Shown here piece by piece: positions 1 to 64,000 of a DNA stretch of 64,000 bases. Position 1 is the first letter of the stretch; every line of letters starts with the position of its first letter. Below the pieces are notes generated by a model, which saw only the letters and a list, made by a program, of their open reading frames with translations, was not told the DNA's origin and ran no database searches. The stretch comes from a bacterium (GTDB lineage Bacteria > Patescibacteriota > Minisyncoccia > Minisyncoccales > CG1-02-41-26). The DNA lies in the NCBI GenBank assembly GCA_030648255.1, contig JAUSHZ010000007.1:24404-88403 (forward strand). Direction: 5' to 3'. The position numbers were made by a program, and so were the translations under genes.

Positions 1-617
1 TCCTCTGGTGTAATAACGCCATTTGTTTCAACCTCTAAAATCACTTTGTCAAAGTCAGTCCTTTTCCCAACCCGCATATTTTCAACTGTAGAGTTTACCT
101 TTCTCACTGGGGTAAAAATTGCATCCATTGGAAAAACTCCAACTTCAGACTTTCCACCTTCTCTTTTTTCTAAGGGTTGATAGCCAATGCCTTTTTCAAC
201 AACTGCGTCAATCTCTAATTCAGAAGTTGACTTTGTTAATGTGGCAATATGAGCCTCTGGATTTGCTAACTTTAATTGAGCAGTGAGCTTAAAGTCTTTT
301 GCCTTTACGTCTTTTTCACCTTTAATTTTTAAAGTTATTGTTTGAGGTTCGTCGCTGTAATTCTTAAAATTCAATTTTTTAAGGTTTAAAATAATCATTA
401 TCACATCTTCCATAACACCGCTTATTGCTGAAAACTCGTGAGGAGCTCCTTTTATTTTAACTTGAGTAATAGCTGCCCCCTCCAAAGAAGAAAGCAAAAC
501 TCTTCTCATAGCGTTTCCAATAGTAACTCCATAGCCGGGATAAAGGCCTTCTATTTCAAAAAAAGCGGTATTTCCTTCCTGAGTGCTTATTTTTGGTTTT
601 GATGGTAATGGAATCAT
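1..617 (-). CDS. rpoA: RNA polymerase alpha subunit, N-terminal part (3' end beyond window start)
   Basis: Not in ORF track (truncated). Manual minus-strand translation from ATG 615-617 gives MIPLPSKPKISTQEGNTAFFEIEGLYPGYGVTIGNAMRRVLLSSLEGAAITQVKI.., an alpha NTD. It follows rpsD as in alpha operons. Confidence 0.85.
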   Translation of the reverse strand, partial: MIPLPSKPKISTQEGNTAFFEIEGLYPGYGVTIGNAMRRVLLSSLEGAAITQVKIKGAPHEFSAISGVMEDVIMIILNLKKLNFKNYSDEPQTITLKIKGEKDVKAKDFKLTAQLKLANPEAHIATLTKSTSELEIDAVVEKGIGYQPLEKREGGKSEVGVFPMDAIFTPVRKVNSTVENMRVGKRTDFDKVILEVETNGVITPE

Positions 618-641
618 ATAGTTTTTAATTTAATTATTTTT

Positions 642-1277
642 TTAGCGAGAATAGAACTCAAAAATAGATGAAATATCAATATTATTAACGTCTTCTGCTG
701 TGGGCTCGGCCATAATTTTACCTTCCATTTTTTCTTTATCTAAATCCAGCCATTTTGGCTGTTGATAATTTTTTAAGGCAGAAGAAAGATTCTTAAAAAT
801 CACTTTTCCTTTTTTATTCTCCTTAAAAGAAATGGCTAATCCTTTTTTAGTAGCAAAAGATGATATATTAACTGGTTTTCCATTTACTAAAAAATAACCA
901 TGAGAAACCATCTGCTTTGCCTCTCTCCTTGATTTAGCAAAACCTAATCTAAAAACAACATTGTCTAGCCGTCTTTCCAATTCTTTTAACAAAAACAGGG
1001 TAGCATCGCCTCCTTGCCCTCTTTTTTTCAAAACAAATTTAACATGGTTTCTAAACTGGCGCTCTCCCAAACCATAGTAGTTTCTTAATTTTTGTTTTTC
1101 TTTTAATTGTTTCGCAAACTCCGAAAAAGAGCCGCTTCTTCTTTTCTTTTTAGGGCCTGGGGCATATGGCCTTCTAATAAAAGGGCAGGTGGGGGAAAAG
1201 CATTTCTCCCCCTTTAAAAAAGTTTTTTGGCCTAATCGCCTGCAAACCTTGCAATTTGTGATAGTTTTTTTCTGCAT
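642..1277 (-). CDS. rpsD: 30S ribosomal protein S4
   Basis: 211 aa; N-terminal Cys knuckle (CKVCRR..CFSPTC), YGLGERQFRN and S4 RNA-binding domain; operon position. Confidence 0.95.
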   Translation of the reverse strand: MQKKTITNCKVCRRLGQKTFLKGEKCFSPTCPFIRRPYAPGPKKKRRSGSFSEFAKQLKEKQKLRNYYGLGERQFRNHVKFVLKKRGQGGDATLFLLKELERRLDNVVFRLGFAKSRREAKQMVSHGYFLVNGKPVNISSFATKKGLAISFKENKKGKVIFKNLSSALKNYQQPKWLDLDKEKMEGKIMAEPTAEDVNNIDISSIFEFYSR

Positions 1278-1489
1278 GTTAGAAGCTGTGTGAATTTTTA
1301 AATTTAATGATTTAAAAATTCATTACAGATTCTTACACCCCGTTAAGTGCGAGCGATGAGCGAGCTACTTAACTGGGGTTTGTTTGTATTCTTATCCACC
1401 CCAGTGAAGTAAAATTTGAGTACAAATTCACTTCACGGGGTTAAGCGATTGTATTTGTTCAGCCTCGGCTTCGGCTTCGCAAACAATCG
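1278..1489 (-). repeat. Intercistronic structured element, copy 1 (modules E1 / M-A / S4)
   Basis: Fills rpsK stop (1490) to rpsD ATG (1277). mRNA sense ends GCTTCTAAC-ATG. Has AT palindrome tgaatttttaaat/atttaaaaattca, hairpins ccccgttaagt/acttaactgggg and ccccagtgaagt/acttcacgggg, and stop-proximal stem gcgattgt/acaatcgc. Confidence 0.9.
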
Positions 1490-1945
1490 CTAAACCCTTC
1501 TTGGTTTTCTTGGCCGACAGCCATTATGAGGAATTGGCGTTACGTCTCTTATTGATTCTATCTCCAAGCCTTGAGCGGCAATAGTTTTTAAAGCTGAATC
1601 TCTTCCGCCTCCAACCCCCTTAACAAAAACAGCAACTTCTTTAATTTTAAATTGTTCGCAAGCTAAAGCTACCGCTTGGGCAACTTTAGAGGCGGCAAAA
1701 GAAGTGCCTTTCTTTGTGCCCTTAAACCCAACATTTCCAGCAGACCTCCAAAATAAGACATTTCCTTTTTCATCAGCCAAGCTGACAATAGTATTGTTAT
1801 AGGTTGAAGAAATATAAATTCTGCCCTTTCTAAAAGAAGTTCTGGTAGAAGCAACATTCAAATCTTTTCCTAATTTCTTTTCAACTTTATCTGTTTCTTC
1901 AATAAGCTCTTTTTCTGTTTTTTGTATTACTCTTTTCTTTCCCAT
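1490..1945 (-). CDS. rpsK: 30S ribosomal protein S11
   Basis: S11 core (RIYISSTYNNTIVSLAD..GNVLFWRSAG..GFKGTKKGTSFAA). ORF-track N-terminus MAKPLHSLTNTN is repeat sequence, so start is set at the conserved TACTAAC-ATG (1943-1945). Confidence 0.93.
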   Translation of the reverse strand: MGKKRVIQKTEKELIEETDKVEKKLGKDLNVASTRTSFRKGRIYISSTYNNTIVSLADEKGNVLFWRSAGNVGFKGTKKGTSFAASKVAQAVALACEQFKIKEVAVFVKGVGGGRDSALKTIAAQGLEIESIRDVTPIPHNGCRPRKPRRV

Positions 1946-2136
1946 GTTAGTATTCGTTAATGAATGAAGTGGCTTTGCCACGAATGAATTTACGAAGACT
2001 TACACCCTGTGGAGTAGAAATTTGCTCTGCAAATTTCTGTTTTAAATTTTTAGTAAAAAATTTAAAACTACTCCACGGGGTAAATTCGTCGTAAGCTCTG
2101 GCTTCGCCTGCTGGCTTTCCCTCGCTAACGGCTCAT
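1946..2136 (-). repeat. Intercistronic structured element, copy 2 (E4 / M-B / S3-like)
   Basis: rpsM stop to rpsK ATG. Closing stem caccctgtggagtag/ctactccacggggta encloses two AT hairpins. Stop-proximal stem aaattcgtcgt/acggctcattt abuts the TAA. Confidence 0.9.
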
Positions 2137-2526
2137 TTACTTTGGCCCTGGGGCTGTTTTTCTTCCAGAACTTACAGTTCTCTTAACATTGCCCCTTACA
2201 GTTCTTGAATTCTTTTTTGTTTTTTGCCCTCTAACAGTCAAGCCCTTTATGTGCCTGGTTCCTCGCCAACACTTAATCTCTTTTAATCTTTTAATATGGG
2301 CCACGTGCTCTCTTCTTAAGTCTCCTTCAATCTTATAACTTGCATCAATAACCTCTTTTATCTTCATTGCTTCTTGCTCGGTTAAATCTTTAGCTTTTTT
2401 CTGTGGCTCTATGTTGCATTGCTTTAAAATTCTTAAAGCCAATGGCCTGCCAATGCCAAAAACATAAGTCAAAGAAATGGCTATTTGTTTATTATCTGGA
2501 ATTGTGATGCTTGCTATTCGTGGCAT
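2137..2526 (-). CDS. rpsM: 30S ribosomal protein S13
   Basis: MPRIASITIPDNKQIAISLTYVFGIG.. is a typical S13. The MKIHTASN prefix in the ORF track is repeat sequence; start at CTAAC-ATG (2524-2526). Confidence 0.94.
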   Translation of the reverse strand: MPRIASITIPDNKQIAISLTYVFGIGRPLALRILKQCNIEPQKKAKDLTEQEAMKIKEVIDASYKIEGDLRREHVAHIKRLKEIKCWRGTRHIKGLTVRGQKTKKNSRTVRGNVKRTVSSGRKTAPGPK

Positions 2527-2751
2527 GTTAGAAGCTGTGTGAATTTTCAAATTTAATGATTTGAAAATTCATTACAGATTCTTACACCCCGTTAAGTGCG
2601 AGCGATTAGCAAGCTACTTAACTGGGGTTTGTTTATATTTCTATCCACACCCCAGTGAAGTAGAATTTAATTTCATTAAATTCACTTCACGGGGTAAATT
2701 CCGCCAACCGCTCAAACTTCGGCTCATCGCCTCGTTTTCGCGGGGCGTCAT
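2527..2751 (-). repeat. Intercistronic structured element, copy 3 (E1 / M-A / S2)
   Basis: rpmJ stop to rpsM ATG. Same E1 and M-A hairpins as copy 1. S2 arm ..cttcggctcatcgcctcgttttcgcggggcgtcattta ends in the rpmJ stop codon. Confidence 0.9.
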
Positions 2752-2868
2752 TTATGCGCCTTGGCGCTGTTTGTGTTTTGGAGTTTTGCAAATAACATAA
2801 ACCCTCCCCTTTCTTCTGGCGATTTTACAATCCTTACATAATTTTTTTACTGATGGTTTAACCTTCAT
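2752..2868 (-). CDS. rpmJ: 50S ribosomal protein L36
   Basis: Missed by ORF track (38 aa). Manual translation [38 protein letters not shown]. It is flanked by two element copies. Confidence 0.92.
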
Positions 2869-3085
2869 GTTAGAAGCTGTGTGAATTTTTAAATTTAATG
2901 ATTTGAAAATTCATTACAGATTCTTACACCCCGTTAAGTGCGAGCGATTAGCAAGCTACTTAACTGGGGTTTGTTTGTATTTCTATCCACACCCCAGTGA
3001 AGTAGAATTTGAGTACAAATTCACTTCACGGGGTAAATTCCGCTTGCCAATCGCGCTTCGCCTGCTGGCTCGCACTCTTGGAGCG
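2869..3085 (-). repeat. Intercistronic structured element, copy 4 (E1 / M-A / S1)
   Basis: infA stop to rpmJ ATG. S1 arm aaattccgcttgccaatcgcgcttcgcctgctggctcgcactcttggagcgtcat + tta stop. Confidence 0.9.
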
Positions 3086-3304
3086 TCATTTAAGTCTATA
3101 AACTATTCTGCCTCTTTTATCATCAATAGAGGCCATTTCAACCAACACCTTATCGCCCAACAAAATTTTTATGCGATTAATTCTAAGCTTCCCGGCCAAA
3201 TGCGCCAAAACCTCGTTTCCATTTTCCAATTGAATTTTAAATAAAAGACTAGGCAAAGCCTCTACAACTTGGCCTCTTTCTCTTATTGTATTAATTTGTT
3301 TCAT
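3086..3304 (-). CDS. infA: Translation initiation factor IF-1
   Basis: 72 aa S1-like OB fold; GQVVEALPSLLFKIQLENGNEVLAHLAGKLR..ILLGDKVLVEMASID. Confidence 0.93.
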   Translation of the reverse strand: MKQINTIRERGQVVEALPSLLFKIQLENGNEVLAHLAGKLRINRIKILLGDKVLVEMASIDDKRGRIVYRLK

Positions 3305-3320
3305 CTCGTTACGATTGTCT

Positions 3321-3349
3321 AAAATAGCAAATTATTCAAAAAAGGTCAA
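3321..3349 (-). promoter_or_regulatory. Sigma-70-type promoter for infA-rpmJ-rpsM-rpsK-rpsD-rpoA
   Basis: Minus sense TTGACC - 17 nt - TATTTT, preceded by GGGG; about 15 nt upstream of infA. Confidence 0.5.
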
Positions 3350-3358
3350 CCCCTTTGG

Positions 3359-4738
3359 CTAGAAAACCATTTCTATCTTTATCTTATCTAGGCTTTTTGG
3401 CGCTCTTTTTATCCAAAAAGGCCAAAATTGCGTGTCCAGTCGTTCAATTTGGGGGTAGCTATTATTCAATAAAATCTCCATATCTTCTTTAGATTTTCCA
3501 GCTAAATCCGCAATTAAGGCTGTTTGGTCAATATCATTATAAAGCTTGGCATCTGTTTTTAAATTAAAAATCAAACTCCCTTTTTCCGTAATGCTGCCTT
3601 TTGGAACTACGCTTGTCGCTAAGCTTTGTTCGTATAATTTCTTTGAAGAAGATAGTTTTGTATCAATAAAGCTTTTGGCCATATCCTGCAAATCTGATCC
3701 CTTAAAAACAATTGTCTTAGCTTTTATTTTTGCATAACAATTAAATTCAGCGAGGTTGGCGCCAACAGCTTGAGAACAAGAGAACTCGGGCTCGCCATAG
3801 TCAACTGATTCTTGGTTAAAAGAAAATCCAGCGGTTGTTTGCTCCTTCAAGCCCGAAACAGCCATTTTTTTTAACTCCCTAATCAAGCTTTCTTGAGCAT
3901 TATCCATATCTCCTTGAGTTACTTGATCAACTTCTTTCTGACCCCCGCCGTCAATTTTTTCTCTTGATTCACCCCAAACATTATAGTATAAAGCTGTTCC
4001 TGTTAATCCTGGAATAGAAAACTTAGCAGGGGCTATATTATATTCCTCTCCCTCCTGATCAGCGACAACCTGAACCTCTGTAATGCTTGGGGTTAATTTT
4101 CCATTAAACAATGTGGCTTGGGGCAAAGAAATCTTATTTTTTGCCCGATAAACCTTTCCATCTTTTGATGATATAAATCTTGTTCCTGCTTTTAAGTTTA
4201 AGGGCATTGGGGGATTAATATTATTGTAAACAAATATAGCGCCCGTTGCCCCAGATTGTTCTGTTTCTTTTCCAGTTGACTTAAATGTTTCCCATTTCTC
4301 TACTTCTTTTTCAATTACATTTCCGGGAATAATCTTTTTTTCAAAATCGATTTGCGCTTGAGAAAAAGAAACTTGAATCTCGTCTTTAATTGTAATTGGC
4401 TCTAATAGCGGTTTCACGCTTATTTCTGCTTTTGCCTGCATCGTTAAATATAAAAAGGCTCCCCCTAAAAGCAAAATGGCTACACCAATAACTATGGGAA
4501 TTTTTAGAGCAAGTCTTGGTAAAGTAAAAGAAACTCGAATTTCTTTTTTTCCCTTGCCACGTCGGAGTTCCGCAGGAACGGAGGCGGGTCTTTCTTTTTT
4601 CACCTCCCCCTTCTTCATCCCCTTTCTTGTAGGTGATTTTTTTTGAGGCTTAGTTGAAGCTAAAACAATTGGAAATTGTTCCTCTGTTTCTTCTGCTTCT
4701 TCCTCATCTGGATTTGTTATATCAATAATTTGCTTCAT
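3359..4738 (-). CDS. Membrane-anchored hypothetical protein with large extracytoplasmic domain
   Basis: 459 aa; Lys/Glu-rich N-terminus and one TM helix (IPIVIGVAILLLGGAFLYL). Weak memory-based resemblance to baseplate-J-like proteins annotated in CPR genomes. Preceded by a short element copy. Confidence 0.6.
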   Translation of the reverse strand: MKQIIDITNPDEEEAEETEEQFPIVLASTKPQKKSPTRKGMKKGEVKKERPASVPAELRRGKGKKEIRVSFTLPRLALKIPIVIGVAILLLGGAFLYLTMQAKAEISVKPLLEPITIKDEIQVSFSQAQIDFEKKIIPGNVIEKEVEKWETFKSTGKETEQSGATGAIFVYNNINPPMPLNLKAGTRFISSKDGKVYRAKNKISLPQATLFNGKLTPSITEVQVVADQEGEEYNIAPAKFSIPGLTGTALYYNVWGESREKIDGGGQKEVDQVTQGDMDNAQESLIRELKKMAVSGLKEQTTAGFSFNQESVDYGEPEFSCSQAVGANLAEFNCYAKIKAKTIVFKGSDLQDMAKSFIDTKLSSSKKLYEQSLATSVVPKGSITEKGSLIFNLKTDAKLYNDIDQTALIADLAGKSKEDMEILLNNSYPQIERLDTQFWPFWIKRAPKSLDKIKIEMVF

Positions 4739-4866
4739 GTTAGAAATTCTTAATTGAGTGGCGAATTTATGAGCCGTGAAATTTAGAAGTTTTTAGTCCT
4801 CCGTAAATTCAAACTTCGCCTACTGACTCGTTTTCATTAACGGATTACTTATTCTACCACAAAAAT
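4739..4866 (-). repeat. Intercistronic structured element, copy 5 (short form: E3 / no M / S3-like)
   Basis: alaS stop to the ATG of the 459 aa gene. Ends AATTTCTAAC-ATG. E3 stem ttcttaatt/aatttagaa and S stem agtcctccgt/acggattact are present, but the middle domain is missing. Confidence 0.8.
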
Positions 4867-6615
4867 TTACTGCTGCAAAATCGCTTTAATTCGCCGAACG
4901 CCAGCTGAACTGGCTTCTTCTTTAATAATTTTAAATACGCCCAAAGTTTTGGTATTTTCAACATGAGGACCAGCGCAAATTTCTTTAGAGAACTCTCCTG
5001 CGGAATAAACTTTCACTTTTTCTGGATACTTGTGGCCAAAAACTCCTGTGGCCCCTTCATCAAATGCTTTTTGAGTTTCCATTTCACGGCAAACAACAGG
5101 CAACTCCTTTTTTATTTGCTCGTTAACTAAGTCCTCCACTTTTTTTATTTCTTCTGGGGTTAATTTTCTTTCAAAAGAAAAATCAAACCTTATTCTTTCA
5201 GAAGTAATATTGCTACCTTTTTGCTGAACATCCCCTCCCAAAACTTGCCTTAAAGCAGCCAGCATTAAATGAGTGGCTGTGTGGTATTTTGTGGTTTGTT
5301 CAGAATCATCAGCTAAGCCGGATTTAAACTGCCCAGCACTGGCTGTTCTAGACAACTCTTGATGCTTTTTTAATTCCTCTTGAAAACCTTTTTCGTCAAT
5401 TTCCTTGTCTTTCTCCTTGGCAATCTCTCTTGTTATTTCTAAAGGAAATCCGTAAGTTTGATAAAGATTAAAAACCTCTTCCCCAGAAATAATTGGCATA
5501 TTTATTTTTTCAAATTCTTTTAATCCCCTGTCTAAACAAGTTAAAAATCTTTCTTCTTCTTTTTGTAGTTCATTTAAAATAAACTCCTGATTTTCTTTCA
5601 GTTCTGGGTAAACATTTTCATACATAGCAATAATAACTTTAGCAATCTCGCCCGTAAAAGCGCTCTCAATACCCAACAGCTTGCCGTATCTTATTGCCCG
5701 CCTTATTAATCTCCGCAACACATATCCTCTTTCTGTGTTTGACGGAACAAGCCCATCGGCTAATATAAAAACGCTGGCTTTTATATGGTCTGCAATAATG
5801 CGAAAAGATTTTGTATTTTCCTCATATTGCTTTCCCGAAATTTCTGAAATTCTATTTATTATCGGAGTAAACAGCTCTGTTTCATAAACATTACTTTTTC
5901 CTTGCAAAACCATTGTAGTTCTCTCCAGGCCCATGCCAGTGTCCACATTTTTCTGCGATAATTCTTCAAACTTTCCGTCTGCAGTTTTGTTATACTGCAT
6001 AAAAACATTGTTCCAAATCTCCACCCATTTTTTATCGCTTGGGTCAAATTTTTCAGGAACTTCCCCCTCTCCAACCCAATAAAACATTTCTGTGTCTGGG
6101 CCGCAGGGCCCTGTACTTCCTGCTGGGCCCCACCAATTATCCTCACGGCCCAAATAAGCAATCCGCTCTGGCTTAACCCCCAAACCTTGCCAAAGATTAA
6201 AGGCCCCCTCGTCTTTTGGTATATTATTTTCTGTTTCACCTTCAAAAACCGTAAAAGCTAACTTTTCCAAAGGAATATTTAATTCTTTAGTTAAAAATTC
6301 AAAGCTCCATTCAATGGCCTCTTTTTTAAAATAATCCCCCAAACTCCAATTACCAAGCATTTCAAAAAATGTTCCATGGGTGTTGTCCCCCACATCATCA
6401 ATATCACCCGTTCTAATACATTTTTGGCTATTGCAAAGCCGTTTACCTAGGGGATGGTTTTCCCCAAGCAAATAAGGCACCAATGGGTGCATACCTGCTG
6501 TGGTAAATAAAACTGTTGGGTCGTTTTCTGGAATTAAAGGGGCAGATGGTATTCTTTTGTGTCCCTTGTTCTCAAAAAACTTTAAATATTTTTCTCGTAT
6601 TTCTTTAGCTGTCAT
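4867..6615 (-). CDS. alaS: Alanyl-tRNA synthetase, short form
   Basis: 582 aa; class II AlaRS N-terminus (FTTAGMHP, WNNVFMQY) and editing-domain HTATHLM plus CAGPHV. Lacks the C-terminal domain of ~870 aa enzymes. Confidence 0.9.
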   Translation of the reverse strand: MTAKEIREKYLKFFENKGHKRIPSAPLIPENDPTVLFTTAGMHPLVPYLLGENHPLGKRLCNSQKCIRTGDIDDVGDNTHGTFFEMLGNWSLGDYFKKEAIEWSFEFLTKELNIPLEKLAFTVFEGETENNIPKDEGAFNLWQGLGVKPERIAYLGREDNWWGPAGSTGPCGPDTEMFYWVGEGEVPEKFDPSDKKWVEIWNNVFMQYNKTADGKFEELSQKNVDTGMGLERTTMVLQGKSNVYETELFTPIINRISEISGKQYEENTKSFRIIADHIKASVFILADGLVPSNTERGYVLRRLIRRAIRYGKLLGIESAFTGEIAKVIIAMYENVYPELKENQEFILNELQKEEERFLTCLDRGLKEFEKINMPIISGEEVFNLYQTYGFPLEITREIAKEKDKEIDEKGFQEELKKHQELSRTASAGQFKSGLADDSEQTTKYHTATHLMLAALRQVLGGDVQQKGSNITSERIRFDFSFERKLTPEEIKKVEDLVNEQIKKELPVVCREMETQKAFDEGATGVFGHKYPEKVKVYSAGEFSKEICAGPHVENTKTLGVFKIIKEEASSAGVRRIKAILQQ

Positions 6616-6621
6616 ATATTT

Positions 6622-7377
6622 CTAAATATTTTTTACCATAGCAGTAAATTCTTTTATATTCAATGAAGCGCCACCAACTAAGAGGCCATCAATTGCTTCA
6701 TTTTCTAAATATTTATTTGCGTTGTCTGACCCAACGCTTCCACCGTATAAAACTCTTACTTTCTCTTTGGCTTTTCTGCCGTAAATTTCAGCTATTAATT
6801 TTTTTATATATAAAGCCATTGTTAAGGCGTCGTCGGGAGCACAGGTTAATCCTTGGTTTGTGCTAATTGCCCACAAGGGCTCATAGGCTATAACAAGCTC
6901 TCCTACTTGTTGTTTTTTAATAGCTTTTAAGCTTTCCCTTAGCTTTTTCTCAACAATTTGAAATGTTTTGCTTTGGTTTCTTTCTTCTAATGTCTCGCCA
7001 ATGCAAACAACTGGTGTTAAACCCGTGCTTAACACGGCTTTTACTTTTTTGGCAGTCATCTCATTTGTTTCTCCCATTACCATTACTCTTTCAGAATGAC
7101 CTAAAATAACATACTTAACTCCTAAATTTTTTAGCATTGTTGGCGAAACCTCGCCCGTGAATGCTCCTTGATTTTCCCAAAAACAATCTTGCGATCCAAT
7201 TTTTACTGCCCCAACTCCAAAAACTTTTTTTGCCTCTGCTAAATAAACAAAGGGGGGGCAAACCACAACTTCTATTTTATTGTTTTTTATCCCCGCTCTC
7301 AATCCAACCATCATCTTTTGCGCCTCTTTTAGGGTTGTTGGATTACACTTCCAATTTGCAATAATTAGCTTTTTCAT
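6622..7377 (-). CDS. tpiA: Triosephosphate isomerase
   Basis: 251 aa; ANWKCN, GHSERV, AYEPLWAI and YGGSV motifs. Confidence 0.92.
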   Translation of the reverse strand: MKKLIIANWKCNPTTLKEAQKMMVGLRAGIKNNKIEVVVCPPFVYLAEAKKVFGVGAVKIGSQDCFWENQGAFTGEVSPTMLKNLGVKYVILGHSERVMVMGETNEMTAKKVKAVLSTGLTPVVCIGETLEERNQSKTFQIVEKKLRESLKAIKKQQVGELVIAYEPLWAISTNQGLTCAPDDALTMALYIKKLIAEIYGRKAKEKVRVLYGGSVGSDNANKYLENEAIDGLLVGGASLNIKEFTAMVKNI

Positions 7378-7381
7378 AGAT

Positions 7382-8368
7382 TTAAATCTTTATCTTTCTT
7401 AAATATTCAGCGGCTTTTTCTGGAGGCATTGTTATTATTTCAATGCCACTTCCCAGCTCAAAGCCAGCCCACACAGAAATGCGGGGCATAATAGTGAAAT
7501 GCCAATGGAAAAAAGAGTACTCTTTGTCATCGCACGGGCTTGTGTGTAAATAAAAATTATAATCTGGAAACTCCAAACCATAACCAATCTTTTTTAAAAC
7601 CTCGCCAAAAATTTGGGCTAAATCGCTTTTTTCTTCTTTGGTTATTTTTTCAAAATAAGGCAAGTGGTTTTTTGGAGATATAACAACTTCAAAATTCACT
7701 TTTGAAGCAAAAGGACAAATGGCTAAAAAATTGCTGTTTTCAAAAACAATTCTTGTTTGAACTGATTTTTCCGCCCTATTTGTAGCGCAAAAAAGGCACT
7801 GGCTTTTTTCTTTAAAAAACTCGCGAGAGGAATTTAAAGAGATAGACAAGTCTTTATCAAAAAATGGAATAGCAATAATTTGAGAATGCGGGTGAATTAA
7901 AGAAGCCCCGGCCATCTTGCCATGATTGTGGAAAATAGAAACATAGTTAACAATTTTTTCTTTTGATAGTTCAGTGTATCTTTGCTGGTAAATGCCAAGC
8001 AATTCTTCCCAATCTATTTGAGAAAAATCAGTTAATTGCTTTGAGTGGTCATTAAAAACCACAACTTCATGAAAGCCATTTGAAGGCAATCTTTGGAACA
8101 AAGCGTTGTCAGTTTTTAGTAAATTATTTTTCTGTGGAAAAAATGCGGGAAACTTATTGGGTATTACTACAAAATTTTTATCCCTGAATTTTTCCTGCGC
8201 AAAATAATCACAAAAAGCGCAAGGCATGTTGTCTATCGCCTCGTCTGTTTTTTTCTTTTTAAAATCCTCTGGTCTCTTACCCCTCCCCTCTGCCACCACC
8301 ACCCAATCCTTGTTAATAATGTCGTATCTCAACTCGGATTTTGATTTTACTACTTTTTTGAAAAACAT
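7382..8368 (-). CDS. Galactose-1-phosphate uridylyltransferase-like HIT-family nucleotidyltransferase
   Basis: 328 aa; CAFC zinc site and HPHSQI active-site motif typical of GalT/ADP-glucose phosphorylase. Confidence 0.8.
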   Translation of the reverse strand: MFFKKVVKSKSELRYDIINKDWVVVAEGRGKRPEDFKKKKTDEAIDNMPCAFCDYFAQEKFRDKNFVVIPNKFPAFFPQKNNLLKTDNALFQRLPSNGFHEVVVFNDHSKQLTDFSQIDWEELLGIYQQRYTELSKEKIVNYVSIFHNHGKMAGASLIHPHSQIIAIPFFDKDLSISLNSSREFFKEKSQCLFCATNRAEKSVQTRIVFENSNFLAICPFASKVNFEVVISPKNHLPYFEKITKEEKSDLAQIFGEVLKKIGYGLEFPDYNFYLHTSPCDDKEYSFFHWHFTIMPRISVWAGFELGSGIEIITMPPEKAAEYLRKIKI

Positions 8369-8438
8369 ATTTACTTATTATAGCAAAATCTTTAAATAAA
8401 CAAAAAGGCAGGGTTAAATTCCCCCGCCAAATCATAGA

Positions 8439-8573
8439 TCAAAAGTCCTGATTTGCTCTTGATTCCATAATTTCTTTGGATCTATCAATCATGCGAATCC
8501 TCTCCAGATATTTTTTAAGTAAACGCTCACGACATGTCTCTCTTTTTTTTAAAGTTCTTCTTCTTTTGTTCAT
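8439..8573 (-). CDS. Possible small basic protein (44 aa)
   Basis: MNKRRRTLKKRETCRERLLKKYLERIRMIDRS..; its ATG is preceded by AAGGAGGT, one of the few strong SD sites in the window. No family recognised. Confidence 0.35.
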   Translation of the reverse strand: MNKRRRTLKKRETCRERLLKKYLERIRMIDRSKEIMESRANQDF

Positions 8574-8584
8574 TTGAAACCTCC

Positions 8585-9337
8585 TTATTTTGTAAGAATT
8601 TCTGCTCCTTTTCTTGTAATGGCTATGGTGTGCTCGAAATGGCAAGATAGGGAGCCGTCGGCTGTTTTATAGCCGAAGCCGTCATTAGCTTTTCTTAATT
8701 TCCAATTACCCATTGTTACCATTGGCTCAAGGCAAAAAACCATGCCAACCTCAATCTTTTCACCAGAGTTTCGCTTGCCATAGTTAGAAATTTTTGGGTC
8801 TTCATGCAATGCCTTGCCAATACCATGCCCGCACAAATCCCTAACCACATTAAACCCTTGGTATTCAACAAACCTTTGCACAATATTGCCAATATCTCCA
8901 AAAGTATTACCCGGCCTTGCTTTAGCAATGGCTAGTTTCAACGCTTTTTGCGTGGCTTTAATAAGCCGAATCTTTTCCGAATCCTCTGCTTCAGGCTTGC
9001 CCACCAGAGTAGAAAAAGCGTAATCAGAAAAATAATCTTGATATTTAATTCCTAAATCCAAACAAAGCAAATCGCCCTGCTTTAGAATATAACCATCGGG
9101 CACCCCATGCACCACCATATCATTAATAGAAATACAAGAAACACAAGGAAATCCTTCGTAATCTTTAAAGGCTGGTTCGGCCCTATATTCTAAAATAAGA
9201 TTTTCACACGCTCTGTCTAATTCTTTAGAAATAATGCCCGGAGCTATCATTGGCTTTATTTTTTCAATAATTTCAGCCAAAATTTTTCCAGCCTCTCGCA
9301 TTATTTTTATCTCATTTTCTGTTTTAATAATTATCAT
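8585..9337 (-). CDS. map: Methionine aminopeptidase type I
   Basis: 250 aa; pita-bread metal-ligand blocks (LDLGIKYQDYFSD, CGHGIG, FCLEP, FEHT). Confidence 0.92.
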   Translation of the reverse strand: MIIIKTENEIKIMREAGKILAEIIEKIKPMIAPGIISKELDRACENLILEYRAEPAFKDYEGFPCVSCISINDMVVHGVPDGYILKQGDLLCLDLGIKYQDYFSDYAFSTLVGKPEAEDSEKIRLIKATQKALKLAIAKARPGNTFGDIGNIVQRFVEYQGFNVVRDLCGHGIGKALHEDPKISNYGKRNSGEKIEVGMVFCLEPMVTMGNWKLRKANDGFGYKTADGSLSCHFEHTIAITRKGAEILTK

Positions 9338-10001
9338 TTTTCTTTCTCACTTCATCTAAAATATCTTGAAAAACTTTTTCAATTGCCTGTTCGCCATTTA
9401 TCTTAATAAGTCGCTTTTTCTTTTTAAAATATTTTATTACCTTGCTCACGTCTTTATCAAAATAATCAAGCCGATTATTTATGGCTTGGGGAATATCGTC
9501 TGCTCTTTCTTCTAAATCACCGCCGCACTTATCGCAAGCTTGCAAGCTTTTATAATCCCCAACCCAAGGAATAATCTGTCCGCAATTCTTGCAAATTCTT
9601 CTTTTAGTTAATCTATCAAAAGCCTCTTTTCTTGAAATATTAAGCAAAATAACCATAGTACTTTTTTTTCTATCTAAGTAATCCAAAAAATCGTCTAGGT
9701 CTTTTGCCTCCTGCAATCTTCTTGGCATTCCATCCATAATAATTCCTTGCCCCTCTTTAACATTAAAAGCAATTTCGTGCATCCATAAAGTAGTAGCAAT
9801 ATCGTCAAATGGCAAGCCACCCCCTTCAATCAATTCTTTAATATGATGGCCCATTTCTGTATCTTGCCCAGCTAATTTTCTAAATAAAGAACCTGAAGAA
9901 ATGTAATAAAGATTACCAAAATGCTCACCTAAAAGCTTAGCTTGCGTACCCTTGCCACACCCCGCCCTGCCAATTAGAACAAAATTTATAGGTTTATGCA
10001 T
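9324..10001 (-). CDS. adk: Adenylate kinase (zinc LID type)
   Basis: 225 aa; P-loop GRAGCGKGTQA and LID with CKNCG..CDKCG. Confidence 0.9.
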   Translation of the reverse strand: MHKPINFVLIGRAGCGKGTQAKLLGEHFGNLYYISSGSLFRKLAGQDTEMGHHIKELIEGGGLPFDDIATTLWMHEIAFNVKEGQGIIMDGMPRRLQEAKDLDDFLDYLDRKKSTMVILLNISRKEAFDRLTKRRICKNCGQIIPWVGDYKSLQACDKCGGDLEERADDIPQAINNRLDYFDKDVSKVIKYFKKKKRLIKINGEQAIEKVFQDILDEVRKKNDNY

Positions 10002-10023
10002 ATTATTTAATGATAACAGAATT

Positions 10024-10045
10024 TAAAAAAGGGGCAAAGCCCCTA
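10024..10045 (-). terminator. Terminator-like hairpin inside the adk 5' leader
   Basis: Minus sense AGGGGCUUUGCCCCU followed by UUUUUU, 25 nt before the adk ATG and just downstream of a promoter. Confidence 0.5.
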
Positions 10046-10057
10046 TCGCACATATTT

Positions 10058-10085
10058 AATATATCATAAAAAAACTAACTTTCAA
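10058..10085 (-). promoter_or_regulatory. Promoter upstream of adk
   Basis: Minus sense TTGAAA - 16 nt - TATATT. Confidence 0.5.
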
Positions 10086-10239
10086 TACTTGTGGATAATT
10101 CGGGTTAAATATTTTGATTCACTTTTGCGACGACCGTCTCAGAATTGAATCGTTTGAGATTTATGTTTTTTTAGCTTGAAATAAAGAAAAACAGGCTGGT
10201 CAGACCTGTATATTAGTTAACTTAACGACCGACTTTATT

Positions 10240-10524
10240 TTATCGAAAAACTACAAAATACCCACAGTTGACCCCATAGGGTTGATCAGTTGAATCGTCT
10301 GCTATAGAAATAAGTGTAAGGTTAGAGTGATTGGCAATAAATTTAGATAAAGAATTACCAAATGCCGCTTGAGTGGCAGCGAAATAATATACACCATTCC
10401 CATAATTAACTGGGGAAATAGTTTCTGTGGAATTAACTTTTGTTTCTTTGCCCGCATTACTACCACAGCCACAAATTATAAGAACAAGAACCATTAGAGA
10501 TATCAATATCGCTATTTTTCTCAT
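10240..10524 (-). CDS. Small lipoprotein
   Basis: 94 aa; signal peptide ending LIICGC (lipobox-like). GAGGAG SD 8 nt upstream. Inserted between secY and adk. Confidence 0.7.
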   Translation of the reverse strand: MRKIAILISLMVLVLIICGCGSNAGKETKVNSTETISPVNYGNGVYYFAATQAAFGNSLSKFIANHSNLTLISIADDSTDQPYGVNCGYFVVFR

Positions 10525-10681
10525 TTTTTAACTCCTCTTAGATAATTTACCTAAAGCCAGTTTAAAGTATTCACGACAACACAAATATTACTACTTAACC
10601 ACAAAAAATCAAGCCATGCTGTCAAAACCCGATTTTGGGCTCCCTAAAAATCGGATTTCAAGGGATCCTTGATTGAAATAA

Positions 10682-10703
10682 ACAAAAAACGCCTTTCGGC
10701 GAG
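10682..10703 (-). terminator. Rho-independent terminator about 235 nt downstream of secY
   Basis: Minus sense CGCCGAAAGGCG + UUUUUUG. Confidence 0.6.
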
Positions 10704-10937
10704 ATATATATTCTTTTTTCTCTTCACCCCCCAACAAGAAAACTTGGAGAAATGCGAGCTTGTTTGTTTTTCTTTGCCTTACGAAGAGAGATTAGAAAAT
10801 TTAGGAGCGAAACGAGGGAAAATAGTGGTAGGTCGCCGAAGGCGATCGGGCACCACGTAATTTTTCCGAAGTTTCGCGACTAAAATTTTCAAGCTCTTGA
10901 AGTTCAGCAAAGAAAAATAAATAAGCGAAGTCAGCTT

Positions 10938-12221
10938 CTACAAGTTTTCGTAGTCCCTCATTTCCATTTGGGCTTTTACTTGCCTCCAAATATCCAAAAC
11001 CACAGAAACCACAATCAATATGGCAGTTCCTCCAATTAAAAATTGAAAAGCCACCACCCCTGTTATCCCCTGAATAATTGAAGGCATTACCGCAATTAAG
11101 CTTAAAGATAAAGCGCCAATAAAAAGTGTGCGGTATAAAATCTTTTGCAAAAACTTGGCAGTTGATTCCCCCGGCCTAATGCCTGGCACAAAGCCACCCA
11201 TTTTTTGCAAGTTAGTGGCAATTGATTTTGGGTCAAAGGTAACGGCTGTGTAGAAAAAAGTAAACAGAAAAACCAAAACAAAAAATAGAGATCCGTTCAC
11301 CCAAACATTTGATAAAAATAATGAAACTGCCTTGGCGGTATTGGCAATAAAAGCGTTTCCTCCAACAGTTAAAAAATTAGCAATCATTGTAGGGAAAAGT
11401 AAAATGCTTAAAGCAAAAATAATAGGAATCACGCCAGCCGGGTTTAAATTAATTGGCAAATAAGTGGACACACCTCCATACATTTTATTGCCCCGCACTC
11501 TCTTGGCATAGTTAACTGGAATATTTCTTTTCGCTTCAGTTATTAAGACAACTCCAGCAATAATTACCAAAGCAATGATAAAAAATGCAATATATGGAAG
11601 CGCTTTTGAAGAGTCCCAACTTAAAGCAATTTGTCTGATTTGCGAAGGCGTATCAGCCACAATGCCAGCAAATATCAAAATTGAAACACCATTACCAACA
11701 CCCTTTTCAGTAATAAGTTCGCCAAGCCACATTAAAAATAACGCCCCCCCAGTAATTGTGATAATAGAGGTAATCATTTGCCACGCTGGCAAAACAGCAA
11801 TGGCTCCCTGTTTCTGAAATAGCATTAACATTGCGTAGGCCTGTAATACTGCTAAAGGCACTGTTAAAATTCTGCCATATTTATTAAACCTGGCTCTGCC
11901 TGCTTCTCCTTCTTCTTTATACATTTTTTCCAAAGCTGGAAAAATCATTGTTAAAAGCTGAATAATAATGGTTGAAGTGATATACGGGCCCAAGCCAAGC
12001 ATAACAATTGATAAATTAGAAAAAGCCCCCCCGACGAAAACATTTAAAAGCCCCAAAAGCTCGTTTTGGCTAAAAAATCTTTTTAAATTTTCTAAGTCAA
12101 TCCCTGGAATGGGAATGTTAGCGGCCAATCGTGAAACAGCCAACAAAGCCAAAACAAATAGAATTTTATTTCTTAATTGTTTGTCTTTAAATATTAATAA
12201 TAGTTTTTGAAACCACTCCAT
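10938..12221 (-). CDS. secY: Preprotein translocase SecY
   Basis: 427 aa with 10 predicted TM segments and typical SecY blocks (GPYITSTIIIQLL, GGALFLMWLGELITEKG). Confidence 0.95.
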   Translation of the reverse strand: MEWFQKLLLIFKDKQLRNKILFVLALLAVSRLAANIPIPGIDLENLKRFFSQNELLGLLNVFVGGAFSNLSIVMLGLGPYITSTIIIQLLTMIFPALEKMYKEEGEAGRARFNKYGRILTVPLAVLQAYAMLMLFQKQGAIAVLPAWQMITSIITITGGALFLMWLGELITEKGVGNGVSILIFAGIVADTPSQIRQIALSWDSSKALPYIAFFIIALVIIAGVVLITEAKRNIPVNYAKRVRGNKMYGGVSTYLPINLNPAGVIPIIFALSILLFPTMIANFLTVGGNAFIANTAKAVSLFLSNVWVNGSLFFVLVFLFTFFYTAVTFDPKSIATNLQKMGGFVPGIRPGESTAKFLQKILYRTLFIGALSLSLIAVMPSIIQGITGVVAFQFLIGGTAILIVVSVVLDIWRQVKAQMEMRDYENL

Positions 12222-12409
12222 GTTAGTAATTCTTAATTGAACGGCGAATTTATGAGCTGTGAAATTTAGAATTTCTTACACCCCGTGGAGTAGAAATTTG
12301 CTCTGCAAATTTCTATTTTAAATTTTTTACTAAAAATTTAAAATTACTCCACAGGGTAAATTCCGCTTGCCAATCGCGCTTCGATTACTCAGCACTCTTG
12401 GAGCGTCAT
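12222..12409 (-). repeat. Intercistronic structured element, copy 6 (E3 / M-B / S1 variant)
   Basis: rplO stop to secY ATG. Ends ATTACTAAC-ATG. Closing stem caccccgtggagtag/ttactccacagggta. Confidence 0.9.
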
Positions 12410-12841
12410 TTACTTTACTGTTCCTCCTGCTTTTTCTATTTTAACTTGAGCAGCTTTTGAAACCAAGCAATCCTCAATAGTAAGTGATTTAGTAAGTTCG
12501 CCATTTCCTAAAATTTTTACCAATGGAACTTTGCCTATAATTTTTCTAATTAATTTTTTATCAACTAAAACTTCCGGGGTAATTTTGTCTCCTTTTTCAA
12601 AATTCTTTTCTAAAACATTAAGATTTATAGAGGCTGTTTCTTCTCCTCTTAATTCCTGCCTGTATCCTCTTATTTTTGGATATCTTTTAATAATCTCTCT
12701 CATAAAGGGTTGCATTTTTCTCCCAGCCCTTGATTTTTGGCCTTTGCAACCCTTCCCACAGTAAGTTCCCTTCTTGCCTCCTCTGCCAATTCTTTTTCTA
12801 TCTTTTGTCTTATTATTTGGTTGTATTTCGTGAATTTGCAT
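12410..12841 (-). CDS. rplO: 50S ribosomal protein L15
   Basis: 143 aa; KRIGRGGKKGTYCGKGCKGQKSRAG block. Confidence 0.93.
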   Translation of the reverse strand: MQIHEIQPNNKTKDRKRIGRGGKKGTYCGKGCKGQKSRAGRKMQPFMREIIKRYPKIRGYRQELRGEETASINLNVLEKNFEKGDKITPEVLVDKKLIRKIIGKVPLVKILGNGELTKSLTIEDCLVSKAAQVKIEKAGGTVK

Positions 12842-13007
12842 GTTAGTAATTCTTAATTGAACTGCGAACGATTAGTGAGCTGTGAAATTTAGAAGTACTT
12901 ACACCCTGTGGAGTAGAAATTTGCTCTGCAAATTTCTGTTTTAAATTTTTAGTAAAAAATTTAAAACTACTCCACGGGGTAAATTCCGCCTTCCACTCAA
13001 ACTTCGG
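12842..13007 (-). repeat. Intercistronic structured element, copy 7 (E3 / M-B / S2; S2 continues into the rpsE 3' end to about 13040)
   Basis: rpsE stop to rplO ATG. S2 homology (..cttcggctaatcgcctcgttttcgtggggcgtcattta) extends 33 nt into the rpsE coding sequence. Confidence 0.9.
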
Positions 13008-13526
13008 CTAATCGCCTCGTTTTCGTGGGGCGTCATTTAACTGTTGTAAGGCCGCTACTGTTGCCCGGGCGATATTTAATTTATTTCTTGATCTTGACAA
13101 TAACTTTGATGATATATTCCTAATTCCAGCTAAACTGCAAATAACTCTTACCTGGCCGCCAGCCACCAACCCCCTACCTTTTGCCTGAGGCCTTAACAAA
13201 ACCCTTGCTGGGCCATACTTTGCTGTAACCTCATGGGGAATTGTTTCCTCAAACATTGGAACAGAAATTAAATTCTTCTTGGCCAACCGAGTTGATTTTT
13301 CAACAGCAATTGCCACATCAGGCCCCTTGGCCACACCTAATCCAATTTTTCCCTTTTTATTGCCAACCACCACAACTGCCCTAAACCTCATTTGCTTTCC
13401 TCCCTTTGTTACTCTTGTAACTCTGGCTAAATCTAAAACCACCGAGTCGAACTCATCTTTCGGTTTTGCTGGAAATTGACCTCTTCTTTCTCTATTAAAT
13501 TTTCCTTGTTGTTGCTGTTGTTCCAT
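13008..13526 (-). CDS. rpsE: 30S ribosomal protein S5
   Basis: 172 aa; VTRVTKGGKQMRFRAVVVVGN..GLGVAKG and S5 C-terminal domain. The last ~10 codons ([10 protein letters not shown]) are encoded by element sequence. Confidence 0.93.
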   Translation of the reverse strand: MEQQQQQGKFNRERRGQFPAKPKDEFDSVVLDLARVTRVTKGGKQMRFRAVVVVGNKKGKIGLGVAKGPDVAIAVEKSTRLAKKNLISVPMFEETIPHEVTAKYGPARVLLRPQAKGRGLVAGGQVRVICSLAGIRNISSKLLSRSRNKLNIARATVAALQQLNDAPRKRGD

Positions 13527-13720
13527 GTTAGTAATTCTTAATTGAACGGCGAACGATTAGTGAGCTGTGAAGTTTAGAAGTACTTACACCCTGTGGAGTA
13601 GAAATTTGCTCTGCAAATTTCTGTTTTAAATTTTTTACTAAAAATTTAAAACTACTCCACGGGGTAAATTCCGCTTGCCAATCGTGCCTCACCTGCTGGC
13701 TCGCACTCTTGGAGCGTCAT
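13527..13720 (-). repeat. Intercistronic structured element, copy 8 (E3 / M-B / S1)
   Basis: rplR stop to rpsE ATG; same modules as copies 6/7, with S1 arm ending ggagcgtcat+tta. Confidence 0.9.
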
Positions 13721-14065
13721 TTAAAATTGTAGCCCACCTTCTCTCGCTCCTTCAGCCAACGCTTTTATTCTACCATGATATTTAAAGCCTCCTCTATCAA
13801 AAACAACTTTTTTAATCTTTTTTTCTATTGCTAATTTAGCAATTTCCTTACCAACATTAAAAGCCTTTTCTAATTTTTTCAGTTTTTTCTCTTTTGAATC
13901 GTTTGCTGAAATAATAGTTTTGCCTTTTGTGTCGTCAATTATTTGAGCATAGATATGCTGGTTTGATTTAAATACGCAAAGCCGAGGCGCGGTTGGTGTG
14001 CCAATGACTTTTGCCCTGATTCGGCTGTGTCTTCTTGTTCTTTTTTGTTGTTTTGTCTGTTGCAT
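13721..14065 (-). CDS. rplR: 50S ribosomal protein L18
   Basis: 114 aa; [42 protein letters not shown]. Confidence 0.93.
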
Positions 14066-14258
14066 GTTAGTAGTCGTTAATGAATGAGTGGCGATTAGCC
14101 ACGAGTGAATTTACGAATTCTTACACCCTGTGGAGTAGAAATTTGCTCTGCAAATTTCTGTTTCAAATTTTTAGCAAAAAATTTGAAACTACACCACGGG
14201 GTAAGTCCTCCGTAAGCTCTGGCTTCGGCTAATCGCCTTGCCATCGCTAACGGATTAC
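14066..14258 (-). repeat. Intercistronic structured element, copy 9 (E4 / M-B / S3)
   Basis: rplF stop to rplR ATG. E4 apex ggcgattagcc (14090-14100) is the exact reverse complement of S3 apex ggctaatcgcc (14227-14237). Confidence 0.9.
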
Positions 14259-14819
14259 TTATTTTCCAGCTTTCTTGCCCTCTTTCTTGCGGACAATTTC
14301 ACCAAAATATCTAACGCCCTTGCCTTTGTATGGCTCTGGCTTTCTTAAAGCTCTTATTTTTGCTGCAAACTGGCCAACCTGTTGCTTGTCAAAACCAAAA
14401 ATATTTATAAATTGTTTTTCTATTTTTATAGACAAACCCCCTGGAATCTCCATAAAAATAGGGTGAGAAAAACCCAAGTCCAATCTTATTTTCGATTCTC
14501 CCTCCATAGCAGCCTTGTATCCAACTCCCCTAAGCTCTAATTTCTTTTCAAATCCAACTGAGACGCCATGAACATGGTTCAATAATAAAGCAGTGGTTAA
14601 CCCCCAGAGAGCAGGAATTTCTTTGCTCTCTTTTTCCTGTCTGCCGACAGGCAGGGCTGGCTTTACAACTAAAATATTACCTTGTTGTTCCACAACAATA
14701 CCAACAGGAATTTCCTGTTTTATCTCTCCCTTAGGCCCTTTAAATAAAACATTATCTTTTTCAAGAATAACTGTTACGCCTTGGGGTATTTCTATTGGTT
14801 TTTTTCCTATTCTTGACAT
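14259..14819 (-). CDS. rplF: 50S ribosomal protein L6
   Basis: MSRIGKKPIEIPQGVTV.. The MKTHTISN prefix in the ORF track is repeat sequence; start at CTAAC-ATG (14817-14819). Confidence 0.93.
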   Translation of the reverse strand: MSRIGKKPIEIPQGVTVILEKDNVLFKGPKGEIKQEIPVGIVVEQQGNILVVKPALPVGRQEKESKEIPALWGLTTALLLNHVHGVSVGFEKKLELRGVGYKAAMEGESKIRLDLGFSHPIFMEIPGGLSIKIEKQFINIFGFDKQQVGQFAAKIRALRKPEPYKGKGVRYFGEIVRKKEGKKAGK

Positions 14820-15021
14820 GTTAGAAATTGTGTGAGTTTTCAAGCTATAATCTTTTTTATGGCTTGAAAACTCATTACAAGTTCTTACACCCTGTGGAGT
14901 AGAAATTTGCTCCGCAAATTTCTGTTTTAAATTTTTTACTAAAAATTTAAAACTACTCCACGGGGTAAGGTATCCGTAAGCTCGGGCTTCGCCTGCTGGC
15001 TCGCCCTCGCTAACGGCTACC
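14820..15021 (-). repeat. Intercistronic structured element, copy 10 (E2 / M-B / S3)
   Basis: rpsH stop to rplF ATG. E2 hairpin gagttttcaagc..gcttgaaaactc. S3 stem aaggtatccgt/acggctacctt carries compensatory changes relative to copy 9. Confidence 0.9.
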
Positions 15022-15411
15022 TTACCACACTTCCACCATTAATTCACCTCCGACTTTATCTTTTCTGGCTTGCTTATCTGTTAATAAACCATTGGTGGTT
15101 GAAACAATAGATAAGCCATAGCCACTTCTTACCTTTGAAATCTCGTCTGCTTTTTTATAAATTCTTTGCCCTGGCTTTGAAATCCTTTTAAACCCAGAGA
15201 CGGCTGGCATCTTTTCATTATATTTTAACTGTATTTTTATAATTTGAAACGGCTTTTTCCCTTTTTTCTTGCAATCCAAAATAAGCCCCTCTGCTTTTAA
15301 AATTTCAGCAATTGAGTATCTTAGTTTTGAAAAAGGAACATCGGTTGTTTTATGGAAAACAACTTGAGCGTTCCTTATTCTATTAAACATGTCTGTTATT
15401 GGATCGGTCAT
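15022..15411 (-). CDS. rpsH: 30S ribosomal protein S8
   Basis: MTDPITDMFNRIRNAQ.. is a typical S8. Start after CTTCTAAT-ATG (15409-15411). Confidence 0.93.
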   Translation of the reverse strand: MTDPITDMFNRIRNAQVVFHKTTDVPFSKLRYSIAEILKAEGLILDCKKKGKKPFQIIKIQLKYNEKMPAVSGFKRISKPGQRIYKKADEISKVRSGYGLSIVSTTNGLLTDKQARKDKVGGELMVEVW

Positions 15412-15612
15412 ATTAGAAGTTGTGTGAGTTTTCAAGCTATAATTTTTTTTATGGCTTGAAAACTCATTACAAATTCTTATACCCCGTGGAGTAGAAATTT
15501 GCTCTGCAAATTTCTGTTTTAAATTTTTTACTAAAAATTTAAAACTACTCCACAGGGTAAGTCCTCCGTAAGCTCTGGCTCGGCTGTTGCCTCGCCATAG
15601 CTAACGGATTAC
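15412..15612 (-). repeat. Intercistronic structured element, copy 11 (E2 / M-B / S3)
   Basis: rpsN stop to rpsH ATG. Only copy ending CTAAT-ATG instead of CTAAC-ATG. Confidence 0.9.
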
Positions 15613-15798
15613 TTACCAAGACGACTTCTTAATCCCGGGTATTTCTCCTTTACTTGCCATTTCCCTAAAACAAATTCTGCACAAACCAAAGTCCCTTATA
15701 AATCCCCTGTACCTTCCGCACTTAAAACATCGCCTCACTATTCTTGAAGAAAACTTTGGTTTTCGGTTTGATTGATTAATTAATGATTTTTTTGCCAT
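15613..15798 (-). CDS. rpsN: 30S ribosomal protein S14 (short zinc type)
   Basis: 61 aa; CFKCGR..CRICFR zinc ribbon and C-terminal KKSSW. Confidence 0.93.
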
Positions 15799-15974
15799 GT
15801 TAGTGATTCTTAATTGAACGGCGAGCGATTAGCGAGCTGTGAAATTTAGAATGACTTACACCCCGTTAAGTGCGAGCGATTAGCGAGCTACTTAACTGGG
15901 GTTTCGTTGTATTCTTACCCCACCCCAGTGAAGTAGAATTTGAGTACAAATTCACTTCACGGGGTAAGGCTCTG
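15799..15974 (-). repeat. Intercistronic structured element, copy 12 (E3 / M-A / S5)
   Basis: rplE stop to rpsN ATG. Ends ATCACTAAC-ATG. The motif cgagcgattagcgagc occurs in both the E3 and M-A loops. Confidence 0.9.
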
Positions 15975-16577
15975 CTACCGCTCAACCTTCGCCTTCGGCT
16001 CGGCTTCACGGGCAGAAGCCTTAAATGGAAACCCCAGCAATCTTAATAATGCAGCGCCTTCTTCCTTTGTTTTGGCTGTTGTTGAAATTGTTACTTCTAA
16101 TCCAAAAATGCCTTTCTCTTTTTCAACTTTCAATTCAGGAAATGGAACATACTCTTTAAATCCAACTGTAATATCTCCTTGGCTTGTCATAGATTTCTCT
16201 TCAACGCCCCTAAAGTCTCTAGACCTTGGCAAAACAACCCAAATCAACTTCTCTAAAAAATCATACATTCTTTTCTTTCTTAAGGTGCAGCTGGCTCCAA
16301 CCGCCATACCTTCTCTTAGCTTGAAAGCAGCAATTGATTTTTTTGCTTTATTTAGAGATGGTTTTTGCCCGGTAATAGCGGCTATTGATTGAGCAATATA
16401 TTCTTCCGCTTTTTCTCTCTCACTGGCGCTTTTTCCAATAACCATTTTGCCAAAACCGCAATTAACAACAATCTTCTTTATTTTTGGCACAGCCATAACA
16501 GAACTATACCCGAATTTCTTCGTCATTTCAGGAATAACTATTTTATTGTATTGCTCTTGTAATTTCATATTTTTCAT
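15975..16577 (-). CDS. rplE: 50S ribosomal protein L5
   Basis: MKNMKLQEQYNKIVIPEMTKKFGYSSVMAVPKIKKIVVNCG.. Start is ambiguous (16577 or 16568). The ORF-track N-terminal 19 aa lie over an upstream hairpin. Confidence 0.9.
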   Translation of the reverse strand: MKNMKLQEQYNKIVIPEMTKKFGYSSVMAVPKIKKIVVNCGFGKMVIGKSASEREKAEEYIAQSIAAITGQKPSLNKAKKSIAAFKLREGMAVGASCTLRKKRMYDFLEKLIWVVLPRSRDFRGVEEKSMTSQGDITVGFKEYVPFPELKVEKEKGIFGLEVTISTTAKTKEEGAALLRLLGFPFKASAREAEPKAKVER

Positions 16578-16586
16578 GAAGCTGTC

Positions 16587-16641
16587 GAAGCTGTTGAAAC
16601 CGAGCTTCTGGAAGCCCTTGAAGCTCGGTTTCAACAGCTTC
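16587..16641 (-). promoter_or_regulatory. 22-bp perfect hairpin just upstream of rplE
   Basis: gaagctgttgaaaccgagcttc - 11 nt - gaagctcggtttcaacagcttc, between the rplX stop (16656) and the rplE start. It replaces the modular element at this junction. Confidence 0.7.
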
Positions 16642-16655
16642 AGGCTCCATAGCTT

Positions 16656-16961
16656 TTAAATATCAGCTTTGCATTTCTTGCAAATTCTAACTTTATTTTC
16701 TCCTTCTACCTTATAGCCAATTCTTGTGGGTTTATTGCACTTAGGACATAAAGCCTGCGCTTTGGAGGCATTCATTGGAAAAGAAATTTCCACAATTTGC
16801 CCTTTTTCTCCTTGTTTTTTTGGCTTTTTATGCGTCTTTTTTATATTAACTCCTTCAACCAAAATCATTTCCTTAGATGGAAAGCTTTTTAAAACCTTGG
16901 CTTTCTTGCCTTTATCCTTGCCAGCGATTATTAAAACATTGTCTCCTTTTTTGATTCGCAT
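16656..16961 (-). CDS. rplX: 50S ribosomal protein L24
   Basis: MRIKKGDNVLIIAGKDKGKK (KOW) plus C-terminal CPKC..CKKC ribbon. MKTHTISN prefix is repeat sequence. Confidence 0.92.
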   Translation of the reverse strand: MRIKKGDNVLIIAGKDKGKKAKVLKSFPSKEMILVEGVNIKKTHKKPKKQGEKGQIVEISFPMNASKAQALCPKCNKPTRIGYKVEGENKVRICKKCKADI

Positions 16962-17177
16962 GTTAGAAATTGTGTGAGTTTTCAAGCTATAATCTTTTTT
17001 ATGGCTTGAAAACTCATTACAAGTTCTTACACCCTGTTAAGTGCGAGCGATGAGCGAGCTACTTAACTGGGGTTTGTTTATATTATTCTCATACCCCAGT
17101 GAAGTAGAATTTGATTACAAATTCACTTCACGGGGTTAAGCGATTGTAATGCTCGGCTATCGCCTCGCAGACAATCG
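16962..17177 (-). repeat. Intercistronic structured element, copy 13 (E2 / M-A / S4)
   Basis: rplN stop to rplX ATG. Combines the E2 hairpin of copies 10/11/15 with the M-A and S4 modules of copy 1. Confidence 0.9.
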
Positions 17178-17546
17178 CTAAACAACATCTTTAGCCATGG
17201 TTATTATGGCATCAAATCCTTTTTCTTTTAATTCTCGAGGAACCGGCCCTAAAATTCTATTTCCTTTAGGCTGTTTCTGATCATTTAAAATACAGCAAGC
17301 ATTGTCATCAAATCGCAAATAGGAACCGTCTTTTCTTCTAAACGGACTCTTTTGCCTTACAATAACGGCCTTAACAACCTGATGTTCCTTAACATCGCGC
17401 CTTGGCTCTGCTTTTTTAACCGCTGCAACAATTATGTCGCCAATTCTTGCATATTTCTTTCTTGTGCCTCCAGGCACCCCAAAACACTGAACTATCTTAG
17501 CTCCAGTATTATCTGCCACATTTAACATTGTTCTTAACTGAATCAT
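17178..17546 (-). CDS. rplN: 50S ribosomal protein L14
   Basis: 122 aa; MIQLRTMLNVADNTGAK.. Confidence 0.95.
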   Translation of the reverse strand: MIQLRTMLNVADNTGAKIVQCFGVPGGTRKKYARIGDIIVAAVKKAEPRRDVKEHQVVKAVIVRQKSPFRRKDGSYLRFDDNACCILNDQKQPKGNRILGPVPRELKEKGFDAIITMAKDVV

Positions 17547-17550
17547 GGGT

Positions 17551-17778
17551 TTATTTTTTTACTACTTTCCAACACTTATCTTTACTCAAAGGCCTTGACT
17601 CTTCTATTAAAACCTTGTCTCCAATTTCAAAAATATTGCCCGCTGTATCTGCCTTATACTTTTTCGAAGATGTGTATCGCTTTCTGTATTTTGGATGCAC
17701 CTTTATTGTTTCCACTTTCACCACAACAGTGTTTGTCATTTTATTGGAAACTATTTGTCCTTTTAATATCTTTTTCAT
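17551..17778 (-). CDS. rpsQ: 30S ribosomal protein S17
   Basis: 75 aa; GQIVSNKMTNTVVVKVE..HPKYRK.. Confidence 0.92.
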   Translation of the reverse strand: MKKILKGQIVSNKMTNTVVVKVETIKVHPKYRKRYTSSKKYKADTAGNIFEIGDKVLIEESRPLSKDKCWKVVKK

Positions 17779-17966
17779 TTTTTTATTAAAGTTAATATGC
17801 GAGCTATATTTCTTCTTGATGTTCTTATCTGTCTAATATCCTTTATTTTTCCAGCAGCCAAATCAAATCTAAAAACTCGAAGATTTTCTTGCTTTTCCCT
17901 CAATGATTTTTGCAAATCATCTTTGCTTAATTTTGAAAGCTCTTTTAGCGCTTCTTGTCTTTTCAT
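17775..17966 (-). CDS. rpmC: 50S ribosomal protein L29
   Basis: 63 aa; coiled L29 pattern (LRFDLAAGKIKDIRQIRTSRRNIARILT). 4-nt overlap with rpsQ. Confidence 0.9.
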   Translation of the reverse strand: MKRQEALKELSKLSKDDLQKSLREKQENLRVFRFDLAAGKIKDIRQIRTSRRNIARILTLIKK

Positions 17967-17967
17967 A

Positions 17968-18375
17968 CTATTTTTTTACAAATTTAACTTTAATTGGCAA
18001 TTTATCTGAGGCCTTGCCAAACGCCTCAACAGCAATCTTTTCATCCACTCCATCAATTTCAAATATCACTCTACCAGGTTTTATCGGAAAAACATAATGG
18101 TCAACAGCCCCCTTGCCTCCACCCATTCCAACTTCTCCGCCTTTTTGCGTAATTGGTTTTTGGGGGAATATCCTAATCCATAGCTTACCCTTTCTTTTCA
18201 TTGCTTTTGTAATAGCTTTTCTAGCTGATTCCATTTGGTTGGCTGTAATCCATTTTGTTCCCATTGATTTCAATCCAAAAGAACCATAGGAAACTTCTGT
18301 TCCTCTTGTATCATTTCCTTTGCTTGTGCCCTTATGCCATTTCCTATGTTTCATTTTTCTTGGTTGTGTCAACAT
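17968..18375 (-). CDS. rplP: 50S ribosomal protein L16
   Basis: MLTQPRKMKHRKWHKG.. MKIHTASN prefix is repeat sequence; start at CTAAC-ATG (18373-18375). Confidence 0.93.
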   Translation of the reverse strand: MLTQPRKMKHRKWHKGTSKGNDTRGTEVSYGSFGLKSMGTKWITANQMESARKAITKAMKRKGKLWIRIFPQKPITQKGGEVGMGGGKGAVDHYVFPIKPGRVIFEIDGVDEKIAVEAFGKASDKLPIKVKFVKK

Positions 18376-18566
18376 GTTAGAAGCTGTGTGAATTTTCAAA
18401 TTTAATGATTTGAAAATTCATTACAGATTCTTACACCCCGTGGAGTAGAAATTTGCTCTGCAAATTTCTGTTTTAAATTTTTAGTAAAAAATTTAAAACT
18501 ACTCCACAGGGTAAATTCCGCTTGCCAATCACGCTCGCCTGCTGGCTCGCGCTCTTGGAGCGTCAT
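18376..18566 (-). repeat. Intercistronic structured element, copy 14 (E1 / M-B / S1)
   Basis: rpsC stop to rplP ATG; E1 AT palindrome combined with the M-B three-way junction. Confidence 0.9.
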
Positions 18567-19226
18567 TTAATTAAAGCGTTCTCCCTTATACATCCAAACC
18601 TTAACGCCAATAACCCCATAAGTGCAGTGTGCCTCGCATGAGCCATATTCAACTATGGCTCTTATTGTTTGAAGCGGAAGTCGCCCATCTTTTAACCATT
18701 CTCTTCTGGAAATTTCAACTCCATTTAACCTACCTGATACCTCAACCTTCACGCCTTTTATTTCTTTTTGCTCAGCTGTTTTGCTTATTGCCATTTTCAA
18801 AACTCTTCTAAACGGCACTTGCTTTTCGATTTGGCCAGCCATCCATTGAGCTGTTAAGCTGGCTGAAAGCCATGGGTTTCTTATTTCAATAATTTCTATT
18901 TTAATGCTGTTTTTATCTGTTTTTATCTTCCCCTTTACTTTTGATATTGCTTTTTCAATTCCCATTTTCAAATCCTCAACTCCTTTGCCCCCCCTGCCGA
19001 TAATCAAAGCGGGTCTGGAAGTTTTAATAATAATTTTTAAGGCAGCGGATGTTCTCTCTATCTCTACTTCCTGAATAATACCCGCGGGTAGCTTCTTAGT
19101 GATAAACTGCCTAATTATAAAATCCTCCTCTAAGTAAACAGGAAAATTGTTCTTATAAAAGCCTCTTGAAAGCCAGTCTTTCATTTCTCTTATCTTAAAA
19201 GATTTTGGGTTGACTTTATGGCTCAT
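18567..19226 (-). CDS. rpsC: 30S ribosomal protein S3
   Basis: 219 aa; KH domain (IIGRGGKGVEDLK) and S3 C-terminal domain. Confidence 0.95.
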   Translation of the reverse strand: MSHKVNPKSFKIREMKDWLSRGFYKNNFPVYLEEDFIIRQFITKKLPAGIIQEVEIERTSAALKIIIKTSRPALIIGRGGKGVEDLKMGIEKAISKVKGKIKTDKNSIKIEIIEIRNPWLSASLTAQWMAGQIEKQVPFRRVLKMAISKTAEQKEIKGVKVEVSGRLNGVEISRREWLKDGRLPLQTIRAIVEYGSCEAHCTYGVIGVKVWMYKGERFN

Positions 19227-19576
19227 ACTTTTGATTTATCTTGTTTAAAAATATCTAAATTTAAAGTAATATTAGAAGTTTTCTTTTCTATTCTACAAGC
19301 CCTGCCCCTAGCTCTGGCCCTCCATCTTTTAAGGGTTCTGCCCTCATCAACTTTAATTAAGGAAATAAACAAATCTTTTTCTTCTAATTTAAAATTGTTT
19401 TTAGCGTTGGCCACTGCTGAATCCAAAAGCTTTTTTAAAGGCAAGGCTCCTTTTTTAATGCAAAATCCTAAAGATGCTTGGGCTTTCCCAGCAGATTTTC
19501 CTCTAACCATATCAGCCACCAAGCGAACTTTTCTGGGTGATATTCTTAAATTGTTTAATTTTGCTATAACTTGCAT
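19223..19576 (-). CDS. rplV: 50S ribosomal protein L22
   Basis: MQVIAKLNNLRISPRKVRLVADMVRGK.. The ORF-track N-terminal 18 aa are repeat sequence. Confidence 0.93.
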   Translation of the reverse strand: MQVIAKLNNLRISPRKVRLVADMVRGKSAGKAQASLGFCIKKGALPLKKLLDSAVANAKNNFKLEEKDLFISLIKVDEGRTLKRWRARARGRACRIEKKTSNITLNLDIFKQDKSKV

Positions 19577-19776
19577 GTTAGAAATTGTGTGAGTTTTCAA
19601 GCTATATTTCCTTATGGCTTGAAAACTCATTACAAGTTCTTACACCCCGTGGAGTAGAAATTTGCTCCGCAAATTTCTGTTTTAAATTTTTAGTAAAAAA
19701 TTTAAAACTACTCCACAGGGTAAATTCCGCTTGCCAATCGCGCTTCGCCTGCTGGCTCGCGCTCTTGGAGCGTCAT
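19577..19776 (-). repeat. Intercistronic structured element, copy 15 (E2 / M-B / S1)
   Basis: rpsS stop to rplV ATG. Confidence 0.9.
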
Positions 19777-20103
19777 TTATTTCTTTACTGGTACTGGTGC
19801 TTTAGGTTGGGTTTGAGTTTGCACTTTTGATTCTTGCTCTCTTTGCATTTTTCCGCCATGCCTGCCAAACTTCGTGGTTGGGGAAAATTCTCCTAATTTA
19901 TGGCCAACCATATCTTCTGAAACATAAACGGGAATATGCTCTTTTCCATTATGGACTCCAAAAGTAAAGCCAACCATTTCTGGTGTAACAGAACACTCGC
20001 GAGACCATGTCTTAATAACTTTTTTCTCGCCAGCTTTCTGGTTGATGACTTTTTTTATTAATCTTTCGTCCACAAAAGGACCCTTTTTTAGTGATCGTGG
20101 CAT
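19777..20103 (-). CDS. rpsS: 30S ribosomal protein S19
   Basis: 108 aa; [22 protein letters not shown], with a C-terminal extension. Confidence 0.94.
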
Positions 20104-20107
20104 AAAA

Positions 20108-20902
20108 TTATTTGTGCTTCTTCTGAATTCGTCTTTTTAAAATTAACCTACTTGTCCAGCTTTTCCTTCTGGTTTTAACTCCCAAGGCTGGTTTTCCCCA
20201 AGGAGTTCTTGGGTGGCGGCCAATTGGCTGTTTGTTCTTTCCACCTCCATGAGGGTGGTCGCAAGCATTCATAGCTGAACCTCTCACAGTTGGACGGTGG
20301 CCCATTTTTCTGGCAGTGCCTGCTTTCCCAATTTGCTTAAATCTGTGTTCCGGATTTGAAACCTGACCAATTGAGGCAAAACATTCGTTTAAAACTTTCC
20401 TTACTTCAGTGGAAGGCATTTTTAACTGGCTATACTTTCCCTCGTGGCCCATAATAACAATGCCACTTCCAGCGGATCTTGCCATTTTACCCCCAGCCAT
20501 TGGAAATAGTTCAATATTATGGACAATTGAACCAACGGGAATATTTTTTAAACGCATTCTGTTGCCGGCCTTAATCGGAGTTAAGTCCGAACAAACTAGT
20601 TCATCGCCAACGGTTAATCCATCTGGAGCAATAATATATTTCTGTTCGCCATCATTATACTTTAATAAAGCAATATGGCAAGTTCTATTTGGGTCATATT
20701 CAAGAGATTGGACAACCGAAGATTCATTAATTCTTGATTGGCCAAAATCAACCATTCGATACATCCTTTTTACCCCGCCTCCTTTATGGTGTACAGTAAT
20801 ACGGCCGGTATTATTTTTACCGCCTGTTTTTTTCAACACCCTTAATAAACTCTTCTGGGGCTTGTTCTTTGATAAAATTGTTTTTTTTCTGTGTAAAGCC
20901 AT
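20108..20902 (-). CDS. rplB: 50S ribosomal protein L2
   Basis: 264 aa; [18 protein letters not shown] and [11 protein letters not shown] motifs. Confidence 0.96.
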
Positions 20903-20904
20903 AA

Positions 20905-21348
20905 TTATCGCGGAATTATTTCAATCTCTTGCCCCTTCTTAATAGTAACAATTGCTTTTTTATATCCTTTTTTCCAGCCGGTTGTTCTGCCCAATCTTTT
21001 TTTCTTCCTGTCAACATTAATTATTCTTACTTTTTCAACGACAACACCATAAACCTCTTGGACTGCTTTTTTTACTTCTGGCTTGGTGGCTGTTTTAAAA
21101 GCTTGAAAAATATATTGGTTTTTTTCCATTAAAAAAGTGGCTTTTTCAGTAATTTGAGGCCTGCTTAAAACGCTTGGAGCTAATTTTATATCCACTTTTT
21201 TTGCTTTGCCCGCCGTAGTTTTAATAGGGGCGGACTTTTCCTCTACAACTTTCCTTTCCTTCTTGTCCGCCGAAGCTTTAGCGGAGGTGGACTTTTTCTT
21301 ATCTTTAAAGCTTTCCTCTTTTTTTGTTTTTTTAAAAAATAATGACAT
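20905..21348 (-). CDS. rplW: 50S ribosomal protein L23 with Lys-rich N-terminal extension
   Basis: 147 aa; the C-terminal ~95 aa match L23 (VLSRPQITEKA..YIFQAF..VEKVRIIN). The first ~50 aa are a low-complexity K/E/A tail. Confidence 0.9.
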   Translation of the reverse strand: MSLFFKKTKKEESFKDKKKSTSAKASADKKERKVVEEKSAPIKTTAGKAKKVDIKLAPSVLSRPQITEKATFLMEKNQYIFQAFKTATKPEVKKAVQEVYGVVVEKVRIINVDRKKKRLGRTTGWKKGYKKAIVTIKKGQEIEIIPR

Positions 21349-21349
21349 A

Positions 21350-21988
21350 CTACTTCTTTTCTTTTATAAATAAATCCTGCATAACCTTTATACTTTCCTT
21401 GGGCATAATTAAATATTTGTTGTTCAAAACATCTAAAGCATTCAGGTCTTTTACTTGCATAATTTTTGTTTTGTCTATATTTCTAGAAGCCAAAATAAAG
21501 TCATTGTCCATTTCAGGTAAAGCAATTAAAGTTGTCTTGCCAAGAGTTGGCATTTTTTCTAAAATACCAGCTGCTAATTTTGTTTTAGCAGTTTTTATTT
21601 TTAAATCCTCTATTAAAATTACAAAATTATTCTTAGCTTTTTCAGTCAAAGCCATAAATAGAGCTGCTCTTTTTATTTTCTTTGGCACAATTTTTTTATA
21701 AACTTTTTCGTTTGTGGGGCCAAAAGTAACACCTCCGCCCTTCCAAATAGGAGACCTGGTGGAGCCAGCTCTGGCTCTGCCTGTTCCTTTTTGACGCCAT
21801 GGTTTTTTGCCTCCCCCAGAAACATCGCCTCTGTCTTTTGTGTGGGCGTTGCCTTGCCTTCTGTTTGCCATCTGGGAAACAGCCACTTGATGCAACAAAT
21901 CCTTAGATAATTTCACATCAAAAATCTCCTTCGGCAATTCCGCCTGGCCTGTTTTCTCACCCATTTGATTGTATATATCGATTTTCAT
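21350..21988 (-). CDS. rplD: 50S ribosomal protein L4
   Basis: 212 aa; RQGNAHTKDRGDVSGGGKKPWRQKGTGRAR. Confidence 0.95.
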   Translation of the reverse strand: MKIDIYNQMGEKTGQAELPKEIFDVKLSKDLLHQVAVSQMANRRQGNAHTKDRGDVSGGGKKPWRQKGTGRARAGSTRSPIWKGGGVTFGPTNEKVYKKIVPKKIKRAALFMALTEKAKNNFVILIEDLKIKTAKTKLAAGILEKMPTLGKTTLIALPEMDNDFILASRNIDKTKIMQVKDLNALDVLNNKYLIMPKESIKVMQDLFIKEKK

Positions 21989-22014
21989 GTTGGCTATTTT
22001 CTATCCACTGCTTA

Positions 22015-22641
22015 CTATTTACTCTTTTTCTTATTTACTATTGAACTTGTAATCTCTACAAGCGTTCCTCGCCTGCCAGGGATGGCGCCTTTTACTGCAA
22101 TCAAATTATTTTCCAAATCAATTTTAACAATTTTTAAATTTCTCACCGAAATTCGCACAAATCCCATATGGCCTGGCATTCTCTTGCCCGGGAAAACTCT
22201 ACCCGGGTCAGTAGCACCAACCGAACCAATTGTTCTTACTTCATGCTTTGTGCCATGGGTTGTGTGATGCCCCCTAAAATTATATCTCTTAACACCTCCT
22301 TGAAACCCTTTGCCCTTGCTAATACCTGAAATTTTAACTTTATCTCCTTCTTGAAAAACAGAGGCATTAATCTCCTGCCCTAATTCATAATTCTTAATTC
22401 CTGATTCCTGAGGCCTGAACTCTTTTAAATATCTATACTCTTTGCCTTTCTCGGTTTTCTTAATTTTTCTAGCTTTTTTTTCAAAACCAATCTGAACCGA
22501 TTCATAGCCATCTTTGCTTTCCTTGGTCTTATTTTGTAAAACAACACAAGGCCCAGCTGTAATCAAAGTTACTGGGACTGCATCTCCCTTTTCATTAAAT
22601 ATTTGAGTCATCTCTAATTTTTTTCCAAGAATAAATGACAT
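22015..22641 (-). CDS. rplC: 50S ribosomal protein L3
   Basis: 208 aa; GKGFQGGVKRYNFRG..HGTKHEVRTIGS. Confidence 0.95.
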   Translation of the reverse strand: MSFILGKKLEMTQIFNEKGDAVPVTLITAGPCVVLQNKTKESKDGYESVQIGFEKKARKIKKTEKGKEYRYLKEFRPQESGIKNYELGQEINASVFQEGDKVKISGISKGKGFQGGVKRYNFRGHHTTHGTKHEVRTIGSVGATDPGRVFPGKRMPGHMGFVRISVRNLKIVKIDLENNLIAVKGAIPGRRGTLVEITSSIVNKKKSK

Positions 22642-22941
22642 GTTAGAAGCTGTGTGAATTTTTAAATTTAATGATTTAAAAATTCATTACAGATTCTTAC
22701 ACCCTGTGAAGTAAAATTTGAGTACAAATTTTAATTTTAAATTTTTTACTAAAAATTTAAAATTACTTCACGGGGTTAATAATCCGTAAGCTCAAGCTTC
22801 GCCTGCTGGCTCGCTCTCGCTAACGAATTATTAAAAACACGAGGCATTAACTCCCCGCATTTTTGTTAAAAACTCAAGGGTTAAATTCTTCCCACTTTCA
22901 AGGGTTAAACTAATTAAGTTTTACCTTGAACTCTATATTAA
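22642..22941 (-). repeat. Intercistronic structured element, copy 16 (E1 / hybrid M / S3-like, about 22642-22838) plus a unique ~100 nt spacer
   Basis: rpsJ stop to rplC ATG. Closing stem caccctgtgaagtaa/ttacttcacggggtt and S stem ttaataatccgt/acgaattattaa. The spacer 22839-22941 holds two copies of caagggttaaa. Confidence 0.85.
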
Positions 22942-23280
22942 TTAAATCGTTTTAATTTCAATTTCCACGCCCGCTGGCAAGGTTAAATCACGAAGCGACT
23001 CAATAAATCTTTGGTTTGGATTTGTTACTTCTATCAATCGCTTGTGCACTCTCATTTCAAATTGCTCTCTAGCATCTTTGTGAACAAATGTTGACCTGTT
23101 TACTGTGTATTTTTTTATTTCTGTTGGCAAAGGCACAGGCCCAACCATTTCCACGCCCGACCTGCCCGAAATTTCTGTAATCTGATGGCACGAAGCGTCA
23201 ACCACCTTGCTATCATATGATTTTAGCTTAATTCTTAGCTGAACCGCCTGCTCCACTGGTTTTTCTTTTACTGTTGCCAT
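22942..23280 (-). CDS. rpsJ: 30S ribosomal protein S10
   Basis: 112 aa; RIKLKSYDSKVVDAS..LPTEIKKYTVNRS. Confidence 0.95.
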   Translation of the reverse strand: MATVKEKPVEQAVQLRIKLKSYDSKVVDASCHQITEISGRSGVEMVGPVPLPTEIKKYTVNRSTFVHKDAREQFEMRVHKRLIEVTNPNQRFIESLRDLTLPAGVEIEIKTI

Positions 23281-24479
23281 TATTTTATTATCTTTGAAAC
23301 CACCCCAGCGCCAACTGTTCGCCCGCCCTCTCTAATAGCAAATTTCTGTTTCTCTTCTAAGGCAATTGGGGTAATCAATTTAACTGTCACACTGATCGTA
23401 TCTCCCGGCATAACCATTTCAACTCCCGCTGGCAAAATAACATCTCCTGTTACATCGCAAGTTCTAATAAAGAACTGTGGCTTGTATCCAGAGAAAAACG
23501 GAGTGTGCCTTCCGCCTTCATCTTTAGTTAAGGCGTAAATTTCTGCTTCAAATTCAGAATGAGGAGTCACAGAGCCTGGCTTAGCAAGCACTTGCCCCCT
23601 TTCAATATCTTCCTTTTTAAACCCTCTCAACAAAATACCCACGTTATCGCCAGCTCTGCCTTCATCAAGAATTTTGTTAAACATTTCCACGCTTGTGGCA
23701 ATAGTTTTTTGAGTGGCTCTTAAGCCAACAATTTCCACCTCCTCTCCGCCCTTCACAATACCTCTTTCTACTCTGCCAGTAGCCACTGTGCCTCTGCCTT
23801 CAATAGAAAAAACATCTTCCACAGCCATTAAAAATGGCTTGTCAGTAGCTCTTACGGGTTCGGGAAAGAAAGAATCAATCTTTTCAAATAATTCAGCAAT
23901 TGGCTTCATATCCTCATCATCCGCTGATTCGGCCGCCACTGCTTTTAATGCTGAGCCTCTAATAATTGGGGTTGTGTCTCCCGGGAAATCGTATTTCTTT
24001 AACAACTCTCGCAATTCTGATTCCACTAATTCAATCATTTCTGGGTCATCCACCTGATCGCATTTATTTAAAAAGATAAGCAAATTTGGCAAACCCACTT
24101 GATTGGCAAGCAAAACGTGCTCTCTGGTTTGAGGCATAGGGCCTTCGGCCGCAGACACAACCAAAATACCTCCGTCCATTTGAGCGGCGCCAGTAATCAT
24201 ATTTTTGATATAATCAGCGTGGCCCGGGCAGTCAATCAAAGCGTAGTGCCTGTTAGCTGTTTCAAATTCGTTGTGTGAAATGTTAATCGTTACGCCTCTG
24301 GCTTTTTCTTCTGGAGCTGAATCAATTTCATCAATTGATTTATTTGAAGATTTAAAACCTTTTAAGTGGGCGTACTTCAACATAGCTGCTGTTAAAGTAG
24401 TTTTGCCGTGGTCAACATGGCCAATAGTGCCAATATTTAAGTGCGGCTTAGTTCTTTCGAATTTTTGTTTCTCTGCCAT
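23280..24479 (-). CDS. tuf: Elongation factor Tu
   Basis: 399 aa; [14 protein letters not shown] and NKCD GTPase motifs. Confidence 0.97.
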
Positions 24480-24535
24480 AGATTTAAATTATTTTATTAT
24501 GTTTATTATATTGATTAAAAAAATAAAGTCAATGC

Positions 24536-24805
24536 TTAAAACGGTAAATCATCTAAAGTTAGATCAGCTGTGGGCTTTTCTGACGCTGAAATTTTTTCTA
24601 ATTGCGATTCTGGTTTTGCTTCTAACTCTATTTCTTCAACTGTAATGGGCGTTTTTGATTCTAATAAAGCCGAAGTTAAATCTAAATTTTTTCTTTTTGT
24701 TTTTTCGTACTCGTTAAAAGACATAACCACCATAATATCGTCATTGTCAATTATGAGAACCTTTCCCTCTTCAGAAACAATTTGTTTTATTTTAAATAAA
24801 TCCAT
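24536..24805 (-). CDS. Small acidic hypothetical protein between fusA and tuf
   Basis: 89 aa. The N-terminal beta-rich part (KVLIIDNDDIMVVMSFNEYEK) is reminiscent of Phd/YefM-like antitoxins. The C-terminus ..DLTLDDLPF resembles the SSB acidic tip (DDDIPF). Confidence 0.5.
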   Translation of the reverse strand: MDLFKIKQIVSEEGKVLIIDNDDIMVVMSFNEYEKTKRKNLDLTSALLESKTPITVEEIELEAKPESQLEKISASEKPTADLTLDDLPF

Positions 24806-24898
24806 AATCTTAGAAACCAGAATTCCGAAACCAGAATTCCGAACTTTAATAACTAGAAATTTTTCGGATTTCGGATTTCGTGCTTCGGATTTTTATTG
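24806..24898 (-). repeat. Short tandem-repeat hairpin region between fusA and the 89 aa ORF
   Basis: Plus strand: gaaaccagaattcc x2 (24813-24840), then tcggattt x3-4 (24865-24892); the two repeat sets are mutually complementary. Confidence 0.7.
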
Positions 24899-27001
24899 TT
24901 ATATTCTTTTTCCTTCCACTATTTCTTGCGCTATGTTACTTGGCACTCTTTCATAATGATCAAATTCCATTGTAAAAGCTCCTCTGCCTTGAGTCAATGA
25001 CCTAAGCGAAGTGGCATAGCCAAACATTTCTGACAAAGGCACCTTGCCTTTAATTATTTTTTGGCCAACTCTGTCATCTGTTTCTTCAATCAATCCCCTT
25101 CTTCTATTTAAATCGCCAATTACATCGCCAAAAAATTCTTCTGGGCAAGCTGCTTCAAGTTTCATGATTGGTTCCAAGACAATTGGAGTAGCTTTTTTAC
25201 AAGCTGCCTGAAACGCCATAGACGAGGCAATTTTAAAAGCGATTTCTGACGAATCAACGTCATGATAAGAGCCATCATACAAAGTTATTTCAATATCCAC
25301 CACTGGATACCCCGCCACAACGCCCTTGTTAGTAGCTTCTTTAACTCCTTTCTGAACGCCTGGAATAAACTCTTGAGGAATAGCCCCTCCTTTAATAGCA
25401 TTGATAAATTCATAGCCAAGCCCTCTTTCTTTTGGCTTAACTCTCAAATACACATGGCCATATTGACCTCGCCCGCCTGACTGCTTAATATATTTTCCTT
25501 CAGCTTCGGCCTGGGCCATAATTGTTTCTTTGTAGGCCACTTGGGGCTTGCCAGTATTGGCCTCAACGCCAAATTCTCTTTTCATTCTTTCAACTAAAAT
25601 ATCTAAATGCAATTCTCCCATACCCGACATAATTGTCTCCCCAGTTTCCAAATCCTCTTTAATCCTAAAAGTTGGGTCTTCATCAGATAACTTCTTTAAG
25701 GCAATAATAAGCTTTTCTTGGTCTGCCTTTGTTTTTGGCTCAATTCTAATAGAAATAACTGGCTCTGGGAATACTGGCTTTTCTAAAATAATTTGATTAG
25801 CTTCATCACATAAAGTGTGACCTGTGCCAGTTCTTCGCAAGCCCACGGTGGCTGCAATATCTCCGGCCATAATCTCATCAATATCTTTTCTGGAATTTGC
25901 ATGCATTTGCAAAATTCGGCCAATTCTTTCTTTTTCACCAGTAATTGGATTTAATAAATAAGAACCTTTTGTTAAAGTTCCAGAATAAACCCTAAAATAA
26001 GCCAAACTGCCCACAAATGGGTCGGTGGCAATTTTAAAAACTAAAGCTGAAAATGGCTCTGTGTCATCTGCTTTTCTGGTAATTTCTTTTTCAGTTTTTG
26101 GGTCAAGGCCCTTAACTGGTGGCAAGTCGGCTGGGCTTGGCAAATAATAGCAAACAGCGTCAAGCATTAGTTGAACGCCTTTATTTTTTAAAGCTGAACC
26201 CGCCATCACTGGAATAAGCTTATAAGCTAAAACTGATTTTCGTAAAGATGCCCTCACTTCGTCCACTGAAATTTCTTTACCTTCCACAAACCTGTCTAAT
26301 AAATCTTCGTCTTCTGAAGCAATTTTTTCCATCATATTATGCCTCCATTCTTTGGCTTTTTCTTTTAGGTTTTCCGGGATTTCATTTTCAATAACTTTTT
26401 CTCCTTTTTCTCCCTCAAATGTATAATATTTTTGCGTAATTAAGTCCACAATGCCTTTAAATCTTTCCTCGTGGTCATCGGGAAATTGAATAGCCACAGA
26501 CGACTTGGTAAGTTTTTGTTCAATAGAAGCCAAGCATTTATCAAAACTTGCTCCCATTCTGTCCAGTTTATTAACAAAACAAATTCGGGGCACTTTATAA
26601 TTGTCGGCCTGTCTCCAAACAGTTTCAGATTGAGCTTCCACTCCAGCTACTCCATCAAACACAACCACAGCCCCATCTAAAACCCGCAAAGATCTTTGCA
26701 CCTCGGCTGTAAAATCAATGTGGCCGGGAGTATCAATTAAATTAAATCTAAATAAATTGTCTTTTTCTTTTTCCATTCCAGTGGGCGTCCAATAACAAGT
26801 GGTAGCAGCTGATGTAATAGTAATGCCCCTTTCTCTTTCTTGTTCCATCCAATCCATTACTGCCTCGCCTTCGTGCACTTCGCCAATTTTATGGGAAATG
26901 CCGGTATAAAACAAAACCCGCTCCGAAACGGTTGTTTTTCCTGCGTCAATATGAGCAATAATGCCAATATCCCTTGTTTTTTCTATAGAAAATTCTCGCA
27001 T
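24899..27001 (-). CDS. fusA: Elongation factor G
   Basis: 700 aa; AHIDAGKTT, DTPGH and NKLD motifs plus EF-G domains II-V. Confidence 0.97.
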   Translation of the reverse strand: MREFSIEKTRDIGIIAHIDAGKTTVSERVLFYTGISHKIGEVHEGEAVMDWMEQERERGITITSAATTCYWTPTGMEKEKDNLFRFNLIDTPGHIDFTAEVQRSLRVLDGAVVVFDGVAGVEAQSETVWRQADNYKVPRICFVNKLDRMGASFDKCLASIEQKLTKSSVAIQFPDDHEERFKGIVDLITQKYYTFEGEKGEKVIENEIPENLKEKAKEWRHNMMEKIASEDEDLLDRFVEGKEISVDEVRASLRKSVLAYKLIPVMAGSALKNKGVQLMLDAVCYYLPSPADLPPVKGLDPKTEKEITRKADDTEPFSALVFKIATDPFVGSLAYFRVYSGTLTKGSYLLNPITGEKERIGRILQMHANSRKDIDEIMAGDIAATVGLRRTGTGHTLCDEANQIILEKPVFPEPVISIRIEPKTKADQEKLIIALKKLSDEDPTFRIKEDLETGETIMSGMGELHLDILVERMKREFGVEANTGKPQVAYKETIMAQAEAEGKYIKQSGGRGQYGHVYLRVKPKERGLGYEFINAIKGGAIPQEFIPGVQKGVKEATNKGVVAGYPVVDIEITLYDGSYHDVDSSEIAFKIASSMAFQAACKKATPIVLEPIMKLEAACPEEFFGDVIGDLNRRRGLIEETDDRVGQKIIKGKVPLSEMFGYATSLRSLTQGRGAFTMEFDHYERVPSNIAQEIVEGKRI

Positions 27002-27016
27002 AAGTTAATCGGTTTA

Positions 27017-27079
27017 GTCATTCTGAGCCAACGGGCGAAGAATCTCGGCCGAGACCCTTCGCTAATCACTTAGGGTGAC
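27017..27079 (-). repeat. GC-rich imperfect palindrome between rpsG and fusA
   Basis: gtcattctgagc..gcgaagaatctcggccgagacccttcgc..cttagggtgac. Arm mismatches are G-U compatible only in minus (mRNA) sense. Resembles the gtcattctgagc..gaagaatc palindromes seen in many genomes (memory). Confidence 0.7.
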
Positions 27080-27088
27080 AACAATATT

Positions 27089-27550
27089 TTATCGGGCTAG
27101 ATAAGCAAAAGCTTTGTTGGCTTCGGCCATTTTATGGACATTGATTTTCTTTTTCACTGCCTCGCCCTCCCCCTTGCTTGCCTGCATAATTTCTTCAGCT
27201 AATCTGCTGGCCATATCTTTGCCTTTTTTCTTTTGGGCAGATGAAATAAGCCATCTCATGGCCAAGCTCAAAGCCCGTTTGTCTTTAACCTCTCTGGGCA
27301 CCTGATAAGTAGCTCCCCCAACACGCTGTGGCCTCACTTCAACTTTTGGAGCAGCTTCTTCTAAAGCTTTTTCAAAAATATCCATTGGCTCTTGTTTGGT
27401 TTGCTCTTTGACAATATCAAAAGCGCTATAAACAATTTTTTGGGCAATGCTTTTTTTGCCTTGAGTCATTACAGTGTTTATAAATTTTGCAACAATAACG
27501 CTGTCATAAGATGAATCAGGCAATATTTCTCTTGTTTTAAATTTAGCCAT
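27089..27550 (-). CDS. rpsG: 30S ribosomal protein S7
   Basis: 153 aa; KFINTVMTQGKKSIA..VEVRPQRVGGATYQVP. Confidence 0.95.
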   Translation of the reverse strand: MAKFKTREILPDSSYDSVIVAKFINTVMTQGKKSIAQKIVYSAFDIVKEQTKQEPMDIFEKALEEAAPKVEVRPQRVGGATYQVPREVKDKRALSLAMRWLISSAQKKKGKDMASRLAEEIMQASKGEGEAVKKKINVHKMAEANKAFAYLAR

Positions 27551-27814
27551 GTTAGTAATCGTTAATGAATGAGTGGCGATTAGCCACGAGTGAATTTACG
27601 AGGACTTACACCCTGTGAAGTAAGATTTGAGGTCTCTTCCAAAAAGTGTATTCTCTTAAACTTTTAACTATTTTTCTCTCGCATCAATTGTTAATAATCG
27701 TACCCTCAAATCTTAATTTTAAATTTTTTACTAAAAATTTAAAATTACTTCACGGGGTAAATTCCGCCAACCGCTCAAACTTCGGCTCATCGCCTCGTTT
27801 TTGCTGGGCGTCAT
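27551..27814 (-). repeat. Intercistronic structured element, copy 17 (E4 / hybrid M with ~85 nt extra arm / S2)
   Basis: rpsL stop to rpsG ATG. Extra arm closed by aagatttgagg/ccctcaaatctt. The S2 arm ends gggcgtcat+tta. Confidence 0.88.
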
Positions 27815-28231
27815 TTAACTTTTAACTCTTTTTGCTCCGTATTTAGATCTTCCATTTTTTCTGCCAGCCACCCCTGTGGTATCTAAATGTCCTCTAACAA
27901 TATGATATCTCACGCCGGGTAAATCTTTAACCCTTCCCCCTCTCACCAAAACCATTGAGTGCTCTTGTAGGTTGTGGCCTTCCCCGCCAATATAAGCAGA
28001 AACTTCTTTGCCATTTGATAGCTTAACCCTGGCTACTTTTCGTAAAGCCGAGTTTGGTTTTTTTGGAGTAACTGTGAAAACCTTAGTGCAAATTCCTCTC
28101 TTAAATGGAGACGCGTAGTCCTGTGGCCTGTTTTTTAAAACATTAAAACCATAAGTCAAAGCTCTCATCTTGATTGTTTTTTTCACTGGCTTTCTTGGCT
28201 TTTTAATTAATTGATGAATTGTTGGACACAT
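27815..28231 (-). CDS. rpsL: 30S ribosomal protein S12
   Basis: 138 aa; [39 protein letters not shown]. Confidence 0.95.
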
Positions 28232-28280
28232 AAATAATAAAAATAAATAAAAAATAAATCACTCTTTCACAAGTAAATTT

Positions 28281-28309
28281 AATTTACCAAATAAAAAATT
28301 TAATGTCAA
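28281..28309 (-). promoter_or_regulatory. Promoter of the rpsL-led superoperon
   Basis: Minus sense TTGACA - 17 nt - TAAATT, about 45 nt upstream of rpsL. Confidence 0.6.
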
Positions 28310-28320
28310 CAATGCTTGAA

Positions 28321-28349
28321 CTAAAACTCAGCAGATATCTGCTGAGTTT
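28321..28349 (-). terminator. Rho-independent terminator after the repeat-protein gene
   Basis: Palindrome aaactcagcagatatctgctgagttt followed by a U-run in minus sense. Confidence 0.7.
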
Positions 28350-28366
28350 AGTTTTTAAAATAATTT

Positions 28367-29317
28367 TTACTTACACTGCTGGGGTTTCACAGAGGTGCAG
28401 GTCAATGTTCCGTCAAGTGCTGTGCACCAAGTAATTCCTGCTTTGTCTGTATCTCCAATTCCCAAACAGCCAGTCAACGCTCCACTTCCTATCATAACTG
28501 TTGTCGAAGCAGAAGACGACACCTCCAAATTATACGCCGGCGTTGTCGTCCCAATCCCGATATTACCCTTCAATATTGTTTTCGTAATACTAGTATTTCC
28601 TAAAGTTACAGAATTGCTGCCATTGCCTATAGCACTCGCTCCTATTACTATTTCATTGGTATTCCCGTCTGCTCCAGCCATTGCGTTATAACCCTCATAA
28701 ACAGAGTTACTGGAAGTTGTATTGGCGGTAACACCATCGGCAATATAAACACCAGCCTTCGTGCCATTGGCGGTGTTTTGATAACCAGTATTATAGTAGA
28801 GAGCCTGCATACCGTTAGCGGTATTTTGATAACCAGTAGTGTTTGAGAAAAGAGCCTGCATACCGTTAGCGGTATTGTAATCGCCAGCAGTATTAGAATA
28901 AAGGGCATACACGCCATTAGCTGTATTTGTATATCCTGTAGTGTTAGAGTAGAGAGATCTATAACCAACAGCAGTATTATAACCCGCTTCATTTGTACTG
29001 GCTGTTGAACTTGCCATCCCCGCTTGATAGCCAACAAAAGTATTGTATAAGGATACATCATAATGACCTGCCTGGTAGCCAATATTAGTTTTAAAGCCAA
29101 TATTATTAAAATCAATTAGATCAGTAACCGCTATACCAAGAGAGGTTAGATATGTAGTAGTAGTTGTAGCTAATGTGCTAGTACTAAAAACATCTAGAGC
29201 TCCCCCAATAGAAACATTATTACCAATTGTGGTAACAGCTTGGGCGACTATAACTACGCAAAAAACCGTTGTTATGACGCTCACTACTACAGTAAAAATT
29301 TGCTTTTTATTATTCAT
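28367..29317 (-). CDS. Secreted/surface repeat protein (tail-fibre-like or adhesin-head-like repeats)
   Basis: 316 aa; N-terminal signal anchor and about 10 tandem 14-15 aa units (GYxNTANGxxALYSNT). The C-terminal KGNIGIGTTTPAYNLEV motif is recalled from fibre-like proteins. Confidence 0.7.
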   Translation of the reverse strand: MNNKKQIFTVVVSVITTVFCVVIVAQAVTTIGNNVSIGGALDVFSTSTLATTTTTYLTSLGIAVTDLIDFNNIGFKTNIGYQAGHYDVSLYNTFVGYQAGMASSTASTNEAGYNTAVGYRSLYSNTTGYTNTANGVYALYSNTAGDYNTANGMQALFSNTTGYQNTANGMQALYYNTGYQNTANGTKAGVYIADGVTANTTSSNSVYEGYNAMAGADGNTNEIVIGASAIGNGSNSVTLGNTSITKTILKGNIGIGTTTPAYNLEVSSSASTTVMIGSGALTGCLGIGDTDKAGITWCTALDGTLTCTSVKPQQCK

Positions 29318-29374
29318 AGCTTCTTCATTCTTAATTTTTTAGTTTATATCCTATACTACCTTTTACACTTAGTC

Positions 29375-29404
29375 AAACAAAAAACTAACACTTTTTGTTA
29401 GTTA
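29375..29404 (-). terminator. Rho-independent terminator closing the 29588-30052 transcription unit
   Basis: Minus sense AACUAACAAAAAGUGUUAGUU + UUUUUG. Confidence 0.65.
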
Positions 29405-29587
29405 AATTTTTACTTCACTTTACCCGCGGTCGCCGGTATTTTGAAGCATTGACAAATGACTTTGAAATTTGCTATTATTTAAATAACCTGCTGGATGCCT
29501 TAGTGACCACCGCTCGTAATTGACGGTCTGAGCTAAGGATTACTTGGGCACAGACCCAAGTCGATCCCTGCAGAACGAAGCCCGCGG
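29405..29587 (-). ncRNA. Structured GC-rich 3' region directly after the stop of the 154 aa ORF
   Basis: CCGCGG (29582-29587) pairs with CCGCGG (29424-29429). Inner three-way junction at 29488-29573: P1 cugcagggau/auccagcag, P2 cuuggg-ucugug-cccaag, P3 ccuuag..cuaagg. Confidence 0.45.
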
Positions 29588-30052
29588 CTATTTAAGCCGT
29601 GGTTTTCGTTTATCTGAAGAAAAAATGTCTAAAACATTATTGGCTTTTACTACAACATCTGGCTTTCTTTCACCTCGGAAAACAGCGATGGCCTCTTGAT
29701 GCGCTTTACTTTTCTTGCCTATTTGGCTAAAAGACACCTTTGGCGATTTAATTTTATTTTTATCAAACAAAGAAAGTAAGATGCTTCTAATTACGGCTTC
29801 GTGACCTGGGTATTCTCTATCAATAATTAAAGAATCAATTTTTTCGTTTTTAATTAGTAAAAATACTAAACCAGCAAAAATTCTAAATACAAAATTTTTG
29901 TGGGGCCTGTCTATCTCTCGCATAACAATTAAAACCTTTCGTTTTTCTTTAGCGCTAATCAAAAGAGTTCTCGCCTTACCATTAGCAAAACAAACTACCG
30001 TTAGTTTCCTAGTATCTTCAACTTTTCCTGATTGATCAATTTCTATAGGCAT
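29588..30052 (-). CDS. Hypothetical protein (154 aa from MPIEIDQSGK)
   Basis: ORF track 171 aa; the internal ATG at 30052 follows a plausible promoter (TTGTAA..TAGAAT). No family recognised. Confidence 0.6.
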   Translation of the reverse strand: MPIEIDQSGKVEDTRKLTVVCFANGKARTLLISAKEKRKVLIVMREIDRPHKNFVFRIFAGLVFLLIKNEKIDSLIIDREYPGHEAVIRSILLSLFDKNKIKSPKVSFSQIGKKSKAHQEAIAVFRGERKPDVVVKANNVLDIFSSDKRKPRLK

Positions 30053-30340
30053 AAAGTTATCATAATTTATTCTAATTCTAACATAAGGATTTTTACAAAA
30101 CAAAACCGCCCTAATAAAATCAAAAGCGGAATTTTGTTTAGTATTTTATTTTTTTATTTCGCTGGGAAGGCTGGAATATTTGGTCTTATCTGGATTGACT
30201 GGGCGGTGATGCTGCCGTCATAGCTAGCGATTTTTCATCACCTTTCAAGTTGTGGAAATATCATACCATTTTTCACCCAAAATTCAAACCCTAAAATACA
30301 ACAACGTTCGGAGTTCCGAACGCTGTCTAATATGCAAAGC

Positions 30341-30436
30341 TCATTTAATATTATGATTTTTGCCAAAAAATTGGCTAAAAAACACAACACACAAAACAAG
30401 AATACTAGCAATTAAAGTACTATAATTAATGGTCAT
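30341..30436 (-). CDS. Candidate small hydrophobic peptide (31 aa)
   Basis: Not in ORF track. AAAAGGAGGCGTAAATA-ATG, peptide MTINYSTLIASILVLCVVFFSQFFGKNHNIK. Followed by the hairpin cagcgttcgga/tccgaacgttg plus a U-run. Confidence 0.45.
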   Translation of the reverse strand: MTINYSTLIASILVLCVVFFSQFFGKNHNIK

Positions 30437-30518
30437 TATTTACGCCTCCTTTTAAGTTAAAGAGCCCTTACTTAAGACACAAAAGAAATTGCTATACTTT
30501 AGCAACTTTTTTTGTGGC

Positions 30519-31142
30519 TCAAACGATTTTTGTTCCAACCAAAAACTGAAAAATCTCCATCAAATAACTTCCAAAATACGGGAATACAAAATAAATAAAC
30601 ATAATAAGAAAAAATATTCCAAATTGGTTTAAAAAAGCTATGGCGTTTTCTGCTGATTTTGGTAAAAAAGCAAACAAAATATGCGAGCCGTCAAGCGGAG
30701 GTATCGGCACCAAATTAAAAAATGCCAATAGTAAATTTATCCAAACAACTTCCAAGAAAATCGCCCCTAAATTTTGGCTAAATAAAGAACTGCCCAATGG
30801 TAAAAAGCGCAAAACTAAAGTAAAAATCAAAGCCACAGAAATATTAGCCAAGGGACCTGCCATAGCCACCTTAGCTTCGCCATATTTTCTATCTCGCAAG
30901 GCATACGGATTTATTGGCACTGGTTTTGCCCAGCCAATCAACATACTGCTATGAGATATTACCAAAAGCAAAGGCACAATTATTGAGCCAAACAAATCAA
31001 TGTGTTTTATGGGGTTTAAGGTTATTCTCCCCATATCTCTGGCGGTTCTATCTCCCAAGCGTTCAGCCATGGCTCCATGGGCCACTTCGTGGATAATAAT
31101 AGAAAAAACCAAAACAATTACGCTAAAAATAATATCAATCAT
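30519..31142 (-). CDS. Site-2 protease family (M50) zinc metalloprotease
   Basis: 207 aa polytopic; HEVAHG in TM1 and the NLVPIPPLDGSH motif. Confidence 0.85.
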   Translation of the reverse strand: MIDIIFSVIVLVFSIIIHEVAHGAMAERLGDRTARDMGRITLNPIKHIDLFGSIIVPLLLVISHSSMLIGWAKPVPINPYALRDRKYGEAKVAMAGPLANISVALIFTLVLRFLPLGSSLFSQNLGAIFLEVVWINLLLAFFNLVPIPPLDGSHILFAFLPKSAENAIAFLNQFGIFFLIMFIYFVFPYFGSYLMEIFQFLVGTKIV

Positions 31143-31190
31143 TGTTTTTTCTTACATATTATACTAATATGATTAAAACTACAAATTAAA

Positions 31191-31366
31191 TGGTGGGCTA
31201 CCCCAGCTCAAATTTTGCGAAGTAATGCGGGGGCAACCCGCTTCGCCCACCGCCAGCTGGCGGTAAGGGATGGGGCTATTCGCCCCACGCAGGTTGCAAG
31301 ATATTTTTTTAAGTTTAATTAAATTTTATATAAAGTGGTGTTAGCGGAGGCAAAATTTGAGCGGGG
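31191..31366. other. GC-rich structured island between the M50 protease gene and rpmB (strand unresolved)
   Basis: 17-bp long-range stem ccccagctcaaattttgc (31201-31218) / gcaaaatttgagcgggg (31350-31366). It encloses hairpins gcgaag..cttcgc, ccgccagctggcgg and tggggc..gcccca. Confidence 0.5.
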
Positions 31367-31401
31367 TGCTCATTTTGTTAATTCGCTTCGCTCAAAACAA
31401 A

Positions 31402-31686
31402 ATGGCAAAAGTATGTACAATATGTGGCAAGGGCTCATTAATGTTTGGAAAATTAAACAAGTTAAGGGGAAAATATAACCCAGCCCCAAAAGTAAGAAAA
31501 TACCCAAACCTTCAATGGCTAACTGTGCCAAAAGATGTTCGCAATAAAAAATTCACTAAGCTTGCTGGCCAAAGAATCGAGGCCTGTACTAAGTGTATTA
31601 AAACTTTATCTAAGCCCGTGCGACAGAAAAAGCAAAAAGAATCTCCAAAAGAAGAAGTAAAAGAACCCGCAAAAATCGGGGCATAG
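31402..31686 (+). CDS. rpmB: 50S ribosomal protein L28
   Basis: MAKVCTICGKGSLMFGKLNKLRGKYNPAPKVRKYPNLQW.. Start at the internal ATG 31402; Lys-rich C-terminal tail. Confidence 0.88.
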   Translation: MAKVCTICGKGSLMFGKLNKLRGKYNPAPKVRKYPNLQWLTVPKDVRNKKFTKLAGQRIEACTKCIKTLSKPVRQKKQKESPKEEVKEPAKIGA

Positions 31687-31700
31687 TATATCAGTATTAT

Positions 31701-31760
31701 GCAGGGCTGGGGGTCCTGTGAGCTGGGTGCGATTCCCAGTGCCCCGACTGTAAAGCCCGC
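31701..31760 (+). other. T-arm-like capped hairpin in the rpmB 3' UTR
   Basis: gc(a)gggct/agcccgc and gggg/cccc stems capped by ctggg-tgcgatt-cccag (5-bp stem, 7-nt loop, T-loop-like). Confidence 0.4.
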
Positions 31761-31765
31761 CAAAC

Positions 31766-31792
31766 CAAAAACCGCCGAAAGGCGGTTTTTGG
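31766..31792 (+). terminator. rpmB rho-independent terminator
   Basis: aaaaaccgccgaaaggcggttttt + gg. Confidence 0.8.
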
Positions 31793-31832
31793 TTAAATTA
31801 TTACACTGGTAAGACCTGTGTAAAACTTTATC

Positions 31833-31862
31833 TTGACAATGGTTATATTTTTTTGCTAATAT
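31833..31862 (+). promoter_or_regulatory. Strong promoter for the small RNA at 31868-32040
   Basis: TTGACA - 18 nt - TAATAT. Confidence 0.6.
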
Positions 31863-31867
31863 AACAG

Positions 31868-32040
31868 TGTGCTTGTGGGGCGTCAGCCCTATTCGGCTAA
31901 TTCCTAAGCTGAAGGCAGGCACATTTACATCTTCTTGCGGGGCTGAAATGCAGAAAATCGGCTCTACTGCGGGGTGCGAGTAGTCCCTTTACGGGGTATC
32001 CAAAGCGCTACGAGGGAGGGTTGCCGTCCTCCCAGCTCCA
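31868..32040 (+). ncRNA. Small RNA with tmRNA/tRNA-Ala-like terminal domain (identity unresolved)
   Basis: 5' hairpin uguGCUUG../..CAGGCACA (31868-31923). GGGGCUG (31939-31945) pairs with CAGCUCC (32033-32039) including G3-U. Preceded by the arm GGAGG-guugccgu-CCUCC. 3' ..CCCAGCUCCA matches the E. coli ssrA 3' end from memory. No tag ORF found. Confidence 0.4.
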
Positions 32041-32247
32041 CAAGAGGATGTATTTTTTTATATAATCGTTATCTCGCAATCTAAATGCTGTGGCAATTTG
32101 AATTTCTTCTAATTCTATTCCATCGCATAATATTTTTACAGCTTCAATGGAGCATAAATAATCTAAACTTCCAATTCTTTTCACCAAGCAATACCCACCC
32201 CGTTTGCTTGTTTTATTTTGGTAAATTTTATCTGGATACTTAACTAT

Positions 32248-32436
32248 TTATTCCTCAACCTCAACCCCACACTCCCGACAAAAAATCTTAAAATCATTTA
32301 TGTTCTCGGTATGGTCAACCTGAAGCTGGCCATCAGAAAAAGTCAAAATGTCGTATTGATTCGGCTCACTAACAAACTCCCCCGCCCCACACTTCGCACA
32401 ACACCCATCAACTATTTTAAAAAACTTTTTTGACAT
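32248..32436 (-). CDS. Small zinc-ribbon protein
   Basis: 62 aa; CAKCG..CRECG pairs. Confidence 0.55.
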   Translation of the reverse strand: MSKKFFKIVDGCCAKCGAGEFVSEPNQYDILTFSDGQLQVDHTENINDFKIFCRECGVEVEE

Positions 32437-32440
32437 GAGT

Positions 32441-32983
32441 TTAAAATATTCTAAAAATAAAAAAATCTTGTGGTAAAAAAGAAACTAGAATAACCGTAGT
32501 GCCAATGACAAATAAAATTAGTAAAACATTTAATGCGGTAGTTCCATAATTTTCCTGTTCTTTTGGTTGCTTCATTGTGTTTGCTAAATTTATCGTTTTT
32601 TCTTTTAATTGTTCCATTCTAATTTCTATCAAATCCTTTGACACTATTTGCATTCTTGCCTCAATGATTTTACCTAATTCCTTAATCCATTTTTTATATT
32701 TTCCAGCTTCATCAATAAAAGTTCTCTTCACCCAAAAAATTGCGTATGCGATAGATAAAAATAATATAAATTGTCCAAGTAGCCATAATTCTAAATGTTT
32801 TGCAAAAGATAATGCTGTAAAGCCAAAACCAGCTATTAAACCAAACACTTGGACTAATTTATATACATAATCAAGTGCCCTTTCCCTCACTTTCTCGTGT
32901 GCTTGCACTATTTCTTCCTGTAATTTTATATCCTCGTGAAGATAATATAAATTATCTTTGAGTAATTGTGTGTATTCTTTCAT
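32441..32983 (-). CDS. Hypothetical membrane protein
   Basis: 180 aa; coiled N-terminus, two central TM helices and a C-terminal TM. Confidence 0.55.
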   Translation of the reverse strand: MKEYTQLLKDNLYYLHEDIKLQEEIVQAHEKVRERALDYVYKLVQVFGLIAGFGFTALSFAKHLELWLLGQFILFLSIAYAIFWVKRTFIDEAGKYKKWIKELGKIIEARMQIVSKDLIEIRMEQLKEKTINLANTMKQPKEQENYGTTALNVLLILFVIGTTVILVSFLPQDFFIFRIF

Positions 32984-33036
32984 ATTTTAAAAACCTTCTT
33001 TGCCATAGATTTAATTAGCTGGAATCTAAAAGAAAT

Positions 33037-33285
33037 TTACCTATATTTTTCTGGCATAAATTTTGCTTCTTCCTGCCAAGTCAAATTAAATACATCTTCG
33101 CCAATTCTATGAAATTCAAATAGACAATCTCCATCTACACATCCATCTTCTTCGTCCCATTCCTCAACACTAACCATATTTTCGTCTTTTAAACAATCAA
33201 CCGTACCTAATCCATTTTTTTCGCAAATGTCTGCTATATCGTCAAAAGAATACTTTTTATCTTTTGTAAAAATTTCCATAATCAT
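33037..33285 (-). CDS. Hypothetical acidic protein
   Basis: 82 aa, no recognised motif. Confidence 0.45.
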   Translation of the reverse strand: MIMEIFTKDKKYSFDDIADICEKNGLGTVDCLKDENMVSVEEWDEEDGCVDGDCLFEFHRIGEDVFNLTWQEEAKFMPEKYR

Positions 33286-33457
33286 AATTAAGAAATATTT
33301 CTTTTACATCTTTTTTTGAGTATCTCTCAATAACAACACTCTTATTCCAAACTTGTAGATCTTTTCCCTCGTACTCCAAATAATCAAACGGCTCAGTAGT
33401 CGTTTTGAAATACGAATAAATTTTATTGTATTGAGATTCTAATTTTTTATAATTCAT
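33257..33457 (-). CDS. Hypothetical protein
   Basis: 66 aa, no recognised motif. Confidence 0.4.
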   Translation of the reverse strand: MNYKKLESQYNKIYSYFKTTTEPFDYLEYEGKDLQVWNKSVVIERYSKKDVKEIFLNYDYGNFYKR

Positions 33458-33462
33458 AATTT

Positions 33463-34305
33463 TTATGAAAAATCTGTTAAAAACTTGATTTGGTTTGCTT
33501 GTTGCACATTAAAGTTTATTTTATTTTTGATAAATTCCAAACGATATTCTGGAGAAATTTCCCCGCCATTTGCCAACCTATCTAAAATCATTTGATAATA
33601 TTTAGGATGTATTTCACAAGAAACAAAATCTCTCTTAAGTTCTTTACATTTTAGTAGCTCTGAACCACTCCCACCAAACAACACAAAAATATTGTCGCCT
33701 TCTTTGGTGCTTGATTTTATCAACATTTCAACTAAGCTCAAAGGTATTTGGCAAGAATGAAAAGTTTTATCTTTAGAAACATTTTTAACTAAATCAAAAT
33801 AAAACCAAGAGTATGGCATCCTTCCAGCACTTCCATTTTTAATTCTTCCCTGTATTCTTTTATCGGTTGGATTTTGATAGGGTAAAGCAACTTGATCTTT
33901 ATAAAAATTATTATTTTTTGTTTTTGTAGCGTGTAAAATAACTCTATGGGCAGTGGTAAATTTTTTATCGCTATGGCCAATATTTGAGTTATAAACCCAA
34001 ACATAGTCATTTACTAAAAAGGCATTGTCGTCTAGAAATTTTACTCTTAAATAGGCATTTTGTTTTGGGTAATTCATCATAAATAAATTCCCTGTCGGTT
34101 TTAAAACCCTCATACATTCTTTCGTAAGCTCAATATACCAATCAATATACTCATTCCATTTAGCGGTAAATTTTTTACCAGCATAATTTATGCCCACATT
34201 ATAATCTGGGTCACCATATACCATATCAACCGAATTATCTGGCATTTTCTTTAGAGTAACTAGAATATCGTCATTAAAAATTTTGTTTATAAAATTTTCT
34301 ATCAT
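33463..34305 (-). CDS. DNA methyltransferase (N6-adenine/N4-cytosine, beta class)
   Basis: 280 aa; motif IV-like GDPDYNV near the N-terminus and motif I VLFGGSGSE near the C-terminus (IV-before-I order). Confidence 0.8.
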   Translation of the reverse strand: MIENFINKIFNDDILVTLKKMPDNSVDMVYGDPDYNVGINYAGKKFTAKWNEYIDWYIELTKECMRVLKPTGNLFMMNYPKQNAYLRVKFLDDNAFLVNDYVWVYNSNIGHSDKKFTTAHRVILHATKTKNNNFYKDQVALPYQNPTDKRIQGRIKNGSAGRMPYSWFYFDLVKNVSKDKTFHSCQIPLSLVEMLIKSSTKEGDNIFVLFGGSGSELLKCKELKRDFVSCEIHPKYYQMILDRLANGGEISPEYRLEFIKNKINFNVQQANQIKFLTDFS

Positions 34306-35141
34306 TTTTTGTTTTGATTTATTAAGTTATACCTAACTGACTTTAAAAATTTAATTGAAGTTATGTCTTGGGGATTAGTAAAAGTATAAGCATACAAATT
34401 AAGTGCATCAAACCCCTTTTGCCTTTCCCTGACCACATAGATACAAACAATTTCTTTTATTTTTGTTTTTAATTCTGGTTTTTGTTTTGCCTGCCAATAA
34501 TAAAGAAAGGGGTGGTAAATTTGGTATATCGAAAAATTCGTTGGCTTACCATTTTTTGCTTCAAAAATCCCTATTTTGCCCATAAATTCAATCGTTAAAT
34601 CAATCTCAATCTGAACTTTATTTAGTTTTATCCCTACATTTTTACCAAAACCATACCCTAAATTAGCTTTTGTTCTATGGGGAAAATATGTTTTTGGTCT
34701 ACTGGCAATGTCCGAATTATCAAACTCTTTGTCTTGACCAAATAAAAAGTGATGCAAAATTCGCTGATTGTTTGCAACCGACAAAATATTCGATTCGCTG
34801 GTGTTGTATTGGTTTAAAATTGATTTTTTATATTGCCAATCAATTATCTTTTGTATTGGCTCAAAATTATGATAAATTTTTTCTATATCTTTAATAAACT
34901 GGTGCTTTCCACTTCCTAAATGAATAAGAGCAAAATCTTCTTTTTGCAAAGCAACAGGCAGTCTTTCTTTGGTATCTAGTTTTGTAGCGTCGAAATGATT
35001 TTGAAATCCTACTTTTTTAGAAACCGCTTTAACTAAGTCATTGTCAAAAACAAAATCGTTTTTATCTTTACAAATTTTAAAAATCATCGACAAAACCTTT
35101 TTCTTTTTATTTTCTTTTTGTGAAGCTTTTTTGGTACTCAT
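34302..35141 (-). CDS. Putative type II restriction endonuclease
   Basis: 279 aa; 4-nt overlap with the methylase gene. PD-(D/E)xK-like ..IDLTIEF..GIFEAKNG. Confidence 0.6.
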   Translation of the reverse strand: MSTKKASQKENKKKKVLSMIFKICKDKNDFVFDNDLVKAVSKKVGFQNHFDATKLDTKERLPVALQKEDFALIHLGSGKHQFIKDIEKIYHNFEPIQKIIDWQYKKSILNQYNTSESNILSVANNQRILHHFLFGQDKEFDNSDIASRPKTYFPHRTKANLGYGFGKNVGIKLNKVQIEIDLTIEFMGKIGIFEAKNGKPTNFSIYQIYHPFLYYWQAKQKPELKTKIKEIVCIYVVRERQKGFDALNLYAYTFTNPQDITSIKFLKSVRYNLINQNKK

Positions 35142-35165
35142 AATTTTATTTTTACTATATCAAAA

Positions 35166-35786
35166 TTAAATACTTTTGTCTTTCACTACATCTGTGAAAT
35201 TTCTCAAAACACTGATGACTTTGCCTTGGATTATTACGGTTTTAACATATAGGGGTTTTAAGGCGGGGTTGGCGGGTTGGAGGCGGATGCGGGTTTTTTC
35301 TTTAAATATCTTTTTTAAAGTAACTTCGTTGCCGTTTATCAACGCCACAGCTGTTTCCCCATTTTCTACGGTGTTTTGTTTGCGGATTATCACAGTATCC
35401 CCATCAAAAATACCTTCGTCAATCATACTGTTGCCTTTTACCCCCAAAGCAAAATGTTCGCCCGAGACAGCCACCATATTTTGAGGCACGGTTATAGTTT
35501 CGTGTTCTTCAATAGCTTCAATTGGCTCACCTGCGGCAATGTATCCCTTAAATGGAATGCTAACACTTGACTCCTGCTTGCCAACTTTTACAGCTCTAGC
35601 GATATTTTTTTCTCGCGTAATATAACCCTTTCCTTGCAAGACCTGCATATAGTGGTTCACTGTTGAAACAGACGCCAACTTAAAATGTTTTCTTATTTCC
35701 TCGTGCGATGGGCTATACCCATTTTTTTCAAAACAATTTTGAATATAATCCAAAAACTTTTTTTGTTTTTTAGTAAGTGAAAACAT
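35166..35786 (-). CDS. lexA: LexA-like repressor (S24 peptidase)
   Basis: 206 aa from MFSLTKKQKKFLDYI; wHTH, AAGEPI cleavage-region motif, GNSM (Ser) and TLKK (Lys) catalytic dyad context. Confidence 0.8.
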   Translation of the reverse strand: MFSLTKKQKKFLDYIQNCFEKNGYSPSHEEIRKHFKLASVSTVNHYMQVLQGKGYITREKNIARAVKVGKQESSVSIPFKGYIAAGEPIEAIEEHETITVPQNMVAVSGEHFALGVKGNSMIDEGIFDGDTVIIRKQNTVENGETAVALINGNEVTLKKIFKEKTRIRLQPANPALKPLYVKTVIIQGKVISVLRNFTDVVKDKSI

Positions 35787-35957
35787 ATGAATACTTTTAT
35801 TCACTGTAATAGAACAAAAATAGAAAATCAAGCCAAGTTATCCACAGCAACCAAAAAGACGGCTTTAGCCGTCATTAGACAAAAACACCCCTTAAAAAAT
35901 TTTACAGAAACTTTGAAAATTCTGCTGGCGAAACATTTATTTCCCGCAAAATTTGTC

Positions 35958-36155
35958 TTAATAATTTAGGCTGTACTTAGGATTTGTTTTCGCTACTTCA
36001 AGGCAAAGCAAGATTGCTTCGCGAATTCTTTCTTTTAAATCCCCTAATGTTTTTGCTTGCGTATGACAACCAGGCAGGGCTGGCACAGAAGCCACGAAAT
36101 AGCCGTCTTCATCCTGCTCAATAATAATTTTATATTGATTGATTTTTTTAGCCAT
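35958..36155 (-). CDS. HicB-family antitoxin-like protein
   Basis: 65 aa; YKIIIEQDEDGYFVASVPALPGCHTQAKTLGDLKERIREAI (UPF0150/HicB fold signature). Confidence 0.7.
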   Translation of the reverse strand: MAKKINQYKIIIEQDEDGYFVASVPALPGCHTQAKTLGDLKERIREAILLCLEVAKTNPKYSLNY

Positions 36156-36225
36156 AAGTTTATTTTTATGTTAGACAAAAAATTCCCCAAAGTCAAATTT
36201 TCCGCCAAAATACCATTAACTCATC

Positions 36226-36552
36226 TTAAACTCCCAAATCCCTTTTCTTCTCCTCAAATTCTTTTTTATCTATTTCACCTTTCGCGTATCGTTCTTTCAA
36301 AATCTCAAGCGGAGATTTTTCATGCGCGCCATCGCTATGGTTGTGTCCGCACATATGACCCTTTCCAGAACCTCCTCTTATTAAAGCTATAATCCCCCAA
36401 ATTATGAGGCCCCAAAAAACCAGCATAAAAATCCAACCGAATCCGCCAAAAGGCGTAAATCCAAAATTCATCATACCTTGCGCAAGGGAGAAAGTCGGCA
36501 AAACAAAACTTAAAATAAAAATAAAAGTTGTGATAAAAAATATTTTTTTCAT
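36226..36552 (-). CDS. Membrane protein with C-terminal SHOCT domain
   Basis: 108 aa; two TM helices, then LEILKERYAKGEIDKKEFEEKKRDL. Confidence 0.7.
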   Translation of the reverse strand: MKKIFFITTFIFILSFVLPTFSLAQGMMNFGFTPFGGFGWIFMLVFWGLIIWGIIALIRGGSGKGHMCGHNHSDGAHEKSPLEILKERYAKGEIDKKEFEEKKRDLGV

Positions 36553-36562
36553 AAATTTATTG

Positions 36563-36955
36563 TTATCTAAACCACTCCTTTAAACTTTTTGGAATTTCCA
36601 ACAGATATAAAAGCGCCAACGGCGCGCCGATATTGGCAAATCGTTCTACAAAGTCCCAAATGGGTTCTCCGGCTATTGGCCGAATAAGCGCGGTGGCAAA
36701 TGCCCAAAACGTCATCCAGAGCAAAGCTATTCTAACTGGTTTTATCAGAATTAAAATGGCAAGGGCTATATCTAAAGCGCCGATAAGCGGTAAAAGAGTA
36801 ACGGCGGTATCCGCCGAAATGCCCACCGAAGTAAAATAAGGAATCCAGCCTTGCTTTGCTTGCAAGCCAAATACGCCATGGCCGATAAACTCGCCAGCCA
36901 CGGCTACCCGCAGAATCCATTCAATTTTTTTAGAGTTTTCCATATTTTTATTCAA
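36563..36955 (-). CDS. Small integral membrane protein (DoxX-like guess)
   Basis: 130 aa with 4 TM helices. Confidence 0.55.
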   Translation of the reverse strand: MNKNMENSKKIEWILRVAVAGEFIGHGVFGLQAKQGWIPYFTSVGISADTAVTLLPLIGALDIALAILILIKPVRIALLWMTFWAFATALIRPIAGEPIWDFVERFANIGAPLALLYLLEIPKSLKEWFR

Positions 36956-37282
36956 TTAACCGAAAACTAAAACTTTATCCGAGTCCTCGACCATTTTTAG
37001 CAAGTCGGGCATCGTGGAAACAGGACACACCTTGCTTTCCTCTTTGCCACGAACTTTTAGACAAGTTCCGCAAGCATAAATTTCACCTTTTGACTCTTTA
37101 AACTCCGCCACTTTCATGGATATGTCAAAATTCTCGCTGTCTGGAATAATATCAAGTTCTGACCCCTCGTTCATTAAAAAAATTTTCACTTGATGGCTTG
37201 CTTTTAAAGCGGTAATTCCAAAACGAAATGTATTCCACACATGTTCAGGTTTATTTGATTGCAAGATAATACCGAGTTTCAT
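36956..37282 (-). CDS. DsrE/DsrF-like family protein
   Basis: 108 aa; MKLGIIL..FLMNEG..ACGTC pattern. Confidence 0.6.
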   Translation of the reverse strand: MKLGIILQSNKPEHVWNTFRFGITALKASHQVKIFLMNEGSELDIIPDSENFDISMKVAEFKESKGEIYACGTCLKVRGKEESKVCPVSTMPDLLKMVEDSDKVLVFG

Positions 37283-37863
37283 AATTTAATATGTTGTTTT
37301 GATTCTTTTATAATTTTAACCGAAAAATATAAAACCAATCCAGCCATTCCCATTCCAACGATTATATCAGGCCACATAGAGTTGAAGTAGCCAACCAAAA
37401 TTCCAGCTCCAATAACGCTGATGTTTCCATACACATCATTTCTGGAGCAAATCCAGGCAGACTTCATATTTATGTTTTTATCTCTATATCTTGTTAGAAG
37501 GAAAAAACATACGACATTGGCTACAAGGGCCAAAATACCAATCAGCGTAATAGTTTGCGCCGATGGAACTACTGGATAAAACACTCTATAAAATGATTGC
37601 CAAAGAACATACAAACCTACTGTAAGCATTATAACACCTTTTATTAGAGACGCCCTCGCTTGGGTTTTATGGTTTTTAGATAAAACAAATAAACTAAGCC
37701 CGTACACAAACGCGTCCCCAAACATATCCAAAGAATCAGCGATCAATACATTAGAGTGAGCCACTATTCCGCTTGCCAATTCAGTAAAGAACATCCCGGC
37801 GTTGATAAAAAAAGCTACATAAAGCACCCACTTTATCCTCGGCTCTATATTACAGCAATCCAT
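37279..37863 (-). CDS. Cation diffusion facilitator, membrane domain only
   Basis: 194 aa; SNVLIADSLDMFGDA motif of CDF TM2; no cytoplasmic C-terminal domain. Confidence 0.7.
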   Translation of the reverse strand: MDCCNIEPRIKWVLYVAFFINAGMFFTELASGIVAHSNVLIADSLDMFGDAFVYGLSLFVLSKNHKTQARASLIKGVIMLTVGLYVLWQSFYRVFYPVVPSAQTITLIGILALVANVVCFFLLTRYRDKNINMKSAWICSRNDVYGNISVIGAGILVGYFNSMWPDIIVGMGMAGLVLYFSVKIIKESKQHIKL

Positions 37864-37867
37864 AATT

Positions 37868-38800
37868 TTAGAATATTATAAATTTTTTAATCTCGGTTCT
37901 GTAAACACGGTATGGCTTGGGCCCTACGAAAGCTTTGCCATTGATAAAAACTGTCGGGGTGCCATAGAGATGGGTTTTTTGCAGCTGTTCGAGCTGATAC
38001 TCTACTGCGTCAACGGTTTCTGAATTATTAAGGCATTGATTAATTTTATTTACATCAAACTCAAAATTATCCAAGATTCTTTCCATATAATCCTTGCCAT
38101 AAATTGCCACTTTATCTACTGTAAATAAATAATCGTTAAACTGCCAAAATCGTTCACCATATTCTTTATACACGCAATATCCAATCTCCGACAAGTAATT
38201 TGTGGTTTCTTTAGCGGGATAGTGGGCAAAAGTATAATTGGTTTTTTGTTCTTTCACTAATTTTTGAATATCGGGATATGCCTTTCGAGTATAGTCACAC
38301 TCATAACACCCTATTAAAACAACTGTATTTTTTGAACCGATATTTTTAGTTGGAAAACTTGATAAATCTACATTGTCAAGAGTTACATTTTCCTCTTTCT
38401 TTTCTACCTCCGGGCACTGAACGTTAATTTCAGTCACTTTATTGTTTTCGCCTTTTGGGTCAAAAGCGCAAAAACCGCTTTGGTTGAGGCCATTACAGCT
38501 GCCATAAAGATAATAATTATATCCGCCTTTTACCACCCAAAAAGTGCTGGCTACCATTAAGATAAGAAATGCCCAGGAAAAAACTTCAAAGTATTTATTG
38601 AAAATACGAGCGGCAAAAACAGACCTGTTTAACAGTCGGGCGACTAATTGACTTTTTATTTTTTCATTGAATCCGGTGTTGCACGGACGGAGTGTTACTC
38701 TTCTAAATACGCAGTCTAACGCCTCTTTAGCTAACACTCGGTGCGTAGCGCTGAAAATTCCGAGTATAGAAAATACAATCAAAGCTATAATACAAATCAT
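37868..38800 (-). CDS. Membrane-anchored DsbA/thioredoxin-fold oxidoreductase
   Basis: 310 aa; N-terminal TM region with paired Cys, and a C-terminal Trx fold with CYEC and GTPTVFING. Confidence 0.7.
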   Translation of the reverse strand: MICIIALIVFSILGIFSATHRVLAKEALDCVFRRVTLRPCNTGFNEKIKSQLVARLLNRSVFAARIFNKYFEVFSWAFLILMVASTFWVVKGGYNYYLYGSCNGLNQSGFCAFDPKGENNKVTEINVQCPEVEKKEENVTLDNVDLSSFPTKNIGSKNTVVLIGCYECDYTRKAYPDIQKLVKEQKTNYTFAHYPAKETTNYLSEIGYCVYKEYGERFWQFNDYLFTVDKVAIYGKDYMERILDNFEFDVNKINQCLNNSETVDAVEYQLEQLQKTHLYGTPTVFINGKAFVGPKPYRVYRTEIKKFIIF

Positions 38801-40005
38801 AATATTTTAATTATTTTATTGAATGTTTCAATAAAAATTTTTGCCTCATCCATAGTATTATAAAAATACAAAGACACCCGAGCAGAATTTTTAATCTTTC
38901 TATCATTAAACCAAGAATGGACGCAATGCTGGCCAGACCTAATCATTACATTGGACATCTCATCTAGTATTAAAGTGGTCTGGTGCATATCCGTACCATC
39001 AATATAAAAAGAAATAATGCCCGACCTTAAAGCCGAATCGCTAGGGCCAATGATTTTAATTTTTGGAAATTTGCTTATTTCTTCGGTAATATAGCGATTT
39101 AGTTTCAACTCCTGCTCTCTTATATTATCAAATCCTATGGCTTCAAGGTACTTAATCGCCTCGCCAAGCCCTATAATTCCAGCGTAATCCTGAAGTCCGG
39201 CCTCAAATTTTTCTGGCGATTGCAACATTTTGTGGTCAGTATAAGTAGAATATTCTACTGTGTCTCCCCCAACCATAAATGGTTCTAATTTTTCAAGTAA
39301 GTTATATTTTCCATAAAAAACACCTGTGCCAGTCGGCCCCAACATTTTATGCCCAGAAAAAGCCATAAAATCAACATCTAAATCCCTTACATCAATTTTT
39401 TTATGCGGAGCGCTTTGCGCCGCATCCAAAAATACTAAAGCGCCATTTTCGTGGGCAATTTTAATAATTTCTTTAGCTGGAATTGTCGCGCCATCTAAAT
39501 TTGAAGTGTGAACCATTGACACCAATTTTACCCCCCTTACCAATTCTTTGTACTTTTCAAAATTAAAAACACTGTCGTCGTTTGATTTGACTATCTCATG
39601 ACGAATTCCTTTCTTCTTAATCAATACTTGCCACGGAATCAAATTGGAATTGTGCTCCTTGTCGGTAGTTAAAACCAAGTCCCCGTTTCTTAGATCTAAT
39701 GAGTTGGCTAACAAATTGATTCCTTCGGTGGTGTTTCTCGTAAAAACGATTTCTTGTTCGTCAGCGTTAATAAACCTGGCAACTGCCTGTCTCGCTCCTT
39801 TTATTTTCTTTGTAACCAATTCGCCTAGACGATGCGAACTTCTACCCGCACACGCTGGAAATTCAAAATAATATTCGTTCATCGCTTCAATAACCTGCCT
39901 CGGCTTCAAGCTCATACAAGAACTGTCAAAATAAATTATCTTTTTATCATTTATCTGCTTACTCAATAATGGAAAATCATTTTTAATTTTTTCGTAATTT
40001 AACAT
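38797..40005 (-). CDS. Cysteine desulfurase (SufS/CsdA-like class V aminotransferase)
   Basis: 402 aa; PLP-lysine SGHKM and active-site RSGQHC. Confidence 0.85.
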   Translation of the reverse strand: MLNYEKIKNDFPLLSKQINDKKIIYFDSSCMSLKPRQVIEAMNEYYFEFPACAGRSSHRLGELVTKKIKGARQAVARFINADEQEIVFTRNTTEGINLLANSLDLRNGDLVLTTDKEHNSNLIPWQVLIKKKGIRHEIVKSNDDSVFNFEKYKELVRGVKLVSMVHTSNLDGATIPAKEIIKIAHENGALVFLDAAQSAPHKKIDVRDLDVDFMAFSGHKMLGPTGTGVFYGKYNLLEKLEPFMVGGDTVEYSTYTDHKMLQSPEKFEAGLQDYAGIIGLGEAIKYLEAIGFDNIREQELKLNRYITEEISKFPKIKIIGPSDSALRSGIISFYIDGTDMHQTTLILDEMSNVMIRSGQHCVHSWFNDRKIKNSARVSLYFYNTMDEAKIFIETFNKIIKIL

Positions 40006-40017
40006 TTTTTACAGGAT

Positions 40018-42660
40018 TTAGCTCATTTTGCTCAAGCGAGCGAAGAGAAAGAAAATTAAAGTGAATATTATGGCCATGGCAAACGGGGCTACACTAGAAA
40101 GCCAGTTGCGTTTGTTTGGCTTAAAGCCACGCAAAAATAATGAATTAGAAACCACCGAAACCGAGCTCAAAGCCATAGCCAGGCCTGCCAATTCGGGTTT
40201 TAAAACAATGCCCAGCCCCACCAAAACTCGAGCCGCAATTGGAATGCCCATTACATTATAAAACAAAGCAAAAAACATATTTTGTTTTATTTTGCTCATT
40301 GTTTCTTTGCTTAACTGTATGGCAGTTAACACATCTCGCAAATCATCTTTGATTATCACAATGCCCCCTGCCTCCATTGCCACGTCTGTGCCACTGCCCA
40401 TAGCAATGCCCAAATCCGCTTGGGCTAAAGCTGGAGCGTCATTTATGCCATCTCCCACCATTGCCACTTTAATACCTGTATCTTGCAATTTTTTAATTTC
40501 ATTGGCTTTATCTTGAGGCAGAACTTCAGCTAAAACATTTTTTATGCCAGCCTGTTTAGCGATAGCTTGGGCTGTTCTTTGATTGTCCCCTGTTATCATA
40601 TAAACGGCTATGCCTCTTTTTTGTAATAAAGAAACTGTTTCTGCTGATGTTTCTTTAATAGTGTCAGCCACCGCCACCAATCCCAAAATTTCCTGGCTTG
40701 AAGCCAAGATCATTACGGTCTTTCCTTCTTCTTCTAAGCGTTTCATCTTTCTTTCGATGCCTTCCACTTTAAAGCCAGCGATATCCATAATTAACTTACG
40801 ATTGCCCAAATAATATTTATTAGCATTGATAACTCCCTCAACACCATGCCCGGGAATTGCTTTAAAATTACTTGCTTCTTTTATAGTAATTGCCTCTTCT
40901 CCTGCGTATTTAACAATGGCTTCAGCTAATGGATGTTCGGATAATTTTTCCAAGCTTGCTGCTATAGCGATAACTTCGTCTTCGTCAATTGAGGTAACTC
41001 CAACAATATCTGTAACCTCTGGCTTGCCTTTAGTTAAAGTGCCTGTTTTATCAAAGACAATCGCCCTTACTTTACAAGCCGCTTCCAATGGCTCCCCTCC
41101 TTTAATTAAAATACCGCTTTCAGCGCCCTTGCCAGTTCCTACCATAATAGCGGTTGGCGTGGCTAATCCCAAAGCACAAGGGCAGGCAATAACAATTACC
41201 GAAGTAAATGCCATTAAAGCAAAACTCAAGCTAGAACCTAATATAAAAAACCAAATTAAAAATGTTAAAACAGATATTCCCAAAACAATAGGCACAAACT
41301 TAGCGGAAATTTTATCAGCCACCGCCTGAATAGGGGCTTTAGAGCCTTGGGCGTCTTCAATTAAGCGGATAATTTGCGCTAACGCAGTTTCTTTGCCAAC
41401 TTTAGTGGCTTTAAATTCAAAACTGCCATTTTTGTTAATAGTGGCGCCAATAACCATATCCCCAATATTTTTTTCTTTGGGAATGCTCTCCCCTGTTAGC
41501 ATTGACTCGTCCACCGATGACTGGCCTTTAACAATAACACCGTCAACTGGAATTTTTTCACCCGGCCGAACCACCACAATATCCCCTGCCATTACTTGGT
41601 CCACTGGAATATCAACTGTTGAACTGCCACGAGTCACTCGAGCTGTTTTTGGCTGCAAGCCAACCAGCTTTTTAATGGCTTGAGAAGTTCTGCCTTTGGC
41701 TTTTGCCTCAAGAAACTTTCCTAAAGAAACAAAAGTAATTAAAAAAGCGGCTGTTTCAAAATAGAGTTCTGGTATTTTGGCGCCAGCCAATCCGATTACA
41801 GAATTATTTACAACAATATAATTAATAAACTGCCACAAGCTATAGAAAAAAGCGGTGCTGGTGCCAATGGCAATCAAACTATCCATATTAAAGGTTTTCA
41901 TTTTCAGCCCGCTCCAAAACCCTTTGTAAAATCCCTTGCCAATAATAAACTGGACAGGCAAAGTTAAAATTAAAGAAATAATGCCAATGTAGGGTAAAAA
42001 AGCAACGCCTCCCGGTAAGAACTTAAAAAAGTCCAAGAACATAAAGTAAAGCATTGGGGCAGACAACACTGCTCCCCAGATAAATTTCCTCCACAATGAT
42101 TTTATATGCTTTTCTTTGTTAGCGCTTTCTTCCTCTGTGTTTGCCTCCTCGTGTACAGATGCTTTATAGCCAGCTTTATTAACAGCAGAAATTAAATTTT
42201 CAACTGAAGAAACCGAGCTATCAAAAATAACCCGGGCTTTTTCCGCGGCAAAGTTAACCGAAGCGGTTTTAACCCCAGGCGTTTTTTTAATTGCTCTTTC
42301 AATAATACCTGCGCACGAAGCGCAATGCATTCCGCCTAAAATTAAGCTAATATGTTCTTCTCCTTTGCTTTTTGTTGAAGAGGAATCTGGCAATGAGTCG
42401 TGATGGGGCATTTGAGGTGGCTGCAGAACAACCCCAGAGCTAATATTTTGGGTTGATTTAACATCCCCAGAAAAAATACTGAACAACTGGCTAATTTTTG
42501 AAGAGTGAATTAAATTTTCAACAATTTTATCAATGTCTTCTCGGCCTTGGGGCACCTCAAACTCGCCTTTTTTATAATGCTTAACCTTACCTTCAAAATT
42601 TGGAATGTCATTTTTAGAAGAAAAGCTACCTTCTGCTTCCACCATTGACTCCACCTTCAT
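40018..42660 (-). CDS. copA: Copper-translocating P1B-type ATPase
   Basis: HMA GMHCASC, CPC, DKTGT and GDGINDAP. Start set at MKVESM (42660), downstream of the copZ stop; the ORF-track start overlaps copZ. Confidence 0.9.
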
Positions 42661-42676
42661 TTTAAAAGGCGCGTCG

Positions 42677-42970
42677 CTATTTACCGTTTTTTTTTTCCAG
42701 AGAAATTTGCGACTCTTCATTGGCGCTGTTATTGCTATTGTTTTGATTGCCCTCTTCGTTGGCAATCTCTGCTTTATAGCCAGCTTTTTCTATTGTCTGT
42801 AAAACAGCTTGCTCGCTAACAAGACCGCTGTCTATTTCTAATTCCCCAACTCCAGATGTAGAATCTATTTTTATATTGCTTACCCCTGGCAATTCGCCAA
42901 GCTCCATAGTGATAATTTTTTCACAAGAAGCGCAGTGCATACCGCTAATTTTTAGAATTATTTTTTTCAT
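42677..42970 (-). CDS. copZ: Copper chaperone (HMA domain)
   Basis: 97 aa; [11 protein letters not shown], then an Asn/Glu-rich tail. Confidence 0.8.
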
Positions 42971-42983
42971 AAATTTTTTTTGT

Positions 42984-43211
42984 TTAAATCCATATCTTAA
43001 AATTTTGACCCAAAACCGCTAAAGCAAAATGAACGAGAAAGAACACTACTGCCAAATAAATAATCTTTTTGTGGTATTTTTGGGCTAAATTGAAAAATTT
43101 ATTTCTCGCCAGCCGTAAATTGCAACAGCAGCCCAAAAAGCTAAGAACGAAAAATATGCCTGTTAGCATGCCCGACCAATAAACCAAGCTTTTATCAAAG
43201 ATTGTTATCAT
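42984..43211 (-). CDS. Small membrane protein with CCC motif
   Basis: 75 aa; 2 TM helices and LGCCCN. Confidence 0.5.
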   Translation of the reverse strand: MITIFDKSLVYWSGMLTGIFFVLSFLGCCCNLRLARNKFFNLAQKYHKKIIYLAVVFFLVHFALAVLGQNFKIWI

Positions 43212-43215
43212 TGCA

Positions 43216-43644
43216 TTATTTCACTATCAACTTGCCTTGCATGGCTCTATGCCCTTCCCCGCACATATTAGTACAGTACCAAGAAAATTCTCCAACCTGG
43301 TCTGCTGTAAATTCTAATACTTCATTACCGCTTATTCCCAAGTCCGGAATTCTCATCCCATGAAGGACATCTGTATTCTCTATATTAATTTTTATTTTTT
43401 CGCCCTTTGTTGCATTAATAACATTTGGCTCATAGCCAAACCGAAACGCTTTTATACTTACCTCTCTTGGTGGCTGTTCTTTTCCTTTTTGAACTTCTTG
43501 TTGAACTTCTACCGGCTTTTTTTCTAAAGCCAAGTTAGTATTGGCTGTCTTGGGGATATTTCCTTTTAAAAGTGATAAAAATGCTATTCCACCTATAAAA
43601 ATAATTCCCACCACAGCTGAAATAATTTTTTGATTTTTTGTCAT
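43216..43644 (-). CDS. Membrane-anchored cupredoxin with CuA-like site
   Basis: 142 aa; H..(40)..CTNMCGEGHRAM fits the C-x3-C-x3-H-x2-M pattern. Confidence 0.75.
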   Translation of the reverse strand: MTKNQKIISAVVGIIFIGGIAFLSLLKGNIPKTANTNLALEKKPVEVQQEVQKGKEQPPREVSIKAFRFGYEPNVINATKGEKIKINIENTDVLHGMRIPDLGISGNEVLEFTADQVGEFSWYCTNMCGEGHRAMQGKLIVK

Positions 43645-43670
43645 ATGTTTTTTTTCTTTAAATGATTTGA

Positions 43671-44504
43671 TTAAAAAAGATTAGAAACTTGCTCAATATC
43701 GGCCTGTTCTATAATTATTTTACCATCTTGTAATTGTAAATTGGGGTTTATTGGCCCGGGATTGCACCCGCCCTTTTCTGTGGCGATTTTTTCTATAGGA
43801 TAGCGATTGCCACAATTATTGCAAACAATTTCATCTCCTTCTTGGCGGAATCCTTTTCGCTCTCCGAAACAAACTTGGCAAGCATCTGCGGCGGCTCGAT
43901 AAACTCCTTTCTTATCCTTAATCACAAAAAAACGAACTATCTTCCCATCAGGCATCTCCACATTATAAAAACGAGCTTTGTTATCATTAAATTGCGTGGC
44001 TTCCAACCTAATTTCTTTGTTCTCAAAAACCACTTTTTCGCCCTTTTGGCCAAAAAAAGATTTTTCTGTTTGAACTTGAACTGCAGGCAAAGAAACAGAT
44101 GTGGAGGACGGTTGATTTTCAGCTTGATAGCCATCGCCTACCGGGCAAGAAAGCAATTCTTTTATTTCATCAAAAGTTCTGTAGCCCTCATAAACTTTTT
44201 CATTAATAATAAAAGTGGGCACCCCTGTAAACTTATAGCGAACAGGGCCCACAGAGGCATTTATTTTATTTATCTTAATGCCTAACCCCTCTATTTTCTC
44301 CAATGTGCCCTCTGATTTTACTTTATTACACCATTCACAGCCGTCAAGATAGTAAAAAGTTATTTCTTTAATTGCGCAAATAGAAGAAGCATTGCCTCCT
44401 TGTTTTCCCTGCTCTCCTGGCTTGGCAAAAAGAAAATAACCAGCCATAGCAACTGCCACAGCCACAATAATAATGCTAATAATAAAATTTCGTTTTATTT
44501 TCAT
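43671..44504 (-). CDS. Membrane-anchored thioredoxin-like + DUF2318-like Cys-rich domain protein
   Basis: 277 aa; CEWC Trx-like motif and C-terminal CQVC..CNNCG..GGCNP cluster. Confidence 0.6.
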   Translation of the reverse strand: MKIKRNFIISIIIVAVAVAMAGYFLFAKPGEQGKQGGNASSICAIKEITFYYLDGCEWCNKVKSEGTLEKIEGLGIKINKINASVGPVRYKFTGVPTFIINEKVYEGYRTFDEIKELLSCPVGDGYQAENQPSSTSVSLPAVQVQTEKSFFGQKGEKVVFENKEIRLEATQFNDNKARFYNVEMPDGKIVRFFVIKDKKGVYRAAADACQVCFGERKGFRQEGDEIVCNNCGNRYPIEKIATEKGGCNPGPINPNLQLQDGKIIIEQADIEQVSNLF

Positions 44505-44507
44505 AAA

Positions 44508-45482
44508 TTATTTCAACAAACTATCAATGGCTTCTTTAAAGGTGGCGTAAGGCAATGCTCCGCTAATTAACTGACCATTTATAAAAGTAGCTGGCGTGCC
44601 ATCCACTCCTTTTTCTTGGCCTTCTTTGGCATCGGCTTGAACTTTTTGAGCGTATTTTCCAGAATCAAGACAGTTATTAAACTGGCTACTCTTTAAGCCC
44701 AAATCACTGGCCCATTTTTTGAAATTTTCAACGCTATAACTGCTCTGGTTTTCGAATAGTTTATCGTGATATTCCCAAAAGCCGTCTTGTTCGCTAGCAC
44801 ACTCTGACGCTTCAGCCGCTTTTTGAGCGTATTGATGAAAACCCAAAGGAAAATGCTTATAAACCAACCTTATTTCTTTTGGATATTCTTTTTGTAACTG
44901 CTTTAAAGTTTGATATTGCTTTTCGCAAAATGGACACTGAAAATCAGAAAATTCCACCAAAGTAATATTAGCATTTGAGTTGCCTCTAATATGGTCGTCT
45001 TTGGTAATAGTAAAGGTTTGTACTGTTTGGGCGTCTTGAATGATGCCCGCATCTTGAGCTTGTTTTTGAGGTAGATTGTTATTTTTTGCAGAATCCGCTT
45101 TTGCTTGCAAAGATGATTGCTTATACGAAACGCTAAAAAATATATTTAATAACAAAAAAACAGCTACCCCGCCCGCTAAAAGCCCTTTTAAAAAGGACTT
45201 GGAAAAAGTAGGCGTTGCATTTTGACCATCTGCTTTATCTTGGCCATCGCTATCGCCAAGTTCTTGGGCTTGATAATCTCCCGCTTTTTTAACAGCGTCA
45301 AAAATGCCTTGCTTTTGTATTTTTGTTTTATCATACATAACCAAGCCGGAATTGGATTCAAAATCAACTTTGGCCTCAATAACTCCATGCTGTTCTTTCA
45401 ATTCTTTAGTAATTAATTGAACGCAAGCATTACAGCTCATTCCTCTTATTTTAAAATTTATTTTATTCATATGATTTAGCAA
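44508..45482 (-). CDS. HMA domain - TM - DsbA-like thioredoxin fusion
   Basis: 324 aa; GMSCNACV (HMA), one TM, CPFC and GTPATFING. Confidence 0.75.
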   Translation of the reverse strand: MLNHMNKINFKIRGMSCNACVQLITKELKEQHGVIEAKVDFESNSGLVMYDKTKIQKQGIFDAVKKAGDYQAQELGDSDGQDKADGQNATPTFSKSFLKGLLAGGVAVFLLLNIFFSVSYKQSSLQAKADSAKNNNLPQKQAQDAGIIQDAQTVQTFTITKDDHIRGNSNANITLVEFSDFQCPFCEKQYQTLKQLQKEYPKEIRLVYKHFPLGFHQYAQKAAEASECASEQDGFWEYHDKLFENQSSYSVENFKKWASDLGLKSSQFNNCLDSGKYAQKVQADAKEGQEKGVDGTPATFINGQLISGALPYATFKEAIDSLLK

Positions 45483-45494
45483 TATAACCTTGAT

Positions 45495-47045
45495 TTATTT
45501 CCCGCCACAGCTACTACCACCTCCCCCCCCACAGCCACAGCCCTTAGCCCCAGACGGGACAACATCCGTATTATTTACAGCGATATTAGCATTACCGCTA
45601 TTTCCGCTTGGAGCTGAATTTACATCCACCACCTCCATAATCCCCGAAACCATTCCCATCCAGCAGGAAAATTTAAACTTTCCTGTTTTTTTAGGCGTAA
45701 ACTCTTTAACACTGGTTTGCCCGGGAGTTAAACCAATCTGCCCGCTAAATAAACTATTAGAGATAACCGCATTAGTACAACCGCTTGTGCCTTTGTCAGT
45801 AATTTCCCATCTAACTGGCACGCCAACCCTTACTTTAAAATAATTAGGACTATACCCCGAAGAAGAAGCGTCCATCTTTATCACCTGCTTGCCATCTACA
45901 ATTGCCGGCAAGCCCTCTTCGTTATTGCTATTATTATTTTGAGTTTTGTTGCTTGCTGATTGAGTTGTCTTGCCAAGAAAATCGCCAATACCCGAATAGC
46001 CCAAAACATTCATTTGGTTATTGGCATTAAATAGGGCAAAAAATAGAACCACCACTCCAGCTGTTTTCAAAAACCTTTCTGATAACTTCCTATTGTTTAC
46101 AAGCTTAGCGCTAGAAAGCCCAATAAACAACAAAACCGGCAAAGTTCCCAAAGCAAAGGCCAACATAATTAAACTGCCTTGTAAAAAACTCCCGGAAATT
46201 AAAGCCAAGCCCTGCGCGGTTATAGTGAACCCGCAAGGCAAAAAGAAAGTTAAAGCGCCCATTACAAGAGGCATATATTTGCCCTTAAAATTTTTCTCGT
46301 TAGCCACATAGCGAGTCATTGACTTTGGCATAGTTATCTGGAAACGCTGAAAAGCCTTAACCCCTATCATTTGCAAAGCCAAAAATAGCATTAAAACCGA
46401 AACCCCTAAAACCAAAAGAGCCGAAAAGCTGGGCGATAATTGCAGCTTGCTTCCAATAGCGCCTAATATGCCTCCCAATAAAGCGTACGAAACTAAACGG
46501 CCAGCATTAAACATTAAATGAGGAGTTGATTTTTGCTTGTTGCTTCCGCCTGCGTAGGCCTCATTCCATTGTTTGGACATAGAAAGCACTAAACCCCCAA
46601 CCAAGGCCGCACAAGTAGAAAGCCCAGCCAACAGCCCAAATAGCATAAAAGCTGGCAAGGAAGATTTCTCGCCCACATTAACCCATCTTGAAAGCCCTAA
46701 TTTATTTAAAAATAGAAACCCTAAAAATACGAACGCCCCTATCACAACAGCCATGATAATATTATAAGAGCTGTTAGAATTTTTTTCTTCCTCGCCACGC
46801 CGAACCCCCGCAGGGACGGAGACGGTTTTTTCTTTTTCCGAAAAAATATAACCGTCTTTTTCAAATAGCTTATTCAAATGATGGGCAGAGGGCTTTTCGC
46901 CTGTATATTCAACTAAAACCTCGCCCCTTTGGTTTGATGCCTCCACTGCTTCTATGTTTTTTTCTTCAAGTAATTTTTTCTCAATTAAAATTTCACAGCT
47001 CGCACAATGAGTTCCCTTAACGAAATATTTTTGTTCTTTTATCAT
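45495..47045 (-). CDS. HMA domain - DsbD_2/TauE-like permease - cupredoxin-like domain fusion with Gly/Cys tail
   Basis: 516 aa; GTHCASCE, polytopic core with STCA and FFLPCG, C-terminal FSCWMGMVSG beta domain, and tail GCGCGGGGGSSCGGK. Confidence 0.7.
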   Translation of the reverse strand: MIKEQKYFVKGTHCASCEILIEKKLLEEKNIEAVEASNQRGEVLVEYTGEKPSAHHLNKLFEKDGYIFSEKEKTVSVPAGVRRGEEEKNSNSSYNIIMAVVIGAFVFLGFLFLNKLGLSRWVNVGEKSSLPAFMLFGLLAGLSTCAALVGGLVLSMSKQWNEAYAGGSNKQKSTPHLMFNAGRLVSYALLGGILGAIGSKLQLSPSFSALLVLGVSVLMLFLALQMIGVKAFQRFQITMPKSMTRYVANEKNFKGKYMPLVMGALTFFLPCGFTITAQGLALISGSFLQGSLIMLAFALGTLPVLLFIGLSSAKLVNNRKLSERFLKTAGVVVLFFALFNANNQMNVLGYSGIGDFLGKTTQSASNKTQNNNSNNEEGLPAIVDGKQVIKMDASSSGYSPNYFKVRVGVPVRWEITDKGTSGCTNAVISNSLFSGQIGLTPGQTSVKEFTPKKTGKFKFSCWMGMVSGIMEVVDVNSAPSGNSGNANIAVNNTDVVPSGAKGCGCGGGGGSSCGGK

Positions 47046-47088
47046 ATGTTTTTAGCTTTAATAACATTATTACAACCAAAAACAAATT

Positions 47089-47622
47089 TTATTCCACACC
47101 ACAACTTCCTCCCGCTTGGCCGCCACCCCCAGAACAGCCACAGCTTGGCTGTGGTTTAGTTTCTTTAGGTAAAGAACAAATATGGCTAGTTGAGCAGCCA
47201 CAGCCACATTGATACAGCGGAGAAATAATTGGAATATTATTTACTTGGACATATTCCATTATTTTTTGGTGAAAAGGGGTTAAGAAAACCGCCAAGCTCA
47301 CCATGGCTATAGATATTAAAATAATCGTTAGGCCCAGCAATAAGGGCTTTTTATAAAAAGCAGGAAATTTTTTAGATAAAACCCAGGCCAGCACCACAAA
47401 TAAAGCGACTGCTAAAATTATGGCTATTAAAAAAGGAGAGTAGCCCTTTACCTTTAAAGCAAATCCAATAAAGCTGGTGCCAAAAACCGCAAAAACCATA
47501 GCAACGATTGCCAGAAAAAGCAAAGCAATCGCCTGAAAAACAAACAGTGCTTTGGGCTTCATTTTAACTTTGCCCGCTTTTATTTTCTCTATTACTTTTT
47601 GGGAAATATTATTTGTTTGCAT
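47089..47622 (-). CDS. Putative anti-sigma factor / membrane protein with Cys-Gly-rich C-terminus
   Basis: 177 aa; overlaps the sigma gene by 14 nt. 4 TM helices, then CGCGCSTSHIC..CGCSGGGGQAGGSCG. Confidence 0.55.
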   Translation of the reverse strand: MQTNNISQKVIEKIKAGKVKMKPKALFVFQAIALLFLAIVAMVFAVFGTSFIGFALKVKGYSPFLIAIILAVALFVVLAWVLSKKFPAFYKKPLLLGLTIILISIAMVSLAVFLTPFHQKIMEYVQVNNIPIISPLYQCGCGCSTSHICSLPKETKPQPSCGCSGGGGQAGGSCGVE

Positions 47623-48205
47623 ATATTTTTCCGCCAGAGGCGGATCCGCCTTTGGCGGAGGCGATTTCTTTTATGGCTTCTTTGGCTCTTTTAATTCGAA
47701 CGCCAACCGTGGCTATGGGAATTTTTAACACCTCGGCTATTTCTTGATAAGACAGTTCCTGAAAATAATAAAGTAAAATAACTTCTTTTTGCTTAAAATT
47801 AAGCTCGTTAATAAATTCTTCTATTTTTGGAGGAAATAATTTTTTTTCTGCTTCATTTTCAATATCTTCTTTGTCAATATTATAGCGGGGTAAAAAAACA
47901 TCAAAATCAAATAAAGGCAAGGGCTTTTTCTTTTTTAAATAATTTACAGTTTCATTGTGGGCAATTCTATAAACCCAAGGAGAGAATCTTTGTTTGGTAT
48001 CAAATCCTTTAATATTTTCAAACGCTTTTAAAAAAACATTTTGGGTAATGTCGTTTGGCTCATCTGGACCCTGCACCATTCTTCTAACATATTTTTTTAT
48101 CTTATCTTGATATTTCTCAATCAAAAAACCAAAGGCCTCCACATTGCCCTGCTGAGTCAACAGCGCCAATTGCTCGTCTGTTTTTCCCAAAAACTCCTCC
48201 ATCAT
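47609..48205 (-). CDS. ECF-type sigma-70 family factor
   Basis: 198 aa from MMEEFLGK; region 2 (FSPWVYRIAHNETVNY) and region 4 HTH (LSYQEIAEVLKIPIATVGVRIKRAK). Confidence 0.85.
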   Translation of the reverse strand: MMEEFLGKTDEQLALLTQQGNVEAFGFLIEKYQDKIKKYVRRMVQGPDEPNDITQNVFLKAFENIKGFDTKQRFSPWVYRIAHNETVNYLKKKKPLPLFDFDVFLPRYNIDKEDIENEAEKKLFPPKIEEFINELNFKQKEVILLYYFQELSYQEIAEVLKIPIATVGVRIKRAKEAIKEIASAKGGSASGGKIYANK

Positions 48206-48215
48206 ATTATTACAA

Positions 48216-48956
48216 TTAAACACCCTTTTTATTACTAACCCACAACATCTCAAACACCTGCTTTTGCATCTGGCTAAATTCCGCATTTTCAATAACCACG
48301 GCCAAAAACTCTTTTTGCTTGCCCGATACCATTATAACTTTTTCATTATAAATAAACATTGTAGCTGAAAAAGAAAATTCTTTTGGTAAAAACCTAATTT
48401 CTCTCAAGCCCTTTTTCCCTTCGCTGACTCTTGCTTGAACTGATGGTGTCTCAAAGTCCAGCCAACGCAAAAAAACGCCTTGCTTTATTCGTTTTTGTGT
48501 CCAGCTTTCTTCGTATTGCTCGTCAATATGTTTTTTAAAATTTTCATAAGAAGCAATCCCGAGTAATTCTTTTGGCTTTTCTTTTAAGATGTTTCCATAA
48601 ACTGCTAAATAGCCTTCTTGCCCCTCAAAAAATCTCACTTTGGGCTTGTTGCCTGTTATGTTGTAAATCGATTTTAACTCTGGCAAGGACTCTTTAAACA
48701 TTTGAGCTCGCCTGTCTGCTATTTGCCCCAAAATTTCCGGGCTTTCAGCCACTAAGAATGTTTTAGCTCCTTTTTTAATTTGGCTAATAATGCCCTTTTC
48801 TTTTAAGCCATCGATGGCCGTATAAACAGTGGTGCGCCTAACCCCCGACTTTTTGCCCAATTCTTGCACTGTGGCCTGACCTAATTCCAAGGCCGCTAAA
48901 TAAACCTTTGTTTCATTGTCGCTCAAACCTAATTGTTTTAATGTTTCTATTGACAT
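48216..48956 (-). CDS. TrmB-family transcriptional regulator
   Basis: 246 aa; N-terminal wHTH LGLSDNETKVYLAALELGQATVQELGKKSGVRRTTVY. Confidence 0.8.
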   Translation of the reverse strand: MSIETLKQLGLSDNETKVYLAALELGQATVQELGKKSGVRRTTVYTAIDGLKEKGIISQIKKGAKTFLVAESPEILGQIADRRAQMFKESLPELKSIYNITGNKPKVRFFEGQEGYLAVYGNILKEKPKELLGIASYENFKKHIDEQYEESWTQKRIKQGVFLRWLDFETPSVQARVSEGKKGLREIRFLPKEFSFSATMFIYNEKVIMVSGKQKEFLAVVIENAEFSQMQKQVFEMLWVSNKKGV

Positions 48957-49115
48957 ATTTTTTTATTATATTATAATTATATTAGAGCTGGCAATAATAG
49001 CTTTTAGGAGACCACGAGGGTACCCTCCGCGCATGTGGAGGTCTTAATACTTGTGGTAAATCCTAGGAGACGCCACTCTATAAAAATCATCTCTTTTGAG
49101 GTGTTTTTTATTATT

Positions 49116-49784
49116 TTATTTTTTGTTAAATTCTTTCCAATAATCTTTAAATAATTCTTGTGAAGCAATAATATTACTGTGTAAAATTTCATAAAACTTT
49201 TTTCCAAATGGTCGGTTAGTGTAATAGCGATATAATGCCCCGCAAATCCAGTCGGCAATTTGTATATTAGAATCAGTTGCAGAATCAACAGTATTTACAT
49301 AAACGCTCGCTTTTTTAGATAGTTGCAAGATAATATGCAAACGCAAGTTTTCTTTAAATTCTTTTTGTGAAACTTTTTTCAAACTTCTATGGTCTAAATT
49401 AAGAATAATTTGTGGCTCTGCGTTAGGAAAAATAATATCAAGAGTTTTAGCTATTATCTCAGTATAAAGACGGCCCGACTCAACAGCGCTTTTTCTTCTA
49501 AATTCCAAAGGAATATTTTCTGATTTTAGAAAAGAATAAAAAATACGGATATTTTGTTGAGCTAAATATAATAGTGTTTCAGCGCGCAATTTATCAGTTA
49601 AACGAGCATCGGTGAACTTAACTTCCCTGCGGAATTTAAGTTTTTTGTTAGCAAATTTTGCGTCTTGCCACTTGCGAAACGCTTTGGCAGTGGTTCGTTG
49701 ATTGCCAATAATAAACCCGCCGACTATGAAAAGTTTTTCTTTATCACCTTGAAAATTACCAGATTCATCAATAAAAATATACAT
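49116..49784 (-). CDS. DUF3800 family protein
   Basis: 222 aa; MYIFIDESGNF N-terminus and C-terminal ..IQIADWICGA. Confidence 0.7.
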   Translation of the reverse strand: MYIFIDESGNFQGDKEKLFIVGGFIIGNQRTTAKAFRKWQDAKFANKKLKFRREVKFTDARLTDKLRAETLLYLAQQNIRIFYSFLKSENIPLEFRRKSAVESGRLYTEIIAKTLDIIFPNAEPQIILNLDHRSLKKVSQKEFKENLRLHIILQLSKKASVYVNTVDSATDSNIQIADWICGALYRYYTNRPFGKKFYEILHSNIIASQELFKDYWKEFNKK

Positions 49785-49835
49785 GCTATTAAGTAAATGT
49801 TGTCAGTTATGTCGACAAAACTAATCCACAAACTC

Positions 49836-49863
49836 ATTATAATACTAATTAAAAACCTGTCAA
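49836..49863 (-). promoter_or_regulatory. Promoter of the DUF3800 gene
   Basis: Minus sense GGGG-TTGACA - 16 nt - TATAAT. Confidence 0.6.
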
Positions 49864-50040
49864 CCCCTTTTATTAACAGCATACAGCTAATATATCCAAA
49901 ACCCATATTTTGCCAAAAAACTTGTCAAACCCCTTGACAAGTTTTAAGGTATATGCTATCTAAAAATAAAAGACGAGCGCGTTCCAACTCAACTGCCCCA
50001 CCCAAGACATACAAGGAGATAGAAAATTAATAATAACAAA

Positions 50041-64000: not shown

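Follow-up and report, generated by a model that had tools for sequence, protein, structure and literature searches.

An ordinary three-gene copper-export locus has been enlarged to about 15 genes in the small-genome Patescibacteria bacterium analysed here. This raises the question of whether the added genes, which encode copper-binding and disulfide-handling proteins predicted to face outward, form one system with the copper pump, and whether the membrane protein called the anchor below moves copper or electrons. The enlarged locus (the island) occupies positions 36226–48956 of the window, the whole 64 kb stretch under study. Our Pfam, NCBIfam and PDB searches reproduced all of the HMA, Trx, cupredoxin and other domain calls of the initial annotation. 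Its figure of about 20 contiguous minus-strand genes was right as to strand but not as to number; we find 16 ORFs, including a DoxX-like gene that it had missed. The features are, in the order of reading on the minus strand:

48216–48956, minus strand: TrmB-family HTH regulator, 246 aa, no Cys (Pfam TrmB 2.8e-15)
47609–48205, minus strand: ECF-type sigma factor (Sigma70_r2 1.3e-15, Sigma70_r4_2 1.2e-15; TIGR02937 sigma70-ECF 104 bits, above cut-off)
47089–47622, minus strand: 177 aa membrane protein, about three TM helices; 14-nt overlap with the sigma factor gene
47046–47088, minus strand: intergenic element AATAAAATTTGTTTTTGGTTGTAATAA, upstream of the next gene
45495–47045, minus strand: 516 aa "anchor" protein (Pfam DsbD_2 3.9e-33, HMA 2.9e-7, Cupredoxin_1 4.9e-7)
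44508–45482, minus strand: HMA domain, one TM helix and extracytoplasmic DsbA-like domain (CPFC), 324 aa (HMA 1.3e-9, Thioredoxin_4 8e-30, DSBA 1.7e-23)
43671–44504, minus strand: membrane-anchored Trx/Grx-like (CEWC) plus DUF2318/FtrD-like protein, 277 aa (FtrD-like/DUF2318 5.4e-30)
43216–43644, minus strand: membrane-anchored CuA mini-cupredoxin, 142 aa (Cupredoxin_1/COX2; T. thermophilus ba3 subunit II CuA domain, E = 4e-11)
42984–43211, minus strand: 75 aa protein, two TM helices, CCC motif at the end of TM1
42677–42970, minus strand: CopZ-like HMA domain (HMA 2.2e-12)
42687–42696, minus strand: run of ten A (A10, coding strand) where HMA1 joins the linker
40018–42765, minus strand: CopA, P1B-1 Cu+/Ag+ exporting ATPase with HMA domain (TIGR01511 622 bits, above cut-off; E1-E2_ATPase 7e-62)
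38797–40005, minus strand: SufS-type (group II) cysteine desulfurase (Aminotran_5 7.5e-113; TIGR01979 436 bits, cut-off 475)
37868–38800, minus strand: membrane DsbA-like protein, 310 aa, two TM helices (Thioredoxin_4 1.2e-9; PDB S. aureus DsbA 4e-5)
37279–37863, minus strand: CDF transporter, membrane domain only, 194 aa (Cation_efflux 2.9e-23, profile positions 1–194 of 198)
36956–37282, minus strand: DsrE-like small protein, CxxC and one further Cys (DsrE 5.9e-10)
36563–36955, minus strand: DoxX-like membrane protein, 130 aa (DoxX_3 1.7e-4, weak, below the Pfam cut-off)
36226–36552, minus strand: membrane protein with His/Cys-rich segment and SHOCT domain (SHOCT 4.9e-10)

From 0.6 to 52 kb of the window practically all genes lie on the minus strand, so the common orientation of the island genes is uninformative; its real support is tight spacing and recurrence in other genomes. 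No intergenic gap exceeds 43 nt, four pairs of genes overlap, no terminator-like hairpin was found in the gaps, and the whole island is probably transcribed as a single unit. It lies between a bacA/tRNA-binding gene and the S12/S7/EF-G genes, a slot that in relative L002 (L numbers denote related loci) holds only CsoR, anchor and CopA genes. A comparison of GC and tetranucleotide composition had been proposed as a test of horizontal origin; neither differs between the island and the rest of the window, and no compositional trace of recent foreign origin was found. On balance we lean towards regarding the island as a lineage-specific expansion of an ordinary cop (copper-efflux) locus through recurrent accessory modules, working by the mechanism proposed below, with copper efflux, extracellular copper capture and extracellular thiol maintenance as its likely functions. 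Its parts recur widely in uncultured bacteria.

The anchor protein comprises a cytoplasmic HMA domain (CxxC), a helix TM0, a CcdA-like core of six TM helices, a CupA-type Cu(I) cupredoxin domain and a Cys/Gly tail. Its invariant soft-metal ligands fall, apart from the tail, into three sets: the CxxC of the HMA domain, two intramembrane cysteines (Cys145 in TM1 and Cys271 in TM4), and a Cys2/Met2 site in the cupredoxin domain formed by Cys423 and Cys461-x-Met-x-Met; the invariance of these Cys and Met residues was checked across 19 homologues. The predicted topology puts the HMA domain inside and the cupredoxin outside: an AF2 model of medium confidence has 7 TM helices (pLDDT 62), and by the positive-inside rule the K/R-rich loops fit this orientation. 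We rejected a redox cupredoxin, as the domain matches the Cu(I)-binding CupA structures 2mry/4f2e in PDB searches (9e-7, ligands aligned) and superimposes on 4f2e in Foldseek (TM-score 0.88, rmsd 1.7 Å), and for this reason disulfide chemistry is no likelier a role of the anchor than a copper relay.

The HMA fusions had been thought unusual, which in frequency they are not. The anchor has more than 5,400 matches and is encoded by at least 384 species genomes; the best 120 of these matches (52–100% identity) all have HMA and DsbD_2 domains, and all but seven have the cupredoxin. The HMA-TM-DsbA architecture accounts for roughly 85 of the top 120 matches to its own query and is present in 18 of 80 surveyed loci. 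Across genomes CopA accompanies the anchor almost always (within 8 kb downstream in 40 of the 42 loci with enough flank) and CsoR usually (a CsoR-like gene is present in 60 of 80 loci and lies directly upstream in 34 of 71). Actinobacteria have CsoR, a DUF2318 protein, anchor, CopZ and CopA together, and in gut Firmicutes COG2836 (HMA + DsbD_2) and DUF2318 proteins are predicted members of the CsoR (meta-)regulon (PMC4938975). That prediction is the only published mention of the core gene set that we found; the set is common, as the initial annotation allowed it might be, but no description of it as a defined operon was found. The link to copper that had been claimed for the cluster is borne out by these neighbourhoods and by CopA, whose full P1B-1 signature (motifs CPC, Nx6YNx4P and Mx2SSx5N) identifies it by sequence as a Cu(I) pump. 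Separate CopZ and CopA genes had been listed, and the HMA and P1B-1 assignments stand, but the two are probably one gene split at the A10 tract; no other homopolymer in the 64 kb window reaches nine bases. The two ORFs overlap in different frames, and A9 in place of A10 would give a single ORF. An independent assembly of the same organism (L001) has A9 and is in frame. Relatives have A7–A9 at this site, where one more A brings a stop within 1–4 codons; five have one fused HMA-CopA ORF, and the orthologous HMA domain is in frame with CopA in L017, L089, L053, L044, L094 and L059. Most likely, then, a frameshift has separated the first metal-binding domain from the rest of CopA, and the CopZ-like ORF is that domain.

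What is rarer here is the ECF sigma factor and Cys-tailed membrane protein at the usual position of CsoR, which was not detected in the window. The initial annotation placed the island under the TrmB regulator, and this is doubtful. The TrmB gene is likely co-transcribed with the island, but it has no specific tie to the copper cluster: it occurs in one of the 80 surveyed loci, and its copies at 95–96% identity lie at the same position in L007 but about 3 kb off, in a different context, in L089. The conserved unit is ECF factor, membrane protein and anchor, adjacent in this order in L006, L007, L071 and L089, with common upstream elements. L006, L007 and L071 keep the element AATAAAATTTGTTTTTGGTTGTAATAA ahead of the anchor gene, and a related copy at 48206–48216, just before the ECF start, is kept in all four loci whatever gene precedes; such elements are absent from the CsoR-type loci L002, L017 and L020. 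The ECF ORF extends to a TTG at 48292, but its probable start is the ATG at 48205, 10 nt past the TrmB stop. The sigma factor and its overlap with a membrane protein gene were as previously described; the product of the latter, the 177 aa protein that had been called anti-sigma-like, matches nothing in Pfam or NCBIfam. It has a short Lys-rich N-terminus and a C-terminal tail with seven conserved Cys (CGCGC...C...CGCS...C) that resembles the anchor tail and is kept in the same four loci. In an exhaustive search its residues 1–138 were matched by 416 representative clusters, mostly of longer proteins (about 245 aa) whose C-terminal domain differs; a small subgroup carries the Cys tail. It is a candidate anti-sigma factor or copper sensor.

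Also rarer is the trio of Trx, DUF2318 and CuA-cupredoxin domains that follows the HMA-DsbA gene (whose probable true start is the ATG at 45470, and whose DsbA-like domain matches DsbA 4pwp, BdbD 3eu3 and ScsC 4gxz at 1e-16, 1e-15 and 1e-11, respectively). The N-terminal domain of the 277 aa protein is a weak match to the NCBIfam YruB family (5e-5), and its DUF2318/FtrD-like domain, found in 17 of 80 loci, has the Cys motif CxxC-x15-CxxC-x15-C that is the same in C. jejuni FetA (PMC6083913); a PDB search gave no relative of this protein. In C. jejuni a DUF2318 protein works with periplasmic thioredoxins (PMC10783030). The mini-cupredoxin aligns with Thermus ba3 at all five CuA ligands (His95, Cys124, Cys128, His132 and Met135). 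All 24 close relatives compared, which come from Patescibacteria and Nanoarchaeota, retain these ligands, and relatives of the protein adjoin Cu-type P-ATPases in CPR and DPANN genomes. Each pair of the trio is fused in one genome or another: the window has Trx+DUF2318, L017 and L020 have CuA+DUF2318, and L089 has Trx+CuA. The 75 aa CCC protein matches no Pfam or NCBIfam family significantly; L017 (80%) and L085 (51%) have homologues of it in the corresponding place, and L089 has a gene of equal length there.

A third rarer feature, one that recurs beside P1B ATPases, is the pair of SufS and membrane DsbA genes, which overlap by 4 nt. The SufS-like protein has both the PLP-Lys (SGHKM) and the catalytic Cys (SGQHC). 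By the positive-inside rule, the basic inter-TM loop of the membrane DsbA (with Cx9C) is cytoplasmic, and the Cx8C after TM2 and the DsbA-like domain (CYEC) are outside. In 26 of 30 metagenome loci the membrane DsbA has a SufS-like match for company, in 25 of them immediately upstream, and the pair lies beside P1B-1 or P1B-2 ATPases or within Cu clusters in L036 and L090–L111. The CDF protein has no C-terminal domain by Pfam, and a 204 aa homologue (66%) after the same module in L094 indicates that the short form is conserved. DsrE-like genes recur in or beside Cu clusters (L019, L020, L078, L094), relatives of the SHOCT protein are present in 6 of 80 loci and also in L094, beside CopA, and the DoxX-like gene was found in none of the 80.

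In the mechanism we propose, HMA domains would bind cytoplasmic Cu(I) and CopA would export it. In parallel, thiolate ligand exchange within the anchor would carry Cu(I) from the HMA domain to the membrane Cys pair and on to the outward CupA-like domain and tail, as MerP/MerT work but in reverse; alternatively, the outward domain may catch Cu(I) released by CopA. The cytoplasmic HMA of the DsbA fusion may tether or activate that protein, copper-dependently, at the export site, and the DsbA-like and Trx-like proteins would act outside, holding copper-ligand and other envelope cysteines in their proper redox state. The trio could be a self-contained unit in which the Trx domain reduces the CuA cysteines, much as TlpA and Sco act on CoxB (CuA cysteines are reduced by both before metallation; PMC7558416), DUF2318 supplies metal or electrons, and the mini-cupredoxin serves as surface copper acceptor or one-electron redox site. 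SufS, membrane DsbA, DsrE and CDF would make up a second soft-metal stress module, which would serve cation efflux together with either the mobilisation of sulfur or the repair of Fe-S clusters. The ECF factor, held by the 177 aa protein whose anchor-like outward tail might sense copper, would control expression in CsoR's stead. Several points weigh against this scheme. The anchor topology depends on a pLDDT 62 model and the positive-inside rule, it is not obvious what would power export through a passive thiolate relay, the 177 aa protein exposes only about 24 residues to the cytoplasm and lacks a recognisable anti-sigma domain, the CuA centre has no accompanying oxidase, and the copA frame break could mean an inactive pump in this genome. 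Moreover, a Trx-fold or DUF2318 partner occurs in only 14 of 42 anchor loci, CuA in 4 and SufS with membrane DsbA in 1, so the 15 genes taken together may be loosely assembled and not make up a single machine. The coupling of copper handling to envelope cysteine care put forward earlier is supported by the recruitment of extracytoplasmic Trx-fold proteins and by the characterised precedent of the Scs system (PMC10907172), but not by partners at most anchor loci.

Cysteines in TM1 and TM4, invariant in the anchor, also typify the electron transporters CcdA and DsbD, so what the anchor moves could be reducing equivalents and not copper. In this possible but less probable reading, essentially the model of the initial annotation, the core exports electrons from cytoplasmic thioredoxin and the HMA domain only gates or senses; the electrons keep the anchor's own CupA-like domain and tail and the DsbA-like, Trx-like and DUF2318 proteins reduced, and these undo the disulfides that copper catalyses, or keep them from forming, or else reduce Cu(II). 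Besides the DsbD_2 match, PF02683 DsbD_TM matches many anchor homologues, DsbD and ScsB similarly combine a membrane core with a β-sandwich domain that bears a Cys pair, the HMA-fused DsbA domain is related to ScsC, and the island has no other CcdA or DsbD. CupA reduces Cu(II) in vitro through its Cys (PMC7558416), and Scs likewise joins copper and thiol redox (PMC10907172), although the island resembles Scs and TlpA/Sco without being a member of either. On the other hand, 28 of 42 anchor loci have no Trx-fold or DUF2318 client nearby, and CcdA is missing from the top 50 Foldseek matches, a list dominated by cupredoxins. HMA domains deliver metals to transporters and are not known to donate electrons to CcdA. 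In cultured Actinobacteria and Deinococcus, distant anchor relatives, on plasmids with metal-resistance genes, consist of DsbD_2 and cupredoxin with a separate HMA gene immediately adjacent (annotated "cation transporter" in Streptomyces). Those of Tsukamurella and Streptomyces adjoin P-type ATPases and separate bona fide CcdA genes (Tsukamurella also MerA and TlpA), a context that suggests a metal-transport role.

It is improbable that the cluster instead makes and uses the CuA mini-cupredoxin as an extracellular one-electron carrier (to nitrite reductase, or a host or mineral partner), with CopA and anchor supplying copper and Trx/DUF2318 as assembly factors. The complete, conserved CuA ligand set fits this, the trio parallels the TlpA/Sco/PCuAC/CoxB assembly pathway (PMC7558416), and a role in carrying electrons to NirK has been proposed for single-domain patescibacterial cupredoxins (PMC12931201). 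However, the CuA protein is in only 4 of the 42 anchor loci while anchor with CopA is near-universal, and no oxidase, NirK or cytochrome gene lies in the window or around the CuA relatives. The usual regulator is CsoR, which derepresses under copper excess. The CopA signature shows Cu+/Ag+ specificity and does not separate efflux-type from assembly-type pumps. Rather unlikely, too, is that there is no single system but three or four independent modules side by side on a shared strand (the ECF pair, the cop core with optional accessories, the SufS/DsbA/CDF/DsrE module, and TrmB with DUF3800), with specificity perhaps reaching past copper to Ag, Hg, Cd or Zn. The shared strand extends far past the island, the modules are found separately in other genomes, L099 has SufS and membrane DsbA beside a P1B-2 (Zn/Cd/Pb-type) ATPase, the island has a CDF transporter, and mercury genes adjoin distant anchor relatives (MerA in Tsukamurella, MerB in Deinococcus). 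Against this stand the short gaps and four overlaps, the absence of terminator-like hairpins from the island gaps, the recurrence of DsrE and SHOCT genes in or beside Cu clusters, and the presence of SufS and membrane DsbA inside Cu clusters in L036 and L109–L111 and beside CopA in L094, L104 and L108.

The copper cluster comprises 16 ORFs densely packed on the minus strand from position 48956 to 36226 (gaps of at most 43 nt; four overlaps); it is thus a tight minus-strand cluster as the initial annotation described, although the count given there was about 20 contiguous genes. All of the domain calls made there were reproduced by Pfam and NCBIfam profile searches. The shared orientation carries no weight, because essentially all genes between 0.6 and 52 kb of the window are on the minus strand. 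The features of the island, with the source of each assignment, are:

Minus strand, TrmB-family regulator (Pfam/NCBIfam)
Minus strand, ECF sigma factor with regions 2 and 4 (Pfam/NCBIfam)
Minus strand, 177 aa membrane protein with no Pfam or NCBIfam match
45495-47045, minus strand, 516 aa protein with HMA, DsbD_2 (3.9e-33) and Cupredoxin_1 domains, here called the anchor (Pfam)
Minus strand, 324 aa protein with an HMA domain, one TM helix and a Thioredoxin_4/DSBA domain (Pfam)
Minus strand, 277 aa protein with a weak Grx/Trx-like domain and an FtrD-like/DUF2318 domain (5.4e-30) (Pfam/NCBIfam)
Minus strand, 142 aa cupredoxin (Pfam)
Minus strand, 75 aa CCC protein with no Pfam or NCBIfam family
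42677-42970, minus strand, CopZ-like HMA protein (Pfam/NCBIfam)
40018-42765, minus strand, CopA (Pfam/NCBIfam)
Minus strand, SufS-like desulfurase (Pfam/NCBIfam)
Minus strand, 310 aa membrane DsbA-like protein (Pfam)
Minus strand, CDF protein, membrane domain only (Pfam/NCBIfam)
Minus strand, DsrE-like, DoxX-like (weak) and SHOCT proteins (Pfam)

The window is chromosomal, with ribosomal protein, EF-Tu and EF-G genes; a protein identical to the anchor is on record from a MAG contig of 108 kb, and its nearest named relatives are Patescibacteria. The gene order is Complex1_51K, BacA, tRNA-binding protein, methyltransferase, DUF3800, TrmB, ECF sigma and the remainder of the island through SHOCT, followed by HicB, LexA and RM genes and, further along, Peptidase_M50, S12, S7 and EF-G. 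The same slot in a close relative (L002) reads BacA, tRNA-binding protein, CsoR, anchor and CopA, with M50, S12, S7 and EF-G further on, and in another relative (L089) it reads BacA, tRNA-binding protein, methyltransferase, ECF, membrane protein, anchor, HMA-DsbA and then LMWPc, a Trx-CuA protein, a 75 aa protein and CopA. Because L002 and L089 hold different sets of cop genes there, the slot is a variable copper locus, whose largest version among those compared is the one in the window; the island is an enlarged form of an ordinary cop locus. The horizontal origin raised in the initial annotation finds no support in composition, since the island does not differ from the remainder of the window in GC content or tetranucleotide distance (z from -1.8 to +0.1) and shows no sign of recent foreign origin. 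The sole foreign-looking composition in the window is that of an RM/LexA segment (32-36 kb), where 33463-36155, directly downstream of the island, has a low GC content (0.30-0.32) and a tetranucleotide z of 3.5 and encodes LexA, a HicB-like antitoxin and an RM-like pair made up of a DNA methyltransferase and a protein of 279 aa.

The C-terminal domain of the anchor matches S. pneumoniae CupA (2mry/4f2e; 9e-7 by phmmer) and also 4f2f, the cupredoxin metal-binding domain of S. pneumoniae CopA. The Cu(I) ligands, a Cys and a Cys-x-Met-x-Met motif, align between the anchor and CupA and are invariant in 19 of 19 anchor homologues, and Foldseek superimposes the AlphaFold model of this domain on 4f2e with a TM-score of 0.88 and an rmsd of 1.7 Å. 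By alignment and model, then, this is a predicted CupA-type Cu(I) domain with the CupA fold and binuclear ligand set, and not a generic cupredoxin. CupA itself has a single N-terminal TM anchor and a cytoplasm-facing site and hands Cu(I) to the cupredoxin domain of CopA; none of these features applies to the anchor, whose domain is the C-terminus of a seven-TM protein and is predicted to face outward, and the island CopA has HMA-type domains instead. CupA has been said to occur only in a few streptococci, whereas the CupA-type domain is widespread in the anchor family.

The same 19 homologues also have in common the HMA CxxC and one Cys in each of two membrane helices (contexts S[ST]CAALVGG and FFLPCGF), and most of them end in a PSGAxGCGCGGGG..CG tail. 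The two membrane cysteines (Cys145 and Cys271, both invariant) lie in TM1 and TM4 of a six-TM core, as in CcdA and DsbD. A crude hydropathy scan under-counted the helices of polytopic proteins, so AF2 secondary structure was used; the anchor model has seven TM helices (pLDDT 62), and the predicted topology, with the HMA domain inside and the cupredoxin domain and tail outside, fits the K/R-rich loops. The protein would thereby link a cytoplasmic HMA domain to an outside copper site of CupA type through a CcdA-like membrane core. When the whole model was searched with Foldseek the top 50 matches were all to the cupredoxin domain and none to the membrane domain, so fold does not separate CcdA from a transporter.

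The fusions had been thought unusual, but they are not. The tri-domain anchor has more than 5,400 matches; the best 120 (52-100% identity) include Patescibacteria and Actinobacteria, and all 120 have HMA plus DsbD_2, with the cupredoxin domain as well in 113. Two short peptide patterns alone place relatives in at least 384 species genomes. Full-length proteins of the anchor type occur in Actinobacteria MAGs, and a distant split form occurs on actinobacterial and Deinococcus plasmids. The HMA-TM-DsbA fusion is common too (about 85 of its best 120 matches). HMA plus DsbD_2 proteins (COG2836, some with DUF2318) and DUF2318 proteins were reported as predicted CsoR targets in a meta-regulon study of gut Firmicutes, which offers predictions without functional work (PMC4938975), and our literature searches on DsbD_2 with HMA and cupredoxin, on COG2836, on DUF2318 with copper and on Patescibacteria cupredoxins found no functional study.

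Gene neighbourhoods were surveyed in the 80 best loci found by tblastn, 42 of which have enough flanking sequence. CopA lies within 8 kb downstream of the anchor in 40 of these 42, and a CsoR-like gene of about 90 aa is present in 60 of the 80 loci and directly upstream of the anchor in 34 of 71. Copper efflux operons are textbook material, yet the anchor, which accompanies CopA more often than any other protein in Patescibacteria, has not been the subject of any study. The other accessories are rarer: matches anywhere in the 80 loci number 18 for HMA-DsbA, 17 for DUF2318, nine for Trx, six for SHOCT, five for CuA, three for DsrE and two for the CCC protein, and a Trx-fold or DUF2318 partner of any kind is found in 14 of the 42 well-flanked loci. 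Three loci (L017, L020 and L034) have an accessory set nearly equal to that of the window. Related copper clusters also have accessory genes that are missing from the window (L017, 8879-9388; L020, 2743-3102). One of these encodes a polytopic membrane protein of 169 aa whose first helix has a CPLC motif, and the other a secreted Cys-rich family (about 120-137 aa, CCINPPCTMCY...CPQCKKG) that is directly upstream of the anchor in three loci.

The island CopA has the full P1B-1 Cu+/Ag+ signature in its translated sequence (DKTGT; CPC in TM6; Nx6YNx4P in TM7; Mx2SSx5N in TM8; an N-terminal HMA CxxC) and scores 622 bits against TIGR01511 (cut-off 397). The CopZ and CopA ORFs overlap in different frames. 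The frame is broken by a run of ten A residues on the coding strand (42687-42696) that separates the first HMA domain from what follows in CopA; it is the only homopolymer of nine or more bases in the 64 kb window. With A9 the two frames join, and the product is homologous to the single-ORF CopA of 967-985 aa in relatives; A9, in frame, is what is found in L001, an independent Logan assembly with identical proteins, and five relatives have A7-A9 at the same site inside one fused ORF. Adding one A in the relatives always leads to a stop within one to four codons. The A10 run is possibly a homopolymer or assembly error, population heterogeneity, or a slippage site giving free CopZ. E. coli copA, with its -1 frameshift, is an analogue of the last (PMC5009743), and by this analogy slippage at the conserved poly-A tract after the first CopA HMA domain might release free CopZ.

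The sigma factor of the island has regions 2 and 4 only, as expected of an ECF sigma, and with the 177 aa protein and the anchor it forms a conserved unit in the window, L006, L007, L071 and L089; the gene before it differs, being a tRNA-binding gene, a methyltransferase gene or TrmB. The ECF half of the proposed sigma/anti-sigma pair is therefore confirmed, while for the other half there are only the gene overlap and the conserved adjacency: Pfam and NCBIfam searches recognise no anti-sigma domain (e.g. zf-HC2 or RsiW-like) in the 177 aa protein. Only about 24 residues of its N-terminus are cytoplasmic. It belongs to a family of 416 representative clusters with a Lys-rich N-terminus, a three-helix membrane region and a PFHQ...SPLY segment in common; in most members the C-terminal domain is a different one, and a small subgroup ends in the seven-Cys tail, similar to that of the anchor. 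CsoR was not detected in the window by tblastn with one Patescibacteria CsoR-like query, a search of weak sensitivity (best E 2.0). We infer that the ECF sigma and the 177 aa protein together replace CsoR as the copper sensor.

The initial annotation also placed the island under the TrmB regulator. This is unsupported, and TrmB was rejected as the copper regulator: it lacks Cys, is not in a constant place among relatives and occurs in one of the 80 loci. The TrmB proteins of L007 and L089 are 95-96% identical to it, among relatives whose other proteins share 49-91%, but the L089 copy sits elsewhere, so TrmB is not specifically tied to the cluster. Compared with L089, the window has about 2.1 kb inserted between its methyltransferase and ECF genes, made up of DUF3800, a small RNA and TrmB (49116-49784; 48216-48956). 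The RNA is an Rfam DUF3800-V match (48983-49080, plus strand) that scores 41.9 bits against a gathering score of 37.4. It is flanked by the start of TrmB and the 3' end of DUF3800, both of which are on the opposite strand. It looks like a discrete small RNA gene, because a perfect TTGACA-16-TATAAT promoter (48950-48977, plus strand) precedes it and a terminator-like hairpin with a T-run (49088-49103, plus strand) follows it; L007 has a 108-nt stretch 85% identical to this region in the same place.

An element (...GTTTTTGGTTGTAATAA, about 17-28 nt) precedes the anchor gene and a related copy precedes the ECF start; both are kept in relatives of the ECF type and are missing from CsoR-type loci. 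There are two GTTGTAATAA elements. The GTTGTAATAAT-type element has seven matches against 2.2 expected, a number reached in one of 100 shuffles, and two or three of the seven are at island gene starts; this enrichment is suggestive only. The classical ECF promoter GAAC...CGTC was not noticed in the upstream sequences read by eye, and a sigma-70 promoter scan within the island gave 40 sites against 37 expected, which is not above chance.

The 142 aa protein matches the CuA domain of Thermus ba3 oxidase (2cua/2lln) at 4e-11 with all five ligands aligned, and the set H...CxxxCxxxHxxM (His, Cys, Cys, His, Met) is kept in 24 of 24 close relatives. An oxidase subunit II would have two N-terminal TM helices and, as partner, subunit I of a heme-copper oxidase or an N2O reductase catalytic domain; the island protein, with its one TM anchor and 142 aa, is not of this kind, and it scores 43 bits against TIGR02866 CoxB (cut-off 148). 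CuA mini-cupredoxins of this kind are found in Patescibacteria and Nanoarchaeota; in every neighbourhood examined a P-type ATPase adjoins and oxidase genes are absent, and HMA proteins are present in the two bacterial loci. These CPR and DPANN organisms thus retain CuA-type sites with no respiratory oxidase nearby. In three loci (L086, 7001-7889; L087/L088, 6470-7354; the L087/L088 protein is recorded as Nanoarchaeia) the partners of the CuA mini-cupredoxin are another Cupredoxin_1 protein, of 160-169 aa, and a MarR-like regulator, all beside a P-type ATPase and with respiratory genes absent from the vicinity.

In the 277 aa protein the DUF2318/FtrD-like (PF10080) domain has the cysteine pattern CQVC-x15-CNNC-x15-C, the motif described for C. 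jejuni FetA, where it is given as CxxC-x(13)-CxxC-x(14,15)-C (PMC6083913); no PDB relative of this Trx-DUF2318 protein was found. The three domains of these two proteins are shuffled among relatives: Trx is fused to DUF2318 in the window, CuA to DUF2318 in L017 (9732-10637, 301 aa) and L020 (4091-4975, 294 aa), both of which have a separate Trx protein of about 125 aa, and Trx to CuA in L089 (10001-10681, P0249, 226 aa). Because all three pairwise fusions exist, there is strong genomic evidence that Trx, DUF2318 and CuA would act together. Before CoxB is metallated, its CuA cysteines are reduced by TlpA and Sco (PMC7558416), and in C. jejuni FetA, a DUF2318 protein, is needed along with the periplasmic thioredoxins FetE and FetF, its biochemical role not being established (PMC10783030). 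Outside the cytoplasm, DUF2318 may serve cupredoxin copper sites as a dedicated partner, either donating copper or relaying single electrons. This is a concrete, testable hypothesis for a domain whose role in the FetMP/P19 iron uptake of pathogens is an acknowledged unknown, and if true it would explain the role of FetA/FetEF and FtrD in P19-type iron uptake.

The right half of the island holds a second recurrent pairing. The SufS-like protein has the PLP-binding Lys and the catalytic Cys in an RxGxHC loop and scores 436 bits against TIGR01979 (cut-off 475); no SufBCD, SufE or SufU gene is adjacent. When metagenomes were scanned with the 310 aa membrane DsbA-like protein, 26 of the 30 loci found had a SufS-like match, directly upstream in 25, and the two genes frequently overlap by 4 nt, as in the window. 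The pair is beside CopA in L094, L104 and L108, inside copper clusters in L036 and L109-L111, and in L099 (5740-10872) beside a P1B-2 ATPase of Zn/Cd/Pb type (CPC, Nx7K, DxG); seven other loci have a similarly distant ATPase (36-42% identical) at or near the L099 position. A GILT-like Trx-fold protein stands ahead of the pair in L094 and L099. In L094 (4461-10321) nearly all of the island's right half recurs, namely CopA, SHOCT, DsrE, SufS, membrane DsbA and the short CDF. The island CDF has 194 aa, covering profile positions 1-194 of 198 and lacking the cytoplasmic C-terminal domain, and scores 76.8 bits against TIGR01297 (cut-off 82.35); the short form is conserved in L094. From this genomic company SufS and membrane DsbA look like a soft-metal stress module, which may repair Fe-S clusters or mobilise sulfur to some other end, and the pair (L090-L119) would be an undescribed one.

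How the anchor works may be read in two ways. It could pass Cu(I) from the cytoplasmic HMA domain to the membrane Cys pair and on to the outer CupA-like site, as a thiolate relay, or it could be an exporter of reducing power similar to CcdA or ScsB. The DsbD_2 homology and the TM1/TM4 Cys pair support an exporter of reducing power, but electron transfer from cytoplasmic thioredoxin would need extracytoplasmic Trx-fold clients, and the 14 well-flanked loci with Trx-fold or DUF2318 neighbours are a minority of the 42. This paucity of clients in most loci argues for a relay of Cu(I), as do the metal-chaperone domains at both ends of the anchor and the company of its plasmid relatives. On Tsukamurella and Streptomyces plasmids the neighbours of distant relatives include P-type ATPases, CcdA as a gene in its own right and a small HMA gene, the Tsukamurella plasmid additionally carrying MerA and TlpA nearby, and in Deinococcus a pair of TauE-like and HMA genes lies near merB. 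In our judgement, which is not a computed value, passage of Cu(I) is somewhat the likelier account, while export of reducing power, judged in the same way, is possible but rather unlikely; the two are not mutually exclusive. On either account the role of the island would be copper efflux together with extracellular copper capture and cysteine maintenance, and minimal CPR and DPANN genomes would be spending heavily on the protection of their surface from copper. If Cu(I) is indeed relayed, the family may be an unrecognised class of Cu(I)/soft-metal transporter, including the split TauE-like plus HMA versions on actinobacterial and Deinococcus plasmids with metal-resistance genes, that moves metal between cytoplasmic HMA and extracellular cupredoxin sites. 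The linked proposal that such a class exists (HMA/CcdA-like/CupA-like proteins plus the split plasmid forms) and that DUF2318 is the cupredoxin partner is doubtful as a whole.

Several known systems resemble the island in part. As in the CsoR-CopZ-CopA operons of Gram-positive bacteria, there is a P1B-1 Cu(I) ATPase with HMA domains, and L002 has CsoR-anchor-CopA in the same chromosomal slot; unlike them, the island has 10-12 extra genes, an ECF sigma and a Cys-tailed membrane protein in the place of CsoR, and a CopZ that in relatives forms the first domain of CopA, in frame. The Scs systems of Salmonella, Proteus and Caulobacter also combine a copper-linked DsbD-family protein with extracytoplasmic DsbA-like and Trx-like proteins, and both ScsC and ScsB bind Cu(I). 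In the 324 aa protein the DsbA domain has matches to BdbD, to actinobacterial DsbA and, at 1e-11, to Salmonella ScsC, but structurally it is nearest to the oxidases MdbA and BdbD, and of the ScsB, ScsC, ScsD and ScsA expected in one locus only the ScsC-like fold match was found: ScsA, ScsD and the periplasmic domains of ScsB are absent. The island further differs in that its HMA domains are fused on the cytoplasmic side and the set is physically linked to CopA, and the host is presumably a monoderm.

With the CcdA-TlpA-Sco/PCuAC branch the island shares a CcdA-like membrane protein, anchored Trx-like proteins, a full CuA site and, in a relative, the Trx-CuA fusion; it differs in having no detected oxidase subunit I, Sco or PCuAC homologue, and its CuA protein is a free, anchored domain of 12-15 kDa beside a Cu-ATPase, in CPR and DPANN alike. 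The FetMP-FetABCDEF/FtrABCD systems have DUF2318 with the pattern CxxC-x(13-15)-CxxC-x(14-15)-C alongside extracytoplasmic thioredoxins, and Ftr systems also include the cupredoxin FtrB. By Pfam, however, the island has no FTR1 permease, P19 or FetBCD-type ABC transporter, and DUF2318 here lies outside the cytoplasm on a single anchor, joined to Trx or CuA, within a copper cluster. MerP-MerT/MerTP offers an analogy in which an HMA protein and a paired-Cys membrane protein pass a soft metal by ligand exchange, and distant anchor relatives lie beside plasmid mercury genes (MerA and a small HMA in Tsukamurella, MerB in Deinococcus). The anchor membrane fold, on the other hand, is that of the LysE/DsbD superfamily and not MerT, its HMA domain is cytoplasmic and not periplasmic, transfer would run outward and the pump it is linked with is specific for copper. 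A mercury-resistance reading of the window was rejected: the NCBIfam matches to MerTP, MerP and MerA are to the HMA domain only and far below cut-off, and there is no MerA or MerR gene in the window. The island does not belong to any of the accessory families compared, because ScsA/ScsD, oxidase subunit I, FTR1/P19 and an anti-sigma domain are missing and the CupA-type domain is part of another protein and predicted to be in another compartment; by analogy the island may combine the workings of a CsoR/CopZ/CopA operon with those of Scs and of the TlpA/Sco route to CuA assembly.

Cultured distant relatives (Streptomyces mirabilis P16B-1, Tsukamurella and Deinococcus) make genetic tests feasible. 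The Tsukamurella plasmid NZ_LR134469.1 (L120, 42223-55293), from a cultured actinobacterium, is a tractable system for the function of the anchor family: a distant DsbD_2 plus cupredoxin relative has a P-type ATPase on one side and a small HMA gene on the other, the latter followed by MerA and a multicopper oxidase, and CcdA and TlpA are nearby.
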